In this document: piece by piece, positions 1-64,000 of the stretch
Position numbering within the stretch: position 1 is the stretch's first letter
How the letters are laid out: the number at the start of each line of letters is the position of its first letter
Virus record (IMG/VR): IMGVR_UViG_3300022868_000009
Span: 280,635 to 344,634 of that record
Direction: 5' to 3' (one strand)
DNA length: 64,000 bases
Made by a program: the position numbers and the translations under genes
Notes under the pieces: generated by a model
Database searches by the model: none
What the model saw: the letters and a program-made list of their open reading frames with translations, nothing else
What the model was told of the DNA's origin: nothing

Positions 1-261
1 ATAGAAACTTATAAAGTATTTGATTTAGAAGATTATCAAATAAACGCAAGAAACCTTAAACTAGGTGGGTATGAAATAAAATATAGATTTACACAAAATA
101 ATGGAAGATCATATACAGAATGGGAAAATTTAACAACAGAAAATTTAAAAACATTAAGATTAGATGAATTAAGATTTGCTAATGTACAATATTTAATTAA
201 AAATATTGGTACAGACACATTTATAATCAATGATATTACGTTAATAGGAGATTTTCAAAAT

Positions 262-1920
262 GTGTCTGCTGATTATATAAAAGTAAACAGATATGGATTA
301 AGAGAAGATTGTATAACATTTTTTCAAAATACAACCGTAGGTATTAATGCATTTAATAAAAATGCATTAACAAACGGATTAAGTTGTTATCAAAATCCAT
401 TAACCGATCTAGAAAATAAAGATAAATCTGGGTTTTGGAATCCTTATGACTTTGATAAAATAGTAGGATTAGCTAATCTATTTGGGGGACATGTTTCAGA
501 TATTGCTGGATGGACTTCAACTTATTGTTTAGCTGATCCAGACGGAAACGGTATAGATAAATATTTACATGAACATCAACTTAAAAATATAATTGATATG
601 CAAGATGTAAAAATAATAATTCCAGAAAATAAATTTCCAAACGAAACTATCAAAATAAATATATTTAACTTAGATCTTTTTGATACATTTGAAGTTCATA
701 TTATGAAAGACCCATTCAAAGAAGCTTTTGGAATAACAAAAAGACCAGGTGAAGATGATATAGTGTACATATGCGAATCAAATCGATTATTTAGAGTTAA
801 ACATGCTCAAGCATTTAGAGAAGTTATGAATGCATCAACTTATTATAAAGTTATTCTAGAAAAATATGAAGATAGAAAAAATATTCAATTTATTGATGAA
901 GATGCAAAAGATTTAATCGATGAATTAACTAAAAATACTTCTATAGATGAAATACTTGGTATTGAAAATGAACAAGATGAAGATAAAATCTCAAATAAAG
1001 AACAAACATATACATTATCATTTGATAAAATAAGAGCAGAAATACACAAAGACGTACTATTTGAAAATTATAATATAAATCAAGATAATACAACAATTTC
1101 AAAATCTCAATATGATTTCAAAGATGTAATTGGTAATACTGCTGTAGATTATTTAAAAACAGACCCTACATTAGGAAAAGGTAATAATAGGTCTTTTATT
1201 ACTTGGTTTAATTTTAATTATAAATATACATCAGAAAATTATTTATCTAATGAAGTATTTGATGCATATACACCAACTAAAAATGCAGTATTTCCTCTAT
1301 TATATAATTATGATACTACTGAAAAATTAGGTTATAGATACTGGTTAGAATATGATAAATTAATATTTCAAATAAATGAAAAATATTTCAGTTTAGAATA
1401 TAATTTTATGACTGGTATATGGTACGGTATAATAATAAACCTAAACCAAAAACAAGGATCAATATCACTGGATATTTATAAAAGAAGTTATGATATTGAA
1501 ATTACAATGTTTAATAAAGACTACGAAAAAATCACAATGACAACAGAAGATACAATAGAAAACAGTCACGAACAATATAATACAGGTTATACATATACTG
1601 ATGCAATTGCTGATGGTTATGAACCTGTTAAAAATATCCAGAATATATATTCTGTTACAGATGATAACTTGACAAATGTTAGTAGTATAACATATGAAAA
1701 TATTGAACCTTCAGAATTCTCACATGATCAATCTATTAAAATTATAGGTTCAGATATACAATATACAAACTTAAGGTTATTCAATGACGTTATTAAAGAA
1801 GAAAGCCAAGAAAATTTATTAAAACAATTTATTATCAAAGATGCACAATATTTAATTTTATCAGACAACTCATCAAAACAAGTCATAACAACAAATTATT
1901 GGAACAAAAATTTTAAATAA
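262..1920 (+). CDS. Virion neck/head-closure protein (T4 gp14-like N-terminal part) with C-terminal beta-rich extension
   Basis: Segment 'RPGEDDIVYICESNRLFRVKHAQAFREVMNASTYYKVILEKYE' resembles the gp14-family pattern; lies near baseplate gene. Confidence 0.5.
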   Translation: MSADYIKVNRYGLREDCITFFQNTTVGINAFNKNALTNGLSCYQNPLTDLENKDKSGFWNPYDFDKIVGLANLFGGHVSDIAGWTSTYCLADPDGNGIDKYLHEHQLKNIIDMQDVKIIIPENKFPNETIKINIFNLDLFDTFEVHIMKDPFKEAFGITKRPGEDDIVYICESNRLFRVKHAQAFREVMNASTYYKVILEKYEDRKNIQFIDEDAKDLIDELTKNTSIDEILGIENEQDEDKISNKEQTYTLSFDKIRAEIHKDVLFENYNINQDNTTISKSQYDFKDVIGNTAVDYLKTDPTLGKGNNRSFITWFNFNYKYTSENYLSNEVFDAYTPTKNAVFPLLYNYDTTEKLGYRYWLEYDKLIFQINEKYFSLEYNFMTGIWYGIIINLNQKQGSISLDIYKRSYDIEITMFNKDYEKITMTTEDTIENSHEQYNTGYTYTDAIADGYEPVKNIQNIYSVTDDNLTNVSSITYENIEPSEFSHDQSIKIIGSDIQYTNLRLFNDVIKEESQENLLKQFIIKDAQYLILSDNSSKQVITTNYWNKNFK

Positions 1921-1947
1921 TGAAATTCCTCAAATAGAAATAACCCA

Positions 1948-1977
1948 AAAAAAAGAGCGCCGAAGCACTCTTTTTTT
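1948..1977. terminator. Bidirectional intrinsic terminator
   Basis: A-run, gagcgc/gcactc stem, T-run between convergent genes. Confidence 0.75.
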
Positions 1978-2851
1978 ATTTTAATGTTATCAAATTTAAA
2001 GGATCCAGTGTCTTATCATTATAATATATTTCATAATGTAAATGAGATCCAGTTGATAAACCAGTACTACCAACATAAGCTATAACATCATCAACATCTA
2101 CTGTATCACCTAATTCAACGTTAAAATTAGATAAATGAGCGTATAATGTTTTATAACCATTTTGATGATTAATAACTAATCTGTTGCCATATCCGATTCT
2201 AGAATATATTTTCATAGTCACAATACCTTTACCAGGTGAATATATATCTGCACCATATTCTGTGTCTAAATCTATACCATCATGGAAATCTATTTTTTTA
2301 GTTATAGGATGTTTCCTATAACCATATCCTGATGTTATCCGATTAAGATCAATTGTTGATATTGGAGAACGATATGGTATATATTCCAATTCATTAACAT
2401 AATCTGAAAGTTCGTTATATGACTCTTTTTGAATTTTGAGTCTAGTTTCAAATTTATCAACATTCAAATATGAATCTTTTATAAAAGATTCTAAATCTTC
2501 GTCAAATAAAAAGATATTTTTATATCTTTCAACACCACCAAATCCACCATTTCTATCATATGGTATTTCATTAACTCCAAGTACATTTCTAAACATTGAA
2601 TCGTTTTTTTCAAAATCCATTAATGCTGTTTTTAAAAGTGTAACTTTGTTGTTAATTTTTTGGTAGGTGTTTGTTAGGGCTTTTTTATCATTTTTTAGTT
2701 CAATATTTTCTCTACTTTTATCAATAGAAATAATATTAACTGTTAAAAACAATAATAATAAAAGTAAAACCCAATTTTTTTTGAAAAAGATTTTTTTCTT
2801 TTCATTTTTCATCTTTAATTTTTGTTTTTTAAGACTTGTAACCCCAACCAT
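1976..2851 (-). CDS. M23 family metallopeptidase with N-terminal membrane anchor and coiled coil
   Basis: HDGID, YAHL and HLHYE motifs; hydrophobic segment WVLLLLLLFLTVNII. Confidence 0.92.
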   Translation of the reverse strand: MVGVTSLKKQKLKMKNEKKKIFFKKNWVLLLLLLFLTVNIISIDKSRENIELKNDKKALTNTYQKINNKVTLLKTALMDFEKNDSMFRNVLGVNEIPYDRNGGFGGVERYKNIFLFDEDLESFIKDSYLNVDKFETRLKIQKESYNELSDYVNELEYIPYRSPISTIDLNRITSGYGYRKHPITKKIDFHDGIDLDTEYGADIYSPGKGIVTMKIYSRIGYGNRLVINHQNGYKTLYAHLSNFNVELGDTVDVDDVIAYVGSTGLSTGSHLHYEIYYNDKTLDPLNLITLK

Positions 2852-3082
2852 TTTAGTGTAATATTACTAAAGTAGTATCAATATTCAATTTTAATTTAAA
2901 ATCTTCCAAAGTCATATAAAATGAAAGATTACAGTCTAGTAACGATTTATATATAAAAATAAATTACTCAAAAAATTCTAAAAACACGAATTAATTATAA
3001 TTAGATTTATTTATTTAGTTTGAAAAAATTTTTTGGCATGAAAATTGTATTATATTAAATATAAAAACTTAAAAAATATATT

Positions 3083-4147
3083 ATGAAAACACTACTTTTA
3101 ACAATTTTACTCGCAATTACAACATTATTCTCATATTCACAAATAGATGAATATGATGATGTTTATTATTCTCCTCTAAAAGAGAAAGATACTATATATA
3201 TAGTGGATACTATATACACAGACACAACAGTTGAAAAAAACACACACGTAACGAATAACTATTATGATGATAATGATTATGAAGATTATTATTACACAAA
3301 AAGAATCCAAAGATTTCATAGATATTATAATTATGATTACTATTCAACGTATTATTCAGATTACTATTTTTTATTTGATATAGGTGGTGTTGATTTTTAC
3401 TTTACAAATTATTATTATCCATATTATTACGGACATTATTATAGACCATATCATTATCATTATTATAGACCATATTATTATTCATACTACAATAATTATC
3501 ACTACTGGGGATATAATCATTATTATTATAATTATAATGGATGGAATAATGGACATAACTATGGATATCATAATAATGAACAATATACCAACAACAATAA
3601 TATTTATTATGGACACAGAAATAATTCAATTACAAATGGATCTAGAGGAAATAACAATAGAACAGATAATGTTGCAGTTTCAACTAATACAAAAAACCCA
3701 ACTAGTAACCCTACATCTTATAGTCACAAACAAGACCAGTCACACACACCTGTTGCAACTAATACTTTAGAAAATAAAAAACCTTATACAAGACCTTCAA
3801 ATTATAGTAAAGATAAAAGTCCATATACAGAATTATTAAATGGTTCAGAAAATAAAAAACCATATAATAAACCTAATTTTAGACCTAACAATACAAAGAA
3901 ACCTACTAACACATACACTAAACCTAACAATAAACCAACTTATAAACCAACTTATAAACCATCTAGTTCAAGATCAAGTTATTCTAAACCTAGTAGAAGT
4001 TCATCAAATTATTCTAGACCAAGTTCAAAATCAAGTTACTCTAGACCTAGTTCTAGTAGAAGTTCATCAAGTTACTCTAGACCTAGTTCTAGTAGAAGTT
4101 CATCAAGTTCATCAAGACCATCTAGTAGAAGTGGTGGGCGAAGATAA
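3083..4147 (+). CDS. Secreted low-complexity protein (signal peptide, Tyr-rich middle, Ser/Arg-rich tail), Bacteroidota-like
   Basis: MKTLLLTILLAITTLFSYSQ leader, DDVYYSP motif, YSRPSSSRSSS repeats, ends GGRR. Confidence 0.65.
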   Translation: MKTLLLTILLAITTLFSYSQIDEYDDVYYSPLKEKDTIYIVDTIYTDTTVEKNTHVTNNYYDDNDYEDYYYTKRIQRFHRYYNYDYYSTYYSDYYFLFDIGGVDFYFTNYYYPYYYGHYYRPYHYHYYRPYYYSYYNNYHYWGYNHYYYNYNGWNNGHNYGYHNNEQYTNNNNIYYGHRNNSITNGSRGNNNRTDNVAVSTNTKNPTSNPTSYSHKQDQSHTPVATNTLENKKPYTRPSNYSKDKSPYTELLNGSENKKPYNKPNFRPNNTKKPTNTYTKPNNKPTYKPTYKPSSSRSSYSKPSRSSSNYSRPSSKSSYSRPSSSRSSSSYSRPSSSRSSSSSSRPSSRSGGRR

Positions 4148-4156
4148 TCGTTCATA

Positions 4157-4185
4157 AAAAAACCTCTCGATTGAGAGGTTTTTTT
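4157..4185. terminator. Bidirectional intrinsic terminator
   Basis: aaaaaacctctc-gatt-gagaggtttttt. Confidence 0.85.
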
Positions 4186-4191
4186 ATGCGA

Positions 4192-4584
4192 CTATTTATA
4201 TAATAACCGTATTAAATCTTGTGTAATTATTTTAATCAATTTTTGATCACCAACTTGAACATCTGGTATATTCTTAAGAATAGAAAAATTGTCATTTCCC
4301 TCAATAACTAAATTTTCAATGTGTTGGTACATTTCTAAATCTTTTTTATAATATTCTTTAAGAGATTCTACAAATTTCTGACAATTAAATCCAACTCTAT
4401 TATTATATTTTATCATTTGTAAATCTTCACCTTCATTACTATCTTTTTCAATAATAAAATACCATAATTTTTTCTTAGAAACTTTTATATTTTCTAATAC
4501 ATTATAAGCTTTACTAGCTTGAACATTTTTTGGAAATGTAGCTACTTTACCATAAAAATTTACATCACTTGTATTACCTGTCAT
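4192..4584 (-). CDS. Hypothetical protein
   Basis: 130-aa ORF, gatatata motif upstream. Confidence 0.7.
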   Translation of the reverse strand: MTGNTSDVNFYGKVATFPKNVQASKAYNVLENIKVSKKKLWYFIIEKDSNEGEDLQMIKYNNRVGFNCQKFVESLKEYYKKDLEMYQHIENLVIEGNDNFSILKNIPDVQVGDQKLIKIITQDLIRLLYK

Positions 4585-4655
4585 ATTTTATATTAAGATT
4601 TTAAGATTTTAATTATATATCTTCTTATAGAAGTCTAAAAAAGTCAAAAATTTTA

Positions 4656-4910
4656 TTAATTATTATGTTTATCATAATACTTATCAACATTATAATTCCA
4701 AAAATTTCTTAATACTAAATTTGAATTAATTACATCAATAGCAAGTTTTTGAAGCCATCCTAAAAATTCATATGTAGTATCATTATGTAAAAGATAACCA
4801 GAAGTCATTTTCTCAACCAATTTATTCTCATAATCAACCCCAGTATTTTTTAAATTATCATTTCTGTGTTTTAATTCATACAATTCTCTTATATGTCTAT
4901 CTTTTTCCAT
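4656..4910 (-). CDS. Small baseplate-associated hypothetical protein
   Basis: Translationally coupled to the wedge gene. Confidence 0.5.
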   Translation of the reverse strand: MEKDRHIRELYELKHRNDNLKNTGVDYENKLVEKMTSGYLLHNDTTYEFLGWLQKLAIDVINSNLVLRNFWNYNVDKYYDKHNN

Positions 4911-6862
4911 TATACAGTTTTATTCTCTTTCTTAGTAACACCATCAAATATTATATTAATACTTGTTAAACCATCAGAATCTGGATTCTCATTGTAATAT
5001 AAATTGTCTCTATCTTTCCAACCACCTCTTATAATAGCATATTCATCTTTACTAATAATAATATCACCATGCACTGGGTCTAAACCTATTATAGCATTAT
5101 TATCATAAGAATTTACTTTATCTTTATCATTAATAACCAATTCACTTATAGGTGTTATACTTTTTGTATTTATACTAACAATAGATTTTTTTGATAATTT
5201 AGAAAATTTTAAATTTTTTTGTTTCAAACCTTTTTGAATTAAATTAGAATTTCTTGCATGATAATCTTCATTATTTTGACTTACAAAATGAATATCAATA
5301 GAATCAACACCATCAACTCCTTTTAAAATTTTGATTAAATCTGATTTTACTATTCTATCAAATCTTTCGTTATTTAATAAATAATCAGACATTTTAGATA
5401 TAATATCTTGTTTAATATTAGTTTCAATAACATCATCATATCTTCTAACATAAACATAAGAAACATATTTAGTTATCTTAGGTTGAATTATAACCAATTC
5501 AGAAGTCATACTCAATATACCCATTTTTTTAATATAATTAACAATTTTTTGCTGTTCTACATCATCTAAATAAAATACATCAACAGGAACATTAAAATAA
5601 TTAACACTATCAGTAAAATAATTAGATATTTTAGGTATCAAGTATAAATAAATTTGATTGTCATTTGTATTACTAAAATACTCATAATAAGCATTCTCAA
5701 AATTTATCATTTTGTTTTGAATATATGCACTACTCTTGCCATTTGAAATAGATTTTTTTAATTCTTGCATCTTTGTATTGATAACAGTAGATGTAATATT
5801 AGAACCAAAGTTATTATCATCAGACTTATTAAAAGCATTTATTTTACTAAACATATTTAATCTCTTTAAATGAAATATAAATTGTGGAGGAGTAGATAAA
5901 ATAAAATTCCTAGAAACATAAGGAATTAAAGATTTTGTAAATTTAGGTGATTCGCCATTACTAGACAATCCAATATTAACATCAACTTCAATATTAAATA
6001 AATCTTCCATTTCTAAAGAATTACCATCACTATCATTAATCATATCAATAAACGTCCAATCATTATTAATTGGATTTAAAATATCACCCCTTTGACCTTC
6101 TGTTAATAAATATTTAACTTCTATAATTGAACCTAATGCAGGTATAAAACCAAAATCATCAGTACCAAATTCAACATCTACACCACCATTAAAACCTGTT
6201 TTAACAACACATGATAATTCACCAGATGTCATACTATATTTATGTTCTTTAATAGTTAATGGATAACCATTAACATAAACTAAAACATTAAAATTTTCAA
6301 TTAAAGATTCACTAGAAATATTAACACTTATAGATTGATCAGGCTCTGCAGCACCAGTAAAAGTTTGAGTTTCAAATTGACCTTGAATAATATTTGCAAA
6401 AAATTGTGTACTTGTGTTCATATTATAAATATTAGAATCAGTACCAAGTACGATAGAATATTTTAAATTATTCGTTTTATTTTTAACAACAGTATAATTA
6501 TTAATAGTAAATGTGCCAGAAGATATTTCCTCATTAATATTAATACCTGGTTTTAATTTAAACATTAATGTACCTGTAGCACTAATCGGTCTAGTAGGGC
6601 TATGTCCTGCAATTCTAGATATATTCCAAATAACTTTAGGATCAATTGTTTGTTCAATATTTATTTGTTCAACCGATCTTTTTTGATAAATCATAGTATG
6701 TCTAAAAACCTCTTCAATGAAAATTAACATTTGACCATAAGGGGAACTAGAATTAAAAAGAAGATCAGATTTCTGATACTGGTTTCGTAACCAAGTATTA
6801 GTTTGATTTACAAGACTATCAAATTTTAATTCTATAAAATTAAATATATTCTTTGCAGGCAT
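4910..6862 (-). CDS. Baseplate wedge subunit (T4 gp6-like)
   Basis: N-terminal 'FDSLVNQTNTWLR...SPYGQML...SRIAGHSPTRPISATGTL', 'VEFGTDDFGFIP', 'YLLTEGQRG' match gp6/baseplate-J architecture. Confidence 0.8.
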   Translation of the reverse strand: MPAKNIFNFIELKFDSLVNQTNTWLRNQYQKSDLLFNSSSPYGQMLIFIEEVFRHTMIYQKRSVEQINIEQTIDPKVIWNISRIAGHSPTRPISATGTLMFKLKPGININEEISSGTFTINNYTVVKNKTNNLKYSIVLGTDSNIYNMNTSTQFFANIIQGQFETQTFTGAAEPDQSISVNISSESLIENFNVLVYVNGYPLTIKEHKYSMTSGELSCVVKTGFNGGVDVEFGTDDFGFIPALGSIIEVKYLLTEGQRGDILNPINNDWTFIDMINDSDGNSLEMEDLFNIEVDVNIGLSSNGESPKFTKSLIPYVSRNFILSTPPQFIFHLKRLNMFSKINAFNKSDDNNFGSNITSTVINTKMQELKKSISNGKSSAYIQNKMINFENAYYEYFSNTNDNQIYLYLIPKISNYFTDSVNYFNVPVDVFYLDDVEQQKIVNYIKKMGILSMTSELVIIQPKITKYVSYVYVRRYDDVIETNIKQDIISKMSDYLLNNERFDRIVKSDLIKILKGVDGVDSIDIHFVSQNNEDYHARNSNLIQKGLKQKNLKFSKLSKKSIVSINTKSITPISELVINDKDKVNSYDNNAIIGLDPVHGDIIISKDEYAIIRGGWKDRDNLYYNENPDSDGLTSINIIFDGVTKKENKTV

Positions 6863-7518
6863 TATTGTCTAATATTATTTTTTAAAACATCTCCAACTGT
6901 CTCCACAATTGTTGTTAAATTATTTTTTTCAACATGTATAAATTTATCATATATTTGAAAATCAAATTTAAATAAACCATCTCTTTCTTTTGTAATATTT
7001 AATTTAACATCATGTTTATTACTAACATTAATATCAAAATTAAACGCTAAATATTTACACGGAACCATAGTAACTTGTGGATCATATTTAAAACCATAAA
7101 TAGATATTTCATTAACATCATTTTTAGAAAACCATTCATTAATCATAACAGCAGGCGAATTAATAAATTCCGATAAAATTTTTATATTTTTTCCAAATTT
7201 ATTTTTCTTAAAAACATTAGAAAGATTTTTTTTAAACTCATCTATATCTTCAAAATAAATAGCCTTATATAAACAATTAATATCATATAAATATAAGCAT
7301 TCATTTTTAGTTAAATATTGTTTATCTGAATCAACAACAAATATCAACTTTGTATGTAACACTTGTGTTTTCTTATAATATAATTTATTAAAAGCAACAA
7401 CCAATTTCAAATCATCAGAACCTTCTATTTTCTCATAAACATGATCGACAGTTAAAACTTGACTATCATCAAATTTTTCTTTCGTAGCTTTATATATTTC
7501 GTCAATACTTATATTCAT
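6862..7518 (-). CDS. Hypothetical protein in structural operon
   Basis: Coupled to both neighbours. Confidence 0.7.
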   Translation of the reverse strand: MNISIDEIYKATKEKFDDSQVLTVDHVYEKIEGSDDLKLVVAFNKLYYKKTQVLHTKLIFVVDSDKQYLTKNECLYLYDINCLYKAIYFEDIDEFKKNLSNVFKKNKFGKNIKILSEFINSPAVMINEWFSKNDVNEISIYGFKYDPQVTMVPCKYLAFNFDINVSNKHDVKLNITKERDGLFKFDFQIYDKFIHVEKNNLTTIVETVGDVLKNNIRQ

Positions 7519-10127
7519 TATAATAATTTTCTTGTTATTTCATATCTTTCTGAAACTGTAGACGTATTAGATTCATCAACTCTTAATATTCTAATATTCA
7601 TTCCTTTATAATAATTCATATCAGAATAATTTTTCATAGTTAAACCACTACTAGTACTATCCAAATTAATATTATAGTAATATGTTGTTCCAGTCATACC
7701 AGTTGATTGTATCGTATAAACGCCTGTTAAATCTACAACAGTATCTCCACTATTAAAATAAAAATTGTCTACATAAACTGTATCACCAGATTGAAATATA
7801 GGATATTTATAAGGTTCTAAATAAAGTGAACTAGTTGAACCACTAACAAATGTTATTAACCTTTCATTAACATTAGTATGATTATAATAAGAATTTGCAT
7901 ATGTAGAACCAGTTGGATTCGAAGAATTATATTCATATAAATCCACTGGTAAATTAACACTAAACAATCTAATCTCTGAATTTGAATCACCGTCATAAAA
8001 ATTCATATTCACATTTAACTTATTTAACACCGATGTCATATTTGCATCAATAGTTATATCCATAACTTGCGCATATTCTAAATCTTTTGTTAACATAATA
8101 TATAATTCACCACCAAAATCAACAATATCATCATTATCAACTGTCAATTTAACTTGATTAGTTGTCGGTATAATTATTGGATAACTTGTACCACTAGCAG
8201 TTTGGTTATAATTATATATTTCAGTTGAAGTTATATCATATATTTCTGAATATTCAGAATTCAAAGCTCTCATTCTCAATGTAGGATAATTACCTGTATA
8301 ATCAGTTTCTATTTTAATTGAAGGTGAATCCACAAATTGATAAGTAGAATATAAAGTTAACAATTCTTCTAAATTAATAATTTGTGATTTAATTAAATCT
8401 AAATCTGTTTGAGAATAAATCAAACTTTTTATGTTCCATAACTCTTCATGAAAATAAGTATATCCACTTAAAACTTTCATATAATTATCACTCATTTGAG
8501 CATTTGTCTGCAATATTCTCTTATATAAATCTAGACTAAATGAATTATAGATACTAGTTGGATCATAACTCATAGGCAAAACATCATTATCAATATCATA
8601 ATTTATATTTAATATAAAATCATAACTAACACCATCTTGTACCCCGTTACTCACATATTTTGGATATGGTCTTATTAATGTGCCATCTGGATCAACTGCA
8701 CCATCCAAATCGTTATTTGGATTATTAAGAAATTCTACACCATATAAATTAGTTGTAATATTTCCTGATCCATCATCAATTTCATAATACCATAAAATAG
8801 CATTAAAATAAAAATCAGAAGGAGCCTCGTTATTATAACTATAACTATTAAATTCATTAAATGTTTCTAAATTAGCAATAGTCATTTTATAATAATGTTC
8901 TGTTTCAAAGTCAATTGTTAAACCATCAATATCATCTGAATTAAAACTAACAAGACTCTCGACATAATCAGATTGATCTAAATCAACATTATTAGTTAAT
9001 TCTATACCATAATAATTTCCTTTTTTCCTCAATTTATCACCACTTGAACAAATATATGTTTTATCGTCTGTATCAAAATAACCAAAATAAGAGCCTGGAT
9101 AATCAGACGGATTTAATCTTATAGGAGAATTCAATGATTCTGCGCCCATAATTTCATCTTGTATTTCTTCTGGAATAATAGGTAATTCTAAATTTGGATA
9201 ATAATTATTATTATCTTCTATTTTAAATAAGATATTTGGAGTTTGACCCTCGTGATGAGGAATCTTAGCTATTATCTCATTGTAATTTCTTCTACTTGTC
9301 TGTACTTGGCTATCTACTTGTGTATCACCAGCATATTGTATAAATCTAGTATAATCTAAATAAATTGTAGCCGATTCGCTGATTATACTATGTACAGTAG
9401 AACCTAAATCAAGATATGTTATACTGCCAACAACAGTCACATTTTCAATTGTGTATGTTGTGTCTACTAAATATATGTTTGTTGTACCTGAAAAATTAAC
9501 TTCATCACCAATTTTGAATTTAGCAACACTTGATATTTCCACACTTATTGTACCACCACTGTAGTAACCAGTTGAACTATCTACAACACAACTATAATAA
9601 TTAATTTCTCTTTCTTTCCATAAATACTCTCTAAAATAATCTGTATTAGTTACAGTAGATGCATTCGGATTTTGAAAATCAGGAAGATTTTTATCCCAGT
9701 CTACCAAATGTACACCTGGTTCAAAATCCATCAAATTTAATTTTCTACACCATTTCCAAAAAATCATTTCGGTAGGTGTTTGTAACTCTGATATATTGTA
9801 GAAATCCGTGTTCGAGTTTATTCTACTTTCTCGTTCAACATCATCATAATTAGCAACATAATTTCTTAATGATTCAATTAAATTATCACCAAATGATAAA
9901 GCAGGTGGACTTGGTTCATAACAGAAAAAGTCTCCTTTTTTATTGGTTGTAATATCAAAATTTAATGTATCTCCAGATTGATTTGGAAAATTAAGACATA
10001 CAAATTTTGTAAAATTTACTTTGAAATTCTGATTATTATGCGCTTGATTAATATCTTCTGCTGCACTTGGAAAAGCATAAAAACTTGTTCCACGTTCTTT
10101 CATTGCTTTGTAAAGTGGTGTAGCCAT
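7518..10127 (-). CDS. Large probable virion structural protein
   Basis: 869 aa, Ser/Thr/Gly-rich beta segments, first gene of baseplate operon, AATATATA upstream. Confidence 0.55.
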   Translation of the reverse strand: MATPLYKAMKERGTSFYAFPSAAEDINQAHNNQNFKVNFTKFVCLNFPNQSGDTLNFDITTNKKGDFFCYEPSPPALSFGDNLIESLRNYVANYDDVERESRINSNTDFYNISELQTPTEMIFWKWCRKLNLMDFEPGVHLVDWDKNLPDFQNPNASTVTNTDYFREYLWKEREINYYSCVVDSSTGYYSGGTISVEISSVAKFKIGDEVNFSGTTNIYLVDTTYTIENVTVVGSITYLDLGSTVHSIISESATIYLDYTRFIQYAGDTQVDSQVQTSRRNYNEIIAKIPHHEGQTPNILFKIEDNNNYYPNLELPIIPEEIQDEIMGAESLNSPIRLNPSDYPGSYFGYFDTDDKTYICSSGDKLRKKGNYYGIELTNNVDLDQSDYVESLVSFNSDDIDGLTIDFETEHYYKMTIANLETFNEFNSYSYNNEAPSDFYFNAILWYYEIDDGSGNITTNLYGVEFLNNPNNDLDGAVDPDGTLIRPYPKYVSNGVQDGVSYDFILNINYDIDNDVLPMSYDPTSIYNSFSLDLYKRILQTNAQMSDNYMKVLSGYTYFHEELWNIKSLIYSQTDLDLIKSQIINLEELLTLYSTYQFVDSPSIKIETDYTGNYPTLRMRALNSEYSEIYDITSTEIYNYNQTASGTSYPIIIPTTNQVKLTVDNDDIVDFGGELYIMLTKDLEYAQVMDITIDANMTSVLNKLNVNMNFYDGDSNSEIRLFSVNLPVDLYEYNSSNPTGSTYANSYYNHTNVNERLITFVSGSTSSLYLEPYKYPIFQSGDTVYVDNFYFNSGDTVVDLTGVYTIQSTGMTGTTYYYNINLDSTSSGLTMKNYSDMNYYKGMNIRILRVDESNTSTVSERYEITRKLL

Positions 10128-10150
10128 TTAAATATACTATATTTTTTTAT

Positions 10151-10158
10151 TATATATT
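10151..10158 (-). promoter_or_regulatory. Putative late promoter AATATATA (structural operon)
   Basis: Same octamer sits shortly upstream of many starts (11511, 19217, 19232, 21423, 21444, 53154, 55618, 57979, 58754, 59358, 60379, 62056, 63878). Confidence 0.55.
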
Positions 10159-10226
10159 AAATAAACTCATTCATAATTCAAAAATTTATTTTTAAAACTT
10201 TTAAAAATAAGAACACTAAAATATAA

Positions 10227-10604
10227 ATGAGATGGAAACCCGGTACAATATTTCAGGCAGATGAAAGATTTATTTTTGCAAGAAAAATGATAGATAAAAA
10301 TACACTAATAATTTGTACCAGAGATGATGAATATAAAATGTACAAAAAAATTATCACAGAAAAAATATATTCTAAAGGCAAAGTATTTATAAATAAAAGA
10401 ATAGTAGAAATAAATCTAATGGCTGATGATATTACAAGAAATGGTTCATATTATAAAATAATAAAACCAATGTTTACTCCGTTTAAAAGTGAACACTTAG
10501 CAATAAGACTAGATAAGAATTTTAATAAACTAGAAGAAATAATAGATTTCCAATTAGACAAAATGATAAATCTAAAACTTAGTATTTTTGCCCCTGTCGT
10601 CTAA
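10227..10604 (+). CDS. Hypothetical protein
   Basis: 125-aa ORF. Confidence 0.6.
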   Translation: MRWKPGTIFQADERFIFARKMIDKNTLIICTRDDEYKMYKKIITEKIYSKGKVFINKRIVEINLMADDITRNGSYYKIIKPMFTPFKSEHLAIRLDKNFNKLEEIIDFQLDKMINLKLSIFAPVV

Positions 10605-10976
10605 ATAAACATTTAACATATCATACATACTAATAGCCAGTTTTATCTGAAACTCAACTTCCTTAAACTTACCAGAATTTAACATATTCATCAATTGAAA
10701 TAAAGAATGATCTTTAAAAAGATAAAGAGTTAAACCATCCATTTCTTCTTCATCAACTAACTCTTCAACTTCAATTTTTTGATCCTCAATCTTTTTCTCA
10801 ATTTTTTTCAATTCTTTAGCATCTTTTTTATTTTTAACATCGATATATTGTGTATTTCCAAGAGAATCATGCATATAATATCCAAGTACTTTACCACCAT
10901 GTCCATATACAATTTGAGGCGGTTTATTTATAGGGTATCTGTCCATTTCACTACCAAATAATTTATGAATATCCAT
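10572..10976 (-). CDS. Hypothetical protein
   Basis: 134-aa ORF coupled to HAD gene. Confidence 0.65.
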   Translation of the reverse strand: MDIHKLFGSEMDRYPINKPPQIVYGHGGKVLGYYMHDSLGNTQYIDVKNKKDAKELKKIEKKIEDQKIEVEELVDEEEMDGLTLYLFKDHSLFQLMNMLNSGKFKEVEFQIKLAISMYDMLNVYLDDRGKNTKF

Positions 10977-11400
10977 TTAATATTTTTATTGCTTTTTTAG
11001 ACGAAATTAAACCAAATTCAGCATCTACTTTAATTAAATTATCATATAATCCATCTATATCCATATCATCAATTATAATAAATGATTCTACATCATTTAA
11101 ATATATCCAATGATTAATTTCTTCACTTCTATTTTTATATTCAAAACCAATAGGAGTAACATCTATTATGTTCTTTATACCTCTCTTTTTAAATATTTCT
11201 TGTATTTTTTCTAAACCTGCCGTTCTCCATGTACTAGTCACTACAATTTTCGCATCGGTTTTATTTTGAATTTCGTTGATAAATTTGACTACTTCTGGAT
11301 TAAATTTTGATAATTTATCCTTAGCCTCTTTATAATCAATTGAAATTTGATGTTTTCTAGTTACTAAAACACCATCTATATCCAAAAATATTATTTTCAT
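10963..11400 (-). CDS. HAD-superfamily phosphatase (Swiss-army-knife RNA-repair type)
   Basis: IIFLDIDGVL, VVTSTWR, IIIDD motifs. Confidence 0.85.
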   Translation of the reverse strand: MKIIFLDIDGVLVTRKHQISIDYKEAKDKLSKFNPEVVKFINEIQNKTDAKIVVTSTWRTAGLEKIQEIFKKRGIKNIIDVTPIGFEYKNRSEEINHWIYLNDVESFIIIDDMDIDGLYDNLIKVDAEFGLISSKKAIKILNGYS

Positions 11401-11524
11401 ATTTAATATATATTAAAGAATATAAATCCATTATGAAAAATTTAATGACATGAAAATTGGTTTAAAAAGAAAGCACATCATCGAAGCACTTAAAATGAAT
11501 TTATTATAATAATATATAAAATAT

Positions 11525-12130
11525 ATGAGAAACCTTAAAACATATGAAGATTATTTATATGAATATTCTGAAATTAAAAAAGAAGAAACACTACACATAT
11601 ACACAGATGGTAGTTATTCTGACCAAGTTTCAAATTATAAAATAAGTTATAGTGCAGTTTTAATAACAGAAAACGAAAACGAATATTATCTTTCAGGACA
11701 TATGGTTAGAAAATATGTTGATCAATTATTTGGTTCTCAAACACCATTAAATAGTTTAACTGCTGAATTAGTGGCTTTAAATCAACTACTTTATATTATG
11801 AATAGCTATAAAATATCTAATAAAAATCTTCTAATTTATACAGATTGTGAATCTGTTTACGAACACTTCAATGAATCTTTGCCTGTAATAAAGAAAAAAA
11901 ATATGTCTAAATTAGTCAATAATATAAAACATAATATTAACAATTTAAAAAATAAAAAAAATATCGTTGATATTAGATGGATTCCAGGACATAAACAAAT
12001 ATACGGTAATATGATAGCAAACTATCTAGCCAAAAAAGGTGAAGATATCAACACTTTTAAAATATATTTTAATATGGCAGATAGACATTTTAAAAATATG
12101 AAAGACTACGATTGGTTCAAAAAACTTTAA
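11525..12130 (+). CDS. Ribonuclease HI-like protein with N-terminal MRNLKTYE tag
   Basis: IYTDGS, TAELVA, IYTDCES, WIPGHKQIYGNMIANYLAK. Confidence 0.88.
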   Translation: MRNLKTYEDYLYEYSEIKKEETLHIYTDGSYSDQVSNYKISYSAVLITENENEYYLSGHMVRKYVDQLFGSQTPLNSLTAELVALNQLLYIMNSYKISNKNLLIYTDCESVYEHFNESLPVIKKKNMSKLVNNIKHNINNLKNKKNIVDIRWIPGHKQIYGNMIANYLAKKGEDINTFKIYFNMADRHFKNMKDYDWFKKL

Positions 12131-12765
12131 AAATCACCACCTTTTATTGGAGGAGCACCCCAGTGACAAACTAAATATTGTGGCATATTTTCAAGTTTCT
12201 TAAATTTCAAACCTTTACTAGCTAAAGTTAAAACAAATAACCAATCATGACCATAACCAGTTTTCCATTCTATACCAGAAATATTCTTATGACAAATAGA
12301 ACTTGTTCCGATCTGACCAAATCTCGGTTCAACCAACCTTTTATGTAATATTTTAAAATCTTTACTACCAACTAAATAATCATCATAATATACCCAGTCA
12401 TATTTATTAATATCAAATTGAGACATTATAGTTTCTAAATGTGTTTTACCCCAAGCATCATCACTATCAAGATAAGCGATAACTTCACCTTTAGCATGGT
12501 TTAATCCTTCTGTTCTAACATTTCCACTATAAGTTGGCTGTTTTGGTATTATTATACATTCAATATTTGGAATATCATCCCAATTTTCTTTATATATCTC
12601 ATAAGTTTTTGTACAACCATCTGAAACAATAATTAATTCAGTATTTTTATATGATTGTTTTATAAAAGTTTTAACAGCTCTTATAAATTTTTTATCTCTA
12701 TTTTTAGCAGCATTTGGATAATCACCCAAATAACTTGCCATTATAACTGAAACTAATTTATTCAT
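12127..12765 (-). CDS. Glycosyltransferase family 2
   Basis: VSVIMASY, ELIIVSDG, IAYLDSDD. Confidence 0.9.
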   Translation of the reverse strand: MNKLVSVIMASYLGDYPNAAKNRDKKFIRAVKTFIKQSYKNTELIIVSDGCTKTYEIYKENWDDIPNIECIIIPKQPTYSGNVRTEGLNHAKGEVIAYLDSDDAWGKTHLETIMSQFDINKYDWVYYDDYLVGSKDFKILHKRLVEPRFGQIGTSSICHKNISGIEWKTGYGHDWLFVLTLASKGLKFKKLENMPQYLVCHWGAPPIKGGDF

Positions 12766-12780
12766 ATTATTTATTTTATT

Positions 12781-13953
12781 TTAAACTGCAACCTCCATTT
12801 TTATATTAGGATGATATTCATAATTAACAAATTCAAAATCTTCATATCTATAATCATAAATAGAAACTTTTTTTTCTATTTTTAATTTACAGGGTTTAAA
12901 ACTATCCCTTGTTAACAATTCTGTTAATTGTTCCTCATGATTCTTATAAATATGAACATCTCCCCCCTGCCAAATAAATTCATCAGGTTTCATATTAACA
13001 ACAGATGCAATCATATTTAATAAAATAGAATAAGATGCAATGTTAAATGGTAAACCTAAACCAACATCCACAGATCTTTGATATAATTGCAAAGATAAAG
13101 ATTTAGTAGATACATTTAAATCATTTAATTTATGTATTTGTTCAACTCTATCATATTTATCCATAAAAGTAACAATTTGATATTTATCATTATCAAAATA
13201 GTATTCTAATCTTTCTTTATGTGACAATGTTTTAACATAACATTGAAATAATATATGACATGGTGGTAACATCATATCATCAACATCATTAACATTCCAT
13301 GCATTAACAATATGCCTTCTTGAATCTGGATTTGACATTAAACCATCAATTAAATTATCAATTTGATTTATACCTGGAAAATATACATCTTTCCAACCAA
13401 GATGATCTACTATCTTAGTTTCTGATTTAGTATAATTATATTCTTTCTTTACTTCAACTTTTTCATAATGTCCATTCCAATCAACCCATTGTTTACCATA
13501 AACTGGTCCAAGATCTCCCCATTTAAGAGCAAAATTATCATCTTTTTCAATTTTAGTTTCAAATTCTTTCTGATTCAACATTTTAAATTTCTTTACAGTC
13601 TTTTCATCTATTAAATCATTTTGCATATATTTTTCTAATTTCTTACTTCTGTAATCTTTATACGGCCAATCACTCCAAAAAGTGACACCATTATCAATTA
13701 AATATTTGATATTAGTATTACCAAATTTATCATATTTCTCGTCATAAGATTTTAAAAACCATAATAATTCATGAATTAATGATTTATTGTGTATTTTTCT
13801 TAATGTTAATAATGGAAATCCATCATCCATTTTAAATCTTATATTATAACCAAAAACACTTTTAGTACCAATATTAGTTCTGTCTGCTTTATCAGAACCA
13901 TTTTCAAATATATGTTTGATAAGTTCTTTATATTTCTTATCATGTATATTCAT
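12781..13953 (-). CDS. thyA: Thymidylate synthase with insertions
   Basis: DRTNIGT, ELLWFL, LGPVYGKQW, LPPCH, YQRSVDVGLGLPFNIASY, DVHIYKNH. Confidence 0.97.
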   Translation of the reverse strand: MNIHDKKYKELIKHIFENGSDKADRTNIGTKSVFGYNIRFKMDDGFPLLTLRKIHNKSLIHELLWFLKSYDEKYDKFGNTNIKYLIDNGVTFWSDWPYKDYRSKKLEKYMQNDLIDEKTVKKFKMLNQKEFETKIEKDDNFALKWGDLGPVYGKQWVDWNGHYEKVEVKKEYNYTKSETKIVDHLGWKDVYFPGINQIDNLIDGLMSNPDSRRHIVNAWNVNDVDDMMLPPCHILFQCYVKTLSHKERLEYYFDNDKYQIVTFMDKYDRVEQIHKLNDLNVSTKSLSLQLYQRSVDVGLGLPFNIASYSILLNMIASVVNMKPDEFIWQGGDVHIYKNHEEQLTELLTRDSFKPCKLKIEKKVSIYDYRYEDFEFVNYEYHPNIKMEVAV

Positions 13954-13976
13954 ATTATTCTTTATTTTTGGAAAGA

Positions 13977-14507
13977 TTAACGTTTCATTAATTCTCTATA
14001 TTGTTCTTCTAATTGAGATATTTTATCTTTCATATATTCATTCTCACTAGTTAATTTTTCAACCTCACATTTATATTCATTTAATTCAATTTGCAAATTC
14101 CCAGTCGTTGTACCTTCACAACACTTATCAAATATATCACCATCTTCTTCCATTAAAATAGTTGAAATATATTTTCCAGATATTTCATTTTTTATATCAT
14201 TTAATTTCGCATGTAATGCATTTTGATAATTAATATCAGAATCTAATTCTAATTCATCTTTAATCCATCCAGATGATACTTCTAAACAATGATTTTCATG
14301 TTCTGTTATTAATTGTCGAACTTGTGGTTTAATTGCATTTGATATCAATAAAGTAAAATTACTTTTATCTGCATATGATTTACATAATATCTCACTTATA
14401 GTGTCAGCAATAATATTTGATATTATTTCGTAAGCTTCTGTTGATACAACCATTTCGGTGTATGTTTGTTCTCTATTTTCATTAAATATGAAACCTTTTT
14501 TAATCAT
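13977..14507 (-). CDS. Hypothetical protein, C-terminal coiled coil
   Basis: 176-aa ORF in operon. Confidence 0.7.
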   Translation of the reverse strand: MIKKGFIFNENREQTYTEMVVSTEAYEIISNIIADTISEILCKSYADKSNFTLLISNAIKPQVRQLITEHENHCLEVSSGWIKDELELDSDINYQNALHAKLNDIKNEISGKYISTILMEEDGDIFDKCCEGTTTGNLQIELNEYKCEVEKLTSENEYMKDKISQLEEQYRELMKR

Positions 14508-14518
14508 TTTTTAAATTA

Positions 14519-15736
14519 TTATTTTTTAGATACTATCTCTTTATAAAGATCAGTTCTTTTTTTATTTACTACACTCATTTCAAACGTTTTCATAAAATAT
14601 TCATGATTTGCTTCACCATGATCAATAATAGCATTTGGGTTATCAACATACCATTTCATTTTATTATACCAATCACTATTTTTTTCACTAACATAAAAAC
14701 CTTTTTGTTTACCGTCATTTTTGCCTTCTATATCATCTATAAGATAAGGACCATAATCACTTAATATTATTGGCATTTTGTGAGCACCAGATTCAATTAC
14801 TTTTAATTGAGATTTACAATAATTAAACATATGATTATTTTTTAAAGGTGCTAAAGAAATATCAGCCTCTCTATACATTGTACCATATTCTAAAATGGCT
14901 TTTGTCCATCTTCTTTGATAAAATTCATCTTTGTATTTTTCAACATATCCAAAAGTAACATTATCATTTTTTTCATTATTATCTAAATGAGATCTATAAT
15001 TATGATCTTTTATATATTTATTACCACTTGTAAATATACTCTCAAAATGACCCCATTGACTTCTTCTAGAATCATCAATTGCAGTTTGGCCACCAGCCAT
15101 TCTGATTCTTAAATCAAACCCACACAAATAAATTTGTGCCTTTGTCAAAAATTCTTTATCAAATAATTTAAAATCATCCTTTAATAATCTTAAATCTGGC
15201 ATATGAGAAATACCACCACCCCATATAAATCTAGTTTTTTCAGATTCAACTTTAACAGAGTTCCATTGTTGCTCTTTAATATTTAAAGCATTTTCAATAA
15301 CAGTAATATTTGGATTATGTTCTCTAATTATATCTGCAAACAAAGGAGAAGTAGTTGTTATATGATCTGAATTTTTAAGAATTTTTTCAATAACTGATTG
15401 TGAATTATTCTTTTTCCATGATCTATAATTTAAATGAGTACTATTCAATATCCAATAATCATCAATATCATAAACTAATTTAATATTATATTTTTTAATA
15501 ATTGAATAAAAAACAGATTCAATTTCAGGTTTTAAAGGTAACATTTTATTATAAAATAAAATATCATATTTACTCATAAATTCCTCGCTTAATAACGGTA
15601 ATGTACCATCAGAAAGAAGTCTAATGTCTACATTAATATCTGGGTCATTCATACATAAATGTGGATTTAATATCCGATAATATCCAACACCATCGTTATC
15701 ACCTGAAACTACAAGTATATTAATTTTTTTGCTCAT
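14519..15736 (-). CDS. GT-B fold glycosyltransferase (GT4-like)
   Basis: GVGYYR, VYDIDD, WGGGISH, DISLAPL..FNYCKSQLKVIE. Confidence 0.85.
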   Translation of the reverse strand: MSKKINILVVSGDNDGVGYYRILNPHLCMNDPDINVDIRLLSDGTLPLLSEEFMSKYDILFYNKMLPLKPEIESVFYSIIKKYNIKLVYDIDDYWILNSTHLNYRSWKKNNSQSVIEKILKNSDHITTTSPLFADIIREHNPNITVIENALNIKEQQWNSVKVESEKTRFIWGGGISHMPDLRLLKDDFKLFDKEFLTKAQIYLCGFDLRIRMAGGQTAIDDSRRSQWGHFESIFTSGNKYIKDHNYRSHLDNNEKNDNVTFGYVEKYKDEFYQRRWTKAILEYGTMYREADISLAPLKNNHMFNYCKSQLKVIESGAHKMPIILSDYGPYLIDDIEGKNDGKQKGFYVSEKNSDWYNKMKWYVDNPNAIIDHGEANHEYFMKTFEMSVVNKKRTDLYKEIVSKK

Positions 15737-16044
15737 AAATAGTAATATTTTTAATTTTATATATCCTTAGAGATTAAGTTTAATAAAAATTATTTTTTAA
15801 AATTCAAAAAACCTATTCGACGAATCGAACAGGTTTTCTATATTTGAAGTATAATTTTATTTATTTTTTAAAATCATGTACATTACAATAATTATTTTTT
15901 GAAACTATTTCTATTAACTCATCAAGAGTAACTTTTATGAGAAATTCACCTCTCTTTACATTCTTTGCAAATTTGCATGTCTTTTATTCCTGTACCAATA
16001 CAATCTTCACAAAGTTTGTGAACATAATATAATCCTTTCAGGAT

Positions 16045-16278
16045 TTAATTTAATTTTTCTAATTCTTCATAAAATTTTTCCATTAACTTCTCTTTATACA
16101 TTATCCAATCTTTATTTGTCTTATCAAAATAACTAAAAACAAGCAAAGGTGATATTAAATAAATTATAGGTACTCTTAATAACCAAAAAGGGTATATACA
16201 TATTTTACCAATTTTATTATAATTAGACCAATCCTCTTTTATATATTGATTATACACAAACTTATAGAATTTTCTCAT
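16045..16278 (-). CDS. Small hypothetical membrane protein
   Basis: Central hydrophobic stretch. Confidence 0.55.
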   Translation of the reverse strand: MRKFYKFVYNQYIKEDWSNYNKIGKICIYPFWLLRVPIIYLISPLLVFSYFDKTNKDWIMYKEKLMEKFYEELEKLN

Positions 16279-16295
16279 TTAAATTTTTTCTTTTG

Positions 16296-16499
16296 TTAAT
16301 AAATAAGTACATATTCTACATTAATATAACATTTCTTTTTTAACTCCACTAAATCAACTTTTAATTCCTGTGGAATTCCATACAATCTACCATGATATTT
16401 AGATTTCATTTTAATTTCTAATTGATCTGAAACAAATCTAATATAATCACCTTTTGTTTCAAAAATTTCCATATCATGACCACTAACATTTAATTTCAT
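16296..16499 (-). CDS. Hypothetical protein
   Basis: 67-aa ORF in operon. Confidence 0.55.
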   Translation of the reverse strand: MKLNVSGHDMEIFETKGDYIRFVSDQLEIKMKSKYHGRLYGIPQELKVDLVELKKKCYINVEYVLIY

Positions 16500-16514
16500 A
16501 TAATTTTATTTATT

Positions 16515-16889
16515 TTATTTTCCTAAGCCAAATAAACGTTGAAAAAAATTTCTTGAAGGTTTAACCATAATAATCTCTTTCAATTCTCGAACAACTTCTT
16601 GTTCATTTTTTTCTTCAACTTTAGGTTCAACTTTAGGTTCAACTTTAGGTTCAACTTTAGGTTCAACTTTAGGTTCAACTTTAGGTTCAACTTTAAGTTT
16701 TTTAGCAGAATCAACTGATCTAATTAAATCTTTATAATTTGCTTCAAATCTGTGTCTTTCATTAGAATCTAACATTTCTTTTAAAATACTATCAATTTTA
16801 ATTTTATACTCTTCATAATTTAAATCAACTTTTAATAAAGGTTTAACTTTATGCCAAAAGTAATAAGCAACTGTTGTTTTTGGTACCAT
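16515..16889 (-). CDS. Hypothetical protein with (KVEP)n linker
   Basis: ORF track. Confidence 0.7.
   Translation of the reverse strand: MVPKTTVAYYFWHKVKPLLKVDLNYEEYKIKIDSILKEMLDSNERHRFEANYKDLIRSVDSAKKLKVEPKVEPKVEPKVEPKVEPKVEPKVEEKNEQEVVRELKEIIMVKPSRNFFQRLFGLGK
16614..16695. repeat. 12-bp tandem repeat (ttcaactttagg), about 6-7 copies
   Basis: Directly visible; encodes PKVE repeats. Confidence 0.95.
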
Positions 16890-16907
16890 AATTTTATGTT
16901 TTTAAGT

Positions 16908-17363
16908 TTATACTAATTTTATTTCTATATTTTCATTCTTGTAAAAATGTTCCTTCATTAAAAATATAACAGAAGTTTTTCTTAAAAAATAAGTCTTTGA
17001 AGTAAAACATTCTTTATCATCCATAATCTTAATAACCAAGCCATCTTTCATTTTAAATTCACCATCTCTCAATAAATCTATAACTTGTTCATATGTTAAA
17101 TCAACTTCTTTAAATTTAAGAGATTCGCCATTTTTAATTACATATCTTGTTTCATTATATTTCTTACTAATTGTATCTGTAGTTTCATCTACAAAATCTT
17201 TAACCTCTGAATTTTTATAATTTTCCATTAATCCATCAACCCTTTTTTTGAAATTAGATTTTTTATATTTTTCTTGCGCTTTCTTAGCACTAACTTTAAC
17301 ATTTCTCTTTACAGAATATTTGAGTGTTTCAAATAATAACTGTTGTTTTAAAAAATTCCACAT
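16908..17363 (-). CDS. Hypothetical protein
   Basis: 151-aa ORF. Confidence 0.65.
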   Translation of the reverse strand: MWNFLKQQLLFETLKYSVKRNVKVSAKKAQEKYKKSNFKKRVDGLMENYKNSEVKDFVDETTDTISKKYNETRYVIKNGESLKFKEVDLTYEQVIDLLRDGEFKMKDGLVIKIMDDKECFTSKTYFLRKTSVIFLMKEHFYKNENIEIKLV

Positions 17364-17377
17364 TTTTTTTATATTTT

Positions 17378-17830
17378 TTAGTTAATAAATTCTTTATGTA
17401 CTATTACATTTTCTCTGAATTCTTCAGAGAAAGTTTTCTTCAAATCTTCATTCTCTTTTTTCAATACCTTATTCTCTTTTTTCAATTCTTCTATCTTCTT
17501 ATATTCAGGTGTTAAATTACCATCCCAATTTAACCATTCTTCAGTTTCACCAATAATATTCAAATAATTCTCAATCAATCTTGTAACACCAACTTGATAA
17601 TCTTCCAATTTATCATATAAATCACGAGTCCAATCATTATAAAATATAAATTTACTCTTAGAATGATACCTTTCTGAATGTAATTCAACTTTTCTAATTT
17701 TTTTATAACCAAAAAAATTTTTTTTTATAACATCCTTATATAAAGTAGTTTTTATTTCCCAAGAAAAACTACTATCATGAAAAGTCGTATAATACTTTTT
17801 ACCCTTATAATGAATTTCTCTATATGTCAT
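17378..17830 (-). CDS. Hypothetical protein
   Basis: 150-aa ORF. Confidence 0.65.
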   Translation of the reverse strand: MTYREIHYKGKKYYTTFHDSSFSWEIKTTLYKDVIKKNFFGYKKIRKVELHSERYHSKSKFIFYNDWTRDLYDKLEDYQVGVTRLIENYLNIIGETEEWLNWDGNLTPEYKKIEELKKENKVLKKENEDLKKTFSEEFRENVIVHKEFIN

Positions 17831-17832
17831 TT

Positions 17833-18027
17833 TTAGTTGTCTTCTGACTCCTTTAATTTCTGAACATAAATCGCTTTCAATTTTTGTTCTCTTTTCTTAA
17901 CTGATTTCTTTTTATAATCTTTCTTGTCCCTGATTGCTTTTAAAACACCAGTCTTAATATATTTTTGCTTATATTTTTTTAAAGCTCTATCAATTTTATC
18001 TTTACTATCTACTTTAATTATTAACAT
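17833..18027 (-). CDS. rpsU: Ribosomal protein bS21, Bacteroidota-type
   Basis: MLIIKV...IDRALKKYK.K..KTGVLK.IR....Y.K.SV.KR....KAIY, 64 aa. Confidence 0.92.
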   Translation of the reverse strand: MLIIKVDSKDKIDRALKKYKQKYIKTGVLKAIRDKKDYKKKSVKKREQKLKAIYVQKLKESEDN

Positions 18028-18134
18028 TTTTTATATTTATTATTTTTATTCTGTTTTGTTTAATTATTTGTTAAAATTTCACTAACACAAATATAGTAAA
18101 AATTTAACAAATAAAAAATTTAAAAAGAAAAATA

Positions 18135-19208
18135 CTAAGAAACTACATACTTATATAACTTCTTGTGATAGTCAAGATCCTTATAATCACTAACCATCAA
18201 ATAAACTATATAACAAAAATAAAATATTTTATCAATCATCAAACTTCTATCAACATCACCACCAACAAACCTAAATTCAACATAATCATCATCAATAATT
18301 CTTCTTAAATTCATACCGAAAGTTTTAGAACCTAGATTATTAGATAATTCCTTTAATTCGATTTCCAAAAACTTCTCAACATCATCTACAAAATTATCAC
18401 TACTAAACTCAGGAAACTCACCCTTCTTTATCTTATCTAAAAATGTCTGACAATATGCAGTAAATTGTCTATATTCAATATCTTTATAAATATAGGGTTT
18501 TTCACTAGTCTCAACCATCATAATTAAACCCTTTACAAAATTCCATCTATCTACATCTTTATTTAAACCAATATTAATATGAATAGAAGTGTGATTATTC
18601 ATATACCAATAATCCTGTTTATTAAAATCATCATAAAAATCATTAATCATTTCTAAACCTTTATCCAAACCAGTCACATATTTCTTAGGTGAAAATTCAA
18701 CCCCCCTAGATAAAGTTTGATCAAACTCAAATTTTAAATCATCATAATATTTAGTATAAAAATTAGGCAAATATTCACCAATTTTATTTATAACATATCC
18801 AAGATTTTCAAATTCATCTTCTTCCTCTTCCTCATATTCAATTTCTAAATTATCAATAATATTAATCATATTAGAAACTATATATTCCTCTGTCTTATTC
18901 TTACAACTATTCATAATATTATCCAAAGAATCAGATATATTTCCAAAATCAAACTGATTATAAACTATCTGTTTTAAAAAATCTAAATCATAATCAATTT
19001 TATCAATGTCTAATCCAACACGTAATTTTTTAAATATTTCTAATAAATACTTATCCTCTACTTTAGAAACTTTAACATTCTCATCATCTGTTTCTAATTC
19101 AAATTCAAAAGCTAATGTAAAATGTTCTACCATACCAGAATCAAATAATAATTTCTTATCTTTTCTATTAAATTCTAGTAATTGTTTATATGTTATAAGA
19201 TATTTCAT
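18135..19208 (-). CDS. Putative amidoligase (COOH-NH2 ligase-like) with N-terminal MKYLITY..LLE tag
   Basis: FEFELE, VEFSP, SIHINIG, YVEFR motifs. Confidence 0.6.
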   Translation of the reverse strand: MKYLITYKQLLEFNRKDKKLLFDSGMVEHFTLAFEFELETDDENVKVSKVEDKYLLEIFKKLRVGLDIDKIDYDLDFLKQIVYNQFDFGNISDSLDNIMNSCKNKTEEYIVSNMINIIDNLEIEYEEEEEDEFENLGYVINKIGEYLPNFYTKYYDDLKFEFDQTLSRGVEFSPKKYVTGLDKGLEMINDFYDDFNKQDYWYMNNHTSIHINIGLNKDVDRWNFVKGLIMMVETSEKPYIYKDIEYRQFTAYCQTFLDKIKKGEFPEFSSDNFVDDVEKFLEIELKELSNNLGSKTFGMNLRRIIDDDYVEFRFVGGDVDRSLMIDKIFYFCYIVYLMVSDYKDLDYHKKLYKYVVS

Positions 19209-19216
19209 TTCAACTT

Positions 19217-19239
19217 TATATATTAAAAATTAATATATA
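19217..19239. promoter_or_regulatory. Back-to-back AATATATA putative late promoters
   Basis: TATATATT at 19217 and AATATATA at 19232 serve divergent genes. Confidence 0.55.
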
Positions 19240-19244
19240 CTAGT

Positions 19245-19637
19245 ATGAAAAATTTTTTAAATTTTATAAATAATAATCACGAATATTCAAATAATGAAAT
19301 GAATAAAATTATTAAATTCATTGGCAAATTATGTAAATATGAAAACAAAAAAGCAAACGCAATATTCAATTTTAACATATCAAAAAATATACTTAATGAT
19401 ACAGATTTTAATGCATCAGTAAGATCAAATAACATATATTCAAACGATATAAAACAAGTTACAAAAATACTTGATAAAGTATGCGAAAAATTAAATATGT
19501 ATCCAACAATAAATATTATGATTAATACATTTGGTAGATCAACAAATTATAATATTAACTGTACATTTGAATTTACAGAAAAAAATAAATTAGACATTCT
19601 TGCAACTATAGAAGGAAATAAATTAGGACTATTATAA
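19245..19637 (+). CDS. Hypothetical, C-tag family (EGNKLGLL)
   Basis: C-terminal motif. Confidence 0.75.
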   Translation: MKNFLNFINNNHEYSNNEMNKIIKFIGKLCKYENKKANAIFNFNISKNILNDTDFNASVRSNNIYSNDIKQVTKILDKVCEKLNMYPTINIMINTFGRSTNYNINCTFEFTEKNKLDILATIEGNKLGLL

Positions 19638-19982
19638 ATGAAACATCTTAAAAAATATAACGAAGAGAAAATAGAAAATAAATGGAAAAATACAATAGTA
19701 ATTTATGAATCTTACTCGGATTCATGGGTATATGTAGATGGTTCATTGATATCAGAATGGTCTGTTACCATATTTGATATATTATTAATATTATCAGAGG
19801 ATAATGTTAATATATTGAAATATAAAATATCAATGTTAACAGATCATTTTCCTCAAAATATAATTGATCATTTAAACGATCACCCAGAACAAGAATTTCC
19901 AATGTATGATTTAGATATATATGAACAAGAAATAATAAAAAGAAAAGCAGAAAAAGAAGGACAAAAAATGGGTCTGTTTTAA
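19638..19982 (+). CDS. Hypothetical, N-tag (MKHLKKYNE) + C-tag (EGQKMGLF)
   Basis: Both terminal motifs. Confidence 0.8.
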   Translation: MKHLKKYNEEKIENKWKNTIVIYESYSDSWVYVDGSLISEWSVTIFDILLILSEDNVNILKYKISMLTDHFPQNIIDHLNDHPEQEFPMYDLDIYEQEIIKRKAEKEGQKMGLF

Positions 19983-19983
19983 A

Positions 19984-20307
19984 ATGAAACATATTTCAAC
20001 ATATAACGAATACTTACAAACACCCTTAAATTTATCAATACCAATATAGAAGATAATGATAAATTTACAAATTACCTAGAACAATCAAACCTAATATCAA
20101 AAAATTCTTTATTTAGAACATATCATAAAGGATGTATATATCATACATTTTTAATATCAATTATAGATAATCATTCTTAAAAATTAGTTGTTCAAACCCA
20201 GATAATGTATCTGGGTTTGAACAAAAAGGAGTAAATGAAATATTATTTGATCCAGATATAATTATATAATTATAAGATTAGAAGCAAATAAAATGGGATT
20301 ATTATGA
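19984..20307 (+). pseudogene. Disrupted N-tag/C-tag gene
   Basis: Begins MKHISTYNE at 19984, ends EANKMGLL-TGA overlapping ATG 20304; internal stop/frameshift. Confidence 0.65.
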
Positions 20308-20585
20308 AATATTTAAAGACATACAACGAATCAAAATATAAACCATCATATACTGCACGCCCAATGCCAGATAAATATCGGCTTAGATGTGAATATTTAA
20401 TAGATAAATACGGTAAACTAAATACAAATAATAAAATTACACATTTATCAGAAGAATCAGAAATTTTACAAATAGATATAAATGATGATTATAGATTAGA
20501 TATTTTTAAAACTACTGATAAATCGTTACTTAATATGAGAGAATTAGAAATGAAATTACAAGCAAAAGAATTAGGATTGTTATAG
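20304..20585 (+). CDS. Hypothetical, N-tag (MKYLKTYNE) + C-tag (AKELGLL); paralog of 21030 and 58927 ORFs
   Basis: Shared RC.YL.DKYG motif. Confidence 0.8.
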   Translation: MKYLKTYNESKYKPSYTARPMPDKYRLRCEYLIDKYGKLNTNNKITHLSEESEILQIDINDDYRLDIFKTTDKSLLNMRELEMKLQAKELGLL

Positions 20586-20647
20586 ATTTAATGAAAAGGG
20601 GAATTTATATTATAATATATTTAATGTATCATAATTTAGCACCTTTT

Positions 20648-21029
20648 TTATAATAATCCCATTTGATTTGCCTGTTTAACATTATCGAGTGATATACCAA
20701 CATTTTTTTCTAACCAATTTTCAATTGTAATATAATTGTATTTTTTATAATCAGGATCTTGTAAATTATTTTGTAAATATACCATACTACCCCCAATTAA
20801 AATCATAATCTTTAACATTAAATATTTCATAATTTTCTTGAGAAATAGATATCAGAAAATAACTAGGTCTACCACCAGAATAACGAAAAATATAATCATA
20901 ATCTATATCAATATTATAAAAATCATCATATAATGAAAATAATACAAAATTAATACATAATATATGTATACATAATATTAAAACAGATGATATAAAATTA
21001 TTAGAAAAAATATGTTGTTTTAAGGTATT
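20648..21029 (-). pseudogene. Fragmented C-tag gene (ends ANQMGLL)
   Basis: Only the last 60 codons are open; KYLKT-like start remnant near 21015-21029. Confidence 0.5.
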
Positions 21030-21416
21030 TTATAACAATCCCATTTTTTTCGCAGTTAATATTTTTTCTATTTCAGAACCTAATAAAAATGCATTTAATT
21101 TTATGAGTATAGAATTATCTAAATCATCATATTGTACATTTCTTTCATATTCACTATCTGATAAATTATAATAATAAATAATACCGGTTGTATTAATATT
21201 ACTTTGATAAATGTCAAATTTTAAATCATCTAATTTTATTTTTATTAAATTAGTAGATGTAGATCTACCATAAAGATCAGATATTCTATTATTACCATCA
21301 TTATTTTTTTCACCGTATTTATCTAGTAAATATAAACACCTATTAAATACTTTATCAGGCATTAAATAACAATGATTTCTATTAATTTTTTCTAAATATG
21401 ATTTCAAATATCTCAT
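21030..21416 (-). CDS. Hypothetical, N-tag (MRYLKSYLE) + C-tag (AKKMGLL)
   Basis: Both terminal motifs. Confidence 0.8.
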   Translation of the reverse strand: MRYLKSYLEKINRNHCYLMPDKVFNRCLYLLDKYGEKNNDGNNRISDLYGRSTSTNLIKIKLDDLKFDIYQSNINTTGIIYYYNLSDSEYERNVQYDDLDNSILIKLNAFLLGSEIEKILTAKKMGLL

Positions 21417-21457
21417 TAATCTTATATATTAAATTTAAATAAGAATATATAAATAAT

Positions 21458-21760
21458 ATGAAATACCTTAAAACATATAATGAAAATAAATCATTTAATG
21501 ATAAAGTTAATATGATTAAAAAAATAGTAGACACCGTTGGTAAAACTGATGATAGAGGTAAAATTTTAAATTTAAACTATAAATCAAAAGGTTCTAAAAC
21601 CTATCTTTTAAAAATTCAAGATACATGCTGGATAAGTATTGAGATGATAGGTACAAGATTTTTAAGAAATTTAGATTCTAGAGTAATTGAATCTATATAT
21701 AAAGAATTAAAAGAAAAATACCCAGAGTTTTTTATGGGAGATAAATTAGGTATTTTATAA
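21458..21760 (+). CDS. Hypothetical, N-tag (MKYLKTYNE) + C-tag (GDKLGIL)
   Basis: Both terminal motifs. Confidence 0.8.
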   Translation: MKYLKTYNENKSFNDKVNMIKKIVDTVGKTDDRGKILNLNYKSKGSKTYLLKIQDTCWISIEMIGTRFLRNLDSRVIESIYKELKEKYPEFFMGDKLGIL

Positions 21761-22260
21761 AATAAAAGTCTTAAAAAATTTTCCAAAAAAATTTTCCAAA
21801 AAAATTTTAGAAACAAAATCCCAGTTTCTAAGTTATACTTTGTAACGGATACCCAAACGTAATTATATTATATATTATATTATATACACTTTTTAAATTT
21901 ACACTTTCTGACAAATACTTAATATCTACTACAAAACAGTTACTAATTTAAATGAACACTACTTACTCTATAAAAACAAACTTACTATTCTGTGATATAA
22001 AAAGTACTCTATTTACTATAAAATAGTTAATACCTTATATAGATAATACTTTATTTTAAAATAAACTTCTTTATATTATTTAAAATAAACTTCTTCATGA
22101 CCTCATATATTCACTATATCTATATATGTAGATAGGTGGCCCGTGAGCTATTTTTACTTATTATTATTAATCTTAAATTAGGAGGATTTTTATAATCCTT
22201 ATCTATTATTATTTTTTTGTCATGGATCATTGTGACATCTTTTTTTATTTTTATATTAAG
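21761..22260. other. Non-coding AT-rich region with short direct repeats; candidate replication origin
   Basis: aaaaaattttcc x3 (21773-21808), tttaaaataaacttct x2 (about 22054-22094); + strand switches from C-rich to G-rich across it. Confidence 0.4.
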
Positions 22261-22302
22261 GTTGCTTTCCTTATCTTTGTAATGAATAAAAATTATAATG
22301 AG

Positions 22303-22854
22303 ATGGAAAATTATTTTAAAATTGAACATGGAAGAAAGGTTGAGACATACACACCTAAAGATACATATGTATTAACATGGAATGAAAGACATGGTGATGC
22401 TGATCAAAGTATGCCTACATCTATGACTATACACAGTATGGATGAGTTATGGTTCATGTTATGGTTTAGTAAGTGGTTAGATAGATACAGACAGTATAGT
22501 GACTTAGATGAGTATAGTAAGGTACTTAATAAGTATAGTAAGGAGTTATTGGGTAGTAGTTGGTATATAACTGATTGGTGTAGTGATGTGTATGATCATG
22601 ATTGTATATATTCTAGTTGTTATTGTGGTGTGGATGCCATGAAGTTATATTATTATGATGAGCATGGTGTTAAGTATGAAGAGGAGATTGATGGTAGTAC
22701 ATATATATCTTTAGTGAAGATGGGATATAAGTTAGATTGTTGGTTCATTGATAAGTATCCACATATAGCTAATGAGTTACAGGGTATGATATGTGATGCT
22801 GCATTGGAAGATAAGAAGGATGTTATTGAGGCTAATAAAATGGGGTTGATATGA
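22303..22854 (+). CDS. Hypothetical, GDAD...YYYDEHGV family with C-tag (EANKMGLI)
   Basis: Start moved downstream of promoter at ~22270; paralog of 26950 and 43171. Confidence 0.75.
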   Translation: MENYFKIEHGRKVETYTPKDTYVLTWNERHGDADQSMPTSMTIHSMDELWFMLWFSKWLDRYRQYSDLDEYSKVLNKYSKELLGSSWYITDWCSDVYDHDCIYSSCYCGVDAMKLYYYDEHGVKYEEEIDGSTYISLVKMGYKLDCWFIDKYPHIANELQGMICDAALEDKKDVIEANKMGLI

Positions 22855-23183
22855 TAGATAAGAATATAGTTATAGTATCGTATAGTAAAGAGGAGTTTAA
22901 TTATGTATTGAATCTATTTAAATCTAGGGAGTTCAGTAGGTCTACGATTGATTCGTATCTACGTTACGTTAATGATGATGGTCATTATAATGATTATGTA
23001 TATCCTATTGCATTAATTGTGAGGTTTAAATTAATGTCAGCAACGTGGCAGTATAAAGATATGTGGGATCATATTAATGATTTATTAGATAGGGGTGAGG
23101 TTGATAGTGTTATTGATTGTAAAGATTTCAAAGAGATGGGTGGTGATAATTATATTGAAGGTATTAAATTAGGTTTACTTTAA
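22851..23183 (+). CDS. Hypothetical, C-tag (EGIKLGLL)
   Basis: ATGA overlap with previous tag. Confidence 0.8.
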   Translation: MIDKNIVIVSYSKEEFNYVLNLFKSREFSRSTIDSYLRYVNDDGHYNDYVYPIALIVRFKLMSATWQYKDMWDHINDLLDRGEVDSVIDCKDFKEMGGDNYIEGIKLGLL

Positions 23184-23213
23184 AGTTTAGAAGGTATTCC
23201 TTATCTTTGTATT
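23182..23213 (+). promoter_or_regulatory. Early promoter repeat aaagtttagaaggtattcc(g/t)tatctttgta containing Bacteroidota -7 element TAnnTTTG
   Basis: Near-identical copies at 23182, 25415, 26165, 30653; looser copies (GAA-N5-TCCGTAT[AC]TTTGTA) about 35 times between 22 and 61 kb. Confidence 0.85.
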
Positions 23214-23255
23214 GAATATAATTTAAAGAATAGAAAATGATAAAAGGAATAAGTA

Positions 23256-23573
23256 ATGACATATAAGGTATTGATTAAGGTTCGTAATGAATCTGAATGG
23301 ATATCATGTTGTGATATGTTGTATAGTCATGGTTATCGATGGCAAGACAATTGTATGGACTCAAAGAAGATACATGGATATAAGTTGATAAGTGAAGGTG
23401 ATATATATTTAGTTATATATAATCATACTGACCCTCATCATCATGATGATCGTTTATTTTATAATACTAATGTTAATGTTGATATTTATGGGCCGGATGT
23501 TATTATAATTAATTATGTTGAAGGTATGGATTTACATGAGATAATAGAAGTTAATAAATTGGGATTAATATGA
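23256..23573 (+). CDS. Hypothetical, C-tag (EVNKLGLI)
   Basis: Paralog of 23570 (KVRNESEW..CC.MLYSHGY.W). Confidence 0.8.
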   Translation: MTYKVLIKVRNESEWISCCDMLYSHGYRWQDNCMDSKKIHGYKLISEGDIYLVIYNHTDPHHHDDRLFYNTNVNVDIYGPDVIIINYVEGMDLHEIIEVNKLGLI

Positions 23574-23905
23574 TAGTATTTAGTAAAGATATAAAGAAAA
23601 TAAATATTAAGGTTCGTAATGAATCTGAATGGGTATCATGTTGCAATATGTTGTATAGTCATGGTTATCATTGGAATGTTGAGTCTGATTTTATGGAGAT
23701 ATATTCTGAATGTTTAGAAACTGCTAAGGAATATATTAAGACTTATGCAATAAATGATGGTATATATTTAGTTGTTTATAATGATAATAGTGGACGGTTA
23801 TATTATAATTATAAATATAAGACTGATGGTATAATAAATCTTGATTGGTATGATGGTATGGATTTACATGAGATAAATGAAGCTAATAAATTGGGGTTAA
23901 TATGA
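23570..23905 (+). CDS. Hypothetical, C-tag (EANKLGLI)
   Basis: Tandem paralog. Confidence 0.8.
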   Translation: MIVFSKDIKKINIKVRNESEWVSCCNMLYSHGYHWNVESDFMEIYSECLETAKEYIKTYAINDGIYLVVYNDNSGRLYYNYKYKTDGIINLDWYDGMDLHEINEANKLGLI

Positions 23906-24207
23906 AAGAGAAGATATACATAATATTAAATAATATAGATGATTGGATTAATTGTTGTAATCAATTAGACAATGAGGGATATTTTTGGGCAAGAAGTAGT
24001 GACTCATATAAAGATAAATATCATAAATGTAAAACTTTCGGTAATCCTGAAAATTATATAGTAATAGGTCATAATGAGTATGATGATAATCGTTTATATT
24101 ATGGTAATATATATAATGATAAGAAGTTTGATGGTATTATTTTATATTGGGATGCTGATGTAGATTTAGAAAGTTATTTTGCAGGTTTAAAAATGGGATT
24201 ATTATAA
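23902..24207 (+). CDS. Hypothetical, C-tag (AGLKMGLL)
   Basis: Tandem paralog (W..CC..L...GY.W). Confidence 0.8.
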   Translation: MKEKIYIILNNIDDWINCCNQLDNEGYFWARSSDSYKDKYHKCKTFGNPENYIVIGHNEYDDNRLYYGNIYNDKKFDGIILYWDADVDLESYFAGLKMGLL

Positions 24208-24317
24208 TAATATTTTCATGTTTGACCAGGGAGAATTTAGGTTGGAGGAAAGGGGATATTTTTATTTGGTGAAGGTTTGTTGTGTATTTGTGTATAAATT
24301 AAAATGTAAAAAAGATT

Positions 24318-24698
24318 ATGATAAAATGGATTAATATAAGGCTGGAAGGTTATGGTAAAGGTAAAGGTAAAGGTAAAGGTAAGAAGAAACTGAATAAGAT
24401 GGTTATGCGTAAATTGTTACATCAAATTGATTGTAAGGTTGGTTTTCGTATTAAGGATGGTGGATGGAAACCAGTTTTAAATAGTTTAAAAGAATATAAG
24501 CATTATAAATATATATGGATTGCTATATGTCCTTTTGGTAAAGATATGGCTGCGGATTATCATGAAAATAAAGAAGAATGGGAGAGTTATAAAGACGGTA
24601 TTGAGGCGGATGAAGCTGAGGTATGGTTGAGTTGGGAAGAGTTTATGGATTTAGATATTCAGATGATTGTTAATGGTTCTAAAATGAATTTATTATGA
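24318..24698 (+). CDS. Hypothetical, C-tag variant (GSKMNLL), GK repeat
   Basis: ORF track. Confidence 0.75.
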   Translation: MIKWINIRLEGYGKGKGKGKGKKKLNKMVMRKLLHQIDCKVGFRIKDGGWKPVLNSLKEYKHYKYIWIAICPFGKDMAADYHENKEEWESYKDGIEADEAEVWLSWEEFMDLDIQMIVNGSKMNLL

Positions 24699-25087
24699 AA
24701 GATATAAAGTGGATAAATATAATGTTAGACTGGGATAAGTTTAAGTGGGAACAATTCCATGATGTTGTTGATTATTATAAAGAGTTATTTCCTAAATTAG
24801 ATTGGACAACTGTTCAAACTGAGATACAGATACATGATAAAATTCGAAATGAATCTGTTTTTGATATTTTAGGTTTATCTATATGTTTGGAACATGATAG
24901 TAATGATTTTAATATTAATAATTGTGAAAATACTATAAATAATTGGCATCCTGTTATATTTAAGTATGGTATTGGTGATGATTTATATGACAAGCAAACT
25001 GGTATTGAAATAATTGTTAAATATAGTAAAGATTTCCGTGAAGAGATTGAGTTTTATTTAGAGGGTTCTAAAATGGGTTTATTATGA
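24695..25087 (+). CDS. Hypothetical, C-tag (EGSKMGLL)
   Basis: ATGA overlaps both sides; related to 51002. Confidence 0.8.
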   Translation: MKDIKWINIMLDWDKFKWEQFHDVVDYYKELFPKLDWTTVQTEIQIHDKIRNESVFDILGLSICLEHDSNDFNINNCENTINNWHPVIFKYGIGDDLYDKQTGIEIIVKYSKDFREEIEFYLEGSKMGLL

Positions 25088-25416
25088 AAAAAACAATAAT
25101 ATTTTTACATAACAATAAGGATTTGGGCAACTTGTTCATGTATTTACATGTTATTGGATGCAAATGGTCTAGTGGTAGACCTATTATAATAGATAGTGAA
25201 ATACAAAGATTTAATTTATCTTGTTCTAGATCTAAATCTGTTGCAATTATCGTTGATGATGGTAGTCTTACTTATGTATCAAATAAGAAAGATATTGTTT
25301 ATAGTTATATATCTGGTGATAAATTTAAATATTATGATCATTATGAGTATGTAGATTTTGATAAGGAGTTTGATATTGATGTAACTATTAATGGTAATAA
25401 GATGGGATTACTTTAA
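25084..25416 (+). CDS. Hypothetical, C-tag (NGNKMGLL)
   Basis: Paralog of 25469/25801 (YLH.IG.KW, YDHYEY). Confidence 0.8.
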   Translation: MKKTIIFLHNNKDLGNLFMYLHVIGCKWSSGRPIIIDSEIQRFNLSCSRSKSVAIIVDDGSLTYVSNKKDIVYSYISGDKFKYYDHYEYVDFDKEFDIDVTINGNKMGLL

Positions 25417-25468
25417 AGTTTAGAAGGTATTCCGTGTCTTTGTATTATAATTAAAGGAGGAAACAAAA

Positions 25469-25804
25469 ATGAAAATGATAATATATGCACATAATGACGA
25501 AGATATTTATAAGTTATCAACTTATTTACATTATATTGGAATTAAATGGCAAACTGAAATTTTTATTATGAATGATGGTGAAATGACAATAGATTGTAAT
25601 AGAGCTGAATCTAAATCTATTGCATTTTGTGTTAAAAATAATCGTGTGTCATATATGAATGATGGTGGTTCTTTTGGTGGTGATGTTTATAATTTTTTCA
25701 AAAGGCAACCATATGAATGTTATGACCATTATGAGTATATTGAATTTGATAAGGAGTTTGGTGTTGATATGGTTTTAGAATCAATAAAGATGGGTTTATT
25801 ATGA
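25469..25804 (+). CDS. Hypothetical, C-tag (ESIKMGLL)
   Basis: Promoter and AGGAGG upstream. Confidence 0.8.
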   Translation: MKMIIYAHNDEDIYKLSTYLHYIGIKWQTEIFIMNDGEMTIDCNRAESKSIAFCVKNNRVSYMNDGGSFGGDVYNFFKRQPYECYDHYEYIEFDKEFGVDMVLESIKMGLL

Positions 25805-26166
25805 AAAAAACAATAATATATGTACATAGTGATGAGGATATGATTAATTTATTAAGTTATTTACATTTTGTTGGAGTTACATGGCATGGCTCTGCTATTA
25901 TAAAAGATGATGATAGTTCCGATAATTTTTTTAATGCCGATGCCAGATATATAGATATTAGTTGTAAAAAAACGGGAACTGTTGGATTTTGTATTGATCA
26001 AGATGATTATATTACATATATGGATGATGGTACTTTTAAAGGCGAGAATGTTTATGAATATTTCGGTAGAGATTTTATGGAGTATGATCATTATGAGTAT
26101 GATGAATATGTTGAAAAGTTTGATATTGAACCACTCATAAATGGAATAAAGATGGGTTTACTTTAA
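25801..26166 (+). CDS. Hypothetical, C-tag (NGIKMGLL)
   Basis: Tandem paralog. Confidence 0.8.
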   Translation: MKKTIIYVHSDEDMINLLSYLHFVGVTWHGSAIIKDDDSSDNFFNADARYIDISCKKTGTVGFCIDQDDYITYMDDGTFKGENVYEYFGRDFMEYDHYEYDEYVEKFDIEPLINGIKMGLL

Positions 26167-26218
26167 AGTTTAGAAGGTATTCCGTATCTTTGTATTATAA
26201 TTAAAAAGGAGAAGAAAA

Positions 26219-26473
26219 ATGAAAAAGAAACAAAATAAAAAAGAAGAGAGTAAATATCAATACAGAAGTGATACTGCTGTTAGGGTTGAAGAAACTGAAT
26301 ATAGTGTAAATGAGTATGACGAATGGGATCGCATAGTATTTTATTTATGGAAGAAGAGTGGTTATTGGTCTGTGAATGTTTTTGCTCCTGTAACTGATGG
26401 TAAAAGGGTTTCATTAGAACCTTTACAAGTAATTCATAAGTATTGGACATCTTATAATAAATTATCAATATGA
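26219..26473 (+). CDS. Hypothetical protein
   Basis: Promoter and SD upstream. Confidence 0.7.
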   Translation: MKKKQNKKEESKYQYRSDTAVRVEETEYSVNEYDEWDRIVFYLWKKSGYWSVNVFAPVTDGKRVSLEPLQVIHKYWTSYNKLSI

Positions 26474-26736
26474 AAAGATTAAATATATTTGTAAGAAGTG
26501 GATTACAGCAAACGTTGTTTCTACATTATTTATATACTAATGGTTATAGTTATAAAGATAGAAAGGATCTTTATTGGAAATTTACTAATGGTTCAGGTGC
26601 TATTGTGGTTAATGTAATTGATAAAATAATATTAGGTGGTAACACAGGTTGGTTTGCAACACAATCACATATGAATGTAAAAGAATTTGTTGATAAGGCG
26701 TGGGAATTTGAAAGTATGAGGATTGGTGTATTATGA
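26470..26736 (+). CDS. Hypothetical, degenerate C-tag (ESMRIGVL)
   Basis: ORF track. Confidence 0.7.
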   Translation: MKRLNIFVRSGLQQTLFLHYLYTNGYSYKDRKDLYWKFTNGSGAIVVNVIDKIILGGNTGWFATQSHMNVKEFVDKAWEFESMRIGVL

Positions 26737-26949
26737 TTAAGGAATATCATATATGTATTATAAATAAAAAGGAGAAAAAAATGCTAACAATATTAACAAT
26801 ATTATTAATATGGAATCAATTTAGTGGTTGGTTTAGAAAGATGTTTTGTAAAATTGGTTTACACACATGGATTAAAGTCTATTCACATAATGAAAAAGGT
26901 TGGCATATAAAGGAAAAGAAATGTAGAATATGTAATAAGGAGGTAAAAA

Positions 26950-27459
26950 ATGATAAAAATAATAGAAAATAAAACACAAACTAAAAGAATTGAACCTTAT
27001 TATAGGTTAAAATTTAGTTACATGATTGGTGATGCTGATGGTGACACTACAGAGAAGATTGATATTCCTCTTAACAATCCATATGTCGAAAGAGTTGTTG
27101 ATGTTTTAAATAATTGTGATACACCTAAAGGTCATTGGGGTATGATATTAGACTCTGAACATTTCACTAAGTTATTGAATCAGGGTAAAATGACACAGAG
27201 TGATTATAATTTTTGTAAAGTGGTTGTATTTGGTGATGACATTGATGAACACATGGAAGAGTTTTTCAGCAAGGAAAGAATTGAGGCTGACAAATTAAAA
27301 TTATTGGAGATAACTGGCGATGAAAAATCATACGCTTATGAATTTGAAGAGGCTTGTATTACTTCGATTGGACATAGTTTCGCAGTTTTTGAAGGTATTG
27401 ATTTATATTATATTGATGAATATGGAGTAAAACATGAGACCAAAATAGTTGATGATTAA
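26950..27459 (+). CDS. Hypothetical, GDAD...YYIDEYGV family lacking the C-tag extension
   Basis: Shared motifs with 22303 and 43171. Confidence 0.75.
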   Translation: MIKIIENKTQTKRIEPYYRLKFSYMIGDADGDTTEKIDIPLNNPYVERVVDVLNNCDTPKGHWGMILDSEHFTKLLNQGKMTQSDYNFCKVVVFGDDIDEHMEEFFSKERIEADKLKLLEITGDEKSYAYEFEEACITSIGHSFAVFEGIDLYYIDEYGVKHETKIVDD

Positions 27460-27533
27460 AACATTAAAATGGTAAGGAATTTCAGAAGGAGTTCCTTATC
27501 TTTGTATTAATATTAATTTAAAGAAGAAATAAA

Positions 27534-27761
27534 ATGATAAAATATAAAATAACAGATGAAAAAATTGAAGTAGGCGACATTGTTGCTTATGGAATAACAT
27601 GGAGAGAGAAACGTGTAAGAAAGCACGGTTATGTACTTGGTGTTTGGGAAGAATATTGGGATGAGGATTCACAGAAGTTTAGAAATAAGGTTGAATGTGT
27701 TGATAAAGATAATCATATAATTCGTAGTGAAGAATGGTTAAAAAAGGTGGTATTGATATGA
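27534..27761 (+). CDS. Hypothetical protein
   Basis: Promoter upstream. Confidence 0.65.
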   Translation: MIKYKITDEKIEVGDIVAYGITWREKRVRKHGYVLGVWEEYWDEDSQKFRNKVECVDKDNHIIRSEEWLKKVVLI

Positions 27762-28063
27762 TAAAACGATATTATAAAATAGGAATAGATATTCCTGATA
27801 ATAAATTTGTTAAGTTGATATCAGATCATTTATATTCTTTGGGTTATAAATGGTGTAGTGATTTTAGAGACGAATCTTTTTATGATAAAGTAACGAATGA
27901 ATGTATAAGAAGTAATGTGCGTGGTATTGGTGTTGAATGTAATGGTCGCATGAGTTACAATGTTGTTAAAAATCAAACTGAAAAGTGGTATTCTCTTGAA
28001 GAATATGTAATAAAATATGATTTAGTGATTGAATATGAAGGATTAAAAATGGGTTTATTATGA
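27758..28063 (+). CDS. Hypothetical, C-tag (EGLKMGLL); paralog of 49238/49534
   Basis: HLYSLGY.W...GIGVE..G..SYNV. Confidence 0.8.
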   Translation: MIKRYYKIGIDIPDNKFVKLISDHLYSLGYKWCSDFRDESFYDKVTNECIRSNVRGIGVECNGRMSYNVVKNQTEKWYSLEEYVIKYDLVIEYEGLKMGLL

Positions 28064-28176
28064 GAAAGAGAAAACGAATCAAGGAAAATATTGACTATTT
28101 GTTATTTGGAATGGATTGTGCATTGATAGTATTATTTGTATTATTCATAGTATTAATTATAATTTAGGAGGAAAAA

Positions 28177-28527
28177 ATGAGAAAAATATATTTAGCAACA
28201 AATTATTTCACAGCGTTAACCCCGCTTGATGATGATAACAATTTATTAAAATTAGAAAGAGGTAAAGATCCTGTTATTATTTGTACCCTTGAGAAATATC
28301 TGGAAGATGTTGATAACACAATAATCACAGGTAACATATTAAGATTAGAAATAATTGCAAAAACAGATGATGGTTGGATAATTGAACAAGAATTTATAAC
28401 ACCGGGAATGTTAGAGAGTTTGAATTGTAGAAAGATAAGTCTTGACTCACAATTTATTGAAACTTTAAATCGAAGCCAGAAAGTGGCTTTAGAGTTAAAG
28501 AATATAAATGAAAAATTGTCAAGGTAA
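28177..28527 (+). CDS. Hypothetical protein
   Basis: AGGAGG upstream. Confidence 0.7.
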   Translation: MRKIYLATNYFTALTPLDDDNNLLKLERGKDPVIICTLEKYLEDVDNTIITGNILRLEIIAKTDDGWIIEQEFITPGMLESLNCRKISLDSQFIETLNRSQKVALELKNINEKLSR

Positions 28528-28695
28528 ATTTTTTTATTAAGTAGAATCACCGTATATTTGTATTATACAATTGAGAAGATAGAAAAAGAAGAGAAATAAA
28601 CAGAATGATTTTTTAATTCAGAATAAAGTTCTTATCTTTGTATAGACAAAAACAAGTAAACATAATATTAATTAATTTAAAAAACGAAAAACAAA

Positions 28696-29010
28696 ATGGC
28701 AAACAAAAAAGATTTAACAAACGCAATTGCAATAGCTACAGGCAAAACAAAAAAAGATAGCAAAGAATTAGTAAACGTCATAATGGCATCTATTAAATCT
28801 GAATTAAGTAACGGTGAAGGTTCTATCGTAAAATTAGTAAACTTTGGAACATTTAAAGTAGTTAATCGAAAAGCAAGAAAAGGAAGAAATCCAAGGACTG
28901 GTGAATCAATTGATATCCCTGCAAAGAATGTAGTTAGATTCAAAGCTGGTAAAGGTCTTAAAGAAGCGGTTGATTATACTGCTGAAGAAAGAGAAGAATT
29001 AGGAATATAA
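28696..29010 (+). CDS. hup: HU-family DNA-binding protein, copy 1
   Basis: NFGTFKV..RKARKGRNPRTGESI.IPAK.VVRFKAGK.LKEAV. Confidence 0.95.
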   Translation: MANKKDLTNAIAIATGKTKKDSKELVNVIMASIKSELSNGEGSIVKLVNFGTFKVVNRKARKGRNPRTGESIDIPAKNVVRFKAGKGLKEAVDYTAEEREELGI

Positions 29011-29034
29011 GAAATAAAACTCCTGAAATATCGA

Positions 29035-29060
29035 AGCCACCTGGAGAGGTGGCTTTTTTT
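29035..29060 (+). terminator. Intrinsic terminator
   Basis: agccacct-ggag-aggtggct followed by T-run. Confidence 0.9.
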
Positions 29061-29087
29061 ATTTGAAAAAATTCCTTATATTTGTAT

Positions 29088-29408
29088 ATGAATAACGAAA
29101 AATATATAAGGTTTAAGGTAAAAACTCTATCAGATAGTAAGAGTATTCAAGAATTTTTATTTTCTTTAGGATATATGTGGTGTTCAGAAAATAGGAAAGA
29201 ATATTATTATATGAATTTTGAAACGTCTGATATTTTATTATGTCTTGAGAGTGACTTTAATCCTAATATAGATCATATTTTTCATGGTGATGTAGAGATA
29301 TTAAATTATGATAAAAGATGGATGGATAAGATAATAAAATCTTATGATATGAGTAATTATAAAGATTTTATTCAATATAAAAATGCAAAACAACTGGGAT
29401 TAATTTAA
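29088..29408 (+). CDS. Hypothetical, C-tag (NAKQLGLI)
   Basis: Paralog of 29439 (IQEFLFSLGY.W). Confidence 0.8.
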   Translation: MNNEKYIRFKVKTLSDSKSIQEFLFSLGYMWCSENRKEYYYMNFETSDILLCLESDFNPNIDHIFHGDVEILNYDKRWMDKIIKSYDMSNYKDFIQYKNAKQLGLI

Positions 29409-29438
29409 TATTAAGAACAAACTCCGTATCTTTACACT

Positions 29439-29744
29439 ATGAAAAAACATGAAAAATTTATATTATTTAAGGTTGATACTTCAAGGGAAAGTAAGGAAAT
29501 TCAAGAATTTTTGTTTTCTTTAGGTTATTCTTGGCGTGGAGATAATAATATGGAATATTTCTCTGTTGAAATTGGGGCTTATATTTTATTATGTGTTGAT
29601 AGTAATAATATTAAGAGCAAAAATTGTATTTTTTATGGAAATGATAAAATGCAATATGATCAAGAACTTATAAAATCTTATAACATGAATAATTATAAAG
29701 ATTCTTTATGTTTTATAGAATCATTTAAATTGGGATTATTTTAA
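29439..29744 (+). CDS. Hypothetical, C-tag (ESFKLGLF)
   Basis: Tandem paralog. Confidence 0.8.
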   Translation: MKKHEKFILFKVDTSRESKEIQEFLFSLGYSWRGDNNMEYFSVEIGAYILLCVDSNNIKSKNCIFYGNDKMQYDQELIKSYNMNNYKDSLCFIESFKLGLF

Positions 29745-29777
29745 AATTGAGAACAAACTCCGTATCTTTACATAGTT

Positions 29778-29833
29778 AAAGGGCGGAGAATTTTTATAGG
29801 TTCTGGGAGAGTAGACTCCAACTTGCGATATAT
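29778..29833 (+). ncRNA. Repeated small structured RNA, copy 1
   Basis: aaagggcggag-hairpin-gagagtagactccaacttgcg immediately after promoter, no ORF. Confidence 0.6.
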
Positions 29834-29883
29834 TTTTTTTAACACAATTTTTATTTCTTAGAAGTAATCCGTATCTTTGTTAT

Positions 29884-30315
29884 ATGAAAATGAAAGTATT
29901 ATATATTAAAGCTGAAAACATGAAAGATGGTGATTTTGACATTATGTTAAAATTTGTTAATAATAATAAAAATTTAGATTATTATTTAACAGGTATAAAT
30001 ATGGGGGGTATTATGAGAACATTTATATGTATAGCCGTAAATGATGATAATTATAATGAGGTTAAAGAAAAATTATTCTCTAAATATAATACACCATCAC
30101 ATATTACTGATTTTCAAAATTATGAAGATTATAAATATCCCTATTTATCAATTGAAATATCAATGGAAAATGAACATGCAGATCATTTAACTATTCATCC
30201 TTTGAATGATGATGATGTAGATGTTAAAAATTTTGAAATAATTTATAGTAATATTGATGACATATTTGATGATATTGATATGCATATAACTACAAAAAAA
30301 CTTGGTTTATCTTAA
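29884..30315 (+). CDS. Hypothetical, C-tag variant (TKKLGLS)
   Basis: ORF track. Confidence 0.7.
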   Translation: MKMKVLYIKAENMKDGDFDIMLKFVNNNKNLDYYLTGINMGGIMRTFICIAVNDDNYNEVKEKLFSKYNTPSHITDFQNYEDYKYPYLSIEISMENEHADHLTIHPLNDDDVDVKNFEIIYSNIDDIFDDIDMHITTKKLGLS

Positions 30316-30330
30316 CTAAAAAAAATAATT

Positions 30331-30651
30331 ATGAGAAAATTTAATTGTATTAAAATAGAAAATGAAGAACATTTAAATGAATGTTATAAAAAGATAATTG
30401 ATCTTAAAACACATTATCCATATAACACTTTTGTTGATAGATTTATTATGATAAAGGGTTATTGTATTGGTTTTGAAATAGAAGAAATAGAAGAAGGAAG
30501 ATTAATTTTAACATTTTTAACTGATAATGATCTTCAACGATTTGATGAATCAAATGAATTAGCTTTTAATTGTAATTATTTTAATGATATTGATTCTTTT
30601 GTTGAATATCATAAGATTTATTTTGATTGTAGATCATTAGGGGTTTTATAA
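30331..30651 (+). CDS. Hypothetical, C-tag variant (CRSLGVL)
   Basis: ORF track. Confidence 0.75.
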   Translation: MRKFNCIKIENEEHLNECYKKIIDLKTHYPYNTFVDRFIMIKGYCIGFEIEEIEEGRLILTFLTDNDLQRFDESNELAFNCNYFNDIDSFVEYHKIYFDCRSLGVL

Positions 30652-30704
30652 GAAAGTTTAGAAGGTATTCCGTATCTTTGTATAAATATTAAAATAATAT
30701 AATT

Positions 30705-31166
30705 ATGGAATTAGATAAAGCAAGAATAAAAATGAGAGAATTGTTATCAAAACATGGTCTTGATAATTGGAGTTTTGATTTTGATAGAGCAGTTAGACGT
30801 TTAGGTCAATGTGTTTGGAAAAAGAATAGTATCATGACTCGAAAAATTACTATGTCTAGAATTATGACTGAAAGTAGAACTGATAAAGAAGTTATTAATA
30901 CAATGTTACATGAAATAGCACACGCAATAGATTTTGAAACAAGGGGTAGAAGTGCTCATGATGATGTTTGGAGATCAATTGCATTGAGTATTGGTTGTGA
31001 TGGTAATAGATCTAGTAATGTTGATGTTGAGGTTTCAGAAAAGAATTATAAGTGGTTGGCTATATGTCCAGAGCATGGTGTTTTGGGTGGATGGCAAAGA
31101 AAACCAAAAGATAATAAAATGTGTAAAAAATGTAAAAGTAAAATCATAATAAAGGAAAATAAATAA
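30705..31166 (+). CDS. SprT-like zinc metalloprotease with C-terminal Zn ribbon
   Basis: RRLGQC, TMLHEIAHA, AHDDVW, C..H...C..C. Confidence 0.88.
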   Translation: MELDKARIKMRELLSKHGLDNWSFDFDRAVRRLGQCVWKKNSIMTRKITMSRIMTESRTDKEVINTMLHEIAHAIDFETRGRSAHDDVWRSIALSIGCDGNRSSNVDVEVSEKNYKWLAICPEHGVLGGWQRKPKDNKMCKKCKSKIIIKENK

Positions 31167-31167
31167 C

Positions 31168-31995
31168 ATGAAAATAAAAGAAATAATAAGAAAAATATAT
31201 GATAAAACCGGACATGGATATACTGCTACGGCTATTAGTGTTTTAAAAAAATCTGGTTTGATGGGTGATAAAACACATCAAAAGATTAAGAACATTGTTG
31301 AGAATGAAATTCAAAGATATGAAAAAGAATATTTTGAAAAATATAAGTCTTATATTAGTGAGTATAGATATGAATCACCAACTATGATTTTATCAATAAT
31401 GTATATTGATGGTTTTAAAGGAAAATATACTGATTCTTATAAGAAGATTCAGAAAGAGATTCAAAGAATTGACACATCAGAATTAAAGTCATATAAATCT
31501 TTAATAAAGAAAGCTAAATCTACTGATCATTTGCTAAGTAAGATATCCCATTATAAAAGAGCATTATCATTTCGAGGGGATAAAAAAATTGAAGAGAAAT
31601 TGAAAGATTTAGAGGAGGATTTTCACTCAGATCAGATTATAGAGGATGAGAAGCAATTTTCAGAGAATACTATTCAATTAAAAGATTCCTCTATAATCAA
31701 AATTTATCTTGATCCGAATAACAGAAATACTTTGATGATGGAACAAGAACAAGAAGGTAAAAAAGGTTTTAGGTTAGTTAATCATTTTGCAGCTATACCA
31801 CCATTGAAAGAAACTACTGACATATTTTGGATTGGTGAAAGAACTTCAAAAGCAACTGGTTATAAACATAATTCAGAGGCTTTAATAATAATGAGAGATG
31901 AAAATGATACAATAAGAATATATTATAAAGGAAGTTTATTAATAGAAAATTATTGTGAAGAAGAATTAAAAAAAATTATAAATAAAATTAAATAA
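31168..31995 (+). CDS. Hypothetical protein
   Basis: 275-aa ORF. Confidence 0.75.
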   Translation: MKIKEIIRKIYDKTGHGYTATAISVLKKSGLMGDKTHQKIKNIVENEIQRYEKEYFEKYKSYISEYRYESPTMILSIMYIDGFKGKYTDSYKKIQKEIQRIDTSELKSYKSLIKKAKSTDHLLSKISHYKRALSFRGDKKIEEKLKDLEEDFHSDQIIEDEKQFSENTIQLKDSSIIKIYLDPNNRNTLMMEQEQEGKKGFRLVNHFAAIPPLKETTDIFWIGERTSKATGYKHNSEALIIMRDENDTIRIYYKGSLLIENYCEEELKKIINKIK

Positions 31996-32003
31996 AACAA
32001 ATT

Positions 32004-32210
32004 ATGTGGATAACAATTGGAATAATAATAGGATTAGTAATAGGTGGTTGGTTAGGATATCAGGCTTGTATGGCAAAATATAGACCTACAGAATTACTTA
32101 AATTAGCAAAAATACAAACTGAAATGATTTCAGGTGAAATAACACCGGAAAAGGCTTTAAAAGAGATACATCAAATTGAAATTGAACACCCTGAATTGAA
32201 AAAGAAATGA
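32004..32210 (+). CDS. Small membrane protein
   Basis: N-terminal TM (ITIGIIIGLVIGGWLGY). Confidence 0.7.
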   Translation: MWITIGIIIGLVIGGWLGYQACMAKYRPTELLKLAKIQTEMISGEITPEKALKEIHQIEIEHPELKKK

Positions 32211-32530
32211 AAAAGTATAAATTTATAACAGAAAGTGATTATGGTGATTTGCAACTCATCATTTATTTTGAAGATAGAGATGAATCTATTAAAGTTCAAA
32301 ATGAAATGATAGAACGTGGTTATTTAAAAATCACAGAGACAAATACACAAGATAAAGATTTATATCCATTTTCTGTTTGGTTTGAACCTAAAAATAAAAT
32401 AATGAATGGTGGTCAAAAGAATTCTGAATATATGTTAAGGTATGGTAGATCATTACATTCTGATATATTTATGGAGTATATAGATAATCTGGAAGCATTA
32501 TTTGAGTCTTTAAAAATGGGTTTGTTATAA
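32207..32530 (+). CDS. Hypothetical, C-tag (ESLKMGLL)
   Basis: ORF track. Confidence 0.8.
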   Translation: MKKYKFITESDYGDLQLIIYFEDRDESIKVQNEMIERGYLKITETNTQDKDLYPFSVWFEPKNKIMNGGQKNSEYMLRYGRSLHSDIFMEYIDNLEALFESLKMGLL

Positions 32531-32565
32531 TTTTTAACTTTTGAACAAAGTCCGTATATTTGTAT

Positions 32566-32651
32566 TATCATTAACGGTTACATGTGTCCAACGACACCTT
32601 GCAAGAGCGTAATAAGCGATGTCCAGTGTTCGATTCCCTGGTAGTGGTACA
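32566..32651 (+). ncRNA. Atypical tRNA-like RNA
   Basis: Own promoter; tatcatta/tagtggta terminal stem; TTCGATT T-loop; non-canonical D/anticodon region. Confidence 0.45.
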
Positions 32652-32770
32652 AAAATCACAAAGAAAACAAAACACAAGTATATTTTTTATTTAGGAAGGA
32701 AGTCCGTATATTTGTATAACAATAAAGAAAAATAATAATATTAATTTAAAATCTATAGGAGGATATAAAA

Positions 32771-33007
32771 ATGGCAAGAGAAAAATTAGGTAAAGTAGTA
32801 GGACAAGTTGGTGGATTCAGAATCAGAATGGAAATGAAAAATATCCAAAAAATTGAAACAGACAGATTTGGTAGAAGAAAAGTAACTGAATCTAAAAGAT
32901 GTTTCACCGGAAAATACGGAGTTTACGCAGGTAGAAACCTTTGTAAAAATGGTCTAACCAAAGAAAAAGCAATTCAATACGCAAAATCGTATAACAAAGA
33001 AAATTAG
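32771..33007 (+). CDS. Small basic hypothetical protein
   Basis: Promoter and AGGAGG; biased codons. Confidence 0.75.
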   Translation: MAREKLGKVVGQVGGFRIRMEMKNIQKIETDRFGRRKVTESKRCFTGKYGVYAGRNLCKNGLTKEKAIQYAKSYNKEN

Positions 33008-33090
33008 AGCTCCCAGTTGGAGATTCGTTCCTCAAGGTTGAAAGGTCTTGAGGGACGTCTTAATTATAATAATAATTATTAAAAATATAT

Positions 33091-33163
33091 GTATCATTAG
33101 CTCAGTTGGTAGAGCTTCTGCCTTTTAAGCAGAAAGTCCAGGGTTCGAGTCCCCGATGGTATA
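33091..33163 (+). tRNA. tRNA-Lys(UUU)
   Basis: Cloverleaf; tctgc-cTTTTaa-gcaga. Confidence 0.9.
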
Positions 33164-33198
33164 CACAATGTAACCTCCTTTCACATTGAATTAGTACT

Positions 33199-33227
33199 TC
33201 CCCACCCGAACAGGTGGGGATTTTTTT
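33199..33227 (+). terminator. Intrinsic terminator
   Basis: tccccacc-gaaca-ggtgggga followed by T-run. Confidence 0.85.
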
Positions 33228-33243
33228 TATTAGAAGGATTGTT

Positions 33244-33519
33244 GTATCTTTGTATTAGTATAAATTTTAAAAAAGGAGAAAAAAATGAATGAATTAACAA
33301 AATTTATTGAATATTTAGAAAAAACTGATATTGAGGATTTTAAACATCCTGAACAGATTAAAGAATATATTATTGGTATATGTAAATCAATTAAAAAAGA
33401 TATTATTGATTTTCATCCAATGATGGAGGATACGGAATAGGGTTTTTTAAATCAGAACAAATTCCGTATCTTTGTATTAATATAAATTTTAAAAAAGGAG
33501 AAAAAAATGAATGAATTAA
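33244..33519 (+). repeat. About 54-bp direct repeat of promoter + SD + first codons (33244-33297 and 33466-33519)
   Basis: gtatctttgtatta.tataaattttaaaaaaggagaaaaaaatgaatgaatta twice. Confidence 0.9.
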
Positions 33520-33619
33520 ACAAAATAGCAATAAATTTTATAAATATTATAAACACAATTAGTATAGACGCATTTACATTATATATGTATATTGGGTTTT
33601 TCATATAGGAGAAATTAAA

Positions 33620-33853
33620 ATGATAGTAAGTATAAGAATAAATAACTGGGAAGATTATTTCAAAATTAAGAAATATCTAATATCACTCAATTTTAAGTGG
33701 TTTAGGACAACCTATAGCCCAAAATTTGATTTAATTATACACTTATCAAGTGGTAAATTATCATATGATCCAAGAATGAATAAAAATGATAATTATGAAT
33801 ATGCTACTGTAAAAGAAATTATAAGTAAAGGATTCGGATCTTTTATTTTTTAG
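33620..33853 (+). CDS. Hypothetical protein (core resembles tagged family, no clear tag)
   Basis: I.I...EDY..I..YL.SL.FKW. Confidence 0.65.
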   Translation: MIVSIRINNWEDYFKIKKYLISLNFKWFRTTYSPKFDLIIHLSSGKLSYDPRMNKNDNYEYATVKEIISKGFGSFIF

Positions 33854-33877
33854 AAGATAATCCGTATATTTGTATTG

Positions 33878-34418
33878 ACACAAGCAGAAACAGGATTGGT
33901 CGAATTGCCTGTGTTCTTCGGAACAAACTCGTTACCTATGCTTTTTTCCTAGAGGTTGGGCGAATTAATAACAATAAACTAGGCGCCGGACAATGCGATA
34001 TTGTATGATTTTTAAGTAGTGAAATAAGAACTAACTTGGCTCTCTAACCAGATAGAGTGACTTTCGTAAGATGTTTGAAAGAAAACTATCTAGACTTTTA
34101 TGTTTCAAGATAACCGGTAATGGAATTAAAAAGTTGCTAACACACAACGCGACAAGGCTTTGTCGCGTGAGATAGATATTCAAGGTAGGAGGTATTAGAT
34201 ACACCGTCTGGACTACAAGTTTGGAAATCAACAAAGTGGTGGGATGCGAGTGGTTGACCAGTGTTAGAATTAAAGAAGCAGGTTCGAATCCTGTGAATAT
34301 GGATATAGAAAACAAAGGAGGGTTAATATTCGAGATAGAATGGCTCTAGCTTCGGCAGAGTATCGCCTCAGAAATTAAATGAACGGCTATGCTAAATAGC
34401 TTCAGTACTTTAATCGAG
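33878..34418 (+). ncRNA. Large (~540 nt) structured non-coding RNA candidate
   Basis: Promoter at ~33861, terminator at 34419, GC-richer, no + strand ORF, cTTCGg hairpins, cgcgaca/tgtcgcg stem, T-loop hairpin. Confidence 0.65.
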
Positions 34419-34452
34419 AAGCCCAATAGGAAATTACTATTGGGCTTTTTTT
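34419..34452 (+). terminator. Intrinsic terminator
   Basis: aagcccaatag...ctattgggctt followed by T-run. Confidence 0.9.
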
Positions 34453-34483
34453 ATTTGAATAATCTCCGTATATTTGTACTATC

Positions 34484-34537
34484 AAAAGGCGGAGTTTTAA
34501 AAGAACCCCGAAGAGTAGACTCCAATTTGCGTTATAT
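34484..34537 (+). ncRNA. Repeated small structured RNA, copy 2
   Basis: aaaaggcggag-gttttaaaagaac-cccgaagagtagactccaatttgcg after promoter. Confidence 0.6.
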
Positions 34538-34723
34538 ATTATATAACATTTTTTAATTCAGAATATTATTAGTATCTTTGTATTATAAATATAAAATTAG
34601 AAATTATAATTACATATTTTTTCTCTTTGAAAAAATTGGGAGGAATTTTTAATTTAAGAAAAATTTCCGTATATTTGTAGTATTAAAATGTTTAGTATAA
34701 ATTAAATAAAAAACTGAAAAAAT

Positions 34724-35368
34724 ATGGCAAAAGAAAAAAAGATTGAAGAAAAAATAGTGGAAAAATTATTAACATCTAAGAAGAAATTAGAAACAGGCAA
34801 ATGGCTTTATAGAGGATTTGTAGTTGAAAAAAATGGATCAAAATGGGTGGCTAAAGTTCACGAAGGTTCTAATATTGTTGAAGAAAAATCTGATTCTGTT
34901 GTTGATGAATTGATGACATCAGCTAAAAATATTTGTATTAGTATTGATAAGGTTTTAGGTGATTTAACAGATTCAGAAAAAACTAAACCGAAAAGAGCAA
35001 TAAAATCAAAAGCATCAAGACTTAAAGATAAAGATGAAAAAGCTAAATATATTGAAAGAGCGCAAAGAGTAGCTTATGACATTAGAAATGGTTTACAAGT
35101 ATTATCATTTCTTAATAAGAAAAAATTAAAAGATAATCTTTTAAGTGATGCTCCGAATATGAGAAAAACATTATCTAATGGTTATAGATTAGGATGGGAA
35201 AATGGTTGTTTATATAATGTACCAGAAATAACTGATGAAATTAAAGCAATCATAGAAAAGGACAAAGAGTTTATTGAAGAATTAAAAGTGAAACATGAAG
35301 ATTTAAACATATCATTTGGTATGGAAGATAATAAAATTGATATAGAAGTAACTTATAAAGAAAAATAA
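34724..35368 (+). CDS. Hypothetical protein
   Basis: 214 aa, own promoter and terminator. Confidence 0.8.
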   Translation: MAKEKKIEEKIVEKLLTSKKKLETGKWLYRGFVVEKNGSKWVAKVHEGSNIVEEKSDSVVDELMTSAKNICISIDKVLGDLTDSEKTKPKRAIKSKASRLKDKDEKAKYIERAQRVAYDIRNGLQVLSFLNKKKLKDNLLSDAPNMRKTLSNGYRLGWENGCLYNVPEITDEIKAIIEKDKEFIEELKVKHEDLNISFGMEDNKIDIEVTYKEK

Positions 35369-35386
35369 TCTCAATCTTTTTAATAT

Positions 35387-35416
35387 AAACCCCAGTTAAT
35401 CGACTGGGGTTTTTTT
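35387..35416 (+). terminator. Intrinsic terminator
   Basis: aaaccccagt...actggggttt followed by T-run. Confidence 0.9.
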
Positions 35417-35475
35417 ATTTTAAATACTTTCCGTATATTTGTATAACGAAATTAATAATTAAAAAGGAGGAAAAA

Positions 35476-35838
35476 ATGACAACATTATTATTTATAAAAA
35501 TATTAATAATTATAATGATTTTAGTAATGGGATTTATATCAGTTAGAATATGGGTTAAGCAAGTTAAATTGTTTAATAAGAGAAATAAAATGATTGCTGA
35601 TAAAAAATTAAAAACTGAAAACTATATCAAAGAAAGAACTGAATTCTTTAAGAAAAATATTGATGAGTTTGAAATAGATGAAGTCGTTAAAGAAAAAGCA
35701 TTTAACTTTGAAGCAATTATATTAGATAAAACAGCAAACAGTCTTTTTGTTCACACAAAGAAAAGAAAACCAGAAGGAACTGATTGTACAGGATGGTTTT
35801 CTATTGATGATTTCAACAGAAGATTTAAAAAACAATAA
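35476..35838 (+). CDS. Membrane-anchored hypothetical protein
   Basis: N-terminal TM, SD upstream. Confidence 0.75.
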   Translation: MTTLLFIKILIIIMILVMGFISVRIWVKQVKLFNKRNKMIADKKLKTENYIKERTEFFKKNIDEFEIDEVVKEKAFNFEAIILDKTANSLFVHTKKRKPEGTDCTGWFSIDDFNRRFKKQ

Positions 35839-35921
35839 TAATAATTAAAATTAAAACTAGAAACTATGAAAAATTATGAAATTGAAGATGATAGAGTAAT
35901 GTTCTAAAAACATTGAAACAT

Positions 35922-35993
35922 GGTCCGTTCGTCTATTGCGAAGGACGTTGGGTTTTCAGCCCAGAAAGAGGGGTTCGATTCCCCTACGGACTA
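35922..35993 (+). tRNA. tRNA-Glu(UUC)
   Basis: Cloverleaf; ttggg-ttTTCag-cccag. Confidence 0.9.
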
Positions 35994-36000
35994 CTAAATT

Positions 36001-36084
36001 GGGTAGGTATGCAAGAGGCTAAAGCAGGCGGTCTGTAAAACCGTTACGTAAGATCTACCGGTGGTTCAAATCCATCTCTACCCA
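36001..36084 (+). tRNA. tRNA-Tyr(GUA)
   Basis: gcggt-ctGTAaa-accgt, long variable arm. Confidence 0.9.
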
Positions 36085-36091
36085 CACATAT

Positions 36092-36167
36092 CTAGATGTT
36101 CCTCCAGCCAGGCATAGGGGCGTGACTTGGACTCACGTGTTCACAGGTTCGAATCCTGTCATTTAGA
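36092..36167 (+). tRNA. tRNA-Pro(UGG), atypical D arm
   Basis: cgtga-ctTGGac-tcacg; C1-G72, A73. Confidence 0.8.
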
Positions 36168-36176
36168 CTAAAATAT

Positions 36177-36250
36177 TGTGATGTAGCTCAGCTAGGTAGA
36201 GCACCAGATTGAAGATCTGGGTGTCGGTGGTTCAAATCCATCTATCACAA
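36177..36250 (+). tRNA. tRNA-Phe(GAA)
   Basis: ccaga-ttGAAga-tctgg. Confidence 0.9.
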
Positions 36251-36256
36251 CAAAAT

Positions 36257-36331
36257 GCCTTTATGATGTAAAGGATAGCATAAAAGTTTTCTAAACTTTT
36301 CGTCTAGGTTCGAATCCTAGTAAGGGTACCA
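36257..36331 (+). tRNA. tRNA-Arg(UCU)
   Basis: aaagt-ttTCTaa-acttt; encoded CCA. Confidence 0.88.
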
Positions 36332-36440
36332 ATATCAAAATAAATTACAAATTATTGAATACTATTTTTAGTTTAAGAAAAATATTCGTATATTTGTATT
36401 ATAATTAAATTAAAAATTAAACTAATAGGAGGAAAATAAA

Positions 36441-36593
36441 ATGGCAATTAAAAGATGTACTTGTAAAAATGAATTTCAAGATGAGAAATATGGTAAAGGA
36501 AAAAGAGTATTTACTCAATCTAGCGTACCTAAAGAAGGTGGAACCGCAAAAGAAGGTAAATCAAGATGTACTGTATGTGGATCAACAAAATAA
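36441..36593 (+). CDS. 50-aa Zn-ribbon protein missed by the ORF track
   Basis: MAIKRCTCKNEFQDEKYGKGKRV...RCTVCGSTK; promoter and AGGAGG upstream. Confidence 0.8.
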   Translation: MAIKRCTCKNEFQDEKYGKGKRVFTQSSVPKEGGTAKEGKSRCTVCGSTK

Positions 36594-36685
36594 TACGAAT
36601 TATTTTTTATTTAAGTATAAAGTTCGTATGTATAACAATTAAACAATTAAATTATTTATTAATAACACTAAAACAAAAAATTAAA

Positions 36686-37000
36686 ATGGCAAACAAAAAA
36701 GACTTAACAAACGCAATCGCTTTAGCAACAGGTAAAACTAAAAAATCAAGTAAAGACCTAGTTGATGTTATCATGGCATCTATTAAAGCTGAATTATCAA
36801 ATGGTGAAGGTTCAATCGTGAAATTAGTTAATTTCGGAACATTCAAAGTAGTAAACAGAAAAGCAAGAAAAGGTAGAAACCCTAGAACTGGTGAATCAAT
36901 CAACATACCTTCAAAAAATGTTGTTAGATTTAAAGCTGGTAAAGCATTGAAAGAAGCAGTTGATTATACTGCCGAAGAAAGAGAAGAATTAGGACTATAA
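36686..37000 (+). CDS. hup: HU-family DNA-binding protein, copy 2 (start corrected)
   Basis: Near-identical to 28696 protein. Confidence 0.95.
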   Translation: MANKKDLTNAIALATGKTKKSSKDLVDVIMASIKAELSNGEGSIVKLVNFGTFKVVNRKARKGRNPRTGESINIPSKNVVRFKAGKALKEAVDYTAEEREELGL

Positions 37001-37017
37001 TCTACTCAAACATAAAG

Positions 37018-37049
37018 AAAACCCTGACTTTGACGGTCAGGGTTTTTTT
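37018..37049 (+). terminator. Intrinsic terminator
   Basis: aaaaccctgac...gtcagggtttt. Confidence 0.9.
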
Positions 37050-37092
37050 ATGTAGAATAATTTTCGTATCTTTGTATTAAGTAAAATTAATT

Positions 37093-37467
37093 ATGAACCT
37101 ATTTAAAATAAAAATTATGGGAAAAAAAGAAAAAAAACAAATAGGCTTTAAACAAAATTATCAAATTGAAGCTGACAAATTAAAAGAAGAACCAAAAGAA
37201 GAAGAAAATATAAATAAAGAAGAAGAAAAAGGTCAAGCTGCACTTGAAGCAATGGCTAAACTTACCGGACAATTTCAAATGTCTACAAATGAAATATTAA
37301 TATCAACAAAATTAAAAATGTATGTAGATTTAATTAAATCAGAAGAATTCATAATAAAAACATTAGAAGAAAAAGAAGCATTTATAGGTGAATTGTTATT
37401 TTTACAATCATTAAGCACAGAAATGACCACATTAAAATCACAAATGCAATCAGTTATAAACAAATAA
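37093..37467 (+). CDS. Hypothetical protein
   Basis: Promoter upstream. Confidence 0.7.
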   Translation: MNLFKIKIMGKKEKKQIGFKQNYQIEADKLKEEPKEEENINKEEEKGQAALEAMAKLTGQFQMSTNEILISTKLKMYVDLIKSEEFIIKTLEEKEAFIGELLFLQSLSTEMTTLKSQMQSVINK

Positions 37468-37480
37468 AAAAGGGAAAATT

Positions 37481-37690
37481 ATGTTATCAAAAGAAGAATT
37501 TAAATCGCTAGAAGAAACAAAATTACTTGCGTCTAATGTTAAAAAAATGTTAAATGATGATTGCGAATTATTTATCAAATACACAAACGAACCAACAGGT
37601 AAAATTAAACAATTATTGAAAAGAACTAAAGATCCTTATTTAGAGTTTATTTTAAATAATGTTTTACAAACAAGATATGGAAAGAAGTAA
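37481..37690 (+). CDS. Hypothetical protein
   Basis: ORF track. Confidence 0.65.
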   Translation: MLSKEEFKSLEETKLLASNVKKMLNDDCELFIKYTNEPTGKIKQLLKRTKDPYLEFILNNVLQTRYGKK

Positions 37691-37758
37691 TTTTTTTTAT
37701 CTTTTGAAGAATATCCGTATATTTGTATATTGTTAAACTAAAAAAGGAGGAAATTAAT

Positions 37759-38025
37759 ATGGCACGTAAAATAAATTGGAATAAAAATAAAGCTAAATCA
37801 GAAATTAAAAAAAATGTAGAAATTGTATCTGAAAAGAAAACTATTAAATTTGCTTATAAAATTGGATTAATCAAACGAAAAGGTGGTATAACATCTTATA
37901 ACGCAATTGATAAAGACGCAATGGAAACCAAAGTATTGGAAATAATGGAAAAAGATAATTATAAGAAAATCCTAGTTTTAAACAATAAAACCAGAGAACG
38001 TAAAGTATATTTATCAGAATTATAA
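37759..38025 (+). CDS. Basic hypothetical protein (start corrected)
   Basis: AGGAGG before ATG 37759. Confidence 0.75.
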   Translation: MARKINWNKNKAKSEIKKNVEIVSEKKTIKFAYKIGLIKRKGGITSYNAIDKDAMETKVLEIMEKDNYKKILVLNNKTRERKVYLSEL

Positions 38026-38123
38026 TTATAATATAATTTTTTACCTGGAATATTATCCGTATATTTATATCAACAAACAACAATTAAATTATTTATTAAC
38101 TAACATTAAAACAAAAAATTAAA

Positions 38124-38336
38124 ATGCCAAACATCAAAAAATGTAAAATAGGAGAATTTGTACAAATCATCACTAATGGACAAGCGAACCGTAGAGGTCG
38201 TATAGTATCTAAAACAGAGAAACGAGTTTATTGTTTCATCATGGAAGGTGGAAAATATTTACGTGACGAGAATGGTCGTGAAAAACGTTTTTTAGTTAAC
38301 CCTACAAACATTAAGTTTTACAACTCAGCAGAGTAA
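38124..38336 (+). CDS. Small basic beta-barrel-like hypothetical protein
   Basis: Shares 5' leader with HU copy 2. Confidence 0.75.
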   Translation: MPNIKKCKIGEFVQIITNGQANRRGRIVSKTEKRVYCFIMEGGKYLRDENGREKRFLVNPTNIKFYNSAE

Positions 38337-38378
38337 AAGAAAAAAGAGAACCTCCATTTAATTGGAGGTTCTTTACAT

Positions 38379-38449
38379 TGACCCATGGTATAATGGTAGT
38401 ATACCTGCCTTTGAAGTAGGTGGTTTTGGTTCGAATCCTGATAGGTCAA
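38379..38449 (+). tRNA. tRNA-Gln(UUG)
   Basis: cctgc-ctTTGaa-gtagg. Confidence 0.85.
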
Positions 38450-38838
38450 CAATTATTAACTTTAAAAAATTTAAAATATGGATATTTGTATAATAATAAT
38501 ATCACTTTTATTTATATTATGTAACGTTTTTGTTTTAGGATATTATTTTGAAAGAAATAAATCTAAAAAGGTGTCTTATTACAAATGTTTTATTGAGTGT
38601 TTAGAATTGTTTAAATATTTTTAACCCGAAAAACCATAGTTCGTTTTTTATACACCTAATTAATAACATGAAACAAAATGTGGGTACAAACCTTATATAA
38701 TAAAAGATATGGGTGGTTATGATAAAGACTTTGTTGAAAAAGAATTTGAAAACTTTAAAAATATTTTTTAATTAAGAAACAAAATCGTATATTTGTTCTA
38801 TAATAGAAAATGAAAGATATAAGAATCCAAAAATATAT

Positions 38839-38910
38839 TGCGAGGTGGAGCAGGGGTAGCTCGCTAGGCTCATAACCTAGAGGCCGTCGGTTCAAATCCG
38901 ACTCTCGCTA
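38839..38910 (+). tRNA. tRNA-Met(CAU), initiator-like
   Basis: ctagg-ctCATaa-cctag; mismatched 1:72 pair; fMet-like D arm. Confidence 0.88.
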
Positions 38911-38968
38911 CTAAGTAGGTCTATATGGCTTACCGAATATGTCTCTTAACACTACGGTGTTCAAAAGG

Positions 38969-38992
38969 AAAAGCCCGATAAGGGCTTTTTTT
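38969..38992 (+). terminator. Intrinsic terminator
   Basis: aaaagccc-gataa-gggctttt. Confidence 0.85.
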
Positions 38993-39045
38993 ATTGGAAT
39001 ATATTCCGTATATTTGTATAGTTAAAATAAAAAGTAAAAAGTATT

Positions 39046-40029
39046 ATGGAAAGAAAATTAGCAACAATAGCAAAAATTAATGACATCAACCCTATTAAAG
39101 GAGCTGATGTAATTGAAGTAGCTACTATTCGAGGATGGAAAGTTGTAGTTAAAAAAGATGAATTCAAAATTGGAGATCTTTGTGTGTATTGTGAAATAGA
39201 CTCAGTTATGCCTCCAAAAGAAGAATTTAAATTCCTAGAAAATAAAAAATATAGGATTAAAACTATTAAACTCAGAGGACAAGTATCTCAAGGTATAGCA
39301 TTTCCATTGTCTATTTTACCATTAGGTTGGCACTCAATTATAGATCAAGATGTAACAGAACTTCTTGAAGTAATTAAATGGGAACCAGTAATACCAGCTT
39401 GTTTAGCAGGTAAAATAAAAGGTCTTTTTCCTTCTCATTCTCTAAAAACAGATGAAGAAAGAATACAAAATCTTATTGAAGAATTTCCTAATTTAAAAAC
39501 TAAAACATATATAGCAACAGAAAAACTTGATGGTTCTTCTGCAACATTTTATCTTAAAGATAATATATTTGGTGTATGTTCTAGAAACTTAGATATATTA
39601 GAAGATGATACTAATTCATTTTGGAAAGTAGCAAGAGAATTGAAAATCGAAGAATTAATGAGAGAAAATGGTCTTGATAATTATAACCTCCAAGGAGAAC
39701 TTATTGGAGAAGGTATACAAAAAAACAAATATAAAATCAAAGGACAAACAGTAAGATTCTTTAGAATGTTTAATATTAAAACACATTCATTTATAAATTA
39801 TAGTGACTTTATTTTATTAATTAAAGCAATGGAATTACAAACTGTTCCTATTGTAGAAGTTAATTTAGAACTACCTGAAACAATAGATGAACTTCTTAAA
39901 TATGCTGAAGGATTATCAAAACTTAATAAAAATATACAAAGAGAAGGTATTGTCTTTGTAGCTGAAGAAACAGAAGATAGAGAATCATTTAAAGTAATAT
40001 CAAATAAATTTTTATTGAAAAATGAATAA
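39046..40029 (+). CDS. RNA ligase, DRB0094/Rnl5 family
   Basis: RKLATIAKI..I.PI.GAD.IE, KTDEERIQN, TEKLDGSS, QGELIG, REGIV, FKVISNKFLL. Confidence 0.93.
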   Translation: MERKLATIAKINDINPIKGADVIEVATIRGWKVVVKKDEFKIGDLCVYCEIDSVMPPKEEFKFLENKKYRIKTIKLRGQVSQGIAFPLSILPLGWHSIIDQDVTELLEVIKWEPVIPACLAGKIKGLFPSHSLKTDEERIQNLIEEFPNLKTKTYIATEKLDGSSATFYLKDNIFGVCSRNLDILEDDTNSFWKVARELKIEELMRENGLDNYNLQGELIGEGIQKNKYKIKGQTVRFFRMFNIKTHSFINYSDFILLIKAMELQTVPIVEVNLELPETIDELLKYAEGLSKLNKNIQREGIVFVAEETEDRESFKVISNKFLLKNE

Positions 40030-40216
40030 AGAACTAGAATTAACAGGAAAACAAGTAAAACTCATATCAATGGATGACCCTTATACTAAATTGAAAAATG
40101 GAGATAAAGGTATAATAATCTTTGTCGATGATATAGGTCAAATACATGTACAATGGGACAATGGATCATCACTTGCATTAATACCAGGTGAAGATAAGTA
40201 TGAAATATTAGATTGA
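40022..40216 (+). CDS. DUF4314-like protein
   Basis: VKLISMDDPY..L..GD.G....VDDIGQIHVQWDNGSSLALIPGED. Confidence 0.85.
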   Translation: MNKELELTGKQVKLISMDDPYTKLKNGDKGIIIFVDDIGQIHVQWDNGSSLALIPGEDKYEILD

Positions 40217-40323
40217 TGGAACTTCCAGAAATGGGCGCTATTTCGAGCATAAGATGTGAATTGCCCTGATATCTCTGCAGACAAACCCCTATAAGGGGAG
40301 AGAAAATTAGCATTCTTCCATCA
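40214..40323 (+). ncRNA. About 110-nt structured RNA candidate
   Basis: tgatggaa/ttccatca closing stem, gggcg/tgccc, tctct..cccct-ata-agggg-agaga. Confidence 0.45.
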
Positions 40324-40362
40324 TTTTTAATCTTTGAATAATTTCCATATCTTTACATAAGT

Positions 40363-40416
40363 AAAGGGCGGGAATTTTTTAGGTTCTGGAAGAGTAGACT
40401 CTAATTTATGATATAT
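40363..40416 (+). ncRNA. Repeated small structured RNA, copy 3
   Basis: aaagggcgggaattttttaggttctggaagagtagactct after promoter. Confidence 0.55.
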
Positions 40417-40481
40417 TCACCCCAATTTTTTATATTCAATAATTATCCGTATATTTATACAAAATTAAAAAACCTAAAGAA

Positions 40482-40668
40482 ATGAAAAAAAAAATATTTA
40501 ACACAAAAATTAGAAGAATTAACAACTCGGACTTATAAATATAAAAGGACTAAACTTGATGTAATTATGTTTAAACTTAAAGAAGCATTAAGTAATGATG
40601 AATTGGCAGATCTATTAGAAATCAGATTAGTAGATATTTTAGAAGGACAGAAATTGGGTCTATTGTAA
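40482..40668 (+). pseudogene. C-tag gene remnant (ends EGQKLGLL)
   Basis: Promoter, ATG followed by an A-run, tag out of frame. Confidence 0.5.
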
Positions 40669-40725
40669 TTTTTAATTCTTGAAAGATATCCTTATCTTTG
40701 TATAAACAATTAAAGATAAAATATC

Positions 40726-40917
40726 ATGGCAAAAAGAAAAAGAAAAAGAACAAAAAAAATCAAAGAATTTAAAATAACTTTAGATGACTTTCTAAAAGCT
40801 AATCGTATAGGATCTAGAGAGGCAGAATTAGAACAAAATGGAACTGGTTGGAAATCTAATCGAAAAGCATATAAAAATAAAAAATCATATTCACGCAAAG
40901 ATAAACACAGAAATTAA
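40726..40917 (+). CDS. Small highly basic protein
   Basis: KANR.GSREAELE...GW......KNKK.Y.RK.KH. Confidence 0.75.
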   Translation: MAKRKRKRTKKIKEFKITLDDFLKANRIGSREAELEQNGTGWKSNRKAYKNKKSYSRKDKHRN

Positions 40918-41186
40918 TGGAATTCAATCAATTATCATATCAAATAATAGTTACGATGAATTAATGGAAGAACTTAAAGGTTTTATTGATTTTAAAGAAA
41001 ATGATAGTTTACGACCGAATATCGTGACTATAAACAAGATTTTAAAGCAACATGGGATCATTATGAAGTTTATAAACGTAAAGTTATATGGGATAGTAAT
41101 GATTATATATTTAATATGAATGAACAGTCTATTAAAGAAATAATTAATAAAATTAAAGAAATAATACCATATAAATTAAAACTATT

Positions 41187-41513
41187 ATGATTAAACTATT
41201 AGCAATAAAAATATATTCTAAAACAAGATTATTACAAATATTAGATGATCTTAAAAAGAACTATAATATACATAAAACATACAATAATGATTGGGTAGGT
41301 TTTAAAGGTATAAGAGAAGGTGGTATATTTGTATATATCAATATTGAATCAAATATAAAGTTATATGGTTGGGATTATATTTACAAAGATTATGATAAGG
41401 AATATGTACCAAGTACTATCAGCAATGGTTTAAAACACAAAACATTAATAATAATAGATAACGATTTACCAATATCAGCAATAATAGAATCAAATAAATT
41501 TAACTTAATATAA
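41187..41513 (+). CDS. Hypothetical, C-tag variant (ESNKFNLI); paralog of 53504/54920
   Basis: AI.IYS...L...W.GF..I..GG. Confidence 0.8.
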   Translation: MIKLLAIKIYSKTRLLQILDDLKKNYNIHKTYNNDWVGFKGIREGGIFVYINIESNIKLYGWDYIYKDYDKEYVPSTISNGLKHKTLIIIDNDLPISAIIESNKFNLI

Positions 41514-41526
41514 AAAAGGAGACAAA

Positions 41527-41805
41527 ATGATTGAAACTAAAACAAAAGAATTAGTAATAAATAAAACAACTATTAAGAAATCATTAATAATTCATGAATG
41601 TAAAAGATGTGGAAATACACACCTAATACATATTGAATATGAGATTGAAAACATAGATACATCTTGGGAAGAAGAAATGATTGCATTCTCTGATGGTTAT
41701 TGGTGTGAAAAATGTAATCATGTTATAAGTGAAGATGAAAATCATACTTCCACTTATGTTATTACTTCATCTACAAATGATGATTTTGATATAAGAAAAA
41801 TATAA
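41527..41805 (+). CDS. Zn-ribbon hypothetical protein
   Basis: CKRC...CEKC. Confidence 0.7.
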   Translation: MIETKTKELVINKTTIKKSLIIHECKRCGNTHLIHIEYEIENIDTSWEEEMIAFSDGYWCEKCNHVISEDENHTSTYVITSSTNDDFDIRKI

Positions 41806-41806
41806 T

Positions 41807-41890
41807 GCCAAAATGGCGAAATAGGTAGACGCGCCAGGTTTAGAACCTGGTGTCCATTAGGACGTGTGGGTTCGAGTCCCACCTTTGGTA
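41807..41890 (+). tRNA. tRNA-Leu(UAG)
   Basis: ccagg-ttTAGaa-cctgg, long variable arm. Confidence 0.92.
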
Positions 41891-41906
41891 CAAAATAATT
41901 AAAAAT

Positions 41907-42221
41907 ATGAAAAATATAGAAGAATATTATTTTATAACAATTGAAACTAAAAAATGTAACAATGGAAATATTAATGAAATATTAGACTATTGTATAAAAA
42001 TAGGACTTCAACTTCAGTATCCACGGCAAAGCTACGAAACTGATGAATATTTAGTAATGTGTTTCAAAAGTTATCATAAAGCAATTGCTAATTGTGATGC
42101 TGGTATAGTTTACGGAACTAATGATTTATTAGAAGAACTAGATTATATGTTATCACCAGAAGAATTTTTATCTGGTGAATATGACTACTTATTCGATGCA
42201 GGAAAATTAAACTTAATTTAA
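41907..42221 (+). CDS. Hypothetical, C-tag variant (DAGKLNLI), start corrected
   Basis: ATG downstream of tRNA. Confidence 0.75.
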   Translation: MKNIEEYYFITIETKKCNNGNINEILDYCIKIGLQLQYPRQSYETDEYLVMCFKSYHKAIANCDAGIVYGTNDLLEELDYMLSPEEFLSGEYDYLFDAGKLNLI

Positions 42222-42278
42222 AAATATAACATTTAAACTTTTTATTCCAGAATAATCTCCGTATATTTGTACTATAAT

Positions 42279-42332
42279 AAAGGCTGAGAGATTAAACTCC
42301 CCCAGAAGAGTAGACTCCAACTTGCGTTATAT
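42279..42332 (+). ncRNA. Repeated small structured RNA, copy 4
   Basis: aaaggctgagagattaaactcccccagaagagtagactccaacttgcg after promoter. Confidence 0.6.
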
Positions 42333-42642
42333 CCCCGCACACAAGAATAATATATACCAATAAACAGATTCGTGATTCGACTGCTTGCGTCAAAGCCTCG
42401 AATCACGATCATGTTGATATATCTAAGTTACATGTTTAAATTCAATTTTATTACATTTAAGTTTTTTTACCTGAAAAAAATCCGTATATTTGTATAACAA
42501 GATTGGAAATAATCTTACACTTTTCTTGAAAATTTCAAGAAATAAAACTTTAAAAATATTTTTAATGTAAGAAAAATTTCACTATATTTGTATATAACAA
42601 TTAAGAAAAATTATTTATTAACCTTTTAAAACCTTAAAGACT

Positions 42643-42951
42643 ATGGCAAACAGAAAAGACCTTATCAATGGTATCGCATCAGCGACCGGTAAAACAAAAA
42701 AAGATTCTAAAATCGCTTTAGAAGCAATGCTTTCAATTATGAAAAAAGAATTAGGCGATGGCGGAGAAATTAAACTTGTAAATTTTGGTACCTTTAAAAT
42801 CGTAGCAAGAAAAGCTCGAAAAGGAAGAAATCCTAGAACAGGTGAATCAATCAACATTCCTGCAAAGAATGTAGTTAAATTTAAAGCTGGTAAAGGCCTT
42901 AAAGAAGCGGCTGATTACACAGCAGAAGAAAGAGCTGAATTAGGACTATAA
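42643..42951 (+). CDS. hup: HU-family DNA-binding protein, copy 3
   Basis: NFGTFK..ARKARKGRNPRTGESINIPAK. Confidence 0.95.
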   Translation: MANRKDLINGIASATGKTKKDSKIALEAMLSIMKKELGDGGEIKLVNFGTFKIVARKARKGRNPRTGESINIPAKNVVKFKAGKGLKEAADYTAEERAELGL

Positions 42952-42969
42952 ACCTAATAATTCTATAAT

Positions 42970-42998
42970 AAAAAGAGGATTTATTAATCCTCTTTTTT
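42970..42998 (+). terminator. Intrinsic terminator
   Basis: aaaaagaggatt...aatcctcttttt. Confidence 0.85.
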
Positions 42999-43170
42999 AT
43001 TGCGATAAACACTATTTAGATTTAGTCTAAATAAAAATAATAATTCAAATTATTATATTAAGAAGATTATCCCTATATTTAATAAATAAATTAAAAAATT
43101 ATGCAAAAAGTAGAAATAATATTAAGTGTGGTGGATATGGATTGTTTCATTAAAAATAATAATAACAATT

Positions 43171-43803
43171 ATGATTAAAATAGGAGAAAAGAAAATAATA
43201 CATAAAGATTGTATATACTTTGAAAATAGTATATGTTTTGGAGATGGCGATACATATAGTACCGTTAAATATGAAATACCTAACAATGAAGTAGGACACA
43301 ATACAATTTTACTTGCATTATTCTTAGGATATTATGATGAATATTCAGATGGAGGTATAAAAAATCTACCAAATTGGATTCAAGATGAATTAAAAACATT
43401 AGACCTTCTAATTCTAAATAGATGGAATATAAATAAAAAAACAAATGTTAAAGATACAGATGAAAGAGAACTTATGTATATCTTTAATGATTCTGAAGAA
43501 CATTCAGGATATTTTGGTTGGGTTGATGGTACAGATATATATTATTATGATAAAGATGGTGTATCACATGATATTGAAATATTTGGTATATCATTCGATA
43601 AACAAACTAATCATACAGCAATAGATATAATGCTTAATATATATGCATGGTTTCTAAGTAAGTGCAAAGAAATAACAATGGAAAAATTTAAAGACTTAGT
43701 AAGATTTGAATATAGAGTAAAATTCAAGGAAATAATAGAGGACAAACCCGAACTAAAAGACCTTAAAATTAAAATAGAAGCCGCTAACCTTGGCTTATTA
43801 TAA
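43171..43803 (+). CDS. Hypothetical, GDGD...YYYDKDGV family with C-tag (EAANLGLL)
   Basis: Paralog of 22303/26950. Confidence 0.75.
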   Translation: MIKIGEKKIIHKDCIYFENSICFGDGDTYSTVKYEIPNNEVGHNTILLALFLGYYDEYSDGGIKNLPNWIQDELKTLDLLILNRWNINKKTNVKDTDERELMYIFNDSEEHSGYFGWVDGTDIYYYDKDGVSHDIEIFGISFDKQTNHTAIDIMLNIYAWFLSKCKEITMEKFKDLVRFEYRVKFKEIIEDKPELKDLKIKIEAANLGLL

Positions 43804-43854
43804 TATTGGTTTGCCATAACTCCAAGTTATCTGAAAATGTACAATGAGTAGGCA

Positions 43855-43884
43855 CAACCCCACCTTTAAAGGTGGGGTTTTTTT
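43855..43884 (+). terminator. Intrinsic terminator
   Basis: aaccccacctt-ta-aaggtggggtt followed by T-run. Confidence 0.9.
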
Positions 43885-44204
43885 ATTTAGAAGAATTTCC
43901 TTACCTTTATTTAAATTAAAAAGAAAAAATTATGTTAGAATATACAAAAAATGGAGTAATTATAAGTGGTCAATTTCATTCACTTGAGAGCATCATCAGA
44001 AAAGTAAACCAAATGAAGAAATTGATGAACTAACAAAGAAATGGAAAGTATGAAAAAAGAATATGAACATACGAGAAATTAACAAATTTGGACCAACACT
44101 AATTAAATAAAGAAATGTAATTTTTTAATTAAACAAATTTACTATTGTAAAATATAAATCATAATATTTGATATGTTAATCGGTTAAAAAACAAATTAAA
44201 AATT

Positions 44205-44666
44205 ATGATTTTAACAATAATTATTACAACCTTAGCAAGCGTATTATCAACTTTGGTGGTTGGCTATTTTATATGGTCAGGTATTAGGGCACGTAAGTTA
44301 AATCAAAAGGTCAAGGATAATACATTAAGTATTACACAAAATGAAAGATATTGTCAAGATGCAGATGATTCACTTAGTGAATCTATAGATGAAGTGAATA
44401 TTCGTGTTGATAATAATGTAAATGAATTAAGTGAAAGAATTCATTCTATGTATGGTCAGAATTCAGATAATAGAGATGAATTAGATAGAAAAATTCATAA
44501 AGAATTAGATAAAAGATTTGATAAAGTTTGGCAAACAATTCAAAATAATTCTTTATTCCAAAAGTATAATATTATAACTGCGTCGGGAAATATTGATTCA
44601 GATAAAGTTACAAAACTTGCTATTGAGAATGATGGTGAAGCCGTGAAAGATGAAGAAATAAAATAA
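44205..44666 (+). CDS. Membrane-anchored coiled-coil protein
   Basis: N-terminal TM. Confidence 0.75.
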   Translation: MILTIIITTLASVLSTLVVGYFIWSGIRARKLNQKVKDNTLSITQNERYCQDADDSLSESIDEVNIRVDNNVNELSERIHSMYGQNSDNRDELDRKIHKELDKRFDKVWQTIQNNSLFQKYNIITASGNIDSDKVTKLAIENDGEAVKDEEIK

Positions 44667-44735
44667 GAAATATAACTGATTAACAATCAAATATTTTTTA
44701 TATTAGAAGAAAATCCGTATCTTTATACTATTAAA

Positions 44736-44783
44736 AAAGGCTGAGGATTTAAACTTCCCTAGAAGAGTAGACTTCAACATGCA
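44736..44783 (+). ncRNA. Repeated small structured RNA, copy 5
   Basis: aaaggctgaggatttaaacttccctagaagagtagacttcaacatgc after promoter. Confidence 0.55.
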
Positions 44784-45707
44784 AAAAATTCTTATTTAGA
44801 ACCATTTTAAATAAGATCAGAATATTAAGAATTTTATTCTTATTTACACACCCCTTCTTCGATAAACACTAACCAAAATAATTGCTATACAATTTTTATT
44901 TCTTGAAAATTTTCCGTATCCTATTACTATATCAGAATAAAAAATTCTAAGATTGAAATATATCAGAAATTTTCCTATAAGTGAATAACATAAACAGACA
45001 ATTTCAGAATTACAAAAAACCTAGATATAAGACCAAAATTTTCGAATGAGAATTTAATTGAATAATTTTAAAGCCTTGAACGTGAATAACACATATTCAT
45101 TATATGTAAATACGTAAAGATATAAATGCGCTTATTCTTATTTAGACTAAATAAGAATTATAATAATAATTTTTATTATTAATAATAATTACTATTATAA
45201 TGATATATGAGTCTTAATAGTAAATATCCTGAACAATTTCAAGTGCAAATATTTGAATCAAGAGAAGGAGATATAATAACCAACAAAATTAATAATTGGT
45301 TAGATGATAATAAAAGTAAACAAATACACGATATTAAGTACATTGTCGATGGTAATGGTTATATATGGTGCGTAATTGAATTTTATAATGAATAATATAA
45401 ATAAAAATACAACATTTATTAGAAAATCAGGGCTTAGTATCAAGGTTGATGAAGTAGAAGGTGTTAAATGTGTGAAAGATAATCTTGATAAAGGTAATGT
45501 AATATGGTTTCATATGAAAAGTGGAAAAACTTTATGTATTCCACAATTAGAACTAGATATTTTTAAGAAATTAGAAGAATATTTATTAAAATATTTTAAT
45601 GTAACACAAATAAATGATCTATTAGATGAATCTGAATAATAACATACCGAATATTTCGGAATTATGAAAATGTATCAATTAAAACAAGTAAAAGAAAAAT
45701 TAAAATT

Positions 45708-45929
45708 ATGAAATATCTTGATTACAAAGGTTACACAGGTAGTATAGAGTATAGTGAAGAAGATAACTTGCTTTATGGAAAAGTATTAGGAATACAAGGA
45801 CTTATCTCTTATGAAGGACTTACGGGAAAGGATTTAGAAGCAGATTTTAAAGAATCTATTAATGTTTATTTCGCTGATTGTAAAGCAAACAATACAAGCC
45901 CTGAAAAACCATTTAAAGGACGAATATAA
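45708..45929 (+). CDS. hicB: Solo, C-terminally truncated HicB-like antitoxin
   Basis: YKGYTGSIEYSEEDNLLYGKVLGI...ISYEG....L...F..SI..Y...C......PEKPFKG. Confidence 0.8.
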   Translation: MKYLDYKGYTGSIEYSEEDNLLYGKVLGIQGLISYEGLTGKDLEADFKESINVYFADCKANNTSPEKPFKGRI

Positions 45930-46637
45930 AGGACATTTATTTAAAATTTCTGATATTGTATTGATAAAATATACTAATCAGTATGGAACAGTAATCGTAT
46001 TTAAAAATAAATCAACAATAAATACATCTGATGAACGATTATATCAGTATTTTAAAAAAATGTTAAACCCAACAAATATAGAAAATGAACTTAAATAACA
46101 ATGAAGATTTTATCTTATTATGGCATGATAATGGATATACAACAGTTAAAATTGATCAAATATCTTATATGGTTTGGTATTATTATACTACAAGTACAAG
46201 TTATTTAAAGCTTTTTATATATTATATAAATGGAAAATATTCTGAGGTTATAATTTTTAAAAGACATTATGATGTAAATAAACCAAAATTCGAATTAGCT
46301 GGATTAGAAATACCAAGTTATGAAAAAACATCTTAAATATAAGAATAATGTCAATGTAGATGAATTTCAAATTTACCTCCGACCAGGGAGAAAACAAGTT
46401 ATCAGGAAACGGAAACCTTAGATGAATATAGATTAGATAGTAATTTAAAAATTTAAAGATGCAAGAAAAAATTGAAAATAAGACAACTCATAAAGCCATT
46501 GATCTTATTGAACAAGGACATTTACCTATTGATGTTGTTGATACTCTAAAGTTAAAGAAATTATTAGTTATATCTATTGAACTTGAAAGATATAAATGTT
46601 GTCAAATGATAAAAGAAGAACTATTAAATAGAAAAGA

Positions 46638-46967
46638 ATGGGATTAAATTATAAATACCTTAAAGTAAAAGGACAATTAATAATATTAGAAGATATTGTA
46701 AGTGTTACTAAATATATTTGTAATCCTACACTGAAAGCAGCATGGAGTGGATATGTGATGAGAAGATTTAATACTATGGAGGAATTTAAAGAAAGTGATT
46801 ATGCGGATTGTGAAGAAACTGTAATAGGTGTAAAGTATGTTTTATCTGATATTAAGTTAGTTTTTACACTAGAAGAAAAAGAAGATGCAGAGAAATGTTT
46901 TAATTTCTTAAAACAATTAGAAATTACAGATTATATTGAATTAAAAGATATTAAAAATGAGTCTTAA
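46638..46967 (+). CDS. Hypothetical protein
   Basis: One of several coupled small ORFs, 45207-47238. Confidence 0.6.
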   Translation: MGLNYKYLKVKGQLIILEDIVSVTKYICNPTLKAAWSGYVMRRFNTMEEFKESDYADCEETVIGVKYVLSDIKLVFTLEEKEDAEKCFNFLKQLEITDYIELKDIKNES

Positions 46968-48351
46968 CAACAATATTAAATACATAGAAGTTATAACTGG
47001 AACAGAATCTATTTGGATTTGTACTGAAAATATATTACAAGTTAAAAAAGAAACAAAGAACCATTATAATGGACACAATTATGTGAAGTATGCAATATTA
47101 AGAATTGTATATAAAACTAAGAATGTTAAAGTTAAAATCAGAGATATTAATATTTCTAATGAATTAAGAGATAAGTTGTGTATTGTTTTAGAAGAATATG
47201 TACTAAAGAGTGAGTACAAACAAGTAAAATTAAATTAAATGAGCCTGAACAATAATACTAAATGGATATATGCTGATATTTCTGATTATGAAGAGAGAAA
47301 TATATTGAAAATCAACAAAGAAGCGTCTTGTGCTAATAATGGATATAATATATTTTTCAAAATAATATATGTTAAGTAAATACATAACAATTGAGAAAGG
47401 AACAATTAATGAGAGAGAAAAAACGAGAGAAAAATCAACAAAGTCTATCATTTATTGAAAGAATTCGTGATAGAATCCACGGAAATTGACCTCGCAGAAT
47501 GACGCATATCAACGCACATATGTGACAAAAAAGTATTGATTGGGAACCCCTATACACATTTATTCGGATTTTGAACTTTATATGGTTGTTATATTTAGGT
47601 CTTTTGTTTTCTAATTTTACTTACTGTTGATGTGTGATAAAACACATTAAAAGATTAAGAACATTGAATTTTAGATTTGACAATCAAAATTATTATTAAA
47701 TCTCCGAACAACAGAATATGGTAGAGAAAAAATTAAAGGATTTAAAATGAAAAATAATTATATGATTATAGAAACAATATTTGGTGAAATGAAAATTGAA
47801 GAATATAAATATTCTGATTTTGATAAAGAAACTCAGAATTATATTGATAGATTATGGGAAGTTGATATAGATAATTATGATGGTGATGTACTAAAAATTA
47901 TGTCTGATATTGTAATTGTTGCTAAAGATAAATCTGATTATGATCATTATATATTAAATTAAAAATTACCTACAGATGATGAAGAGATTGAATTTTTGAA
48001 AAAATATATTGAAAAAATATATTAATATGAACGAAATAATTGTATTTTTTATCAAACCCATGGTCTTTAACATCGATTGTTTGTATAATCTTGATTGCCA
48101 AATCTAAGATTTAACAATATATTGTTTTCAGTATGTTTAGGAGTACATATTATTAACTGTAAGTATTAATTATAAAGGATTTGAGTATGAAAAAAACAAG
48201 TAAAATGAGGATTGCAATAAAAATAAAATCACCTAAAAAGTTACATGAAGTATGGTCAGAAATGGATGGTAAGATATCCTAATGATAGAGAAACCATTAT
48301 TGTAGATTTGGATAACAATGATTTAGATTCTAATAAATTAGGATTATTATA

Positions 48352-48633
48352 ATGTTGTATTATATAAAAGTAAAGGAAGATATGGATATCAGTCGAATAA
48401 CCGATGTTGTTCCATGGTATAATAATGAGGGTTTAACTTTTGTAAAATTTGTTAATTGTTATTGTATTGGTTTTTATGATTATTATAATTATTTTGATAA
48501 TAATGTATCTAGAAAATTATTTTGGTATTCGTATTTTCATATGAAAAATGTAATAATTGAGAGAAAGAAAAAGTGTAAAGACATTGATGAATTTTTAAGT
48601 TATTACGAAGGATGTAAAATGGGATTGCTGTAA
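48352..48633 (+). CDS. Hypothetical, C-tag (EGCKMGLL)
   Basis: Related to 53201; preceded by orphan tag. Confidence 0.8.
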   Translation: MLYYIKVKEDMDISRITDVVPWYNNEGLTFVKFVNCYCIGFYDYYNYFDNNVSRKLFWYSYFHMKNVIIERKKKCKDIDEFLSYYEGCKMGLL

Positions 48634-48685
48634 ATGGAGGAATTAATTCCACGAACCTATCCAGGAATTAGTTACGTTAGAATTA

Positions 48686-49024
48686 TTGAATATGAAATAT
48701 GCGATAGAAATAAATAATATATCAGAGGGTGCGAAATTATTTGATATTATAGATATAGATTTGGGAAGAATAAAAGGTTTTATAGGTGATAGATATTCTT
48801 CAGATAAGGAGATATGGATAGATTTTTTAAAGTTAAGGATTAATCATTATAATCATTTTAATTCTGTAATAGTTTGTTTTTATGAAGGATTAATTTTTGA
48901 AAAGTATATTTATGGTGGTCATATATTTCACAATGTATTGGGTGATAATTATATAGAATTAAATTGTAATGATATGGATTATATTAAATTATTTTTTGAA
49001 GCTAATAAAATGGGATTGTTATGA
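48686..49024 (+). CDS. Hypothetical, C-tag (EANKMGLL)
   Basis: ORF track. Confidence 0.8.
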   Translation: MNMKYAIEINNISEGAKLFDIIDIDLGRIKGFIGDRYSSDKEIWIDFLKLRINHYNHFNSVIVCFYEGLIFEKYIYGGHIFHNVLGDNYIELNCNDMDYIKLFFEANKMGLL

Positions 49025-49241
49025 TTATGAAAGAAAGTATTGAGTATGATTTTAAATTTGCTATAAAGGTGGATGATAAGTTATTAATTAAATTAGTGGT
49101 AAATCATTTATATATTTTGGGTTATAAGTGGTATGGGGGTGGTGATAGGGATGATATATTAGAGGTATGTATTAAATCTAATTATGATGTCATCCTGAAT
49201 TAATGGAGGATTATGTTAGTATTAAAATGGGATTATTATGA
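49021..49241 (+). pseudogene. Internally deleted C-tag gene
   Basis: 5' part resembles 49238; last ~52 bp identical to 3' end of 49534 gene but out of frame. Confidence 0.75.
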
Positions 49242-49537
49242 AAAAGTTTGAAAACACACAATTTAAATTTGCTATAAAGGTGAGTGGTATAGGATTAACT
49301 GAGTTAGTGGTAAATCATTTATATTCTTTGGGTTATGAGTGGTGTGGTGGTGATAAGTGTGAGGTAATAAATGAATGTGCAAAAAATAATGAACATGGAA
49401 TTGGTGTTGAACATGGTAGGATAAGTTATAATGTTTATGAATGGGATTGTGATAAGTGGTATGATATTGATGAATATGTTGAAAAATATGATGAATTAAT
49501 GGAAGAATATATTAGTATTAAAATGGGATTATTATGA
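49238..49537 (+). CDS. Hypothetical, C-tag (ISIKMGLL)
   Basis: Tandem paralog. Confidence 0.8.
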   Translation: MKKFENTQFKFAIKVSGIGLTELVVNHLYSLGYEWCGGDKCEVINECAKNNEHGIGVEHGRISYNVYEWDCDKWYDIDEYVEKYDELMEEYISIKMGLL

Positions 49538-49833
49538 AAGTTAAAAAGTGTGATTATAAATTTGCTGTAGAGGTAAGTGGTGTATTATTAACTGAGTTAT
49601 TAGTAGAACATTTATATTCTTTGGGTTATGAATGGTTTAGTGGTAAGAAAATGAATATAAATGCTCTATGTGAAAGAACAGAATCAAATAAAATTGGTAT
49701 TGATTATAATGGTAAGATAAGTTATAATGTTCACGAAGAGATATGTGATGAGTGGTATGATATTGATGAATATATTGAATGTCATCCTGAATTAATGGAG
49801 GATTATGTTAGTATTAAAATGGGATTATTATAA
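49534..49833 (+). CDS. Hypothetical, C-tag (VSIKMGLL)
   Basis: Tandem paralog. Confidence 0.8.
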   Translation: MKVKKCDYKFAVEVSGVLLTELLVEHLYSLGYEWFSGKKMNINALCERTESNKIGIDYNGKISYNVHEEICDEWYDIDEYIECHPELMEDYVSIKMGLL

Positions 49834-50357
49834 TGATTATAGATAGTCAGGAAGTATTAAACAGATTTATAAAGTTTTTAGAAGAAGATCATCTTGAAGG
49901 TTATATAAAAATTGTAGAAAAATTGAGAGATAAGTTAATTAGATATTGATTTGTTGATGAAATATTGTAGTGATTCTTATGGTAATAATTTTTCTTATGG
50001 TGATGATTATTTTTTAGGTATAACTGAGGAAGGTGAAGCCTTATTAAAAAAAGATAGTAGAATTCATGATGAGATTTTAGGAATTGTGGAAGAAGATGAA
50101 ATTAAATTGATTTTTGTATATTTTAATAAGGGTTCAATTATAAAATATAGTTATCTTGAAGTTTTTAATTATGGGGAGTATAAGAAGCATTTTTTAAGGA
50201 ATCAGAGAAAGTTAAAGTTAGAGAGGGTTAATGGAAAATAAGTGGAGGAATTCCACGAACCTATCCAGGAATTAATTACGTTAGAATTATTGAAAATTTA
50301 TATAAATGTGATTTAAGTAATATAAAGAAGATATGCATTAAATTAAATGATAGTAAT

Positions 50358-50558
50358 ATGCATGAAGTTATGAATTATTTAGGTTATTCAGCTAACATGT
50401 GTTATTATAATTATGGTTATGTGATATATTATATTGGTTTTGGTGTGTATAGATTTTGTGAAAATAATAGGTTTACTGAATTAATAAATGATTGTGAAGA
50501 ATGTAATTTTGAAGAGTTTAAATTTAGTATAGAGTCAAATAAGATGGGATTGTTATAA
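50358..50558 (+). CDS. Hypothetical (possibly 5'-truncated), C-tag (ESNKMGLL)
   Basis: ORF track. Confidence 0.6.
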   Translation: MHEVMNYLGYSANMCYYNYGYVIYYIGFGVYRFCENNRFTELINDCEECNFEEFKFSIESNKMGLL

Positions 50559-50679
50559 AAAATAAATAATGTTAATAGTAATTTTACATAAAAACGAAGA
50601 GGAAAAGAAATTATAGATTTTTGGAAAGAAAATTTTTATTTTGAAAGTTAATGTAGTGATTATATAAAATAGAGATATT

Positions 50680-50943
50680 ATGAAAAAATATTATATAAAA
50701 TTAGACTATAATAGAGATGAAATTTTTGATTATTGTATGCCTTATTTCAAGGAGGATATTATTAGTGATATTAAGATTAAAAATGATTTATTTGTATATT
50801 TAATATATTATACTCATACTGCGAATTACAATTTTTATACAAGTTTTTCTAATAAATTATTATTAGGAAGGGATTATATAATGTGTGATAATCTTGAAGA
50901 GTTTAAATTTAGTATAGAATCTAGTAGAATGGGATTGATATAG
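50680..50943 (+). CDS. Hypothetical, C-tag (ESSRMGLI)
   Basis: Shares EEFKFSIES with 50358. Confidence 0.75.
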   Translation: MKKYYIKLDYNRDEIFDYCMPYFKEDIISDIKIKNDLFVYLIYYTHTANYNFYTSFSNKLLLGRDYIMCDNLEEFKFSIESSRMGLI

Positions 50944-51001
50944 ACATATTTTTTAAATTAAAAGAAGTTTCGTATATTATGTTAAATTAAAAAAGGAAAA
51001 A

Positions 51002-51382
51002 ATGAAATTACAATGGATAAATATATTTATAAAGTATGATGATTTTACTTGGAAGATTTATGATGAAGTTGAGTTTTATTTTAAATCTAAATATCCTGGT
51101 ATTAAATGTGTAGGTAAAAAAGAATTAAAATATGCATTAAAAGATAGATTAGAAGAAAATCATTATTTTCTAGATATTTTTGCTTTTTGTGTAGAATTTT
51201 ATCCTAAAAGAGATAGATTTACAGTATATACACCAATTGGAAAAAATTTTGCTGATTATGGTTTATGTTATAATAAATATACTGAAAGTGTTACTTATTA
51301 TGAATTAACTGTTGATTATGGTGAAAATTTTAAAGAAGAAATTGAAATGTTATTAACATCAATGAATATGGGGGTTCTTTAA
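51002..51382 (+). CDS. Hypothetical, C-tag (SMNMGVL)
   Basis: ORF track. Confidence 0.8.
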   Translation: MKLQWINIFIKYDDFTWKIYDEVEFYFKSKYPGIKCVGKKELKYALKDRLEENHYFLDIFAFCVEFYPKRDRFTVYTPIGKNFADYGLCYNKYTESVTYYELTVDYGENFKEEIEMLLTSMNMGVL

Positions 51383-51753
51383 TGAAAAAATGGTTAAACA
51401 TAAAAATTGACATAAATGGTGATATCATGGGCCAAATGGTTAAGATGATAAATAAAATGAAAAATTTTTATAGTCCAACTTTATCATTTGATAAACATTT
51501 AGAAGAATTGTCAGAATCTATAAAAACTATAAAAGAAAACAGAAGTTTAAAAGATGATAATTTATTTATAAGTTTCTTTTTAGAAAATAATAAGGACTTG
51601 AATTTACATGAATCAAGTTTAATGGTTGTAGATTTATGGAGTGATGATAGATGGAGGGATATCACAAATGAGATATGGATTGAGGATACTAATGTTTTTT
51701 TGGAATATGGTTTAGATGCATTATTAGATAGTATAAATATGGGGTTACTTTAG
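51382..51753 (+). CDS. Hypothetical, C-tag (DSINMGLL)
   Basis: ORF track. Confidence 0.8.
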   Translation: MKKWLNIKIDINGDIMGQMVKMINKMKNFYSPTLSFDKHLEELSESIKTIKENRSLKDDNLFISFFLENNKDLNLHESSLMVVDLWSDDRWRDITNEIWIEDTNVFLEYGLDALLDSINMGLL

Positions 51754-51755
51754 AT

Positions 51756-52081
51756 ATGGAATTAGATTATATAAATATACTTATAAAGTATGATGATTTT
51801 ACTTGGGAGATTTATGATGAAGTGGAGTCTTATTTTTTATCGAAATACCCTGATTTAAAATTAGAAGTATTTTTGCTTTTTGTTTAGAAATTCGCCCTGA
51901 TAATATTAGGAATGTATTTAGAATATACACACCACAAACAATAAATTATGCTAAACATGGTTTAAGTTGCAATTCTTATAATGAAGATATTACTTATTAT
52001 GAATTAACTGTTGATTATGGTGAAAATTTTAAAGAAGAAATTGAAATGTTATTAATATCAATGAAATTAGGTTTATTATAA
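51756..52081 (+). pseudogene. Decayed paralog of 51002 gene, ends SMKLGLL
   Basis: About 65 bp identical to 51291-51356; 5' similarity; internal deletion/frameshift. Confidence 0.75.
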
Positions 52082-52483
52082 ATTAAAAATTAGGTTGGAG
52101 GAGGCATTTAGAAGGTTCAGAGAAGCTGTTAGACTAAATTTAAAAAAAAGATAATAAAATTAATCGTCTAAAAAATTTAAAGTTATAAAATCATGAATAA
52201 GTATTGTTACATAGAAAGAAATAACATTGGAGTAATTCAGAAATATACTAAACCAAGTTGGTTTAGAAAGACTTTCTTTAATGACGGATATGAATGGAGA
52301 GACTTTTGTTTATGTACCGATAAAGAATGGACGAAAGACTTTTACGAAAGATCATATAAAGATATTAAAATTTAAAAATCATCGAATCTATTATTGAGCC
52401 TGAAAAAATGAATCTTTTATAATAGATTGTCTAAGAATTTGTTGTAACAAATAATTAAAAAAAATGAAAATAATAAAAAAAAT

Positions 52484-52807
52484 ATGAATTATAGAAAATT
52501 TGTGCAAGAACGAATTGGTATTTTTATAGTCTTTACACAAGAAGATTATAATGAAGTTGTTAAAATCTTTGAATCTATTGGATTAACATTTAATCCATTT
52601 TCTAACTTATCATTTAATAGAGTATTTTGTATTACTTTACAAATAAATCCATGGGGTGGTAACAGAGTTTTCAGGGATTCTTATTCATATAGATCATATT
52701 ATGAAAGAGAAAAAGAATATTCCAAATTTTGGGATGTAGATAAATTAAGAGAAGAGAGTAAAGATTTACCAATAAAATATGAAGCAAGAAAGATGGGTTT
52801 ATTATAA
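52484..52807 (+). CDS. Hypothetical, C-tag (EARKMGLL)
   Basis: Tail-to-tail TTATAA overlap with 52802 gene. Confidence 0.8.
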   Translation: MNYRKFVQERIGIFIVFTQEDYNEVVKIFESIGLTFNPFSNLSFNRVFCITLQINPWGGNRVFRDSYSYRSYYEREKEYSKFWDVDKLREESKDLPIKYEARKMGLL

Positions 52808-53146
52808 TAGACCCATTTTGTTTCCTGTGTGATATATTTTGAATTCTTTATTATAATCAGCATATTCTTCTAGGCTTTCAAATACTGTAAAAAATGTATT
52901 AGAAGAATAATTAAATGCGATGAGGGTTTTATTATAACCAATATAATATTCATTGTAACTATAATTGTTAATGCAATGTTCTAATATTTCTTTGTGATGG
53001 GCTTCATCTTCATTGGGTTCATCCCAGTATTTATTCAATTGACTTCTCCAATAATTAATAAGGCTTGTTACTTCTTCCGGAGTTTTGCAGTTAACTAGGA
53101 CTTTATCTGATTGTATATTTTCTAAATATGTACTAAGGTATTTCAT
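52802..53146 (-). CDS. Hypothetical, N-tag (MKYLSTYLE) + C-tag (GNKMGLL)
   Basis: Both motifs; AATATATA upstream. Confidence 0.8.
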   Translation of the reverse strand: MKYLSTYLENIQSDKVLVNCKTPEEVTSLINYWRSQLNKYWDEPNEDEAHHKEILEHCINNYSYNEYYIGYNKTLIAFNYSSNTFFTVFESLEEYADYNKEFKIYHTGNKMGLL

Positions 53147-53200
53147 ATGAAGATATATATTGAATTTGTTTTTTCAAAATAAATTTTGTATTTTATATTT

Positions 53201-53482
53201 ATGAAATTTTATTATTTAGAAGTAAAAGAAAAGGATTGGAATGAAGTTATAAACTATATAACTAAAGTTATTCCTATTTGGAATGAAAAGTTTGATATAA
53301 GTCTTCCTATTAAACATATTGGATTTTATATAGATCTAAAGAATGAATTTGGTTTAAATAATGATAATTTATTATTGTTTCGTTATCATAAATTAAATTT
53401 TAAAACTTGTGATTATATAAAGTGTAAGGATATAGAAGAATTCTTATTTTCTTATGAATCAAGTAAGATGGGATTATTGTAA
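53201..53482 (+). CDS. Hypothetical, C-tag (ESSKMGLL)
   Basis: ORF track, start corrected. Confidence 0.8.
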   Translation: MKFYYLEVKEKDWNEVINYITKVIPIWNEKFDISLPIKHIGFYIDLKNEFGLNNDNLLLFRYHKLNFKTCDYIKCKDIEEFLFSYESSKMGLL

Positions 53483-53503
53483 CATTATTAAATAAAACAA
53501 AGA

Positions 53504-53827
53504 ATGAACATAGCTATCGAGTTATATACTAAGAAAGAGTTATTTAAGGCATGGAAAAAGATGTTAGATTTAGGATATAATTTAGATGTTTGGCATAGAA
53601 TTTACATGGAGAAGGATTATAATTGGATTGGATTTGATTATATAAAAAAAAGGGGTGGTCTTTATATTTATTTTGATTTAGATGAATATATAATGACTGG
53701 TTGGGATGGTTTATATAATATACACATGATTAAATATATTCCTGATGATATGGATTTTATTATCAATCATATTGATATTGATTCGATTGATTCGTGTATA
53801 GAGGGTATTAAATTAGGTTTATTATAG
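53504..53827 (+). CDS. Hypothetical, C-tag (EGIKLGLL)
   Basis: Paralog of 54920/41187. Confidence 0.8.
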   Translation: MNIAIELYTKKELFKAWKKMLDLGYNLDVWHRIYMEKDYNWIGFDYIKKRGGLYIYFDLDEYIMTGWDGLYNIHMIKYIPDDMDFIINHIDIDSIDSCIEGIKLGLL

Positions 53828-53876
53828 ATTTGAAATTATGAGATTTTATAGGATCTACTAAAATGGGATTAATGTA

Positions 53877-54176
53877 ATGAATGAACTTGTATATATTAGT
53901 GTAAATAATAAGGAACAATATGATAGAGTTATACGTATTGCTGAAAATAATGGTTTTAAAACAAGAGGTAATTCCTCTTCTTTACCTGTTAATATTTATC
54001 TTTGTATTAAGGATGCTGTTGAAGGATCTTGGTTAAAGGATGTTATTTATTTTAGTAGTAATGATTATGATCTATATAAAACTGTATTACCAGTTAGGAT
54101 AAAATGTGATTATGAGGATTTTTCAGAAGAATATTTAAAGTTTATAACAGAATCAGATAAGATGGGATTATTATAA
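53877..54176 (+). CDS. Hypothetical, C-tag (ESDKMGLL)
   Basis: ORF track. Confidence 0.8.
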   Translation: MNELVYISVNNKEQYDRVIRIAENNGFKTRGNSSSLPVNIYLCIKDAVEGSWLKDVIYFSSNDYDLYKTVLPVRIKCDYEDFSEEYLKFITESDKMGLL

Positions 54177-54178
54177 TT

Positions 54179-54590
54179 ATGAATGAATCGAATACAATAT
54201 TGTGTGCTGCTTTTTGTGGTACTGGAAAAACTTATATTTGCAATCAGAATAAGAAGGCTATTAAAATTGAATATTGGAAGTATGAAAGAAGGACTAGAAA
54301 AAGAATATGTTAGTGATATAAAAAAGCAAATTGGAAAAGTAGATTATATTTTTTTAAGTACTGACATAGAAGGTTTGAAACTATTAAAAGGTTTTAATAT
54401 TGTACTTGATTACCCTGAAAATAATTTGAGAAATGAATACCTTGATAGGTTTATTGATAGAGATAGTCCTTACGATTTTATAGGGACGTTTATGAAACAT
54501 TGGAATATATGGATAGATGAACTTAAAGATCAAAATTATTGTAAACATATTATATTGAAAAATGGTGAGTACTTGCAAAATATTCTCTAA
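54179..54590 (+). pseudogene. Frameshifted P-loop kinase-like gene
   Basis: Frame from ATG 54179 reads MNESNTILCAAFCGTGKTYIC; the remainder is in the 54183 frame after ~54285. Confidence 0.7.
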
Positions 54591-54620
54591 ATTAAAGACT
54601 ATGTTTTAAATTAAATAACA

Positions 54621-54923
54621 ATGAATGATATAGATATAAATGTAAATGAAGATAATTATATAGAATTTGTCAATTATTTATATAGTATTAATTATATAAC
54701 TAAGAATGATAATGAAAGGTTAGTTAATTGGTATACTGATGTGAATGATTATTTTCAAAAAGAATATAACTCATATGAATATAGATTATTTTTTGATCGT
54801 AAAGAATGGGATATAATAGCTTGTTGTTGTGGCGGTTCTGAATTTTTTAAAAAAGTAACTTTTATTAATAATTTAAAGGAATTAGAGGTTTATATGAATT
54901 GTTTAAAAATGGGGCTATTATGA
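54621..54923 (+). CDS. Hypothetical, C-tag (NCLKMGLL)
   Basis: ORF track. Confidence 0.8.
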   Translation: MNDIDINVNEDNYIEFVNYLYSINYITKNDNERLVNWYTDVNDYFQKEYNSYEYRLFFDRKEWDIIACCCGGSEFFKKVTFINNLKELEVYMNCLKMGLL

Positions 54924-55240
54924 AAAGAATTGCAATAGAGATATATTCCATAGAGAAATTATTTGAAATATGGGAAGAAATGGTTGATTTAGGTTACACT
55001 TTAAGTTCTTGGACTAATATATTTAAGAGAACAGAAATTGATTGGCTTGGTTTTTTAAGTATTGAAAGAGGTGGTATTTATCTTTGTTTTGATTTAGATA
55101 AGTGTATAATGATTGGTTGGGGAAGTCTATATTATGATTCTGGAAAAAAGTTTATTATTAAAGATTTTGAATTAATTATAGATAGTAGTAAAGATGATAT
55201 TAGATTTCATCTAAATTCAATTAAGATGGGGTTATTATAA
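54920..55240 (+). CDS. Hypothetical, C-tag (NSIKMGLL)
   Basis: ATGA overlap at 5' end, TTATAA overlap at 3' end. Confidence 0.8.
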   Translation: MKRIAIEIYSIEKLFEIWEEMVDLGYTLSSWTNIFKRTEIDWLGFLSIERGGIYLCFDLDKCIMIGWGSLYYDSGKKFIIKDFELIIDSSKDDIRFHLNSIKMGLL

Positions 55241-55603
55241 TAGTCCGAGTTTATTTCCTTGTATCAATATATCAAGATCCATTCCATATTCTTTTTTTAA
55301 CCAATCATCACAACTTATAAAAGAATCTTTATAAAATGACACATATTCTAATAGAAACTTCATTGAGCTCCAACACTTATCAAAGCGTTGACCATCATCT
55401 AATGTAAAAAATGTTTTATCTTTTGAAAAAGCAACCCAAAAATTTTCTTTAAAATTTACTCTAGAATATTCTATATCATATTTTTCCTCAATTAATTTTA
55501 TTATAAATTTTGTTTCTTTATGAGGTATATCAGTTATTACAACAATATTATCCTCTTTATTTTCATTGTATGTATTAAGATATTTCATTTTCAAATGTTT
55601 CAA
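55235..55603 (-). CDS. Hypothetical, doubled N-tag (KHLK-MKYLNTYNE) + C-tag (QGNKLGLL)
   Basis: Both motifs; core related to 61463/61750 (ITDIP). Confidence 0.8.
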   Translation of the reverse strand: MKHLKMKYLNTYNENKEDNIVVITDIPHKETKFIIKLIEEKYDIEYSRVNFKENFWVAFSKDKTFFTLDDGQRFDKCWSSMKFLLEYVSFYKDSFISCDDWLKKEYGMDLDILIQGNKLGLL

Positions 55604-55611
55604 ATCTTATT

Positions 55612-56163
55612 TTGTTTTATATATTAATTTGTTTTTTTAGAATATTTTTTTTATCTTTCAATATGAAAATAAATATAATGTATGCGGGGATGGCGGATGA
55701 TATTATGCTTCCAATGTTACAAGTTCCAACTTTCATAATAATCCAAGTTTATTTGCTTCTATTTTTATTTGATGGAGCCTTTGCTAGAAATGGTTGGGAA
55801 AGTCAAAAAGAAGATATAAGACAAACGTTATTGTCTGGTAATAATGAGAATTCATGGCACAGGGAGGTATATTTAAAATATGAATCAGACACTCCAACTT
55901 TTTCATTAGAAGAAAAATGTGTTATATTATCTGATATAGATAAAGATGAATGTTGGAAATTGACATTTGATTATAATGGAAAGCGCAGAGAACTAATTTA
56001 TTATCATCATCAAAACTTTTATGATGTGTGGCCTGATAATATAAAGGATATTAATCATTTATTTAGTATTGGTGCTACTTTTGAATATTTAACAGAACCT
56101 AAATTAAAAGAAATGTTGAAGACAAGATGTACTGGTTATTTATATGATCAAGTGACACCATAA
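55612..56163 (+). CDS. Hypothetical protein, start uncertain
   Basis: ORF track. Confidence 0.5.
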   Translation: MFYILICFFRIFFLSFNMKINIMYAGMADDIMLPMLQVPTFIIIQVYLLLFLFDGAFARNGWESQKEDIRQTLLSGNNENSWHREVYLKYESDTPTFSLEEKCVILSDIDKDECWKLTFDYNGKRRELIYYHHQNFYDVWPDNIKDINHLFSIGATFEYLTEPKLKEMLKTRCTGYLYDQVTP

Positions 56164-56217
56164 GAAACAGAAATAATTCAAATGAATAGAAGGATTTATA
56201 TTAATAAAATAGATATA

Positions 56218-56697
56218 TTAATATAATCCCATTTTATTTGCATTATAAAGGTCTGGATTTTCTTTCCAAAACCATTCCCAATATTCTTCTAAATTATTAT
56301 AAGGTAATTGGTTATTATAACAATTTAAATATTCTAATCTTTTAGATAATTCAGGTAATTCAGTTAATTGGTTACCATCACAATCTAAATATTTTAACTC
56401 TTTTGGTAATTCAGGCAATTTAGTTAATTTATTATTATAACAATATAATATTTCTAACCCTTTTGGTAGTTCAGGTAATTCAATTAATTTGTTGTTGTCA
56501 CAATATAACATTTCTAATCCTTTTGGTAATTCAGGTAATTCAGTTAATTGATTATTATAACACATTAATTTTTCTAACCCTTTAGGTAATTCAGGTAATT
56601 CAGTTAAATTTAAATTAACTAAATTTAATATTTTACCATCATCACTTAGATGATCTTTTATTAATTGGTTTTCTGAATATGTTTTTAAATATTTCAT
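56218..56697 (-). CDS. Leucine-rich-repeat protein (20-aa LPELPKGLE.L.C.NN.L repeats) with N-tag and C-tag
   Basis: About 5 LPX-type repeats; MKYLKTYSE...ANKMGLY. Confidence 0.9.
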   Translation of the reverse strand: MKYLKTYSENQLIKDHLSDDGKILNLVNLNLTELPELPKGLEKLMCYNNQLTELPELPKGLEMLYCDNNKLIELPELPKGLEILYCYNNKLTKLPELPKELKYLDCDGNQLTELPELSKRLEYLNCYNNQLPYNNLEEYWEWFWKENPDLYNANKMGLY

Positions 56698-56718
56698 CTA
56701 TTTTATAATTTTATTGAC

Positions 56719-57102
56719 TTACATAAGTCCTAATTTACCTGATTCAAATACATATGGGTTATTATGAAAGAATATTTTCATAATAAATAATATTAGTTCA
56801 TAATCTTTTATTATTTGGTGTCCATCATTTTTATTTGAAGATTCTTTTATCCAATTTGGATCTGATACAACTGCAACTTGCTGTTCAACTTTTTGTAATA
56901 TTATTTGAAATAGATTTCCTTCTCGTTTTAACACAATAGTTGTGTATACTCCGTTATAATCTATTTCAAGGAATCCATTTCTAATATAAATTTTAAATTT
57001 GGTATCTTTAAACATATCTTTTATTGTATCAACAAAGAAATCTTGATTGTTATCATTAACTGAAATCTCATTTATCATTTGATATGTCTTTAAATGTTTC
57101 AT
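56719..57102 (-). CDS. Hypothetical, N-tag (MKHLKTYQMINE) + C-tag (ESGKLGLM)
   Basis: Both motifs. Confidence 0.8.
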   Translation of the reverse strand: MKHLKTYQMINEISVNDNNQDFFVDTIKDMFKDTKFKIYIRNGFLEIDYNGVYTTIVLKREGNLFQIILQKVEQQVAVVSDPNWIKESSNKNDGHQIIKDYELILFIMKIFFHNNPYVFESGKLGLM

Positions 57103-57123
57103 CTATTTTATAATTTTATTGAC

Positions 57124-57492
57124 TTACAAGACACCAAGATTTTTTGTCCCATTATACATATTTATCATATTTTGTAATTCATTCATAAATTCATCTTTAG
57201 TTATTAATATATCTGAGTGTTTATAATAACCGCAAGGACCATAAATACGATTTAATTTATAATGAATTGTTCTACTTTCATGTTGTACACAGCAACTATA
57301 CACCATTTTTCTTTTATCTTCCTCTTTTTCAAGTATATCACAACATAATTCTATTTTTGTTCTATGTACATCAAATTTAAAATCATTTATAAGTTTATCA
57401 TATATTTCAATTGCTTCTTTTGCGTTATTAAATTCAACTGATATAAACTTATCTTCATCTATATTTTCATTATATGTTTTAAGGTATTTCAT
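57124..57492 (-). CDS. Hypothetical, N-tag (MKYLKTYNE) + C-tag (TKNLGVL)
   Basis: Both motifs. Confidence 0.8.
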   Translation of the reverse strand: MKYLKTYNENIDEDKFISVEFNNAKEAIEIYDKLINDFKFDVHRTKIELCCDILEKEEDKRKMVYSCCVQHESRTIHYKLNRIYGPCGYYKHSDILITKDEFMNELQNMINMYNGTKNLGVL

Positions 57493-57962
57493 TATAATAA
57501 TCCTAGTTTATTTGCTTCTAAATCTGCTTTAAGGTCTTCACTTTTAAGGTATTCTAATATTTGTGAAAGTTTTTTATAATTTTTTAAATTTTTACTAACC
57601 CTTGTTAAAAGACTAAATTTATCTCTATTATTATCTTCAATAAGATAAGCAATAACATCAACAATTTTACTAGTATTAATATCAACTGAATCTAATACTT
57701 CTAGATGTGTATAATTACCTAATTTAATATTTTCTGGTATTTTTATAAATACTTGTTCATATTTATCACCATGTAAAATATATTGATATTTATTATATAT
57801 TTTAGCACATTCCTTTTTAATATCTGATATTAGTTTATTAAAATTATCAAAAATTGTTTTATCATTTATTTGTTTATAAAGCAATTCTTTTTGTTTATAA
57901 AATGATTCTTGTTGTTTATAGTTTTCTTCTATGTTTTCGTTATATGTTTCACTTATGATCAT
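57492..57962 (-). CDS. Hypothetical, degenerate N-tag (ETYNE) + C-tag (EANKLGLL)
   Basis: ORF track. Confidence 0.75.
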   Translation of the reverse strand: MIISETYNENIEENYKQQESFYKQKELLYKQINDKTIFDNFNKLISDIKKECAKIYNKYQYILHGDKYEQVFIKIPENIKLGNYTHLEVLDSVDINTSKIVDVIAYLIEDNNRDKFSLLTRVSKNLKNYKKLSQILEYLKSEDLKADLEANKLGLL

Positions 57963-58082
57963 ATTGTTTTGTTTGTTTTATATATTAATTTGTTTTTTTA
58001 GAATTTTTTTCTTATATTACAATAATTATTAAAAATTATGAAAGAATTAATTTGGTTAAATATATGTTATAAAGGTCTTATG

Positions 58083-58325
58083 TCAAAAGAAATGTATTTC
58101 TACATATTCATCTATGATGATTGGATGATATCTTTTAATATCTCTCACTATATCATCTACAATTTCTTTTAGTTTTATTATATCTGTATTTGGTGGAACA
58201 AATAAGTAAATTTCTGAATCATCTTTACACAAACCCTTTTTATTCAAATAATATGGTGTATTTTTAAATATATCATCAATAATATATTTAAATTTAAATG
58301 ATTCATACTTTTTTATATATTTCAT
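58083..58325 (-). CDS. Hypothetical, N-tag only (MKYIKKYES)
   Basis: ORF track. Confidence 0.7.
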   Translation of the reverse strand: MKYIKKYESFKFKYIIDDIFKNTPYYLNKKGLCKDDSEIYLFVPPNTDIIKLKEIVDDIVRDIKRYHPIIIDEYVEIHFF

Positions 58326-58335
58326 AATTATTAGA

Positions 58336-58746
58336 TTATAAAAGACCCATTTGACCTGTTATTAATAATCTTTTTACTTTTTTTAATGGTACTAAATAAT
58401 TTTCCCAGTTTTCTGGACTATCATCTATACCATCTGTTATATCTTTATCTTCCCAAACAGATATTGGTATTTTATTATCCTTTGTAAAGATAGTGTTTGC
58501 ACCATTTTGATCAAATCGTATAATCTCTTCATCAAATAAATTAAAAATTGTTCGACTTGTTTTTATATTATCATCAATATATGAATTATAGTCAGTAATT
58601 AAATGTTTTGCATATTGATTAAACCATTTACAACCATTCTTTATAGCTAAATTAGTATAAGTAAAATATTCATCAATATTACTTACTTCAAACACAAATA
58701 ATACATTTGGTATTGTACTTTCATTATATGTTTTTAAATATTTCAT
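58336..58746 (-). CDS. Hypothetical, N-tag + C-tag (TGQMGLL)
   Basis: Both motifs. Confidence 0.8.
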   Translation of the reverse strand: MKYLKTYNESTIPNVLFVFEVSNIDEYFTYTNLAIKNGCKWFNQYAKHLITDYNSYIDDNIKTSRTIFNLFDEEIIRFDQNGANTIFTKDNKIPISVWEDKDITDGIDDSPENWENYLVPLKKVKRLLITGQMGLL

Positions 58747-58926
58747 TATAGTTTATATATTTATTTTTTTATTTAAGAAAATTTTAACTATTTTTTTAAT
58801 ACCTTTAGTTTTAACTATTGGTATATTTTTAAAATAATTATTTAATTCATCAACCATTTTAATTCTTAACTTAGATGTAATGGTCATAGACTTAGCAAAT
58901 TGATTATATGTGTCTAATTTATTCAT

Positions 58927-59352
58927 TTATAATAGTCCTAATTTAGTAGATTCAAATTTTGATTCTATATTTTCACTATGAATATATTCTATTATTTTTT
59001 CTTCAAATTCCGTAGAGCAACTCTCAATATAATAATTAGTGTCATTCACAGATTGAAGAAATATTCTATAAGAAGTCGAAATTTCTTCATCATACTTTAT
59101 GATATATAATGATAAATCATCATCTGGATCTACAATTGTTCTTCTATCTATATTAGTAGGTTTATCTATAAAATCTGAACCAGATACATTTACTTTAACA
59201 TCTGTTCTACTATTCAAATATTCATTAGGTTTACCATATTTATTTATTAAATACTCACATCTATATAATAATTCTTCATCATCTTTATAAATATGATGAA
59301 CAGTACCATTATCATATATTAATGATTCATTATAAGTTTTTAAATATTTCAC
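58927..59352 (-). CDS. Hypothetical, N-tag + C-tag (ESTKLGLL)
   Basis: Both motifs; RCEYLI.KYG family. Confidence 0.8.
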   Translation of the reverse strand: MKYLKTYNESLIYDNGTVHHIYKDDEELLYRCEYLINKYGKPNEYLNSRTDVKVNVSGSDFIDKPTNIDRRTIVDPDDDLSLYIIKYDEEISTSYRIFLQSVNDTNYYIESCSTEFEEKIIEYIHSENIESKFESTKLGLL

Positions 59353-59471
59353 AAGACTATATATTAATTTTTTATTTTAAGATAAATTTTCTATATTAAA
59401 ATTATGGATATTAAAGAAAACCTTAAAAATTATTATGAAATTAGATAAATATTTCTTAATTAAAGATAAAT

Positions 59472-59795
59472 ATGATTAAAATTAATATTACGGGAATTAA
59501 TTGTAATGAATTTGAAAAGTTACAAAAAATATTCTTTGATCAAAATATACCTTGGTATTATAGTGGTTATAAATTACAATCATCCGATGATTGTAATTAT
59601 TATCATAACATTTATATTGTTTCAAAAATCGTTGTCATGAGAAATGATAACCATGAAAAAGAAGAATATTATATGACCTTTAAAAAAGATAATATAATCT
59701 CAAAAGACCAAGATTTAATTGAATATAAATATGATGAAATGGATGAGAATACATTAAAAAGTTATTTTAACGGTTTACAACTAGGATTATTATGA
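59472..59795 (+). CDS. Hypothetical, C-tag (NGLQLGLL)
   Basis: ORF track. Confidence 0.8.
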   Translation: MIKINITGINCNEFEKLQKIFFDQNIPWYYSGYKLQSSDDCNYYHNIYIVSKIVVMRNDNHEKEEYYMTFKKDNIISKDQDLIEYKYDEMDENTLKSYFNGLQLGLL

Positions 59796-60110
59796 TATCA
59801 ATAAATATAGAAAATATAAGTCTAAATGACTTCAAGAAATTGCAAATACATATGATTGATCAAAATATTCCTTGGATTGATGGTGATTGGGAAGTTTGGG
59901 TAGATGGATATTGGTCATTTATAATTAATCATAAAAAAAAATATCTTACTAATTGATCAATATACATCAACTGGTAAACCAGTTGATGGTTACCTTAGAT
60001 ATAATATGCAATTGTGTAATGTTTCATCTCCAATCGTTTTAAGTGTTGAAGAAATGCTTGATTTAAATATATACGAATATTTGGAGGCGAAAAAGTTTAA
60101 TTTATTATAA
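59792..60110 (+). pseudogene. Frameshifted paralog of 59472 (ends EAKKFNLL)
   Basis: DQNIPW motif; frame breaks near A-run at 59933-59941. Confidence 0.65.
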
Positions 60111-60355
60111 TAGATCCATCTTATTCGATGCAATATACTCTTGTAAATTAAAATCTTTAGTTATATCAGAACCATTTAACTTACCTAACAAAATACCAAT
60201 TTCAGTATATTTTTCAATAATTTGATTATAAAACCAAGTAGTCCAATGATTTCCAATATAAGTTTTATCATCTATATTAATTAGTAAATTAATTTCTTTC
60301 CAAAACCATTCCTTATATCACTAATACTTTCATCATATGTCTTTAAGTATTTCAT
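60105..60355 (-). pseudogene. Disrupted N-tag/C-tag gene (MKYLKTYDE ... ASNKMDLL)
   Basis: Both termini readable, frame broken. Confidence 0.65.
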
Positions 60356-60572
60356 GAATAATTTAAAAACTTTTGTTTTATATATTAAAATTTAGATTTG
60401 AATATCAATACCCAGAATTTATATTCCAACCTCTACAATATCATAAAATTAATTTTTATACCAAGAAATATTCCTTATATTTAAGTATTGGAATTTCGAA
60501 AAAATTGAAGAATTTTTATTTTTTGAACAAATTCCGTATATTATAAATGATGAAATACATAAACTACTAAAT

Positions 60573-61463
60573 ATGGAAGAAAAAACAAAAATATTATTAA
60601 ACGGCAAAGAAAATAAGAGCGAACTTATTAACTTACTTACAAAAGTTGATGTTTCTTGCTCTACTCGTGAACTAAATTCTGAGTTGATAGTTAAAATCAA
60701 ACATTTTAACAAATGTATCGAAGAAAATATCGAATTCAGAAATAAATTCAATGTTAATGAAAGATTTGAGTTCTTAGAAGATCTTACCAACATGATTATT
60801 GATGGTAAAGGTAACTCATTGATAGTTATAGGTGAAGGTGGACTTGGTAAAACATTTACTGTATTAAGCACTTTATCAAAAAGAACAAAAACTGGATTTC
60901 TAAACCTTTTCAAGAAAAAAGAAGATGTTCACATAGTTAAAGGTTTCTCAACAGCTAGAGGTCTATATGATACATTATATGATAATAGAGATAAATTAAT
61001 TTTATTTGACGACTGTGATTCAATCTTAGAAGATAAAACAGCTATTAATATTTTAAAATCAGCTTTAGATTCTTATGATACTAGAATCGTTACATGGTCT
61101 AAATTTTTGAAAAATAAAAACAATTATCCACAATCATTCGAATTTACAGGTAGAATAATCTTTATCTCAAATAAAAAGAAAACTCAAATACCACAACCAA
61201 TCTTAACAAGAGGTTATGTAGTTGATTTAGAAATGAGCAATGGTGAGAAAATCGACAGAATGGCTCACATCATGCCAACACTTATCGAAGATAAAGGTAA
61301 AGGTAGATGGAGTTTAAATGATGGTTTTACGGCTTTAGAATTCATTAGAATAAATATAGATGATGTTAAAGAACTAAGTATTAGAACATTAGTAGATGTT
61401 TTAAGAATAATGAAATCAAGAAAAAATTGGGAAAAATTAGCTTTATATACAATAACAGAATAA
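60573..61463 (+). CDS. AAA+/P-loop ATPase
   Basis: Walker A GEGGLGKT, Walker B ILFDDCD, IIFISN, ILTR. Confidence 0.85.
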   Translation: MEEKTKILLNGKENKSELINLLTKVDVSCSTRELNSELIVKIKHFNKCIEENIEFRNKFNVNERFEFLEDLTNMIIDGKGNSLIVIGEGGLGKTFTVLSTLSKRTKTGFLNLFKKKEDVHIVKGFSTARGLYDTLYDNRDKLILFDDCDSILEDKTAINILKSALDSYDTRIVTWSKFLKNKNNYPQSFEFTGRIIFISNKKKTQIPQPILTRGYVVDLEMSNGEKIDRMAHIMPTLIEDKGKGRWSLNDGFTALEFIRINIDDVKELSIRTLVDVLRIMKSRKNWEKLALYTITE

Positions 61464-61753
61464 TGACAACATATATAACAGATATACCATCAGAATATAT
61501 ATTATATCTTGATAAAATAATCAGTGAATATTATAATATGAAATCTATAATTAGACCTAATAAAAGAATCATAAAATATGATTATTATTTTATAAGTATC
61601 AATAAATATAATGATAATTGTCTGTGTTATTCAGGTATGTGTTATTTACATGAACTCATAGGACCAACCAGTGAAACTATTAATTATGTTGATTGGTTAG
61701 AAAAACATAATTTAACATACAAATTAGAATCAACCAAATTAGGATTATTATGA
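61463..61753 (+). CDS. Hypothetical, C-tag (ESTKLGLL)
   Basis: Tandem paralog of 61750. Confidence 0.8.
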   Translation: MTTYITDIPSEYILYLDKIISEYYNMKSIIRPNKRIIKYDYYFISINKYNDNCLCYSGMCYLHELIGPTSETINYVDWLEKHNLTYKLESTKLGLL

Positions 61754-62046
61754 CATTATATATAACAGACATACCTCAAAAAGAAATATTATATCTTGAT
61801 AAAATAATCAGTGAATATTATAATATGGAAACTATAACTCGTAGTATTAATAGAATTAATTTCACATTATATGATTATATTTATATAAGTGTTGGTAAAA
61901 ATTGTACTGAGGGATTATATTATTCAGATATGAATTATTTAAAACATATTAAAAAACAGAACCATAAAACTATCAATTATATTGATTGGTTGAAAAAGAA
62001 TAATTTATTCTATAAATTAGAATCAGCCAAATTAGGATTATTATGA
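61750..62046 (+). CDS. Hypothetical, C-tag (ESAKLGLL)
   Basis: Tandem paralog. Confidence 0.8.
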   Translation: MTLYITDIPQKEILYLDKIISEYYNMETITRSINRINFTLYDYIYISVGKNCTEGLYYSDMNYLKHIKKQNHKTINYIDWLKKNNLFYKLESAKLGLL

Positions 62047-62070
62047 TAATAAATTAATATATAAATTAGA

Positions 62071-62358
62071 ATGATATTAACAGATGAAATATTAAATGAA
62101 ATAAAAGGATTTAAAAACCAATTTGCAATTTATATGCGTAATGGTGATATATTTTATATACCAAAAGGTAGACCAGTTCAATATGCCGCTGGAAGAATGA
62201 TAGCAAATTCTGAAAAACATAATACTATTGAAATAATTAAATTTATTAATATTCTTTATTTTGTTATTGATGGTAAAAGATATGATTTTGAACTACCAAC
62301 TGTAAAATTAACTAGATATCAAAAAATAATTAATTTTTTTAAAAGACCAACTTTCTAA
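62071..62358 (+). CDS. Hypothetical protein
   Basis: AATATATA upstream. Confidence 0.7.
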   Translation: MILTDEILNEIKGFKNQFAIYMRNGDIFYIPKGRPVQYAAGRMIANSEKHNTIEIIKFINILYFVIDGKRYDFELPTVKLTRYQKIINFFKRPTF

Positions 62359-62361
62359 ATT

Positions 62362-63189
62362 ATGATAACACGAATTGCACCATCACCAACAGGATATTTT
62401 CATTTAGGAACTCTAAGAACTGCACTACTAAATTATTTAATGGCAAGAGCAAACAATGGAACATTCATCCTTAGAATTGATGATACCGACCAAGAAAGAA
62501 ATCAAAACACATTCACAAACTATATCTATAAACAAATGAATAAATTTGGCCTTGATTATGATATAACTTTTAAACAATCAGAAAGATTAGACAGATATAA
62601 AGAAGTAGCATATAAAATAGGAACAAAAACTGAAAATGGTTATGAATTAAATATGGGAGAATATTCAATGGTTATACTCAGAAATAACGGTTTTCCTACC
62701 TATAATTTCTGTTCAATTCTTGATGATTATGATTATGATGTTACAGATATAGTCAGAGGTGTTGACCATATCGCAAACGAATCTAAACAAAAAATTATAT
62801 GGGATTTGATTTGTTATGTAGAAAGTGATAAACCTTTTCCTAATATAATTCATGCTGGTTTACTTTTTGAAGGAAATAAAAAGCTTTCTAAAAGAAGTGG
62901 TAATGGTCTAACAGAAGATTATTTAGATTTTAGTACTAATGCAATATTAAATTGGTTATTAAAATTTGGTTGGTCACATCCAGACCCAAACTTCGATAAG
63001 AAGTATCCTACATTAAATATGAATCAAATGATTAATTTATTCAATGATGGTAAAATCTCCGATAGAAATTGTAAAATAGATAAGGCTAAATTAAACTTTT
63101 TAAATAAAAAATGGAGATACTTAGAAAGAAAAGCTAATGAAAACTCTAAACTTTCTAAGTTTAATGAATTTAATAATGGTCTATTGTAA
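62362..63189 (+). CDS. Minimal glutamyl-tRNA synthetase-like protein (catalytic domain only, GluRS/GluQ-like)
   Basis: TRIAPSPTG.FHLGT.RTAL.N, LRIDDTDQER, PTYNF, VRG.DH, KKLSKR; no anticodon-binding domain. Confidence 0.88.
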   Translation: MITRIAPSPTGYFHLGTLRTALLNYLMARANNGTFILRIDDTDQERNQNTFTNYIYKQMNKFGLDYDITFKQSERLDRYKEVAYKIGTKTENGYELNMGEYSMVILRNNGFPTYNFCSILDDYDYDVTDIVRGVDHIANESKQKIIWDLICYVESDKPFPNIIHAGLLFEGNKKLSKRSGNGLTEDYLDFSTNAILNWLLKFGWSHPDPNFDKKYPTLNMNQMINLFNDGKISDRNCKIDKAKLNFLNKKWRYLERKANENSKLSKFNEFNNGLL

Positions 63190-63861
63190 AGATTCACCAA
63201 GTTTTAAAGCAACTTCTACTGAAGCTCTTACATCATTTTCACAATATTCAACAATGGTTTGAATATCATTCTTTTGATGAAAATATTCATAAACATCAGC
63301 ACCACTTATCTTTTGCTTAGGTGATTCAACTCCTAAAACATAACACACTTCTTCTAATGAAGAATATTCACGAGAACCTGCTTTCCAAATATCACTTAAT
63401 TCAATTAAATTCATTTCCCAAGGTTTCTTACCTTCTACTCTTAATAAAAAAGGCAGTTTTATTCCATATTTAAAATATTTCTTATTTAATAAAGGTATGT
63501 CAAATCCTGTAATATTATAACCACCTAGACTAAAGTTGTTATTATTAGCATTAATAATGACTTTATTGAATTTATTCAAAATGTCTGTTTCATCACCGTG
63601 AAATGATTTTATAATCCATTCATCATTAATAAAATGCGACATAGATATACAAACAATTTTATTATATTCATGTAAAAGAGGACCCTTCATAGGATATAGT
63701 TCTTCTAGTGGTTTATCCCAACTTTTATCATATACTGATTTCTTTTTTTGTTTATTATTGAAAACTTTAAAACCAATTGGATCTAAAGATTCAAATTCAT
63801 GTATATCTTTGTATTCAGTACTCGTTTCAATATCAAAAAATAAGCAAGTATAATTGTTCAT
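63181..63861 (-). CDS. DEDD 3'-5' exonuclease (PolB-exonuclease-like)
   Basis: FFDIET, GYNITGFDIP, YCENDV. Confidence 0.88.
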   Translation of the reverse strand: MNNYTCLFFDIETSTEYKDIHEFESLDPIGFKVFNNKQKKKSVYDKSWDKPLEELYPMKGPLLHEYNKIVCISMSHFINDEWIIKSFHGDETDILNKFNKVIINANNNNFSLGGYNITGFDIPLLNKKYFKYGIKLPFLLRVEGKKPWEMNLIELSDIWKAGSREYSSLEEVCYVLGVESPKQKISGADVYEYFHQKNDIQTIVEYCENDVRASVEVALKLGESLQ

Positions 63862-63894
63862 ATAATTTTTTTCTTTTTATATATTTGTTAGTGT

Positions 63895-63930
63895 AAAACA
63901 CACAAGTCTTTAGCTTGTGTGATGTAAGCG
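63895..63930 (+). mobile_element. Possible IS200/IS605-family end hairpin
   Basis: cacacaag-tctttag-cttgtgtg-atgt resembles CTTTAG-loop ends of TnpB-type elements; window ends before any ORF. Confidence 0.35.
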
Positions 63931-64000
63931 ATTAAAATGGTAAAAAAACCATTATATTTTAATTATATATACTTACAGAAGAAAAAAGTTTTTTGTAAAA

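What the first reader, a model, noticed from the sequence alone, without database searches (positions are those of the whole stretch)
11525..60355. N-terminal M-K-[YH]-L-K-T-Y-x-E motif resembling the T4 capsid-targeting sequence, coupled to its own promoter
Seen: about 15 intact ORFs (11525, 18135-, 19638, 20304, 21030-, 21458, 52802-, 55235-, 56218-, 56719-, 57124-, 57492-, 58083-, 58336-, 58927-) plus remnants (19984, 60355-) begin with this motif. Their transcription units are headed by AATATATA, the octamer that also precedes the baseplate operon, and not by the TAnnTTTG promoter. Known: T4 internal proteins carry a ~10-aa N-terminal capsid-targeting sequence (MKTYQEFIAE in IPII/IPIII) removed after Glu by the prohead protease, and IPI* inhibits the GmrSD nuclease. 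Inference: these are late-made, head-packaged, injected proteins, probably counter-defence factors.
Basis: partly seen in the sequence, partly recalled or inferred. Interest (0 to 1): 0.85.

Follow-up and report, generated by a model that had tools for sequence, protein, structure and literature searches.

The report
Capsid-targeting-like leader on jumbo-phage proteins
A roughly 345-kb jumbo phage with Bacteroidota-type promoters puts the same 9-12-residue N-terminal leader on dozens of unrelated proteins, probably to load them into the capsid for injection as phage T4 does, though no virion data exist.

Summary
All 15 intact ORFs and both remnants begin with M-K-[YH]-[LI]-K-[TK]-Y-x-E or a close variant: 16 matches against 0.4 in shuffles. 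All 11 of their transcription units start with AATATATA, the box that also heads the baseplate operon. None has the early CCGTATxTTTGTAT promoter.

- **Portable tag.** Its codons vary synonymously. It sits on an RNase H, an LRR protein and a primase-like protein. In relatives it sits on ankyrin proteins, topoisomerase IB and a lysozyme. AlphaFold leaves it outside the fold.
- **Head genes.** I found this phage's head module elsewhere on its contig: T4-like portal, T4-like capsid protein, and a gp21-family prohead protease fused to a scaffold. The scaffold carries eleven Y-S-E-Y-I-A-E repeats, close to the T4 targeting sequence MKTYQEFIAE. Leader-bearing genes flank this module.
- **Reading.** Most likely a cleavable capsid-targeting leader (about 0.58).
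- **Cautions.** The reported variant matches the scaffold repeat poorly. Carriers are acidic and include replication-type enzymes. The promoter class also serves replication genes. There is no proteomics.
47 window ORFs, early ones included, end in K-[ML]-G-L-L. This tail is unexplained.

The parts
11525..12130 (+). RNase H with leader MRNLKTYEDYLYE; no C-terminal tail
   Evidence: Pfam RNase_H 1.9e-12 covers residues 22-172, so the first ~21 residues are an extension. AATATATA at 11511-11518, 6 nt before the ATG.
18135..19208 (-). 357-aa protein of unknown, enzyme-like family with leader MKYLITYKQLLE; no C-terminal tail
   Evidence: 158 homologous clusters found. The N-terminal Phi-x-x-Phi-[LI]-x-E-F-N-x-K-D stretch is conserved across 25 aligned homologues. 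The octamer lies 8 nt upstream.
19245..19637 (+). First gene of a late-box unit (MKNFLNFINN, degenerate leader) ending in GNKLGLL
   Evidence: AATATATA at 19232-19239; C-terminal tail.
19638..19982 (+). Leader gene MKHLKKYNE with tail QKMGLF
   Evidence: Operon-internal, abutting the preceding stop codon.
19984..20310 (+). Pseudogene remnant: leader MKHISTYNE and tail ANKMGLL in one frame, with the middle frameshifted several times
   Evidence: Three-frame translation.
20304..20585 (+). Leader gene MKYLKTYNES with tail AKELGLL
21030..21416 (-). Leader gene MRYLKSYLE with tail AKKMGLL and its own late box
21458..21760 (+). Leader gene MKYLKTYNEN with tail GDKLGIL and its own late box
52802..53146 (-). 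Leader gene MKYLSTYLE with tail GNKMGLL, inverted within an array of plus-strand genes; full-length BLAST grouped it with untagged genes at 25084-26166, a link lost once leader and tail were stripped
55235..55588 (-). Leader gene MKYLNTYNEN with tail GNKLGLL; body homologous to the untagged genes 61463-61753 and 61750-62046
   Evidence: Alignment A2 shows the leader plus linker as a 14-residue N-terminal add-on. In the AlphaFold model residues 1-12 are coil with pLDDT below 50.
56218..56697 (-). LRR protein with leader MKYLKTYSEN and tail ANKMGLY
   Evidence: Pfam LRR_4 8e-17. AlphaFold mean pLDDT 94, with only residues 1-10 low (mean 58).
56719..57102 (-). Leader gene MKHLKTYQMINE with tail GKLGLM
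57124..57492 (-). Leader gene MKYLKTYNEN with tail KNLGVL
57492..57962 (-). Degenerate leader MIISETYNEN with tail ANKLGLL; heads a four-gene late-box operon; body homologous to the untagged genes 24695-25087 and 51002-51382
58083..58325 (-). Leader gene MKYIKKYES; no C-terminal tail
58336..58746 (-). Leader gene MKYLKTYNES with tail GQMGLL and its own late box
58927..59352 (-). GTG-initiated leader gene (M)KYLKTYNES with tail TKLGLL and its own late box
60105..60355 (-). Frameshifted leader gene: MKYLKTYDES for 24 codons, then a second frame running to ...YIASNKMDLL; late box at 60386
   Evidence: End coordinate computed from that translation (approximate).
10151..10158 (-). AATATATA box 23 nt before the baseplate operon (869-aa, 218-aa and gp6-like 650-aa genes)
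   Evidence: phrog_219 baseplate wedge 1.2e-8 for 4910-6862.
53154..60386 (-). Span holding six minus-strand AATATATA boxes that head leader units; upstream ends at 60386, 59365, 58761, 57986, 55625 and 53161
   Evidence: Three of them share the extended upstream sequence aaaaaacaaatt.

Best explanation
The motif is a short, portable N-terminal leader that most likely works like the T4 capsid-targeting sequence.

Shown:
- A 9-12-residue leader, M-K-[YH]-[LI]-K-[TK]-Y-[NSE]-E, is conserved at the amino-acid level.
- It is attached to unrelated protein bodies.
- It is predicted to lie outside the folded domain.
- It is confined to transcription units driven by the phage-specific AATATATA box.
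- The phage, about 345 kb with Bacteroidota-type early promoters, has a T4-type head module: portal, capsid protein, and a gp21-family protease fused to a scaffold with eleven 14-residue Y-S-E-Y-I-A-E repeats.

Inferred:
- During prohead assembly the amphipathic leader (hydrophobic residues at positions 3/4 and 7) co-assembles with the scaffold core.
- The protease then removes it after the Glu at position 8-12, at a Y-x-E or [LI]-x-E site.
- The mature proteins stay in the head and enter the next cell with the DNA.

Several protein families have both untagged members, at least two of them in early-promoter units, and leader-tagged members in late-box units. The leader plus the late box therefore looks like a module that turns a cytoplasmic effector into a pre-packaged one. 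What the cargo does is not established. Counter-defence or host takeover is a guess.
For: 1. Protein-level constraint. Synonymous codons vary at least as much as the genome background: Lys-5 is AAG in 7/16 against 14%, Tyr is TAC in 4/14 against 8%, and Leu uses TTA, CTT and CTA.

2. Portability.
- Pfam and PHROG over 59 distinct carriers give RNase H, LRR (8), ankyrin (8), topoisomerase IB, lysozyme, NFACT-R and a primase-like Toprim protein.
- Paralogues exist with and without the leader.
- An RNase H in a relative lacks it.

3. Structure. Residues 1-12 have pLDDT below 50 and are coil in one model. In a pLDDT-94 LRR model the first ten residues are the only low-confidence stretch.

4. Cleavage-site-like ending. 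Among genes selected on residues 1-6 only, 31/33 have an aromatic residue at position 7, and 28/33 have Phi-x-E within residues 5-14 against 55/208 other genes (p = 2e-10). When Glu-9 is absent, INE or LLE follows. The T4 protease cuts after L/I-x-E, and targeting depends on residues 4 and 7 (PMC9026906).

5. Head machinery of this same phage (L368, contig 3300022868_000009).
- Portal matches T4 gp20 at 1.8e-28 and the capsid protein matches gp23 at 4e-9.
- Residues 4-174 of an 811-aa protein align to T4 gp21 (4e-6), keeping NKPVLIIE, NRNERIY, GEFDHP and VSSRAAG.
- Close homologues carry Pfam PF03420.
- tblastn finds annotated head maturation proteases.

6. Scaffold repeats. There are eleven Y-[SAT]-E-Y-[ILV]-A-E repeats, conserved across the clade. 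The T4 sequence MKTYQEFIAE scores 9.5 bits on this repeat profile.

7. T4-like N-termini in this clade.
- MITLFSDYINEN (10.1 bits) lies in the head locus.
- MKSYSEFINES aligns to T4 IPIII at 7/12 identities from residue 1 and hits the PHROG 'internal head protein' family at 6.7e-4.
- The pattern occurs in 11/611 proteins at the N-terminus, against 0.04% at internal positions.

8. Position. Leader genes lie directly after the capsid-protein operon and near the portal in this phage, and next to the portal in LR756502.

9. Promoter. The leader shares its promoter class with the baseplate, portal, protease and capsid-protein genes.
Against: - There is no virion proteomics, N-terminomics or transcript data for this or any related phage. 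The phage is uncultured.
- The reported variant itself scores -4.9 bits on the scaffold-repeat profile. As a group, leader N-termini are only slightly closer to the repeat than other N-termini (median -11.9 against -15.2).
- The P3 residue is Tyr, not the Leu or Ile of T4.
- Carriers include replication-type enzymes (RNase H, Toprim/primase-like) that are not known head cargo.
- Carriers are acidic (median pI 5.5), unlike the highly basic T4 internal proteins (PMC8442874; pI).
- The AATATATA box also heads topoisomerase II and an exonuclease, so it marks a non-early class rather than a strictly late one.
- 38 carriers in 127 kb would be an unusually diverse cargo.
- 30 of 38 carriers share their C-terminal module with early proteins, so the bodies are not head-specific.
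Confidence: 0.58

Rival explanations
1. The leader is a docking peptide for another partner or site, not the head. Candidates are a replisome hub such as a sliding clamp, a tail or baseplate assembly factor, or an intracellular compartment.
For: - RNase H, a primase-like Toprim protein and topoisomerase IB carry it.
- L4 and Y7 sit where a PIP-type clamp motif has its hydrophobic residues (comparison from my own knowledge, not tested).
- The promoter class also serves replication genes.
Against: - LRR, ankyrin, lysozyme and dozens of small acidic proteins carry it as well.
- Most replication proteins sampled lack it: topoisomerase II, the exonuclease and thymidylate synthase.
- It lacks the Gln and the double aromatic of a PIP box.
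- The resemblance to the T4 sequence and to the scaffold repeats, and the position beside head genes, point to the head.
Confidence: 0.15
2. The leader reflects an expression requirement. The AATATATA box lies only 4-8 nt from the ATG, so the first genes would be translated from leaderless or nearly leaderless mRNAs, and a particular A/U-rich 5' coding sequence or nascent peptide would be favoured.
For: - The octamer-to-ATG spacing is 5-8 nt for most first genes here, and 4-8 nt in L116 and LR756502.
- Thr-6 is always ACA (13/13 against 51% background).
Against: - Synonymous variation at the other positions equals or exceeds background.
- The leader is just as conserved in operon-internal genes that follow a stop codon.
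- Genes with the same promoter and spacing lack it: HAD at 11400-, 62071+, and the capsid protein.
- Conservation extends to a Glu at position 8-12, which is not explained by initiation.
Confidence: 0.1
3. The promoter plus leader is mainly a recombination handle. A conserved cassette boundary (...KMGLL-stop-MKYLKTYNE...) would let gene cassettes be shuffled and duplicated, as proposed for the T-even internal-protein loci, without the peptide itself doing anything.
For: - Tandem arrays have the conserved junction.
- Three late boxes share extended upstream sequence.
- The units are inverted insertions within arrays of oppositely oriented genes.
- There is a T-even precedent (PMC2839356).
Against: - Synonymous divergence within the motif shows selection on the peptide.
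- The leader is conserved across distant phages whose DNA is no longer alignable.
- This reading is compatible with the best explanation rather than a replacement for it.
Confidence: 0.07

Closest known systems
[quoted passage not shown]
   Same: - About 10 N-terminal residues starting M-K.
- Hydrophobic or aromatic residues at positions 4 and 7.
- A Glu-terminated Phi-x-E ending.
- Attached to otherwise unrelated proteins.
- Carriers are small, diversifying genes, several with their own promoter.
- The phage has gp20, gp21 and gp23 homologues.
- Relatives, and this phage, also have near-identical N-termini of the form MK[ST]Y..FI.E.
   Different: - The reported variant has an extra three residues (MKYL-KTYNE), Tyr at P3, and no F-I-A-E.
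- There are dozens of carriers instead of three. They are mostly acidic and include LRR, ankyrin, RNase H, Toprim, topoisomerase IB and lysozyme proteins.
- Most also carry a C-terminal K[ML]GLL module.
- The protease is fused to the scaffold.
- No experimental evidence exists.
Propeptides of ejection and inner-body proteins in phiKZ-like giant phages (phiKZ, 201phi2-1, SPN3US)
   Same: - A giant phage with a gp21-related protease that cuts after Glu.
- Many head-internal proteins.
- Paralogues with conserved N-termini, such as SPN3US gp53 and gp54 (PMC5694885).
   Different: - Most of those propeptides exceed 100 residues, and the cleavage motif is S/A-x-E.
- Here the leader is about 10 residues, as in T4, and is shared by unrelated folds.
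Hypervariable internal-protein gene cassettes of the T-even phages (more than 30 variants flanked by promoter and stem-loop elements)
   Same: - Variable bodies behind a constant promoter plus leader.
- Evidence of duplication and inversion of whole units.
   Different: - No stem-loop element was identified here.
- The promoter is a phage-specific A/T octamer placed 4-8 nt from the ATG.

Membership tests
T4-type capsid-targeting sequence system | Short (about 10-20 residue) N-terminal peptide shared by otherwise unrelated proteins | tested here: met
   Heterologous Pfam and PHROG domains follow the same leader. Bodies fall into many unrelated clusters.
T4-type capsid-targeting sequence system | Hydrophobic or aromatic targeting residues at about positions 4 and 7, and a protease site (L/I-x-E) at the end | tested here: inconclusive
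   L4 and Y7 are nearly invariant, and Phi-x-E occurs within residues 5-14 in 28/33. However P3 is usually Tyr, and the motif scores -4.9 bits on the scaffold-repeat profile where the T4 sequence scores 9.5.
T4-type capsid-targeting sequence system | The phage encodes a gp21-family (Pfam PF03420) prohead protease and a T4-type portal and capsid protein | tested here: met
   In L368, on the window's own contig: gp20 1.8e-28, gp23 4e-9, and gp21 4e-6 with the His and Ser motifs. PF03420 is recorded on close homologues.
T4-type capsid-targeting sequence system | A scaffold core carrying the same kind of cleavage sites | tested here: met
   Eleven Y-S-E-Y-I-A-E repeats lie in the protease-scaffold fusion, alongside [LI]-A-E sites in T4 gp22.
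T4-type capsid-targeting sequence system | Expression together with head genes | tested here: inconclusive
   The promoter box is the same as for the portal, protease, capsid-protein and baseplate genes, but it also heads topoisomerase II and an exonuclease. No transcript data exist.
T4-type capsid-targeting sequence system | Proteins present in the virion with the leader removed, and injected | not testable with these tools
   The phage is uncultured. The nearest isolates with annotation, such as Tenacibaculum phage PTm1, showed neither the late box nor the leader in the 50 kb inspected.
Bacterial beta-clamp-binding motif (QL[SDG]LF), considered for the C-terminal K[ML]GLL tail | Conserved Gln at position 1 and a flexible peptide that plugs the clamp pocket | tested here: not met
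   Position -5 is Lys in 71/96 and Gln in 5/96. The tail is the end of a confidently modelled two-helix module rather than a free peptide. Binding itself was not tested.
Single paralogous family (motif as part of a conserved domain) | Homology extending through the protein bodies | tested here: not met
   With the leader and tail removed, 96 proteins fall into 61 BLAST clusters, and known unrelated folds carry the leader.

The most novel reading that the evidence does not exclude
Two linked ideas.

1. Dual deployment. The phage runs a two-address system on one large effector repertoire. More than a third of the genes in a roughly 75-kb arm end in a two-helix module terminating in K[ML]GLL. Adding the N-terminal leader and the AATATATA box to a member converts it from an early-made cytoplasmic protein into a pre-packaged one that is injected. 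The phage would then ship a copy of part of its early arsenal inside the capsid.

2. Scaffold mimicry. Capsid-targeting leaders originate as single copies of the scaffold's own repeat. The T4 sequence MKTYQEFIAE fits this clade's Y-S-E-Y-I-A-E scaffold repeat. This would explain how such leaders work and how they arise.
Probability: 0.3. Interest if true: 0.85.

Novelty: new variant of a known kind. Interest (0 to 1): 0.72.

Why it matters
How huge phages choose what to load into their very large capsids, and what they inject with the DNA, is largely unknown outside T4 and the phiKZ group. If this leader is a targeting signal, three things follow.
- It gives a sequence rule that predicts the injected proteome of a whole clade of uncultured Bacteroidota jumbo and huge phages. 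That clade includes the 630-735-kb genomes, and the predicted cargo includes LRR and ankyrin proteins and DNA enzymes.
- It links the T4 targeting sequence to scaffold repeats, which suggests a mechanism: mimicry of the scaffold.
- It offers a compact tag for loading foreign proteins into large capsids.

The C-terminal K[ML]GLL module on about 36% of sampled genes is a second, unexplained addressing or interaction signal.

Tried and rejected
**Searches that found nothing useful**
- Literature search for the motif strings.
- Pfam and PHROG on about 40 small carriers and tail-only proteins: no families.
- Foldseek of the 55235 model against the PDB: no hit with E below 0.3.
- tblastn of a leader peptide and of the RNase H against annotated phages: nothing informative.
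- PDB sequence searches for the primase-like protein, the 357-aa family and the LR756502 protease: nothing.
- Tenacibaculum phage PTm1, a distant isolate: Bacteroidota-type early promoters but no late box or leader in the 50 kb inspected, so no proteomic proxy.

**Routes to the head genes**
- Walking left of the window found tail-like ORFs and then replication genes, not head genes.
- The head locus was finally reached through the LR756501 protease.

**Distribution**
- A scan of 185,579 bacterial and archaeal genomes found only two matches. One lies on a 51,205-bp MAG scaffold, the same length as the viral contig behind L010. So the motif is essentially absent from cellular genomes.

**Ideas rejected for the C-terminal tail**
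- A ribosome-binding site for the next gene: 38 of 87 tails have no downstream gene. However the Gly codon GGA is enriched, most strongly in coupled genes.
- A prohead-protease site at the Glu at -8: only 45/96 have Glu there.
- A clamp-binding motif: see the membership test.
- A SAP, HeH or UBA half-motif: the registers do not match by eye; not tested formally.

Full report
**What the window is**

The window has 24.9% G+C. It is 100% identical to two IMG/VR contigs of 348,222 and 344,634 bp.

Its gp6-like baseplate protein finds, by tblastn:
- the 462-735-kb uncultured huge phages LR756500-LR756504 and LR745206;
- the Prevotella Lak phages;
- jumbo phages of Flavobacterium, Tenacibaculum and Chryseobacterium.

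About 22 plus-strand units at 26-45 kb start with a strongly conserved CCGTAT[AC]TTTGTAT element, usually followed by a GGAGG ribosome-binding site. This matches the Bacteroidota TAnnTTTG -7 promoter box as I know it. A related contig encodes type-IX-secretion C-terminal sorting domains. So this is a roughly 345-kb jumbo myovirus, most probably of a Bacteroidota host.

**Checking the observation**

- A loose pattern occurs 16 times in six frames, against 0.42 on average in shuffled sequence.
- The motif Met of the ORF listed as 55235- is at 55588.
- The ORF at 58927-59352 starts with GTG.
- 19984 is a multiply frameshifted pseudogene.
- 60355 is a singly frameshifted gene whose second frame ends in a degenerate tail.

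In about 127 kb of non-redundant sequence from this phage, a position matrix built from the strict copies gives a bimodal score distribution, with 38 of 241 genes positive.

**Promoter coupling**

All 11 motif-bearing transcription units in the window have AATATATA, usually within TTAATATATAA, 5-29 nt before the first start codon. For the 60355 remnant the distance is measured to the motif Met. The other motif genes follow directly in the same operons.
- The same box lies 23 nt before the baseplate operon.
- It also precedes a HAD-family gene, an exonuclease-like gene and, to the left of the window, topoisomerase II and large tail-like ORFs.
- No motif unit has the early promoter.
- Across the 127-kb sample the association is significant (16/38 against 17/203, p = 1.3e-6).

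The box therefore marks a phage-specific, non-early class. 'Late' is only partly justified. The box ends 4-8 nt from most start codons. If it is a -10-like element, as the T4 late promoter is, many of these mRNAs would be leaderless. That is an inference.

**A peptide tag, not a nucleic-acid signal and not a domain**

- Synonymous codons vary at least as much as the background.
- The leader precedes an RNase H whose Pfam domain starts at residue 22, an LRR protein, and a primase-like Toprim protein.
- In related AT-rich viral contigs it precedes ankyrin-repeat proteins, a topoisomerase IB, a T4-type lysozyme and an NFACT-R protein.
- Stripped of leader and tail, 96 proteins fall into 61 BLAST clusters.
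- Three of those clusters mix leader-tagged and untagged members. For two of them the untagged members sit in early-type units. In alignment A2 the leader plus linker is a clean 14-residue N-terminal addition.
- In AlphaFold models the leader is the only low-confidence part: pLDDT below 50 and coil in one model, and mean 58 against 89 or more elsewhere in an LRR model with overall pLDDT 94.
- The DNA pattern is virtually absent from 185,579 cellular genomes. The two matches were on MAG scaffolds, one the same length as a viral contig already fetched. It recurs on viral and metagenomic contigs from lakes, sludge, landfill leachate and the ocean.
- In the 642-kb phage LR756502, 14 of about 60 genes in a 41-kb stretch start M-[KR]-[YH]-[LI]-[KR]-x-[FY]-[ENS], mostly each with its own AATATATA box.

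**Link to the T4 targeting sequence**

From the T4 record itself, IPII and IPIII start MKTYQEFIAE-A and IPI starts MKTFKEFTS...ITE-A. The literature gives three relevant facts (PMC9026906; PMC8442874):
- cleavage occurs after L/I-x-E;
- targeting depends on residues 4 and 7;
- processing depends on residues 8 and 10.

In the leader here, L4 and Y7 are the most invariant residues after Met. A Glu follows at position 8-9. When it is missing, INE or LLE follows within three residues.

These phages also have a second leader type that is almost the T4 sequence:
- examples are MKSYSEFINES, MKTYKKFINEG, MKSYIKFINES, MKNYNNFINES and MITLFSDYINEN;
- it occurs in 11 of 611 proteins, against 0.04% at internal positions;
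- BLASTP aligns one of them to IPIII from residue 1 with 7/12 identities, and it weakly hits the PHROG 'internal head protein' family;
- both leader types occur in the same operons.

**The head module of this phage**

I located it through relatives. In LR756502, T4 gp20, gp21 and gp23 detect a portal, a 699-aa protein and a capsid protein in T4 order, with two leader genes next to the portal.

The protease domain is 79-94% identical among the best 80 of 365 related IMG/VR contigs and among the 120 best protein-database hits. Pfam PF03420 is recorded on some of these. tblastn also finds annotated head maturation proteases of T4-like and other jumbo phages.

Using the LR756501 copy as query, I retrieved the first 17.9 kb of the window's own 344,634-bp contig as L368. 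It holds:
- the portal (gp20, 1.8e-28);
- an 811-aa protease-scaffold protein. Residues 4-174 align to gp21 at 4e-6, with NKPVLIIE matching the gp21 N-terminal LIE site, plus NRNERIY, GEFDHP and VSSRAAG;
- the capsid protein (gp23, 4e-9).

All three are preceded by AATATATA. Two leader-plus-tail genes follow directly after the capsid-protein operon. Two more leader genes and one T4-like type-A leader gene lie by the portal.

**Scaffold repeats**

The scaffold part of the 811-aa protein has eleven tandem 14-residue repeats, N-I-x-Y-[SAT]-E-Y-[ILV]-A-E-x-[LV]-D-x. They are conserved in every relative inspected.

The core Y-S-E-Y-I-A-E is strikingly close to T-Y-Q-E-F-I-A-E of T4. On a profile of these repeats:
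- the T4 sequence scores 9.5 bits;
- MITLFSDYINEN scores 10.1 bits;
- MKSYSEFINES scores 7.2 bits;
- the reported MKYLKTYNE type scores only -4.9 bits. It shares no more than x-Y-[NS]-E with the first half of the repeat.

T4 gp22 likewise has several [LI]-A-E sites and starts MLKEQLIAEA. This supports a Glu-directed protease with Phi-x-E sites. It also suggests that type-A leaders mimic a scaffold repeat. For the reported type the link is indirect: same operons, same promoters, same position, same Glu-terminated architecture.

**Mechanism and confidence**

I put about 0.58 on a cleavable capsid-targeting leader. The evidence against it and the rival explanations, with their weights, are set out in those fields. 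In brief, the main cautions are the lack of any virion data, the replication-type and acidic carriers, the broad promoter class, and the poor fit of the reported variant to the scaffold repeat. The cassette-boundary reading can coexist with the main one.

Forty-seven ORFs in the window end in [KQNE][LM]G[LIV][LFMY]-stop, against 0.3 expected.
- In the 127-kb sample, 87 of 241 genes have the tail, including 30 of the 38 leader genes and many early-promoter genes.
- The logo over 96 distinct proteins is [DE]-[LI]-x-x-Phi-Phi-[EN]-[AGS]-x-K-[ML]-G-L-[LIY].
- AlphaFold models it as two confident helices with the last four residues as coil.
- In IMG/VR it is confined to this phage and its closest relatives. 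It is absent from the LR756502 stretch inspected.
- It is not merely a ribosome-binding site for the next gene, since 38 tails are terminal. However the Gly codon is GGA in 78% of coupled genes and 53% of terminal ones, against 27% background.

Its function is unknown. It could be a shared interaction, oligomerisation or turnover handle on a rapidly diversifying set of small acidic proteins.

**Novelty and verdict**

Capsid-targeting leaders and variable internal-protein cassettes are known from T4. What is new here:
- a distinct leader variant, coupled to a promoter, across a clade of uncultured Bacteroidota jumbo and huge phages;
- dozens of carriers, including LRR, ankyrin and DNA-enzyme cargo;
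- a protease-scaffold fusion whose repeats resemble the T4 targeting sequence;
- a second, C-terminal signature.

I rate it a new variant of a known kind, with interest 0.72.

Noticed in passing
window 19245-62046 (47 ORF ends, e.g. 23183, 25087, 49024, 53827, 55240, 62046): Forty-seven ORFs end in K[ML]GLL-stop, against 0.3 expected by chance. In a 127-kb sample 87 of 241 genes have the tail, early-promoter genes included. It is the end of a confidently modelled two-helix module. In IMG/VR it is restricted to this phage and its nearest relatives. Function unknown.
   Followed up: partly
window 26182-44930 and 60534, plus strand: About 22 copies of a strongly conserved early promoter, T-rich/GAA ... 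CCGTAT[AC]TTTGTAT, of the Bacteroidota TAnnTTTG type. It is often followed by a GGAGG ribosome-binding site, or by no ORF; a tRNA or small RNA may follow instead.
   Followed up: partly
L368:10892-11353 (window's own contig, outside the window): The prohead protease is fused to a scaffold with eleven tandem 14-residue repeats, N-I-x-Y-S-E-Y-I-A-E-x-L-D-x. They are conserved across the six clade members inspected, and the protease domain is found on about 360 related IMG/VR contigs. The T4 capsid-targeting sequence scores 9.5 bits on the repeat profile.
   Followed up: partly
window 33091-41891: Nine tRNA genes (Lys, Glu, Tyr, Pro, Phe, Arg, Gln, Met, Leu) among the early units.
   Followed up: no
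window 18135-19208 and alignment A5: The 357-aa leader protein belongs to an unannotated family of 158 clusters. It has invariant residues of an enzyme-like kind: E35, E37, H210, N212, R247, E311 and R313. The family also occurs as a domain in 800-1100-aa proteins that carry peptidoglycan-binding, YkuD or SH3 domains. From memory it resembles GS-like amidoligases; this was not confirmed.
   Followed up: partly
window 19224/19232, 21430/21444, 11407-11414: Late boxes occur back to back on opposite strands. The near-palindromic AATATATA serves divergent gene pairs: 19208-/19245+, 21416-/21458+ and 11400-/11525+.
   Followed up: no
L021:10113-10589 (right of the window); window 45207-45395: An ORF with a tail-like sequence (...LANQLGLF) in its middle looks like a fusion of two adjacent tail genes after loss of a stop codon. 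A truncated copy of its start lies in the window.
   Followed up: no
window 28696-29010, 42643-42951; L007:4259-4537: Several paralogous genes start MANKKDLTNA and look like HU/IHF-type DNA-binding proteins, judged from the N-terminal sequence only. Two have the TAnnTTTG box within 70 nt upstream.
   Followed up: no
window-wide, C-terminal tail codons: The tail's Gly codon is GGA far more often than background. It is highest where the next gene overlaps the stop (ATGA or TAATG), suggesting the tail doubles as a Shine-Dalgarno-like element for translational coupling.
   Followed up: yes

What the first reader, a model, noticed from the sequence alone, without database searches (positions are those of the whole stretch)
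19245..62046. About 50 small, diverse phage proteins share one C-terminal tag, ~E-x-x-K-[ML]-G-L-[LI]-COOH
Seen: by my count 51 ORFs of mostly 90-210 aa end in KMGLL/KLGLL or close variants (KMGLF, KLGLI, QMGLL, NMGVL, KMNLL, KFNLI), always exactly at the stop codon, on both strands. They belong to many different core families, including an LRR protein. No recognisable enzyme or structural gene carries the full tag. Codons vary synonymously (GGA/GGT/GGG/GGC, TTA/CTA/TTG/CTT, AAA/AAG), so selection acts on the peptide and not only on the DNA. Known precedents for free C-terminal signals include the T4 gp45 clamp-binding tails (SLDFL-type, on gp33/gp55/gp43) and C-terminal degrons read by Tsp/Prc or ClpX. 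Inference: this is a shared address label that docks a large, variable effector set onto one receptor (a phage or host chaperone, protease, clamp or compartment), or saturates it as a decoy. I know no described system of this scale.
Basis: partly seen in the sequence, partly recalled or inferred. Interest (0 to 1): 0.93.

Follow-up and report, generated by a model that had tools for sequence, protein, structure and literature searches.

The report
Shared C-terminal tag on phage proteins
About fifty small, fast-changing proteins of a giant salt-lake phage all end, exactly at the stop codon, in the same 9-14-residue peptide (…E-[SGA]-x-K-[ML]-G-L-L); selection keeps the peptide, not the DNA, and it probably grew out of the end helix of one common phage domain, but what reads it is unknown.

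Summary
Fifty non-overlapping ORFs and six gene fragments between 19.2 and 62.0 kb end in K[ML]GLL-like peptides directly before a stop. The tight motif occurs 42 times at a stop and never inside a real ORF (0.08 expected). The conserved unit is the last 14 residues, [DE]-[LIF]-x3-[ILFY]-E-[SGA]-x-K-[ML]-G-L-L. Synonymous sites in the tag are as free as in gene bodies. Among 40 listed strain variants none falls in a tag, and 32 of 36 body changes are non-synonymous.

The claim of many families needs trimming. Nineteen of the 50 share one widespread, uncharacterised phage domain ("domain A"). In related phages that domain is strung into polyprotein-like repeats, each ending in a helix with the tag's spacing followed by a P-S-Y-K-P-R-K junction. 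So the tag looks like an exapted terminal helix. It also sits on unrelated bodies: an LRR solenoid, phrog_8562 and others.

My best reading is a peptide-level docking or sorting signal read at the free C-terminus by one common partner. The partner was not identified. Rivals are a purely structural helix, virion loading, clamp binding and a DNA-level element (disfavoured). I found no description of it. It is a new variant of the "shared terminal address" theme known from the T4 capsid-targeting sequence.

The parts
19245..21760 (.). Six tagged ORFs: 19245-19637(+), 19638-19982(+), 20304-20585(+), 20648-20830(-), 21030-21416(-) and 21458-21760(+). A tag-only fragment lies at 20290-20307(+). Most also start with the N-terminal motif MKYLKTYNE.
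22222..26166 (+). Array of ten tagged ORFs, many with ATGA stop/start overlaps. They start at 22222 (phrog_8562 body), 22851, 23256, 23570, 23902, 24318, 24695, 25084, 25469 and 25801. It is syntenic with metagenome contig L056, whose orthologues keep the tag.
26470..32530 (+). Six tagged ORFs interspersed with untagged genes in the same operons: 26470-26736 (RIGVL), 27734-28063, 29082-29408, 29439-29744, 29884-30315 (KLGLS) and 32207-32530.
40651..43803 (+). Tagged ORFs 41187-41513 (KFNLI), 41850-42221 (KLNLI) and 43126-43803 (NLGLL, phrog_8562 body). A 60-codon frame ending in QKLGLL lies at 40651-40668.
48335..55240 (+). Array of 14 tagged + strand ORFs, starting at 48352, 48686, 49238, 49534, 50358, 50680, 51002, 51382, 52484, 53186, 53504, 53877, 54621 and 54899. 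Decayed copies that keep only the tag lie at 48335-48352, 49224-49241 and 52064-52081.
   Evidence: AlphaFold2 model of 49238-49534
52802..59352 (-). Eight tagged - strand ORFs that nearly all also carry the N-terminal motif MKYLKTYNE: 52802-53146, 55235-55603, 56218-56697 (LRR protein, KMGLY), 56719-57102, 57124-57492, 57492-57962, 58336-58746 and 58927-59352. A fragment lies at 55733-55750.
59472..62046 (+). Tagged ORFs 59472-59795, 61427-61753 and 61750-62046. They flank an untagged AAA+ ATPase (60573-61463, phrog_1250). Locus L001 shows the tagged series continuing beyond the window.
22268..44725 (+). Promoter-like motif TCCGTAT[AC]TTT[GA], of the Bacteroidota -7 type TAnnTTTG. It stands in front of the operons that hold most + strand tagged genes, the tRNAs, the HU paralogues, SprT and the RNA ligase. 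Twenty-four exact copies lie here, all on the + strand.
   Evidence: (43 matches with up to 1 mismatch against 8.3 expected)
55618..59369 (-). Second promoter-like motif A[AT]T[AT]AATATATA, 13-31 nt before the ATG of genes with the N-terminal motif. Examples on the - strand here are 55618, 57979, 58754 and 59358. The same motif stands before the 869-aa structural operon (10151) and, in looser form, before the RNase H-like and PolB-exonuclease-like genes.

Best explanation
The tag is a peptide-level C-terminal docking or sorting signal. It consists of a short amphipathic helix, [DE]-[LIF]-x3-[ILFY]-E-[SGA]-x-K-[ML], capped by Gly and ending in a free hydrophobic -L-L-COOH.

Origin (shown). The tag has the spacing of the terminal helix of a widespread phage module, domain A. 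In related phages that module is chained into polyprotein-like repeats, each ending D-h-x-x-h-x-x-h-h-K-x-G-x-h followed by P-[ST]-Y-x-P-[KR]-[KR]...R-E-S.

What happened in this lineage (inferred). The modules became separate genes. The helix end was sharpened to K-[ML]-G-L-L-stop. It then spread, by duplication and by recombination at the conserved ends, to other bodies: the LRR proteins, phrog_8562 and the MKYLKTYNE class.

What it does (inferred). It hands a large, acidic, fast-diversifying set of small accessory proteins to one common partner that needs the free C-terminus. Most of these genes stand behind host-type promoters, so they are probably early. Receptors known to read free hydrophobic C-termini are AAA+ unfoldase/protease systems and PDZ-type binders. 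My first guess is therefore a hand-over or lifetime signal, that is a bipartite degron or adaptor tag. Loading into the virion is the second guess.
For: - The tight motif stands 42 times before a stop, never inside a real ORF and never with an extension.
- Fourteen conserved positions.
- No excess codon identity at synonymous sites: 53.5% observed against 56.5% expected. This excludes a DNA or RNA motif and gene conversion as the cause.
- Strain variants: none in the 504 nt of tags, against 36 in bodies of which 32 are non-synonymous.
- Orthologues in L056 at 30-55% identity keep the tag, and the untagged gene 26219 stays untagged.
- Tag arrays occur in other contigs with GC 21-31%.
- The tag sits on different folds. 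The domain A model is alpha/beta. The LRR model is a solenoid, and confidence in the tag there drops to 78. phrog_8562 matches stop before the tag. Only 19 of 50 bodies are domain A.
- Domain A homologues outside the lineage lack the tag.
- The helix spacing is shared with polyprotein modules, whose helix end is looser: KYGKL, LFGSI, KTGQI, KLGII.
- Tagged proteins are acidic, with median pI 5.2 against 7.5 for untagged ones. They lie in promoter-dense operons.
Against: - No receptor was identified and no binding could be modelled.
- AlphaFold2 places the tag helix of domain A with pLDDT 92-97. That fits an integral structural helix as well as a docking helix.
- In polyprotein relatives the homologous helix is internal. 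A free end is therefore not needed there, unless those proteins are cleaved.
- About 40% of the tagged proteins are one family, so common descent explains part of the sharing. The tree cannot exclude a single origin of the tag within domain A.
- Tagged genes fall into two promoter classes, which a simple early-protein timer does not predict.
- A degron would not obviously need a 14-residue helix.
Confidence: 0.42

Rival explanations
1. The tag is a purely structural, inherited element. It is the last helix plus hydrophobic anchor of one hugely expanded module superfamily and stabilises each protein's own fold. There is no shared receptor. The apparent unrelated bodies are very diverged or chimeric members.
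For: - Nineteen of 50 bodies are detectably one domain, and more share the beta-strand/helix/'LGYxW' start by eye.
- AlphaFold2 models the tag as a confident helix of the domain, pLDDT 92-97.
- The same helix spacing occurs inside polyprotein repeats of relatives.
- A single origin of the tag within domain A is not excluded.
Against: - The tag is far better conserved than any core position: G 47/50 and L 46/50, against a mean column identity of 11%.
- It is present on an LRR solenoid and on phrog_8562 bodies.
- There is never a C-terminal extension, although the fold tolerates a continuing chain in relatives.
- Domain A homologues elsewhere do without this sequence.
Confidence: 0.28
2. The tag is a virion-loading (cargo) signal. 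It docks the proteins to the inside of the procapsid or to scaffold or portal, so that they are packaged and injected. This would parallel the T4 capsid-targeting sequence or the C-terminal targeting peptides that bind the HK97-fold shell of encapsulins. Polyprotein relatives would be processed in the head.
For: - T-even internal proteins are a diverse anti-defence set that shares only a terminal ~10-aa capsid-targeting sequence, MKTYQEFIAE.
- A subset of tagged genes also starts with MKYLKTYNE, which shares K-T-Y-[QN]-E. AlphaFold2 gives that N-terminal stretch pLDDT below 50.
- Those genes carry the A[AT]TATATA motif that also precedes the 869-aa ORF heading the operon that also holds the baseplate wedge-like gene.
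- Encapsulin cargo uses a short C-terminal GSLxIGSLK peptide on unrelated cargo families.
- The junctions of polyprotein relatives end in h-[RK]-E-S, which resembles T4-type prohead-protease sites. The site rule L/I-x-E is from memory.
Against: - Most tagged genes sit behind the host-type promoter together with tRNAs, HU and RNA ligase, which looks early rather than late.
- The proteins are acidic, unlike the basic T4 internal proteins IPII and IPIII.
- The N-terminal motif also heads an RNase H-like protein.
- There is no flexible linker before the tag.
- No virion proteome or transcript data exist, and no RNA run was listed.
Confidence: 0.15
3. The tag is a sliding-clamp-binding motif. K[ML]GL[LF]-COOH would be a variant of the bacterial beta-clamp motif (QL[SD]LF; Pol II ends in QLGLF, both from memory) or of the T4 gp45-binding tails. 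It would tether the proteins to the host or phage clamp, or block that clamp.
For: - Variants QLGLL, QLGLI, QMGLL, KLGLF and KMGLF occur in the window.
- Clamp partners share one short peptide motif, often at a terminus (abstract of PMC3716654).
Against: - Q at the first position occurs in only 4 of 50; K dominates.
- The conserved unit is a 14-residue helix, not a pentapeptide.
- None of the replication-type proteins in the window (RNase H-like, PolB-exonuclease-like, RNA ligase) carries it.
- Fifty or more clamp ligands have no precedent.
- Clamp motifs do not need the very C-terminus.
Confidence: 0.05
4. The tag is a DNA- or RNA-level element. The conserved gene ends would serve as homology arms for cassette shuffling, as signals for termination-reinitiation coupling, or as part of downstream promoters. 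The peptide would be a by-product.
For: - Tag-only fragments and decayed copies show frequent rearrangement at tags.
- Fourteen of 50 stops are TGA in ATGA overlaps with the next start.
- The Gly codon in the tag is biased to GGA/GGG.
- At 25% GC, peptide conservation gives fairly similar DNA anyway.
Against: - Synonymous positions in tags of unrelated genes are no more alike than codon usage predicts: 53.5% against 56.5%.
- Twenty-nine of 50 tags have no coupled downstream gene.
- Orthologues too diverged for recombination keep the peptide.
- Only a few tags are followed by a promoter motif.
Confidence: 0.05

Closest known systems
T4 capsid-targeting sequence (CTS) of the T-even internal proteins
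   Same: Both are one short terminal peptide shared by a diverse, fast-evolving set of small phage accessory proteins that otherwise have nothing in common. The N-terminal motif MKYLKTYNE, which co-occurs with the tag, even shares K-T-Y-[QN]-E with MKTYQEFIAE.
   Different: The CTS is N-terminal and is cleaved off. The tag here is at the very C-terminus. The set is about 50 to more than 77 proteins rather than a handful. The proteins are acidic. Most genes look early. Packaging is not shown.
Encapsulin targeting peptides (cargo-loading peptides, e.g. GSLxIGSLK)
   Same: Both are short, conserved, usually C-terminal peptides with alternating hydrophobic residues and Gly, placed on unrelated cargo families. 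Encapsulin peptides dock to one site on an HK97-fold shell.
   Different: The sequences differ: K[ML]GLL after a helix against an extended GSLxIGSL after a flexible linker. There is no shell gene next to the tagged genes, and the number of different carriers is far larger. No binding is shown.
C-terminal degrons (ssrA tag ...YALAA-COOH read by SspB and ClpX; non-polar C-terminal tails read by FtsH or Tsp)
   Same: Both have a strict need for the free C-terminus, a hydrophobic end, and possibly a bipartite layout with an upstream part for an adaptor and the last residues for the unfoldase. This comparison rests on established knowledge and was not tested here.
   Different: ssrA is added co-translationally by tmRNA and is not gene-encoded on 50 proteins. 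The sequences are unrelated. No phage is known to encode such a tag across a proteome. Degradation is untested.
Bacterial beta-clamp-binding motif QL[SD]LF and T4 gp45-binding tails
   Same: Both are a pentapeptide with L/M at position 2 and L and F/L at positions 4-5, often at a C-terminus. Some tags read QLGLL or KLGLF.
   Different: K replaces Q in 39 of 50. The conserved unit is 14 residues. The carriers are not replication proteins.
Polyvalent or polyprotein-like multi-module phage proteins
   Same: Related phages chain the same modules (domain A and others) in one ORF with conserved junctions. Large multidomain polyvalent proteins injected with phage DNA are described in the literature (PMC7824862).
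   Different: In this window the modules are separate genes. The polyprotein-like relatives have no recognised enzymatic domains, and their processing is unknown.
MIM helices at the C-termini of ESCRT-III paralogues, read by the MIT domain of the AAA+ ATPase Vps4 (from memory)
   Same: Both are a family-wide C-terminal amphipathic helix, (D/E)xxLxxRLxxL(K/R)-COOH in ESCRT-III, that docks many paralogues to one AAA+ machine. This is an analogy for how the tag might work.
   Different: ESCRT-III proteins are eukaryotic and archaeal, belong to one protein family, and show no sequence relation to the tag. This is an analogy only.

Membership tests
T4-type capsid-targeting sequence | About 10 residues at the N-terminus of the precursor | tested here: not met
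   The tag is at the extreme C-terminus. Only the separate N-terminal motif MKYLKTYNE is N-terminal.
T4-type capsid-targeting sequence | Cleaved by the prohead protease after Glu; the protein is found inside the capsid | not testable with these tools
   No proteome is available and no RNA run was listed. The N-terminal motif ends in N-E-[NS], and AlphaFold2 gives it pLDDT below 50.
Encapsulin targeting peptide | Consensus GSLxIGSL(K/R)-like, after a flexible linker | tested here: not met
   The consensus here is E-[SGA]-x-K-[ML]-G-L-L and is predicted helical with no linker. The encapsulin consensus comes from PMC10960027.
Encapsulin targeting peptide | Encoded next to an HK97-fold shell gene whose inner face binds the peptide | tested here: inconclusive
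   No capsid gene was recognised in the window. There is only a weak Phage_capsid_2 hit, E = 0.0046, for 26950-27459. The rest of the 348-kb genome was not available.
Beta-clamp-binding motif | Q at position 1, L/M at 2, L at 4, F/L at 5 | tested here: not met
   Q occurs in 4 of 50 and K in 39 of 50. Positions 2, 4 and 5 fit.
Beta-clamp-binding motif | Carried by replication and repair proteins | tested here: not met
   The RNase H-like, PolB-exonuclease-like and RNA ligase proteins lack it. The carriers have no known domains apart from LRR.
C-terminal degron (ssrA/ClpX type or non-polar tail) | Free hydrophobic C-terminal residues required | tested here: met
   The tag is always directly before the stop and its last two residues are hydrophobic in nearly all of the 50. 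This shows position only, not degradation.
C-terminal degron (ssrA/ClpX type or non-polar tail) | The tag shortens half-life through a protease | not testable with these tools
   This needs reporter stability assays.
   Bodies form 34 BLAST clusters. A body-only profile unites only 19 of 50. AlphaFold2 gives an alpha/beta domain for one and an LRR solenoid for another. phrog_8562 is a third family.
Domain A (uncharacterised phage domain; beta-strand, helix, 'LFxLGYxW') | Match to a body-only profile built from tagged and untagged members | tested here: met
   Nineteen tagged ORFs and two untagged fragments match at E < 0.005. There are 64 representatives in 1.84 billion proteins, mostly untagged and often tandem. 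The fold matches only uncharacterised phage proteins.

The most novel reading that the evidence does not exclude
A giant phage lineage runs a proteome-scale C-terminal sorting code. At least 77 different small proteins of several folds carry one gene-encoded 14-residue helix with a -GLL-COOH end, which a single reader recognises. It would set the fate (lifetime, packaging or location) of a hyper-diversifying arsenal. The signal was exapted from the terminal helix of a module that relatives string into polyproteins, and it is paired in part of the set with a T4-CTS-like N-terminal peptide.
Probability: 0.35. Interest if true: 0.88.

Novelty: new variant of a known kind. Interest (0 to 1): 0.68.

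Why it matters
If one reader recognises this tag, it would be the largest set of phage proteins known to share an address peptide. It would also be a natural handle. The tag would mark, by sequence alone, the accessory arsenal of an uncultured clade of giant phages. It would offer a portable 14-residue signal for steering a protein's fate in their hosts. It would also show how a structural helix can be turned into a sorting signal when a polyprotein is broken into genes, or the reverse.

The contrast between frozen tags and bodies with an 8:1 ratio of non-synonymous to synonymous strain changes points to an arms-race gene set that is worth screening for anti-defence functions.

If the tag is only structural, the finding still defines a very large, unannotated phage domain family and its modular architecture.

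Tried and rejected
- Profile search of all 50 tagged ORFs (alignment A1) against 5.8 billion proteins found only the window's own protein, because the short motif cannot reach the E-value needed at that database size.
- Full-text searches for KMGLL and for the N-terminal motif strings found nothing relevant. General searches on huge phages and C-terminal motifs found nothing. The jumbo-phage review PMC7824862 does not mention such a tag.
- Megablast of 13 kb against 50,697 phage records gave no match. tblastn and the word-indexed protein search with the 22222 protein gave no informative relatives.
- PDB sequence search and Foldseek against the PDB gave no relative for domain A. The ESM Atlas gave only 'hypothetical protein'.
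- The AAA ATPase at 60573 was examined as a candidate reader. It belongs to a widespread phage AAA+ family (phrog_1250), has no PDB or NCBIfam match and is not specific to this lineage.
- Sigma-70 promoter scan: no enrichment, 137 found against 129 expected.
- The tree of domain A bodies was too poorly resolved to date or count origins of the tag.
- An extended two-helix C-terminal module of about 25 aa ('SLEEY...' plus tag) is seen by eye in many members. A gapped alignment of the last 34 residues did not support it.
- No RNA-seq run was listed, so expression timing rests on promoter-like motifs only.

Full report
**What the window is.** The window has 25% G+C. The 869-aa ORF at 7518-10127(-) has its best relatives (43% identity) in the 735-kb and 630-640-kb uncultured 'huge phage' records LR756501-LR756504. 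The window also encodes:
- a baseplate wedge-like protein, an M23 peptidase, thymidylate synthase, glycosyltransferases, an RNase H-like protein, an RNA ligase, a SprT-like protein, a truncated GluRS/GluQRS-like protein and a PolB-type exonuclease;
- three HU paralogues and nine tRNAs.

It is part of IMG/VR contig 3300023257_000007 (348 kb), which is nearly identical to 3300022868_000009. Its DNA is held by many salt-lake metagenome runs and two marine ones. A promoter-like motif, TCCGTAT[AC]TTTG, contains the Bacteroidota -7 element TAnnTTTG (that consensus is from my own knowledge). This points to a Bacteroidota host.

**The observation.** I rebuilt ORFs in all six frames.
- Fifty of 138 non-overlapping ORFs end in a K[ML]GLL-like pentapeptide, 40 on the + strand and 10 on the - strand, with a median length of 110 aa.
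- The tight form [KQ][ML]GL[LIF] lies directly before a stop 42 times and elsewhere three times. Shuffles give 0.08 and 1.3.
- The three 'internal' cases are in non-coding frames. Six further terminal copies are remnants of decayed genes.
- No real ORF has the motif inside it, and none has even one residue after it.
- Right-aligned, the conserved part is 14 residues, [DE]-[LIF]-x3-[ILFY]-E-[SGA]-x-K-[ML]-G-L-L. Before that there is only a weak acidic and hydrophobic pattern.

**Peptide or DNA?** I compared tags of genes from different BLAST clusters. Where both have the same residue, they use the same codon in 53.5% of cases. The codon usage of their own bodies predicts 56.5%. So there is no DNA- or RNA-level conservation and no homogenisation by gene conversion. 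The one oddity is the Gly codon, where GGA is 53% in tags against 22% in bodies (p = 3e-6). I cannot explain this. It is only slightly stronger where a downstream gene is coupled.

Contigs from four other runs laid on 22222-28063 gave 40 well-supported strain differences. Thirty-six are in gene bodies (32 non-synonymous, 4 synonymous), four are intergenic, and none is in the 504 nt that encode the 12 tags there, where about 3.3 would be expected. Only 40 of 92 differences were listed, and some are clustered, so this is indicative rather than a formal dN/dS.

A 2.9-kb contig from another sample (L056, 31% G+C) is syntenic with 22.2-26.7 kb. Its orthologues are 30-55% identical and keep the tag in drifted form (RKMDLI, LRMGLL, IKMDLM, NVMGLL, IEMGLL, LKMGLL, QLMGVI). 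The orthologue of the untagged gene 26219 is untagged too.

Tag arrays also occur:
- elsewhere in the same genome;
- in IMG/VR contigs of 166 kb and 88 kb;
- in short contigs with 21-30% G+C.

In all I saw 77 distinct tagged proteins, plus those of L054-L057.

**How many families?**
- With the last 18 residues removed, BLASTP at 1e-3 gives 34 clusters for the 50 ORFs. That overstates the diversity.
- By eye, many of the ~100-aa proteins begin with a beta-strand, a helix and 'LFxLGYxW'.
- A profile of a nine-member cluster, searched against 1.84 billion representatives, found 64 proteins. Most have no tag, and many hold 2-7 tandem copies of the domain.
- Cultured Rheinheimera, Nonlabens, Ralstonia and Acinetobacter phages encode it as 'hypothetical protein'.
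- A body-only profile, iterated on the window, unites 19 of the 50 tagged ORFs and two untagged fragments. I call this domain A.

AlphaFold2 on 49238-49534 with a 44-sequence alignment gives a confident model (pLDDT 89.5, pTM 0.79). Its order of elements is beta-alpha-alpha-beta-beta-beta-alpha-alpha. It has no PDB neighbour and only uncharacterised phage neighbours in BFVD.

The other tagged proteins are not domain A by any test I could run. At least two more families have relatives elsewhere:
- LRR proteins: Pfam LRR_4 at 8e-17, with a solenoid model at pLDDT 90.8;
- phrog_8562: ORFs 22222 and 43126, where the profile match stops before the tag.

**Where the tag comes from.** Several of the 64 hits are long proteins made of domain A and other modules: P0057, P0032, P0019, P0010, P0036 and P0027. 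In these, every domain A copy ends in D-h-x-x-h-x-x-h-h-K-x-G-x-h, for example ILKLGII, LLKYGKL and YLKFGVI. A conserved junction, P-[ST]-Y-x-P-[KR]-[KR]-I-I-R-E-S, follows directly. The junction also ends these proteins.

The D-to-K and K-to-G spacings are the same as in the tag. P0057 lies in a contig syntenic with the window, with an 877-aa homologue, a glycosyltransferase and a PolB exonuclease. So in relatives the 'tag' is the terminal helix of a module inside a polyprotein-like chain. In the window's phage the modules are separate genes that stop right after a sharpened version of that helix end.

The part after the junction resembles the N-terminal motif MKYLKTYNE[SN], which heads about 15 ORFs in the window. 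Compare P0027 '...KIKKFESF' with 58083(-) 'MKYIKKYESF'. Of 27 distinct proteins with that start, 19 have the strict tag and two a variant. Both ends of a module are thus conserved, in split and in fused form.

**Structure of the tag.** In the domain A model the tag is helix 85-95 plus four coil residues (M-G-L-L). pLDDT is 97 for residues 81-90 and 92 for 91-99. In the LRR model it is helix 148-155 plus G-L-Y, with confidence falling to 78. The N-terminal MKYLKTY has pLDDT below 50. I could not read the coordinates, so I do not know whether the -LL end is buried.

**Expression context (inferred from motifs only).**
- TCCKTATMTTTR has 43 matches against 8.3 expected. All 25 exact copies are on the + strand, 24 of them between 22.2 and 44.8 kb. 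They stand before operons that mix tagged and untagged small genes, tRNAs, HU, SprT and the RNA ligase. This looks like an early, host-polymerase class.
- A[AT]T[AT]AATATATA has 12 matches against 3.2 expected. It lies 13-31 nt before the ATG of the genes with the N-terminal motif and of the 869-aa structural operon. A looser form precedes the RNase H-like and PolB-exonuclease-like genes. This looks like a phage-specific middle or late class, possibly with very short leaders.

The tag therefore occurs in both classes. Tagged proteins are acidic, with median pI 5.2 against 7.5 for untagged ORFs of 80 aa or more.

**What it most likely is.** Five points are shown.
- The tag is a peptide under purifying selection.
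- It is fixed at the free C-terminus.
- It sits on several folds.
- It occurs in a fast-diversifying, tandemly duplicated gene set with decayed copies.
- It is related to a module's terminal helix.

Two points are inferred. First, the helix was exapted into a docking or sorting signal for one common reader. Second, the absolute ban on extensions points to a reader of free hydrophobic C-termini. A structural helix would tolerate a continuing chain, and it does so in the polyprotein relatives. By established knowledge, the classes that read free hydrophobic C-termini are AAA+ unfoldase/protease systems (ssrA-ClpX, non-polar tails and FtsH) and PDZ-type binders. A bipartite layout, with the helix for an adaptor and -GLL for the pore, would parallel ssrA.

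I give the generic docking model 0.42. The purely structural reading gets 0.28. Virion loading, in the manner of the T4 CTS or encapsulin peptides, gets 0.15. Clamp binding and a DNA-level element get about 0.05 each. The remainder is unassigned.

**Comparison with what is known.** The nearest documented concept is the T4 capsid-targeting sequence. [quoted passage not shown] Encapsulin targeting peptides are the nearest C-terminal analogue (PMC10960027). The tag fails the defining sequence or position features of the CTS, the encapsulin peptide and the clamp motif. Of the degron definition it meets only the positional feature. I found no paper that describes it. I therefore rate it a new variant of a known kind, a shared terminal address peptide on diverse phage proteins. 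The function is open.

Noticed in passing
window 19638, 20304, 21030(-), 21458, 52802(-), 55235(-), 56218(-), 56719(-), 57124(-), 58083(-), 58336(-), 58927(-); also 11525 and 18135(-): The N-terminal motif M-K-Y-L-K-T-Y-N-E-[NS] heads about 15 ORFs in the window and 27 distinct proteins in the lineage. Nineteen to 21 of those also carry the C-terminal tag. It shares K-T-Y-[QN]-E with the T4 capsid-targeting sequence MKTYQEFIAE. It resembles the segment after the junction in polyprotein relatives. AlphaFold2 gives it pLDDT below 50. It also heads an RNase H-like protein.
   Followed up: partly
P0057 (L051:10001-11752), P0032, P0019 (L052, L053), P0010, P0036, P0027: Related phages encode polyprotein-like chains of 2-8 small modules (domain A and others). 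The modules are separated, and the proteins terminated, by a conserved junction P-[ST]-Y-x-P-[KR]-[KR]-I-I-R-E-S. Whether the junction is cleaved is unknown. h-[RK]-E|S resembles T4-type prohead-protease sites.
   Followed up: partly
window 22268-44725 (+), and 60472: The promoter-like motif TCCGTAT[AC]TTT[GA] has 25 exact copies, all on the + strand. With up to 1 mismatch there are 43 matches against 8.3 expected. It contains the Bacteroidota -7 element TAnnTTTG, which suggests a Bacteroidota host and an early-gene region with roughly one promoter per kb.
   Followed up: partly
window 10151(-), 11401, 19228, 21423(-), 55618(-), 57979(-), 58754(-), 59358(-), 62052: A second motif, A[AT]T[AT]AATATATA, has 12 matches against 3.2 expected. 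It lies 13-31 nt upstream of start codons of the N-motif genes and of the 869-aa ORF that heads the operon with the baseplate wedge-like gene. A looser form, A[AT]TATATA, precedes the RNase H-like and PolB-exonuclease-like genes. It is possibly a phage-specific promoter that gives very short leaders, reminiscent of the T4 late TATAAATA.
   Followed up: partly
window 22222-28063: Strain-level variants from other salt-lake and marine runs are overwhelmingly non-synonymous in the bodies of the small genes (32 against 4). There are also indels, a 15-nt insertion after 23045, and many contig break-points and joints around 26.1-26.8 kb. The array is a hot spot of diversification and rearrangement.
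   Followed up: partly
tag position -3 in all tagged ORFs: The Gly codon of the tag is GGA or GGG in 31 of 47 cases, whereas GGT is 71% in the bodies of the same genes (chi-square p = 3e-6). This is unexplained. A mini Shine-Dalgarno role for coupled downstream genes fits only weakly.
   Followed up: partly
window 20290-20307, 48335-48352, 49224-49241, 51756-52081, 55733-55750(-): Decayed or truncated copies of tagged genes keep only the tag end. For example, a frame-broken duplicate of 51002-51382 survives as 51756-51887 plus 52064-52081.
   Followed up: no
window 28696-29010, 36566-37000, 42643-42951: There are three paralogous HU-type DNA-binding proteins (Pfam Bac_DNA_binding, E about 1e-30). 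All end in ...AEEREELG[IL] and each stands behind its own copy of the host-type promoter motif.
   Followed up: partly
window 33091-41891: A cluster of nine tRNA genes (Lys, Glu, Tyr, Pro, Phe, Arg, Gln, Met, Leu) is interleaved with small ORFs, an RNA ligase (39046-40029) and, elsewhere, a HAD_SAK_2 RNA-repair-type domain (10963-11400).
   Followed up: no
window 62362-63189: A 275-aa protein holds only the catalytic domain of GluRS/GluQRS, below the NCBIfam cut-offs for both. It ends in ...EFNNGLL, a partial look-alike of the tag.
   Followed up: no
L052 (11.8 kb): This contig carries the same 620-aa and 910-aa polyprotein genes twice in inverted orientation around a central gene. It is either an assembly palindrome or a real inverted duplication.
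   Followed up: no
window 60573-61463: An AAA+ ATPase of the widespread phage family phrog_1250 (function unknown) is embedded between tagged genes, and its 3' end overlaps the first of two tagged ORFs. It has no PDB or NCBIfam match.
   Followed up: partly

What the first reader, a model, noticed from the sequence alone, without database searches (positions are those of the whole stretch)
20285..61753. Tag-coding DNA doubles as the head-to-tail junction and survives as orphan scars
Seen: in at least 13 cases the tag's TGA stop overlaps the next ATG, usually as TTATGA or ATATGA (20304, 22851, 23570, 23902, 24695, 25084, 25801, 49021, 49238, 49534, 54920, 59792, 61750). Tags without an intact ORF remain at about 20290, 40650, 48335, 49225, 52065, 53860 and 60095/60115, mostly just before the next start. 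Inference: arrays expand and contract by recombination through this ~20-bp homology, and the tag DNA may also supply translational coupling, which would explain why it outlasts its gene.
Basis: partly seen in the sequence, partly recalled or inferred. Interest (0 to 1): 0.68.

Follow-up and report, generated by a model that had tools for sequence, protein, structure and literature searches.

The report
Dead gene copies in phage arrays
A very large phage carries over fifty small, fast-changing genes in this window that all end in the same short peptide; the "orphan" tag pieces are wrecks of dead copies left by ordinary deletions and frameshifts, and the overlap with the next gene's start is normal tight operon packing, not a special recombination or coupling device.

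Summary
51 intact genes in the window end in h-h-E-[AGS]-x-K-[ML]-G-L-L. This is 53 of 489 genes genome-wide against 0.03 expected. All 13 listed TGA/ATG overlaps exist, plus four more. All seven listed orphan sites exist, and three further ones were found.

- **Orphans are decaying paralogues.** They carry frameshifts or internal deletions, and their 5' ends are often retained too. A second assembly is 100% identical, so they are not assembly errors.
- **Sister strains show how they form.** One strain still has the intact gene whose last 9 codons are the orphan at 53842-53877. Another strain makes a new orphan by a 628-bp deletion. Both events have breakpoints outside the tags, at short microhomologies.
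- **Tags are poor recombination substrates.** Their DNA is no more alike than codon usage predicts (69% against 68%; median exact run 6 nt).
- **Coupling is not special to the tag.** Overlap frequency is not higher than for untagged small genes, and orphans abut a start no more often than intact genes.
- **Arrays do vary.** A relative has 7 tagged genes where the window has 4.

The tag is conserved as a peptide. Its reader is unknown.

The parts
19245..32530 (+). Array 1: 23 intact tagged genes (3 on the minus strand at 20648-21416), arranged as short operons behind repeated promoter-like spacers. Interrupted by HU (28696-29010), SprT-like (30705-31166) and a 275-aa gene.
48208..62046 (.). Array 2: 25 intact tagged genes on both strands plus most of the orphans.
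22851..22854 (+). Example ATGA stop/start overlap. The same form occurs at 20304, 23570, 23902, 24695, 25084, 25801, 26733, 49021, 49238, 49534, 54920, 59792 and 61750.
19984..20307 (+). Orphan o1: frameshifted paralogue. An N-terminal piece, a middle piece and the tag lie in different frames, and the tag's TGA overlaps the ATG at 20304.
40486..40668 (+). Orphan o2: 60-codon frame (33 aa from the first Met) ending in QKLGLL. Only the last 34 codons or so resemble paralogues.
48208..48352 (+). Orphan o3: 19 N-terminal codons (another frame) plus 23 C-terminal codons of a paralogue, with the interior deleted. The same state is seen in a third sample (L075).
49021..49241 (+). Orphan o4: third tandem copy of the 49238/49534 genes with a 91-nt internal deletion, so it is out of frame. 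Its last 53 nt are 100% identical to the end of the 49534 gene.
51756..52081 (+). Orphan o5: copy of the 51002 gene with a 61-nt deletion and a frame change. The 5' block is 94% and the 3' block 98.7% identical to that gene, and the 3' block ends where the tag begins.
52196..52422 (+). Orphan o6: weakly recognisable decayed copy ending in EKMNLL.
53838..53877 (+). Orphan o7: start codon plus 3 codons of one gene joined to the last 9 codons (STKMGLM) of another. Strain L076 has 555 bp more here, including the intact 104-aa gene.
55733..55783 (-). Orphan o8: 16-codon remnant ending in KIEANKLGLL. It lies antisense to a probably spurious plus-strand frame at 55612-56163.
59792..60108 (+). Orphan o10+: paralogue of the 59472 gene, broken by a frameshift at an A9 run near 59935. 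It ends in a degenerate tag, KKFNLL.
60105..60355 (-). Orphan o10-: frameshifted gene with the MKYLKTY N-terminus and a degenerate tag, NKMDLL. It converges on o10+.
58927..59352 (-). Not an orphan: an intact 141-aa tagged gene with a GTG start.
25417..25468 (+). 52-nt promoter-like spacer containing TAnnTTTG. Near-identical copies are at 23184-23255, 26167-26218 and 30652-30704. These are the longest high-identity repeats in array 1.
29894..30521 (+). Segment absent from strain L078. The 628-bp deletion runs from the start codon of the 29884 gene into the 30331 gene, at a 9-10 nt imperfect microhomology. In that strain it leaves a new orphan tag (RSLGVL).
25790..25804 (+). Tag of the 25469 gene. 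Strain L034 has a 2-nt insertion here that destroys the tag but keeps the downstream ATG. Strain L033 has a 2-nt deletion earlier in the same gene.

Best explanation
The window is part of a tailed phage genome of at least 434 kb with 25% G+C. From its promoter type, the host is probably in Bacteroidota.

The window holds two hyperplastic arrays of small early-type genes. These belong to a very divergent, fast-turning-over multigene family, with more than 100 members in the phage. What they share is a C-terminal peptide of about 14 residues ending in K-[ML]-G-L-L. The tag is conserved at the protein level, most likely as a docking peptide read through its free C-terminus. Its reader is unknown.

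Genes are packed into short operons, so the last codon (TTA or ATA) plus a TGA stop automatically spells ATGA with the next start. This is the ordinary phage stop/start overlap and involves only 4 shared bases.

Copies are born by tandem duplication. They die by frameshifts and by microhomology-mediated deletions whose ends fall anywhere inside gene bodies. Deletions that ran past the stop would remove the next gene's start or promoter and are purged. So 3' stubs of variable length remain, often with 5' stubs. The tag is simply the only part the eye can recognise in them.

Shown: the homology of the orphans, the strain polymorphisms, the statistics and the identity of the two assemblies. Inferred: the polarity argument, the early timing and the docking role.
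For: **Tag statistics**
- 53 of 489 genes carry the motif against 0.03 expected.
- 50 motif-plus-stop hits in the window against 0.74 in shuffles.

**Orphans are broken paralogues**
- The flanks of o1, o3, o4, o5 and o10 (both strands) match intact family members in other frames.
- A body-only HMM hits 25 tagged genes. Two of its three untagged hits are such fragments.

**Strain evidence**
- L076 holds an intact 104-aa gene where the window has only its last 9 codons. The breakpoints are at codon 4 of one gene and 9 codons before the stop of the next.
- L078 lacks 29894-30521, which creates a fresh orphan at a short microhomology.
- L033 and L034 carry different 2-nt indels in the same gene.

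**Not assembly error**
- The second contig G004 is 100% identical over window 18562-64000.
- L075, from a third sample, shares o3.

**Peptide-level conservation**
- Tag DNA identity is 68.8% against 68.0% expected from codon resampling. The median exact run is 6 nt in both.
- M and L alternate at position -4.
- Lys and Leu codons follow genome usage.

**Junctions are ordinary**
- Any overlap: 21 of 52 tagged against 45 of 133 untagged small genes, p = 0.49.
- Shine-Dalgarno-like motifs precede 7.6% of genes.

**Turnover**
- Between HU (88% identical) and SprT (76% identical), relative L070 has 7 tagged genes and the window has 4. Cross-genome identity of these genes is 25-51%, and each genome's duplicates resemble each other more than those of the other genome.
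- dN/dS against strain L033 is about 1.
Against: - ATGA overlaps specifically are commoner after tagged genes: 15 of 52 against 33 of 328, p = 6e-4. Tandem copies are not independent, and the tag's last codon forces this form of overlap.
- Two mosaics touch the tag. The last 53 nt of o4 are 100% identical to those of a neighbour that is otherwise 70-79% identical. In o5, a 98.7% identity block stops exactly at the tag. So recombination tracts near tags do occur.
- The tag's Gly codon is GGA or GGG in 68% of tags against 33-40% elsewhere. This is unexplained and could be an RNA-level signal.
- Only two strain-level indels could be mapped.
Confidence: 0.75

Rival explanations
1. The tag DNA is a portable homology of about 20 bp through which arrays expand and contract by unequal recombination. 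It persists after gene death because it provides translational coupling or an initiation region for the next gene.
For: - Copy number differs between relatives.
- ATGA overlaps are enriched after tagged genes.
- High-identity blocks often begin within the last 9-18 nt of a tag and run downstream.
- The o5 identity block ends at the tag, and the o4 tail is identical to a neighbour's.
- The tag's Gly codon is biased.
Against: - Tag pairs share a median exact run of 6 nt. Only 1.7% share 15 nt or more, and there is no excess over codon-usage expectation.
- Neither of the 2 mapped indels has a boundary in a tag.
- Orphan stubs vary from 9 codons to full length, keep their 5' ends too, and their tags decay.
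- Orphans abut a start in 4-5 of 10 cases, against 21 of 52 for live genes.
- The genome hardly uses Shine-Dalgarno motifs.
- The Gly codon bias is the same with or without a nearby start (read from the rows).
Confidence: 0.12
2. Array change is driven by recombination between the repeated promoter spacers (about 52 nt, 95-98% identical), as with PeSL cassettes of T4-type phages. The tags merely lie next to them.
For: - The spacers are the longest near-identical repeats in array 1 (57 nt at 96.5%, 42 nt at 97.6%).
- They carry a TAnnTTTG box that occurs 28 times on the plus strand of window 22-45 kb.
- There is precedent for such shuffling in PMC2839356.
Against: - The spacers have no significant stem-loop (z from -2.0 to +0.5).
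- Array 2 lacks the motif.
- The two mapped indels do not end in spacers.
- Mini-circles could not be sought.
Confidence: 0.2
3. The orphans are sequencing or assembly errors, and the genes are intact in the real phage.
For: One break, o10+, lies in an A9 homopolymer.
Against: - Two contigs from different samples are 100% identical over 45 kb, including every orphan.
- A third sample shares o3.
- Several orphans involve deletions of 61-555 bp, not single-base slips.
- Long core genes, up to 1,825 aa, are unbroken.
Confidence: 0.03
4. Some orphans are functional short frames, such as leader peptides or mini-ORFs like MGLL or the 7-codon frame at 53838, which tune expression of the next gene.
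For: - Several sit directly before a start.
- The tag's own Met codon gives a 4-codon frame that overlaps the next ATG at 20293-20307.
Against: - Nothing beyond the tag peptide pattern is conserved.
- The remnants are strain-specific.
- Their lengths and frames are heterogeneous.
Confidence: 0.05

Closest known systems
Hyperplastic regions and PeSL cassette shuffling in T4-type phages (Arbiol et al. 2010, PMC2839356; PMC4122927)
   Same: - T4-type head and packaging genes: gp23-like capsid protein and T4-type TerL.
- Blocks of small non-essential ORFan genes behind repeated strong promoter motifs.
- Indels between close strains are concentrated there.
   Different: - The repeats here are Bacteroidota-type promoter spacers without the stem-loop.
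- The mapped indels do not end in them.
- The genes are one huge family marked by a shared terminal peptide, not unrelated ORFans.
T-even internal proteins with a conserved capsid-targeting sequence (PMC3012670)
   Same: Highly diverse small proteins that share only a short terminal address peptide. The locus is polymorphic between relatives.
   Different: - The T4 address is N-terminal and is cleaved by the prohead protease; this tag is at the extreme C-terminus.
- The proteins here are acidic (median pI 5.1), more than 100 in number, and sit behind early-type promoters.
- A separate N-terminal motif, MKYLKTY[EN]E, is the better look-alike of the T4 sequence (recalled from memory).
Poxvirus gene accordions and ANK/PRANC multigene families (from established knowledge)
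   Same: - Tandem arrays in a large DNA virus that gain and lose copies quickly and leave fragments.
- A variable body joined to a conserved C-terminal motif that (in poxviruses) docks to a host degradation hub.
   Different: - The host is bacterial.
- The motif is about 14 residues, not an F-box-like domain.
- No hub has been identified and no adaptive amplification has been shown.
Translational coupling through ATGA stop/start overlaps in operons (established knowledge)
   Same: Four-base overlap on the same strand at 13 or more junctions with real downstream genes.
   Different: Nothing tag-specific. The overlap follows from a last codon ending in A plus a TGA stop. Coupling itself was not tested.
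C-terminal docking peptides: beta-clamp motif QL[SD]LF, the [LIV]-G-[FL] ClpP-docking tripeptide, the SspB tail, encapsulin cargo peptides (from memory; leads only)
   Same: A short hydrophobic motif containing Gly at or near the free C-terminus, shared by unrelated bodies.
   Different: - The first position is K in about 70% of tags and Q in about 10%.
- No phage clamp, ClpP, PDZ or S41 protein was found.
- No binding was tested.

Membership tests
Decaying paralogues (pseudogenes) of the tagged family | Sequence flanking the orphan tag matches intact family members, but in another frame or with internal loss | tested here: met
   o1, o3, o4, o5 and o10 (both strands), by tblastn and alignments. 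o2, o6 and o8 are only weakly recognisable.
Decaying paralogues (pseudogenes) of the tagged family | An intact counterpart exists at the same place in a sister strain, or the reverse | tested here: met
   o7 against the 104-aa gene in L076. L078 makes a new orphan by a 628-bp deletion.
Decaying paralogues (pseudogenes) of the tagged family | Breaks are reproducible and not assembly artefacts | tested here: met
   G004 is 100% identical over window 18562-64000.
   Median exact run 6 nt. Pairs sharing 15 nt or more: 1.7% against 2.1% expected. Identity 68.8% against 68.0%.
   Neither of the 2 mapped indels does. The sample is small.
Translationally coupled overlapping genes | Same-strand stop/start overlap into a real downstream gene | tested here: met
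   15 of 52 tagged junctions are ATGA and 6 of 52 are TAATG. Total overlap does not exceed that of untagged small genes.
Translationally coupled overlapping genes | Downstream translation depends on upstream translation | not testable with these tools
   Needs a reporter or ribosome profiling.
PeSL-type regulatory cassettes (PMC2839356) | Repeated intergenic promoter element | tested here: met
   52-nt spacers, 95-98% identical, with TAnnTTTG. 28 motif hits on the plus strand of window 22-45 kb. Promoter activity is inferred.
PeSL-type regulatory cassettes (PMC2839356) | Stem-loop terminator within the cassette | tested here: not met
   The four array spacers fold no better than shuffles. Terminator-plus-promoter composites exist only after the HU genes.
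PeSL-type regulatory cassettes (PMC2839356) | Mini-circles or indels bounded by cassettes | tested here: inconclusive
   The two mapped indels are not bounded by spacers. Mini-circles are not testable without reads.
T4 capsid-targeted internal proteins | N-terminal targeting peptide removed by the prohead protease | tested here: not met
   The tag is C-terminal. Glu at position -8 occurs in only about 60% of tags. The S77 protease match is below cut-off, 21.9 against 27 bits.
Beta-clamp-binding motif | Consensus QL[SD]LF with Gln first | tested here: not met
   Position 1 is K in 43 and Q in 4 of 53 tags. No clamp gene was found in the phage. Binding was not tested.

The most novel reading that the evidence does not exclude
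The K-[ML]-G-L-L tail is an address peptide read through its free carboxyl end. It would tie more than 100 hypervariable, mostly acidic early proteins of one giant Bacteroidota-type phage to a single hub. That hub could be a host unfoldase or protease, a clamp, or the prohead. This would be a bacterial-virus counterpart of poxvirus ANK/PRANC families or T4 internal proteins, with arrays evolving as an arms-race accordion.
Probability: 0.3. Interest if true: 0.8.

Novelty: new member of a known kind. Interest (0 to 1): 0.42.

Why it matters
The junction-and-scar idea reduces to known processes: operon packing, tandem duplication, and microhomology deletion with purging of deletions that hit the next gene.

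What remains notable is the substrate.
- The gene family is undescribed. It has no Pfam or PHROG match and only 34 hits among 1.8 billion representative proteins.
- It makes up roughly an eighth of the genes on this contig.
- It is marked by a strictly terminal peptide.
- It turns over fast enough that about one locus in six in this window is a wreck, and that sister strains differ.

That is an unusually clear natural record of gene birth and death in a phage. It also gives a tractable handle, a single 5-residue C-terminus, for finding what these proteins dock to.

Tried and rejected
- **Read evidence.** Nothing else was tried in its place. A second assembly served as the check instead.
- **Alternative genetic code.** Rejected. 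TAA is 76% of stops, and reading any one stop codon as sense adds only 8-21% to long-frame length, with no sign of reassignment.
- **Family and fold searches of tagged proteins.**
  - No Pfam hit at E 0.001 or better, and only weak unnamed PHROG hits, best E 8e-5.
  - The AlphaFold model (pLDDT 83) has no PDB or BFVD match. The best VIA Z-score is 3.3. ESM Atlas gave only shape look-alikes among phage DUFs.
- **Long multi-repeat hits** P0009, P0024, P0028, P0030 and P0033 gave no useful domains.
- **IMG/VR scan for the exact 18-nt tag DNA** found only this phage plus chance hits.
- **The relative G001** (508 kb, TerL 47% identical) has no tag enrichment.
- **Shine-Dalgarno role of the tag's GGA.** Rejected. 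Shine-Dalgarno-like motifs are rare, and the codon bias does not depend on a nearby start.
- **Sigma-70 consensus scan.** Not enriched: 104 against 95.
- **Phage-encoded readers of the tag.** PDZ, S41, ClpP, DnaN and gp45 clamp were not found.
- **Complex prediction was not run.** No partner had enough prior support to justify a claim of binding.
- **58927-59376 (minus strand) as an orphan.** Rejected. It is an intact gene with a GTG start.

Full report
**What the window is.** The window is the last 64 kb of a 344,634-bp virus contig with 25% G+C.
- The contig encodes a T4-type large terminase, a fused topoisomerase II, ribonucleotide reductase and a weak S77 prohead-protease match.
- It also encodes a gp23-like capsid protein and thymidylate synthase, and the window holds nine tRNA genes.
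- It is therefore a tailed jumbo phage.
- The standard code fits. TAA is 76% of stops, and reading any one stop codon as sense adds only 8-21% to long-frame length, with no sign of reassignment. No other code was used.
- A second contig from another sample (G004, 348,222 bp) is the same phage shifted by 85,475 bp. It runs 89 kb past the window's end, so the genome is at least 433.7 kb.
- Intergenic spacers carry CCGTAT[AC]TTTGT, which contains the TAnnTTTG -7 box. From established knowledge, that box is typical of Bacteroidota promoters. There are 40 hits in the contig against about 8 in shuffles, and 28 of them lie on the plus strand of window 22-45 kb.
- Shine-Dalgarno-like motifs precede only 7.6% of genes.
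- The host is therefore probably a member of Bacteroidota. This is an inference.

**Checking the observation.** The tag is real and far beyond chance.
- [KRQN][LM]G[LIV][LIFM] followed by a stop occurs 50 times in the window. Dinucleotide shuffles gave 0.74.
- Genome-wide it ends 53 of 489 genes, against 0.03 expected from its internal frequency. The seven internal matches are chance hits in large proteins.
- The full module is about 14 residues: acidic-h-x-x-h-h-[E/N]-[G/S/A]-x-K-[M/L]-G-L-L.
- The window has 51 intact tagged genes. The 89 kb beyond it in G004 has about 42 more.
- All 13 listed TGA/ATG overlaps exist, and four more were found. All listed orphans exist, and three further ones were found.

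**What the tagged genes are.**
- They have no Pfam match at E 0.001 or better and only weak unnamed PHROG hits.
- A profile of 35 members found only 34 proteins among 1.8 billion representatives. About half are the phage's own. Most of the rest carry the same tail, and five are long untagged proteins.
- With the termini removed, 60 tagged proteins fall into 47 clusters by phmmer. A body-only profile still unites 25 of them. Two of its three untagged hits in the genome are fragments of broken copies.
- An AlphaFold model (pLDDT 83) is a small alpha/beta domain ending in a helix and then MGLL. It has no significant structural match.
- The proteins are mostly acidic, with a median pI of 5.1.
- A relative whose terminase is 47% identical (G001, 508 kb) has no such tail enrichment. 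The family is therefore confined to a narrow clade.

**Junctions.** Genes lie in short operons behind promoter spacers. A last codon of TTA or ATA followed by TGA necessarily spells ATGA.

| Junction type | Tagged | Untagged (all) | Untagged (small genes) |
|---|---|---|---|
| ATGA overlap | 15/52 | 33/328 (p = 6e-4) | 17/133 (p = 0.016) |
| Any overlap | 21/52 | 99/328 (p = 0.15) | 45/133 (p = 0.49) |

- The dual coding is limited to four bases, or one base in the TAATG form. It is the usual packing of small phage genes.
- Orphans abut the next start in 4-5 of 10 cases, the same proportion as live genes.

**The orphans are dead paralogues.**
- tblastn and alignments show N-terminal, middle and C-terminal pieces of family members in different frames at o1 (19984-20307), o3 (48208-48352), o4 (49021-49241, 91-nt internal deletion) and o5 (51756-52081, 61-nt deletion).
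- The same holds for the two convergent genes at 59792-60108 and 60355-60105, whose tags have themselves decayed to KFNLL and KMDLL.
- Stubs range from 9 codons to full length, and the 5' end is often retained as well.
- The frame at 58927-59352 is an intact gene with a GTG start, not an orphan.
- Every orphan is reproduced without a single difference in G004. L075, from a third sample, shares o3. Assembly error is therefore very unlikely.

**Strain comparisons show how orphans form.**
- *L076* (96-99% identical) has 555 bp more at window 53849. The extra segment is a truncated copy of the 93-aa gene and an intact 104-aa gene ending in TKMGLM. The window keeps only ATG plus 3 codons of the first gene and the last 9 codons of the second.
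- *L078* (99.5% identical) lacks window 29894-30521. That deletion runs from the start codon of one tagged gene into the middle of the next, at a 9-10 nt imperfect microhomology. It leaves a new out-of-frame stub with its tag in front of the promoter of the SprT-like gene.
- In neither case is a breakpoint in a tag.
- *L034* has a 2-nt insertion inside a tag that destroys it but spares the next ATG. *L033* has a 2-nt deletion earlier in the same gene.
- At greater distance, *L070* keeps HU (88% identical) and SprT (76% identical) but has 7 tagged genes between them where the window has 4. Their cross-genome identity is only 25-51%, and each genome's duplicates resemble each other more than those of the other genome.
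- dN/dS against L033 for nine array genes is about 1.

**Is the tag a recombination substrate?**
- Mean identity of the last 21 nt among 53 tags is 68.8%. The median in-register exact run is 6 nt, and only 1.7% of pairs share 15 nt or more.
- Resampling codons from genome usage for the same peptides gives 68.0%, 6 nt and 2.1%.
- So there is no DNA-level homogenisation, and the supposed 20-bp homology is rare.
- M and L alternate at position -4, and the Lys and Leu codons follow genome usage. This points to selection on the peptide.

Against this stand three observations:
- The tag's Gly codon prefers GGA or GGG, 68% against 33-40% elsewhere. This is unexplained.
- The last 53 nt of o4 are identical to those of a neighbour that is otherwise 70-79% identical.
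- The 98.7% identity block of o5 ends exactly at the tag.

Recombination or conversion tracts among neighbours therefore occur and can include or border the tag, but they are longer than it. The longest near-identical repeats in array 1 are the 52-nt promoter spacers. These could act like PeSL cassettes of T4-type phages (PMC2839356). However, they lack a stem-loop, and the mapped indels do not end in them.

**Most likely mechanism.**
- Tandem duplication makes copies.
- Frameshifts and microhomology deletions kill them.
- Deletions that cross the stop would remove the next gene's start or promoter and are lost.
- So 3' stubs, and 5' stubs, persist for a while. The tag is the part that remains recognisable.
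- The tag itself is maintained in live genes as a peptide. Because it is always exactly terminal, it is probably read through its free carboxyl end by a common partner.
- No phage PDZ, S41, ClpP, DnaN or gp45-type clamp was found. The partner is unknown.
- The closest functional analogies are T-even internal proteins, which are diverse bodies with one short address (PMC3012670), and poxvirus ANK/PRANC families.

**Notes required by the operators.**
- No reads were laid.

Noticed in passing
window 18135-19208(-), 19638, 20304, 21030(-), 21458, 52802(-), 55235(-), 56218-58746(-); G000 989-1761, 21254-22795 and others: A second shared terminus. 22 genes of the contig start with MK[YH]LKTY[EN]E. 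13 of them also carry the C-terminal tag and 9 do not, including proteins of 513 and 357 aa. The motif resembles the T4 capsid-targeting sequence (recalled from memory).
   Followed up: partly
window 22269-44715, plus strand: The motif CCGTAT[AC]TTTGT, which contains TAnnTTTG, occurs 28 times in intergenic spacers here, out of 40 in the contig (about 8 expected). Together with the rare Shine-Dalgarno-like motifs (7.6% of genes), it points to a Bacteroidota host and marks this block as promoter-dense, probably early.
   Followed up: partly
G004:C1:259160-348222 (L086-L090), beyond the window's end: A second contig of the same phage continues 89 kb past the window and holds about 42 more intact tagged genes and several more orphans. 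The genome is at least 433.7 kb. The 48% completeness estimate for the record fits a larger genome.
   Followed up: partly
window 56218-56697(-); G000 20757-21254 and 97217-97822; L086-L089: A repeat family of about 500 bp with 10 or more copies at 82-89% DNA identity and an internal 60-nt periodicity. It lies inside genes that start with MKYLKTYSE and end in NANKMGL[YM].
   Followed up: no
window 29033-29090; also after 35368 and 37000: Terminator stem-loop immediately followed by the promoter box (z = -2.9 for the HU-downstream one). This is a composite terminator-promoter element reminiscent of PeSLs, but it lies outside the tagged operons.
   Followed up: partly
window 28696-29010, 36566-37000, about 42643-42951: Three HU-like (Bac_DNA_binding type) genes with similar N-termini (MANKKDL / MANRKDL) within 14 kb. 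The relative L071 also has two.
   Followed up: no
window 33089 (L078 4167-4310) and 29442 (L078 1084-1118): Strain L078 has a 144-bp insertion with a 46-aa frame directly upstream of tRNA-Lys. It also has a 35-nt insertion just after the ATG of the 29439 gene, which lengthens its N-terminus.
   Followed up: no
G000 1788-3440, 8010-9752, 93117-94694, 95580-97226, 100168-101979, 130817-132418: Six paralogous proteins of about 550 aa share a C-terminus of the form Y[DN][SA]G..[KR][FWY]. They may be fibre or structural paralogues. Several other large proteins end in acidic-aromatic tails (DDFWDF, DDFWN, DDWGF).
   Followed up: no
tag Gly codon, all tagged genes: The tag's Gly is GGA or GGG in 36 of 53 tags. 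The genome-wide figure is 33%, and it is 40% in the same [ML]G[LIV] context elsewhere. The other tag codons follow genome usage. No explanation was found.
   Followed up: partly
window 55612-56163(+): A 183-codon plus-strand frame lies antisense to orphan o8 and to weak remnants of a minus-strand family member. It is probably spurious, but this was not examined.
   Followed up: no
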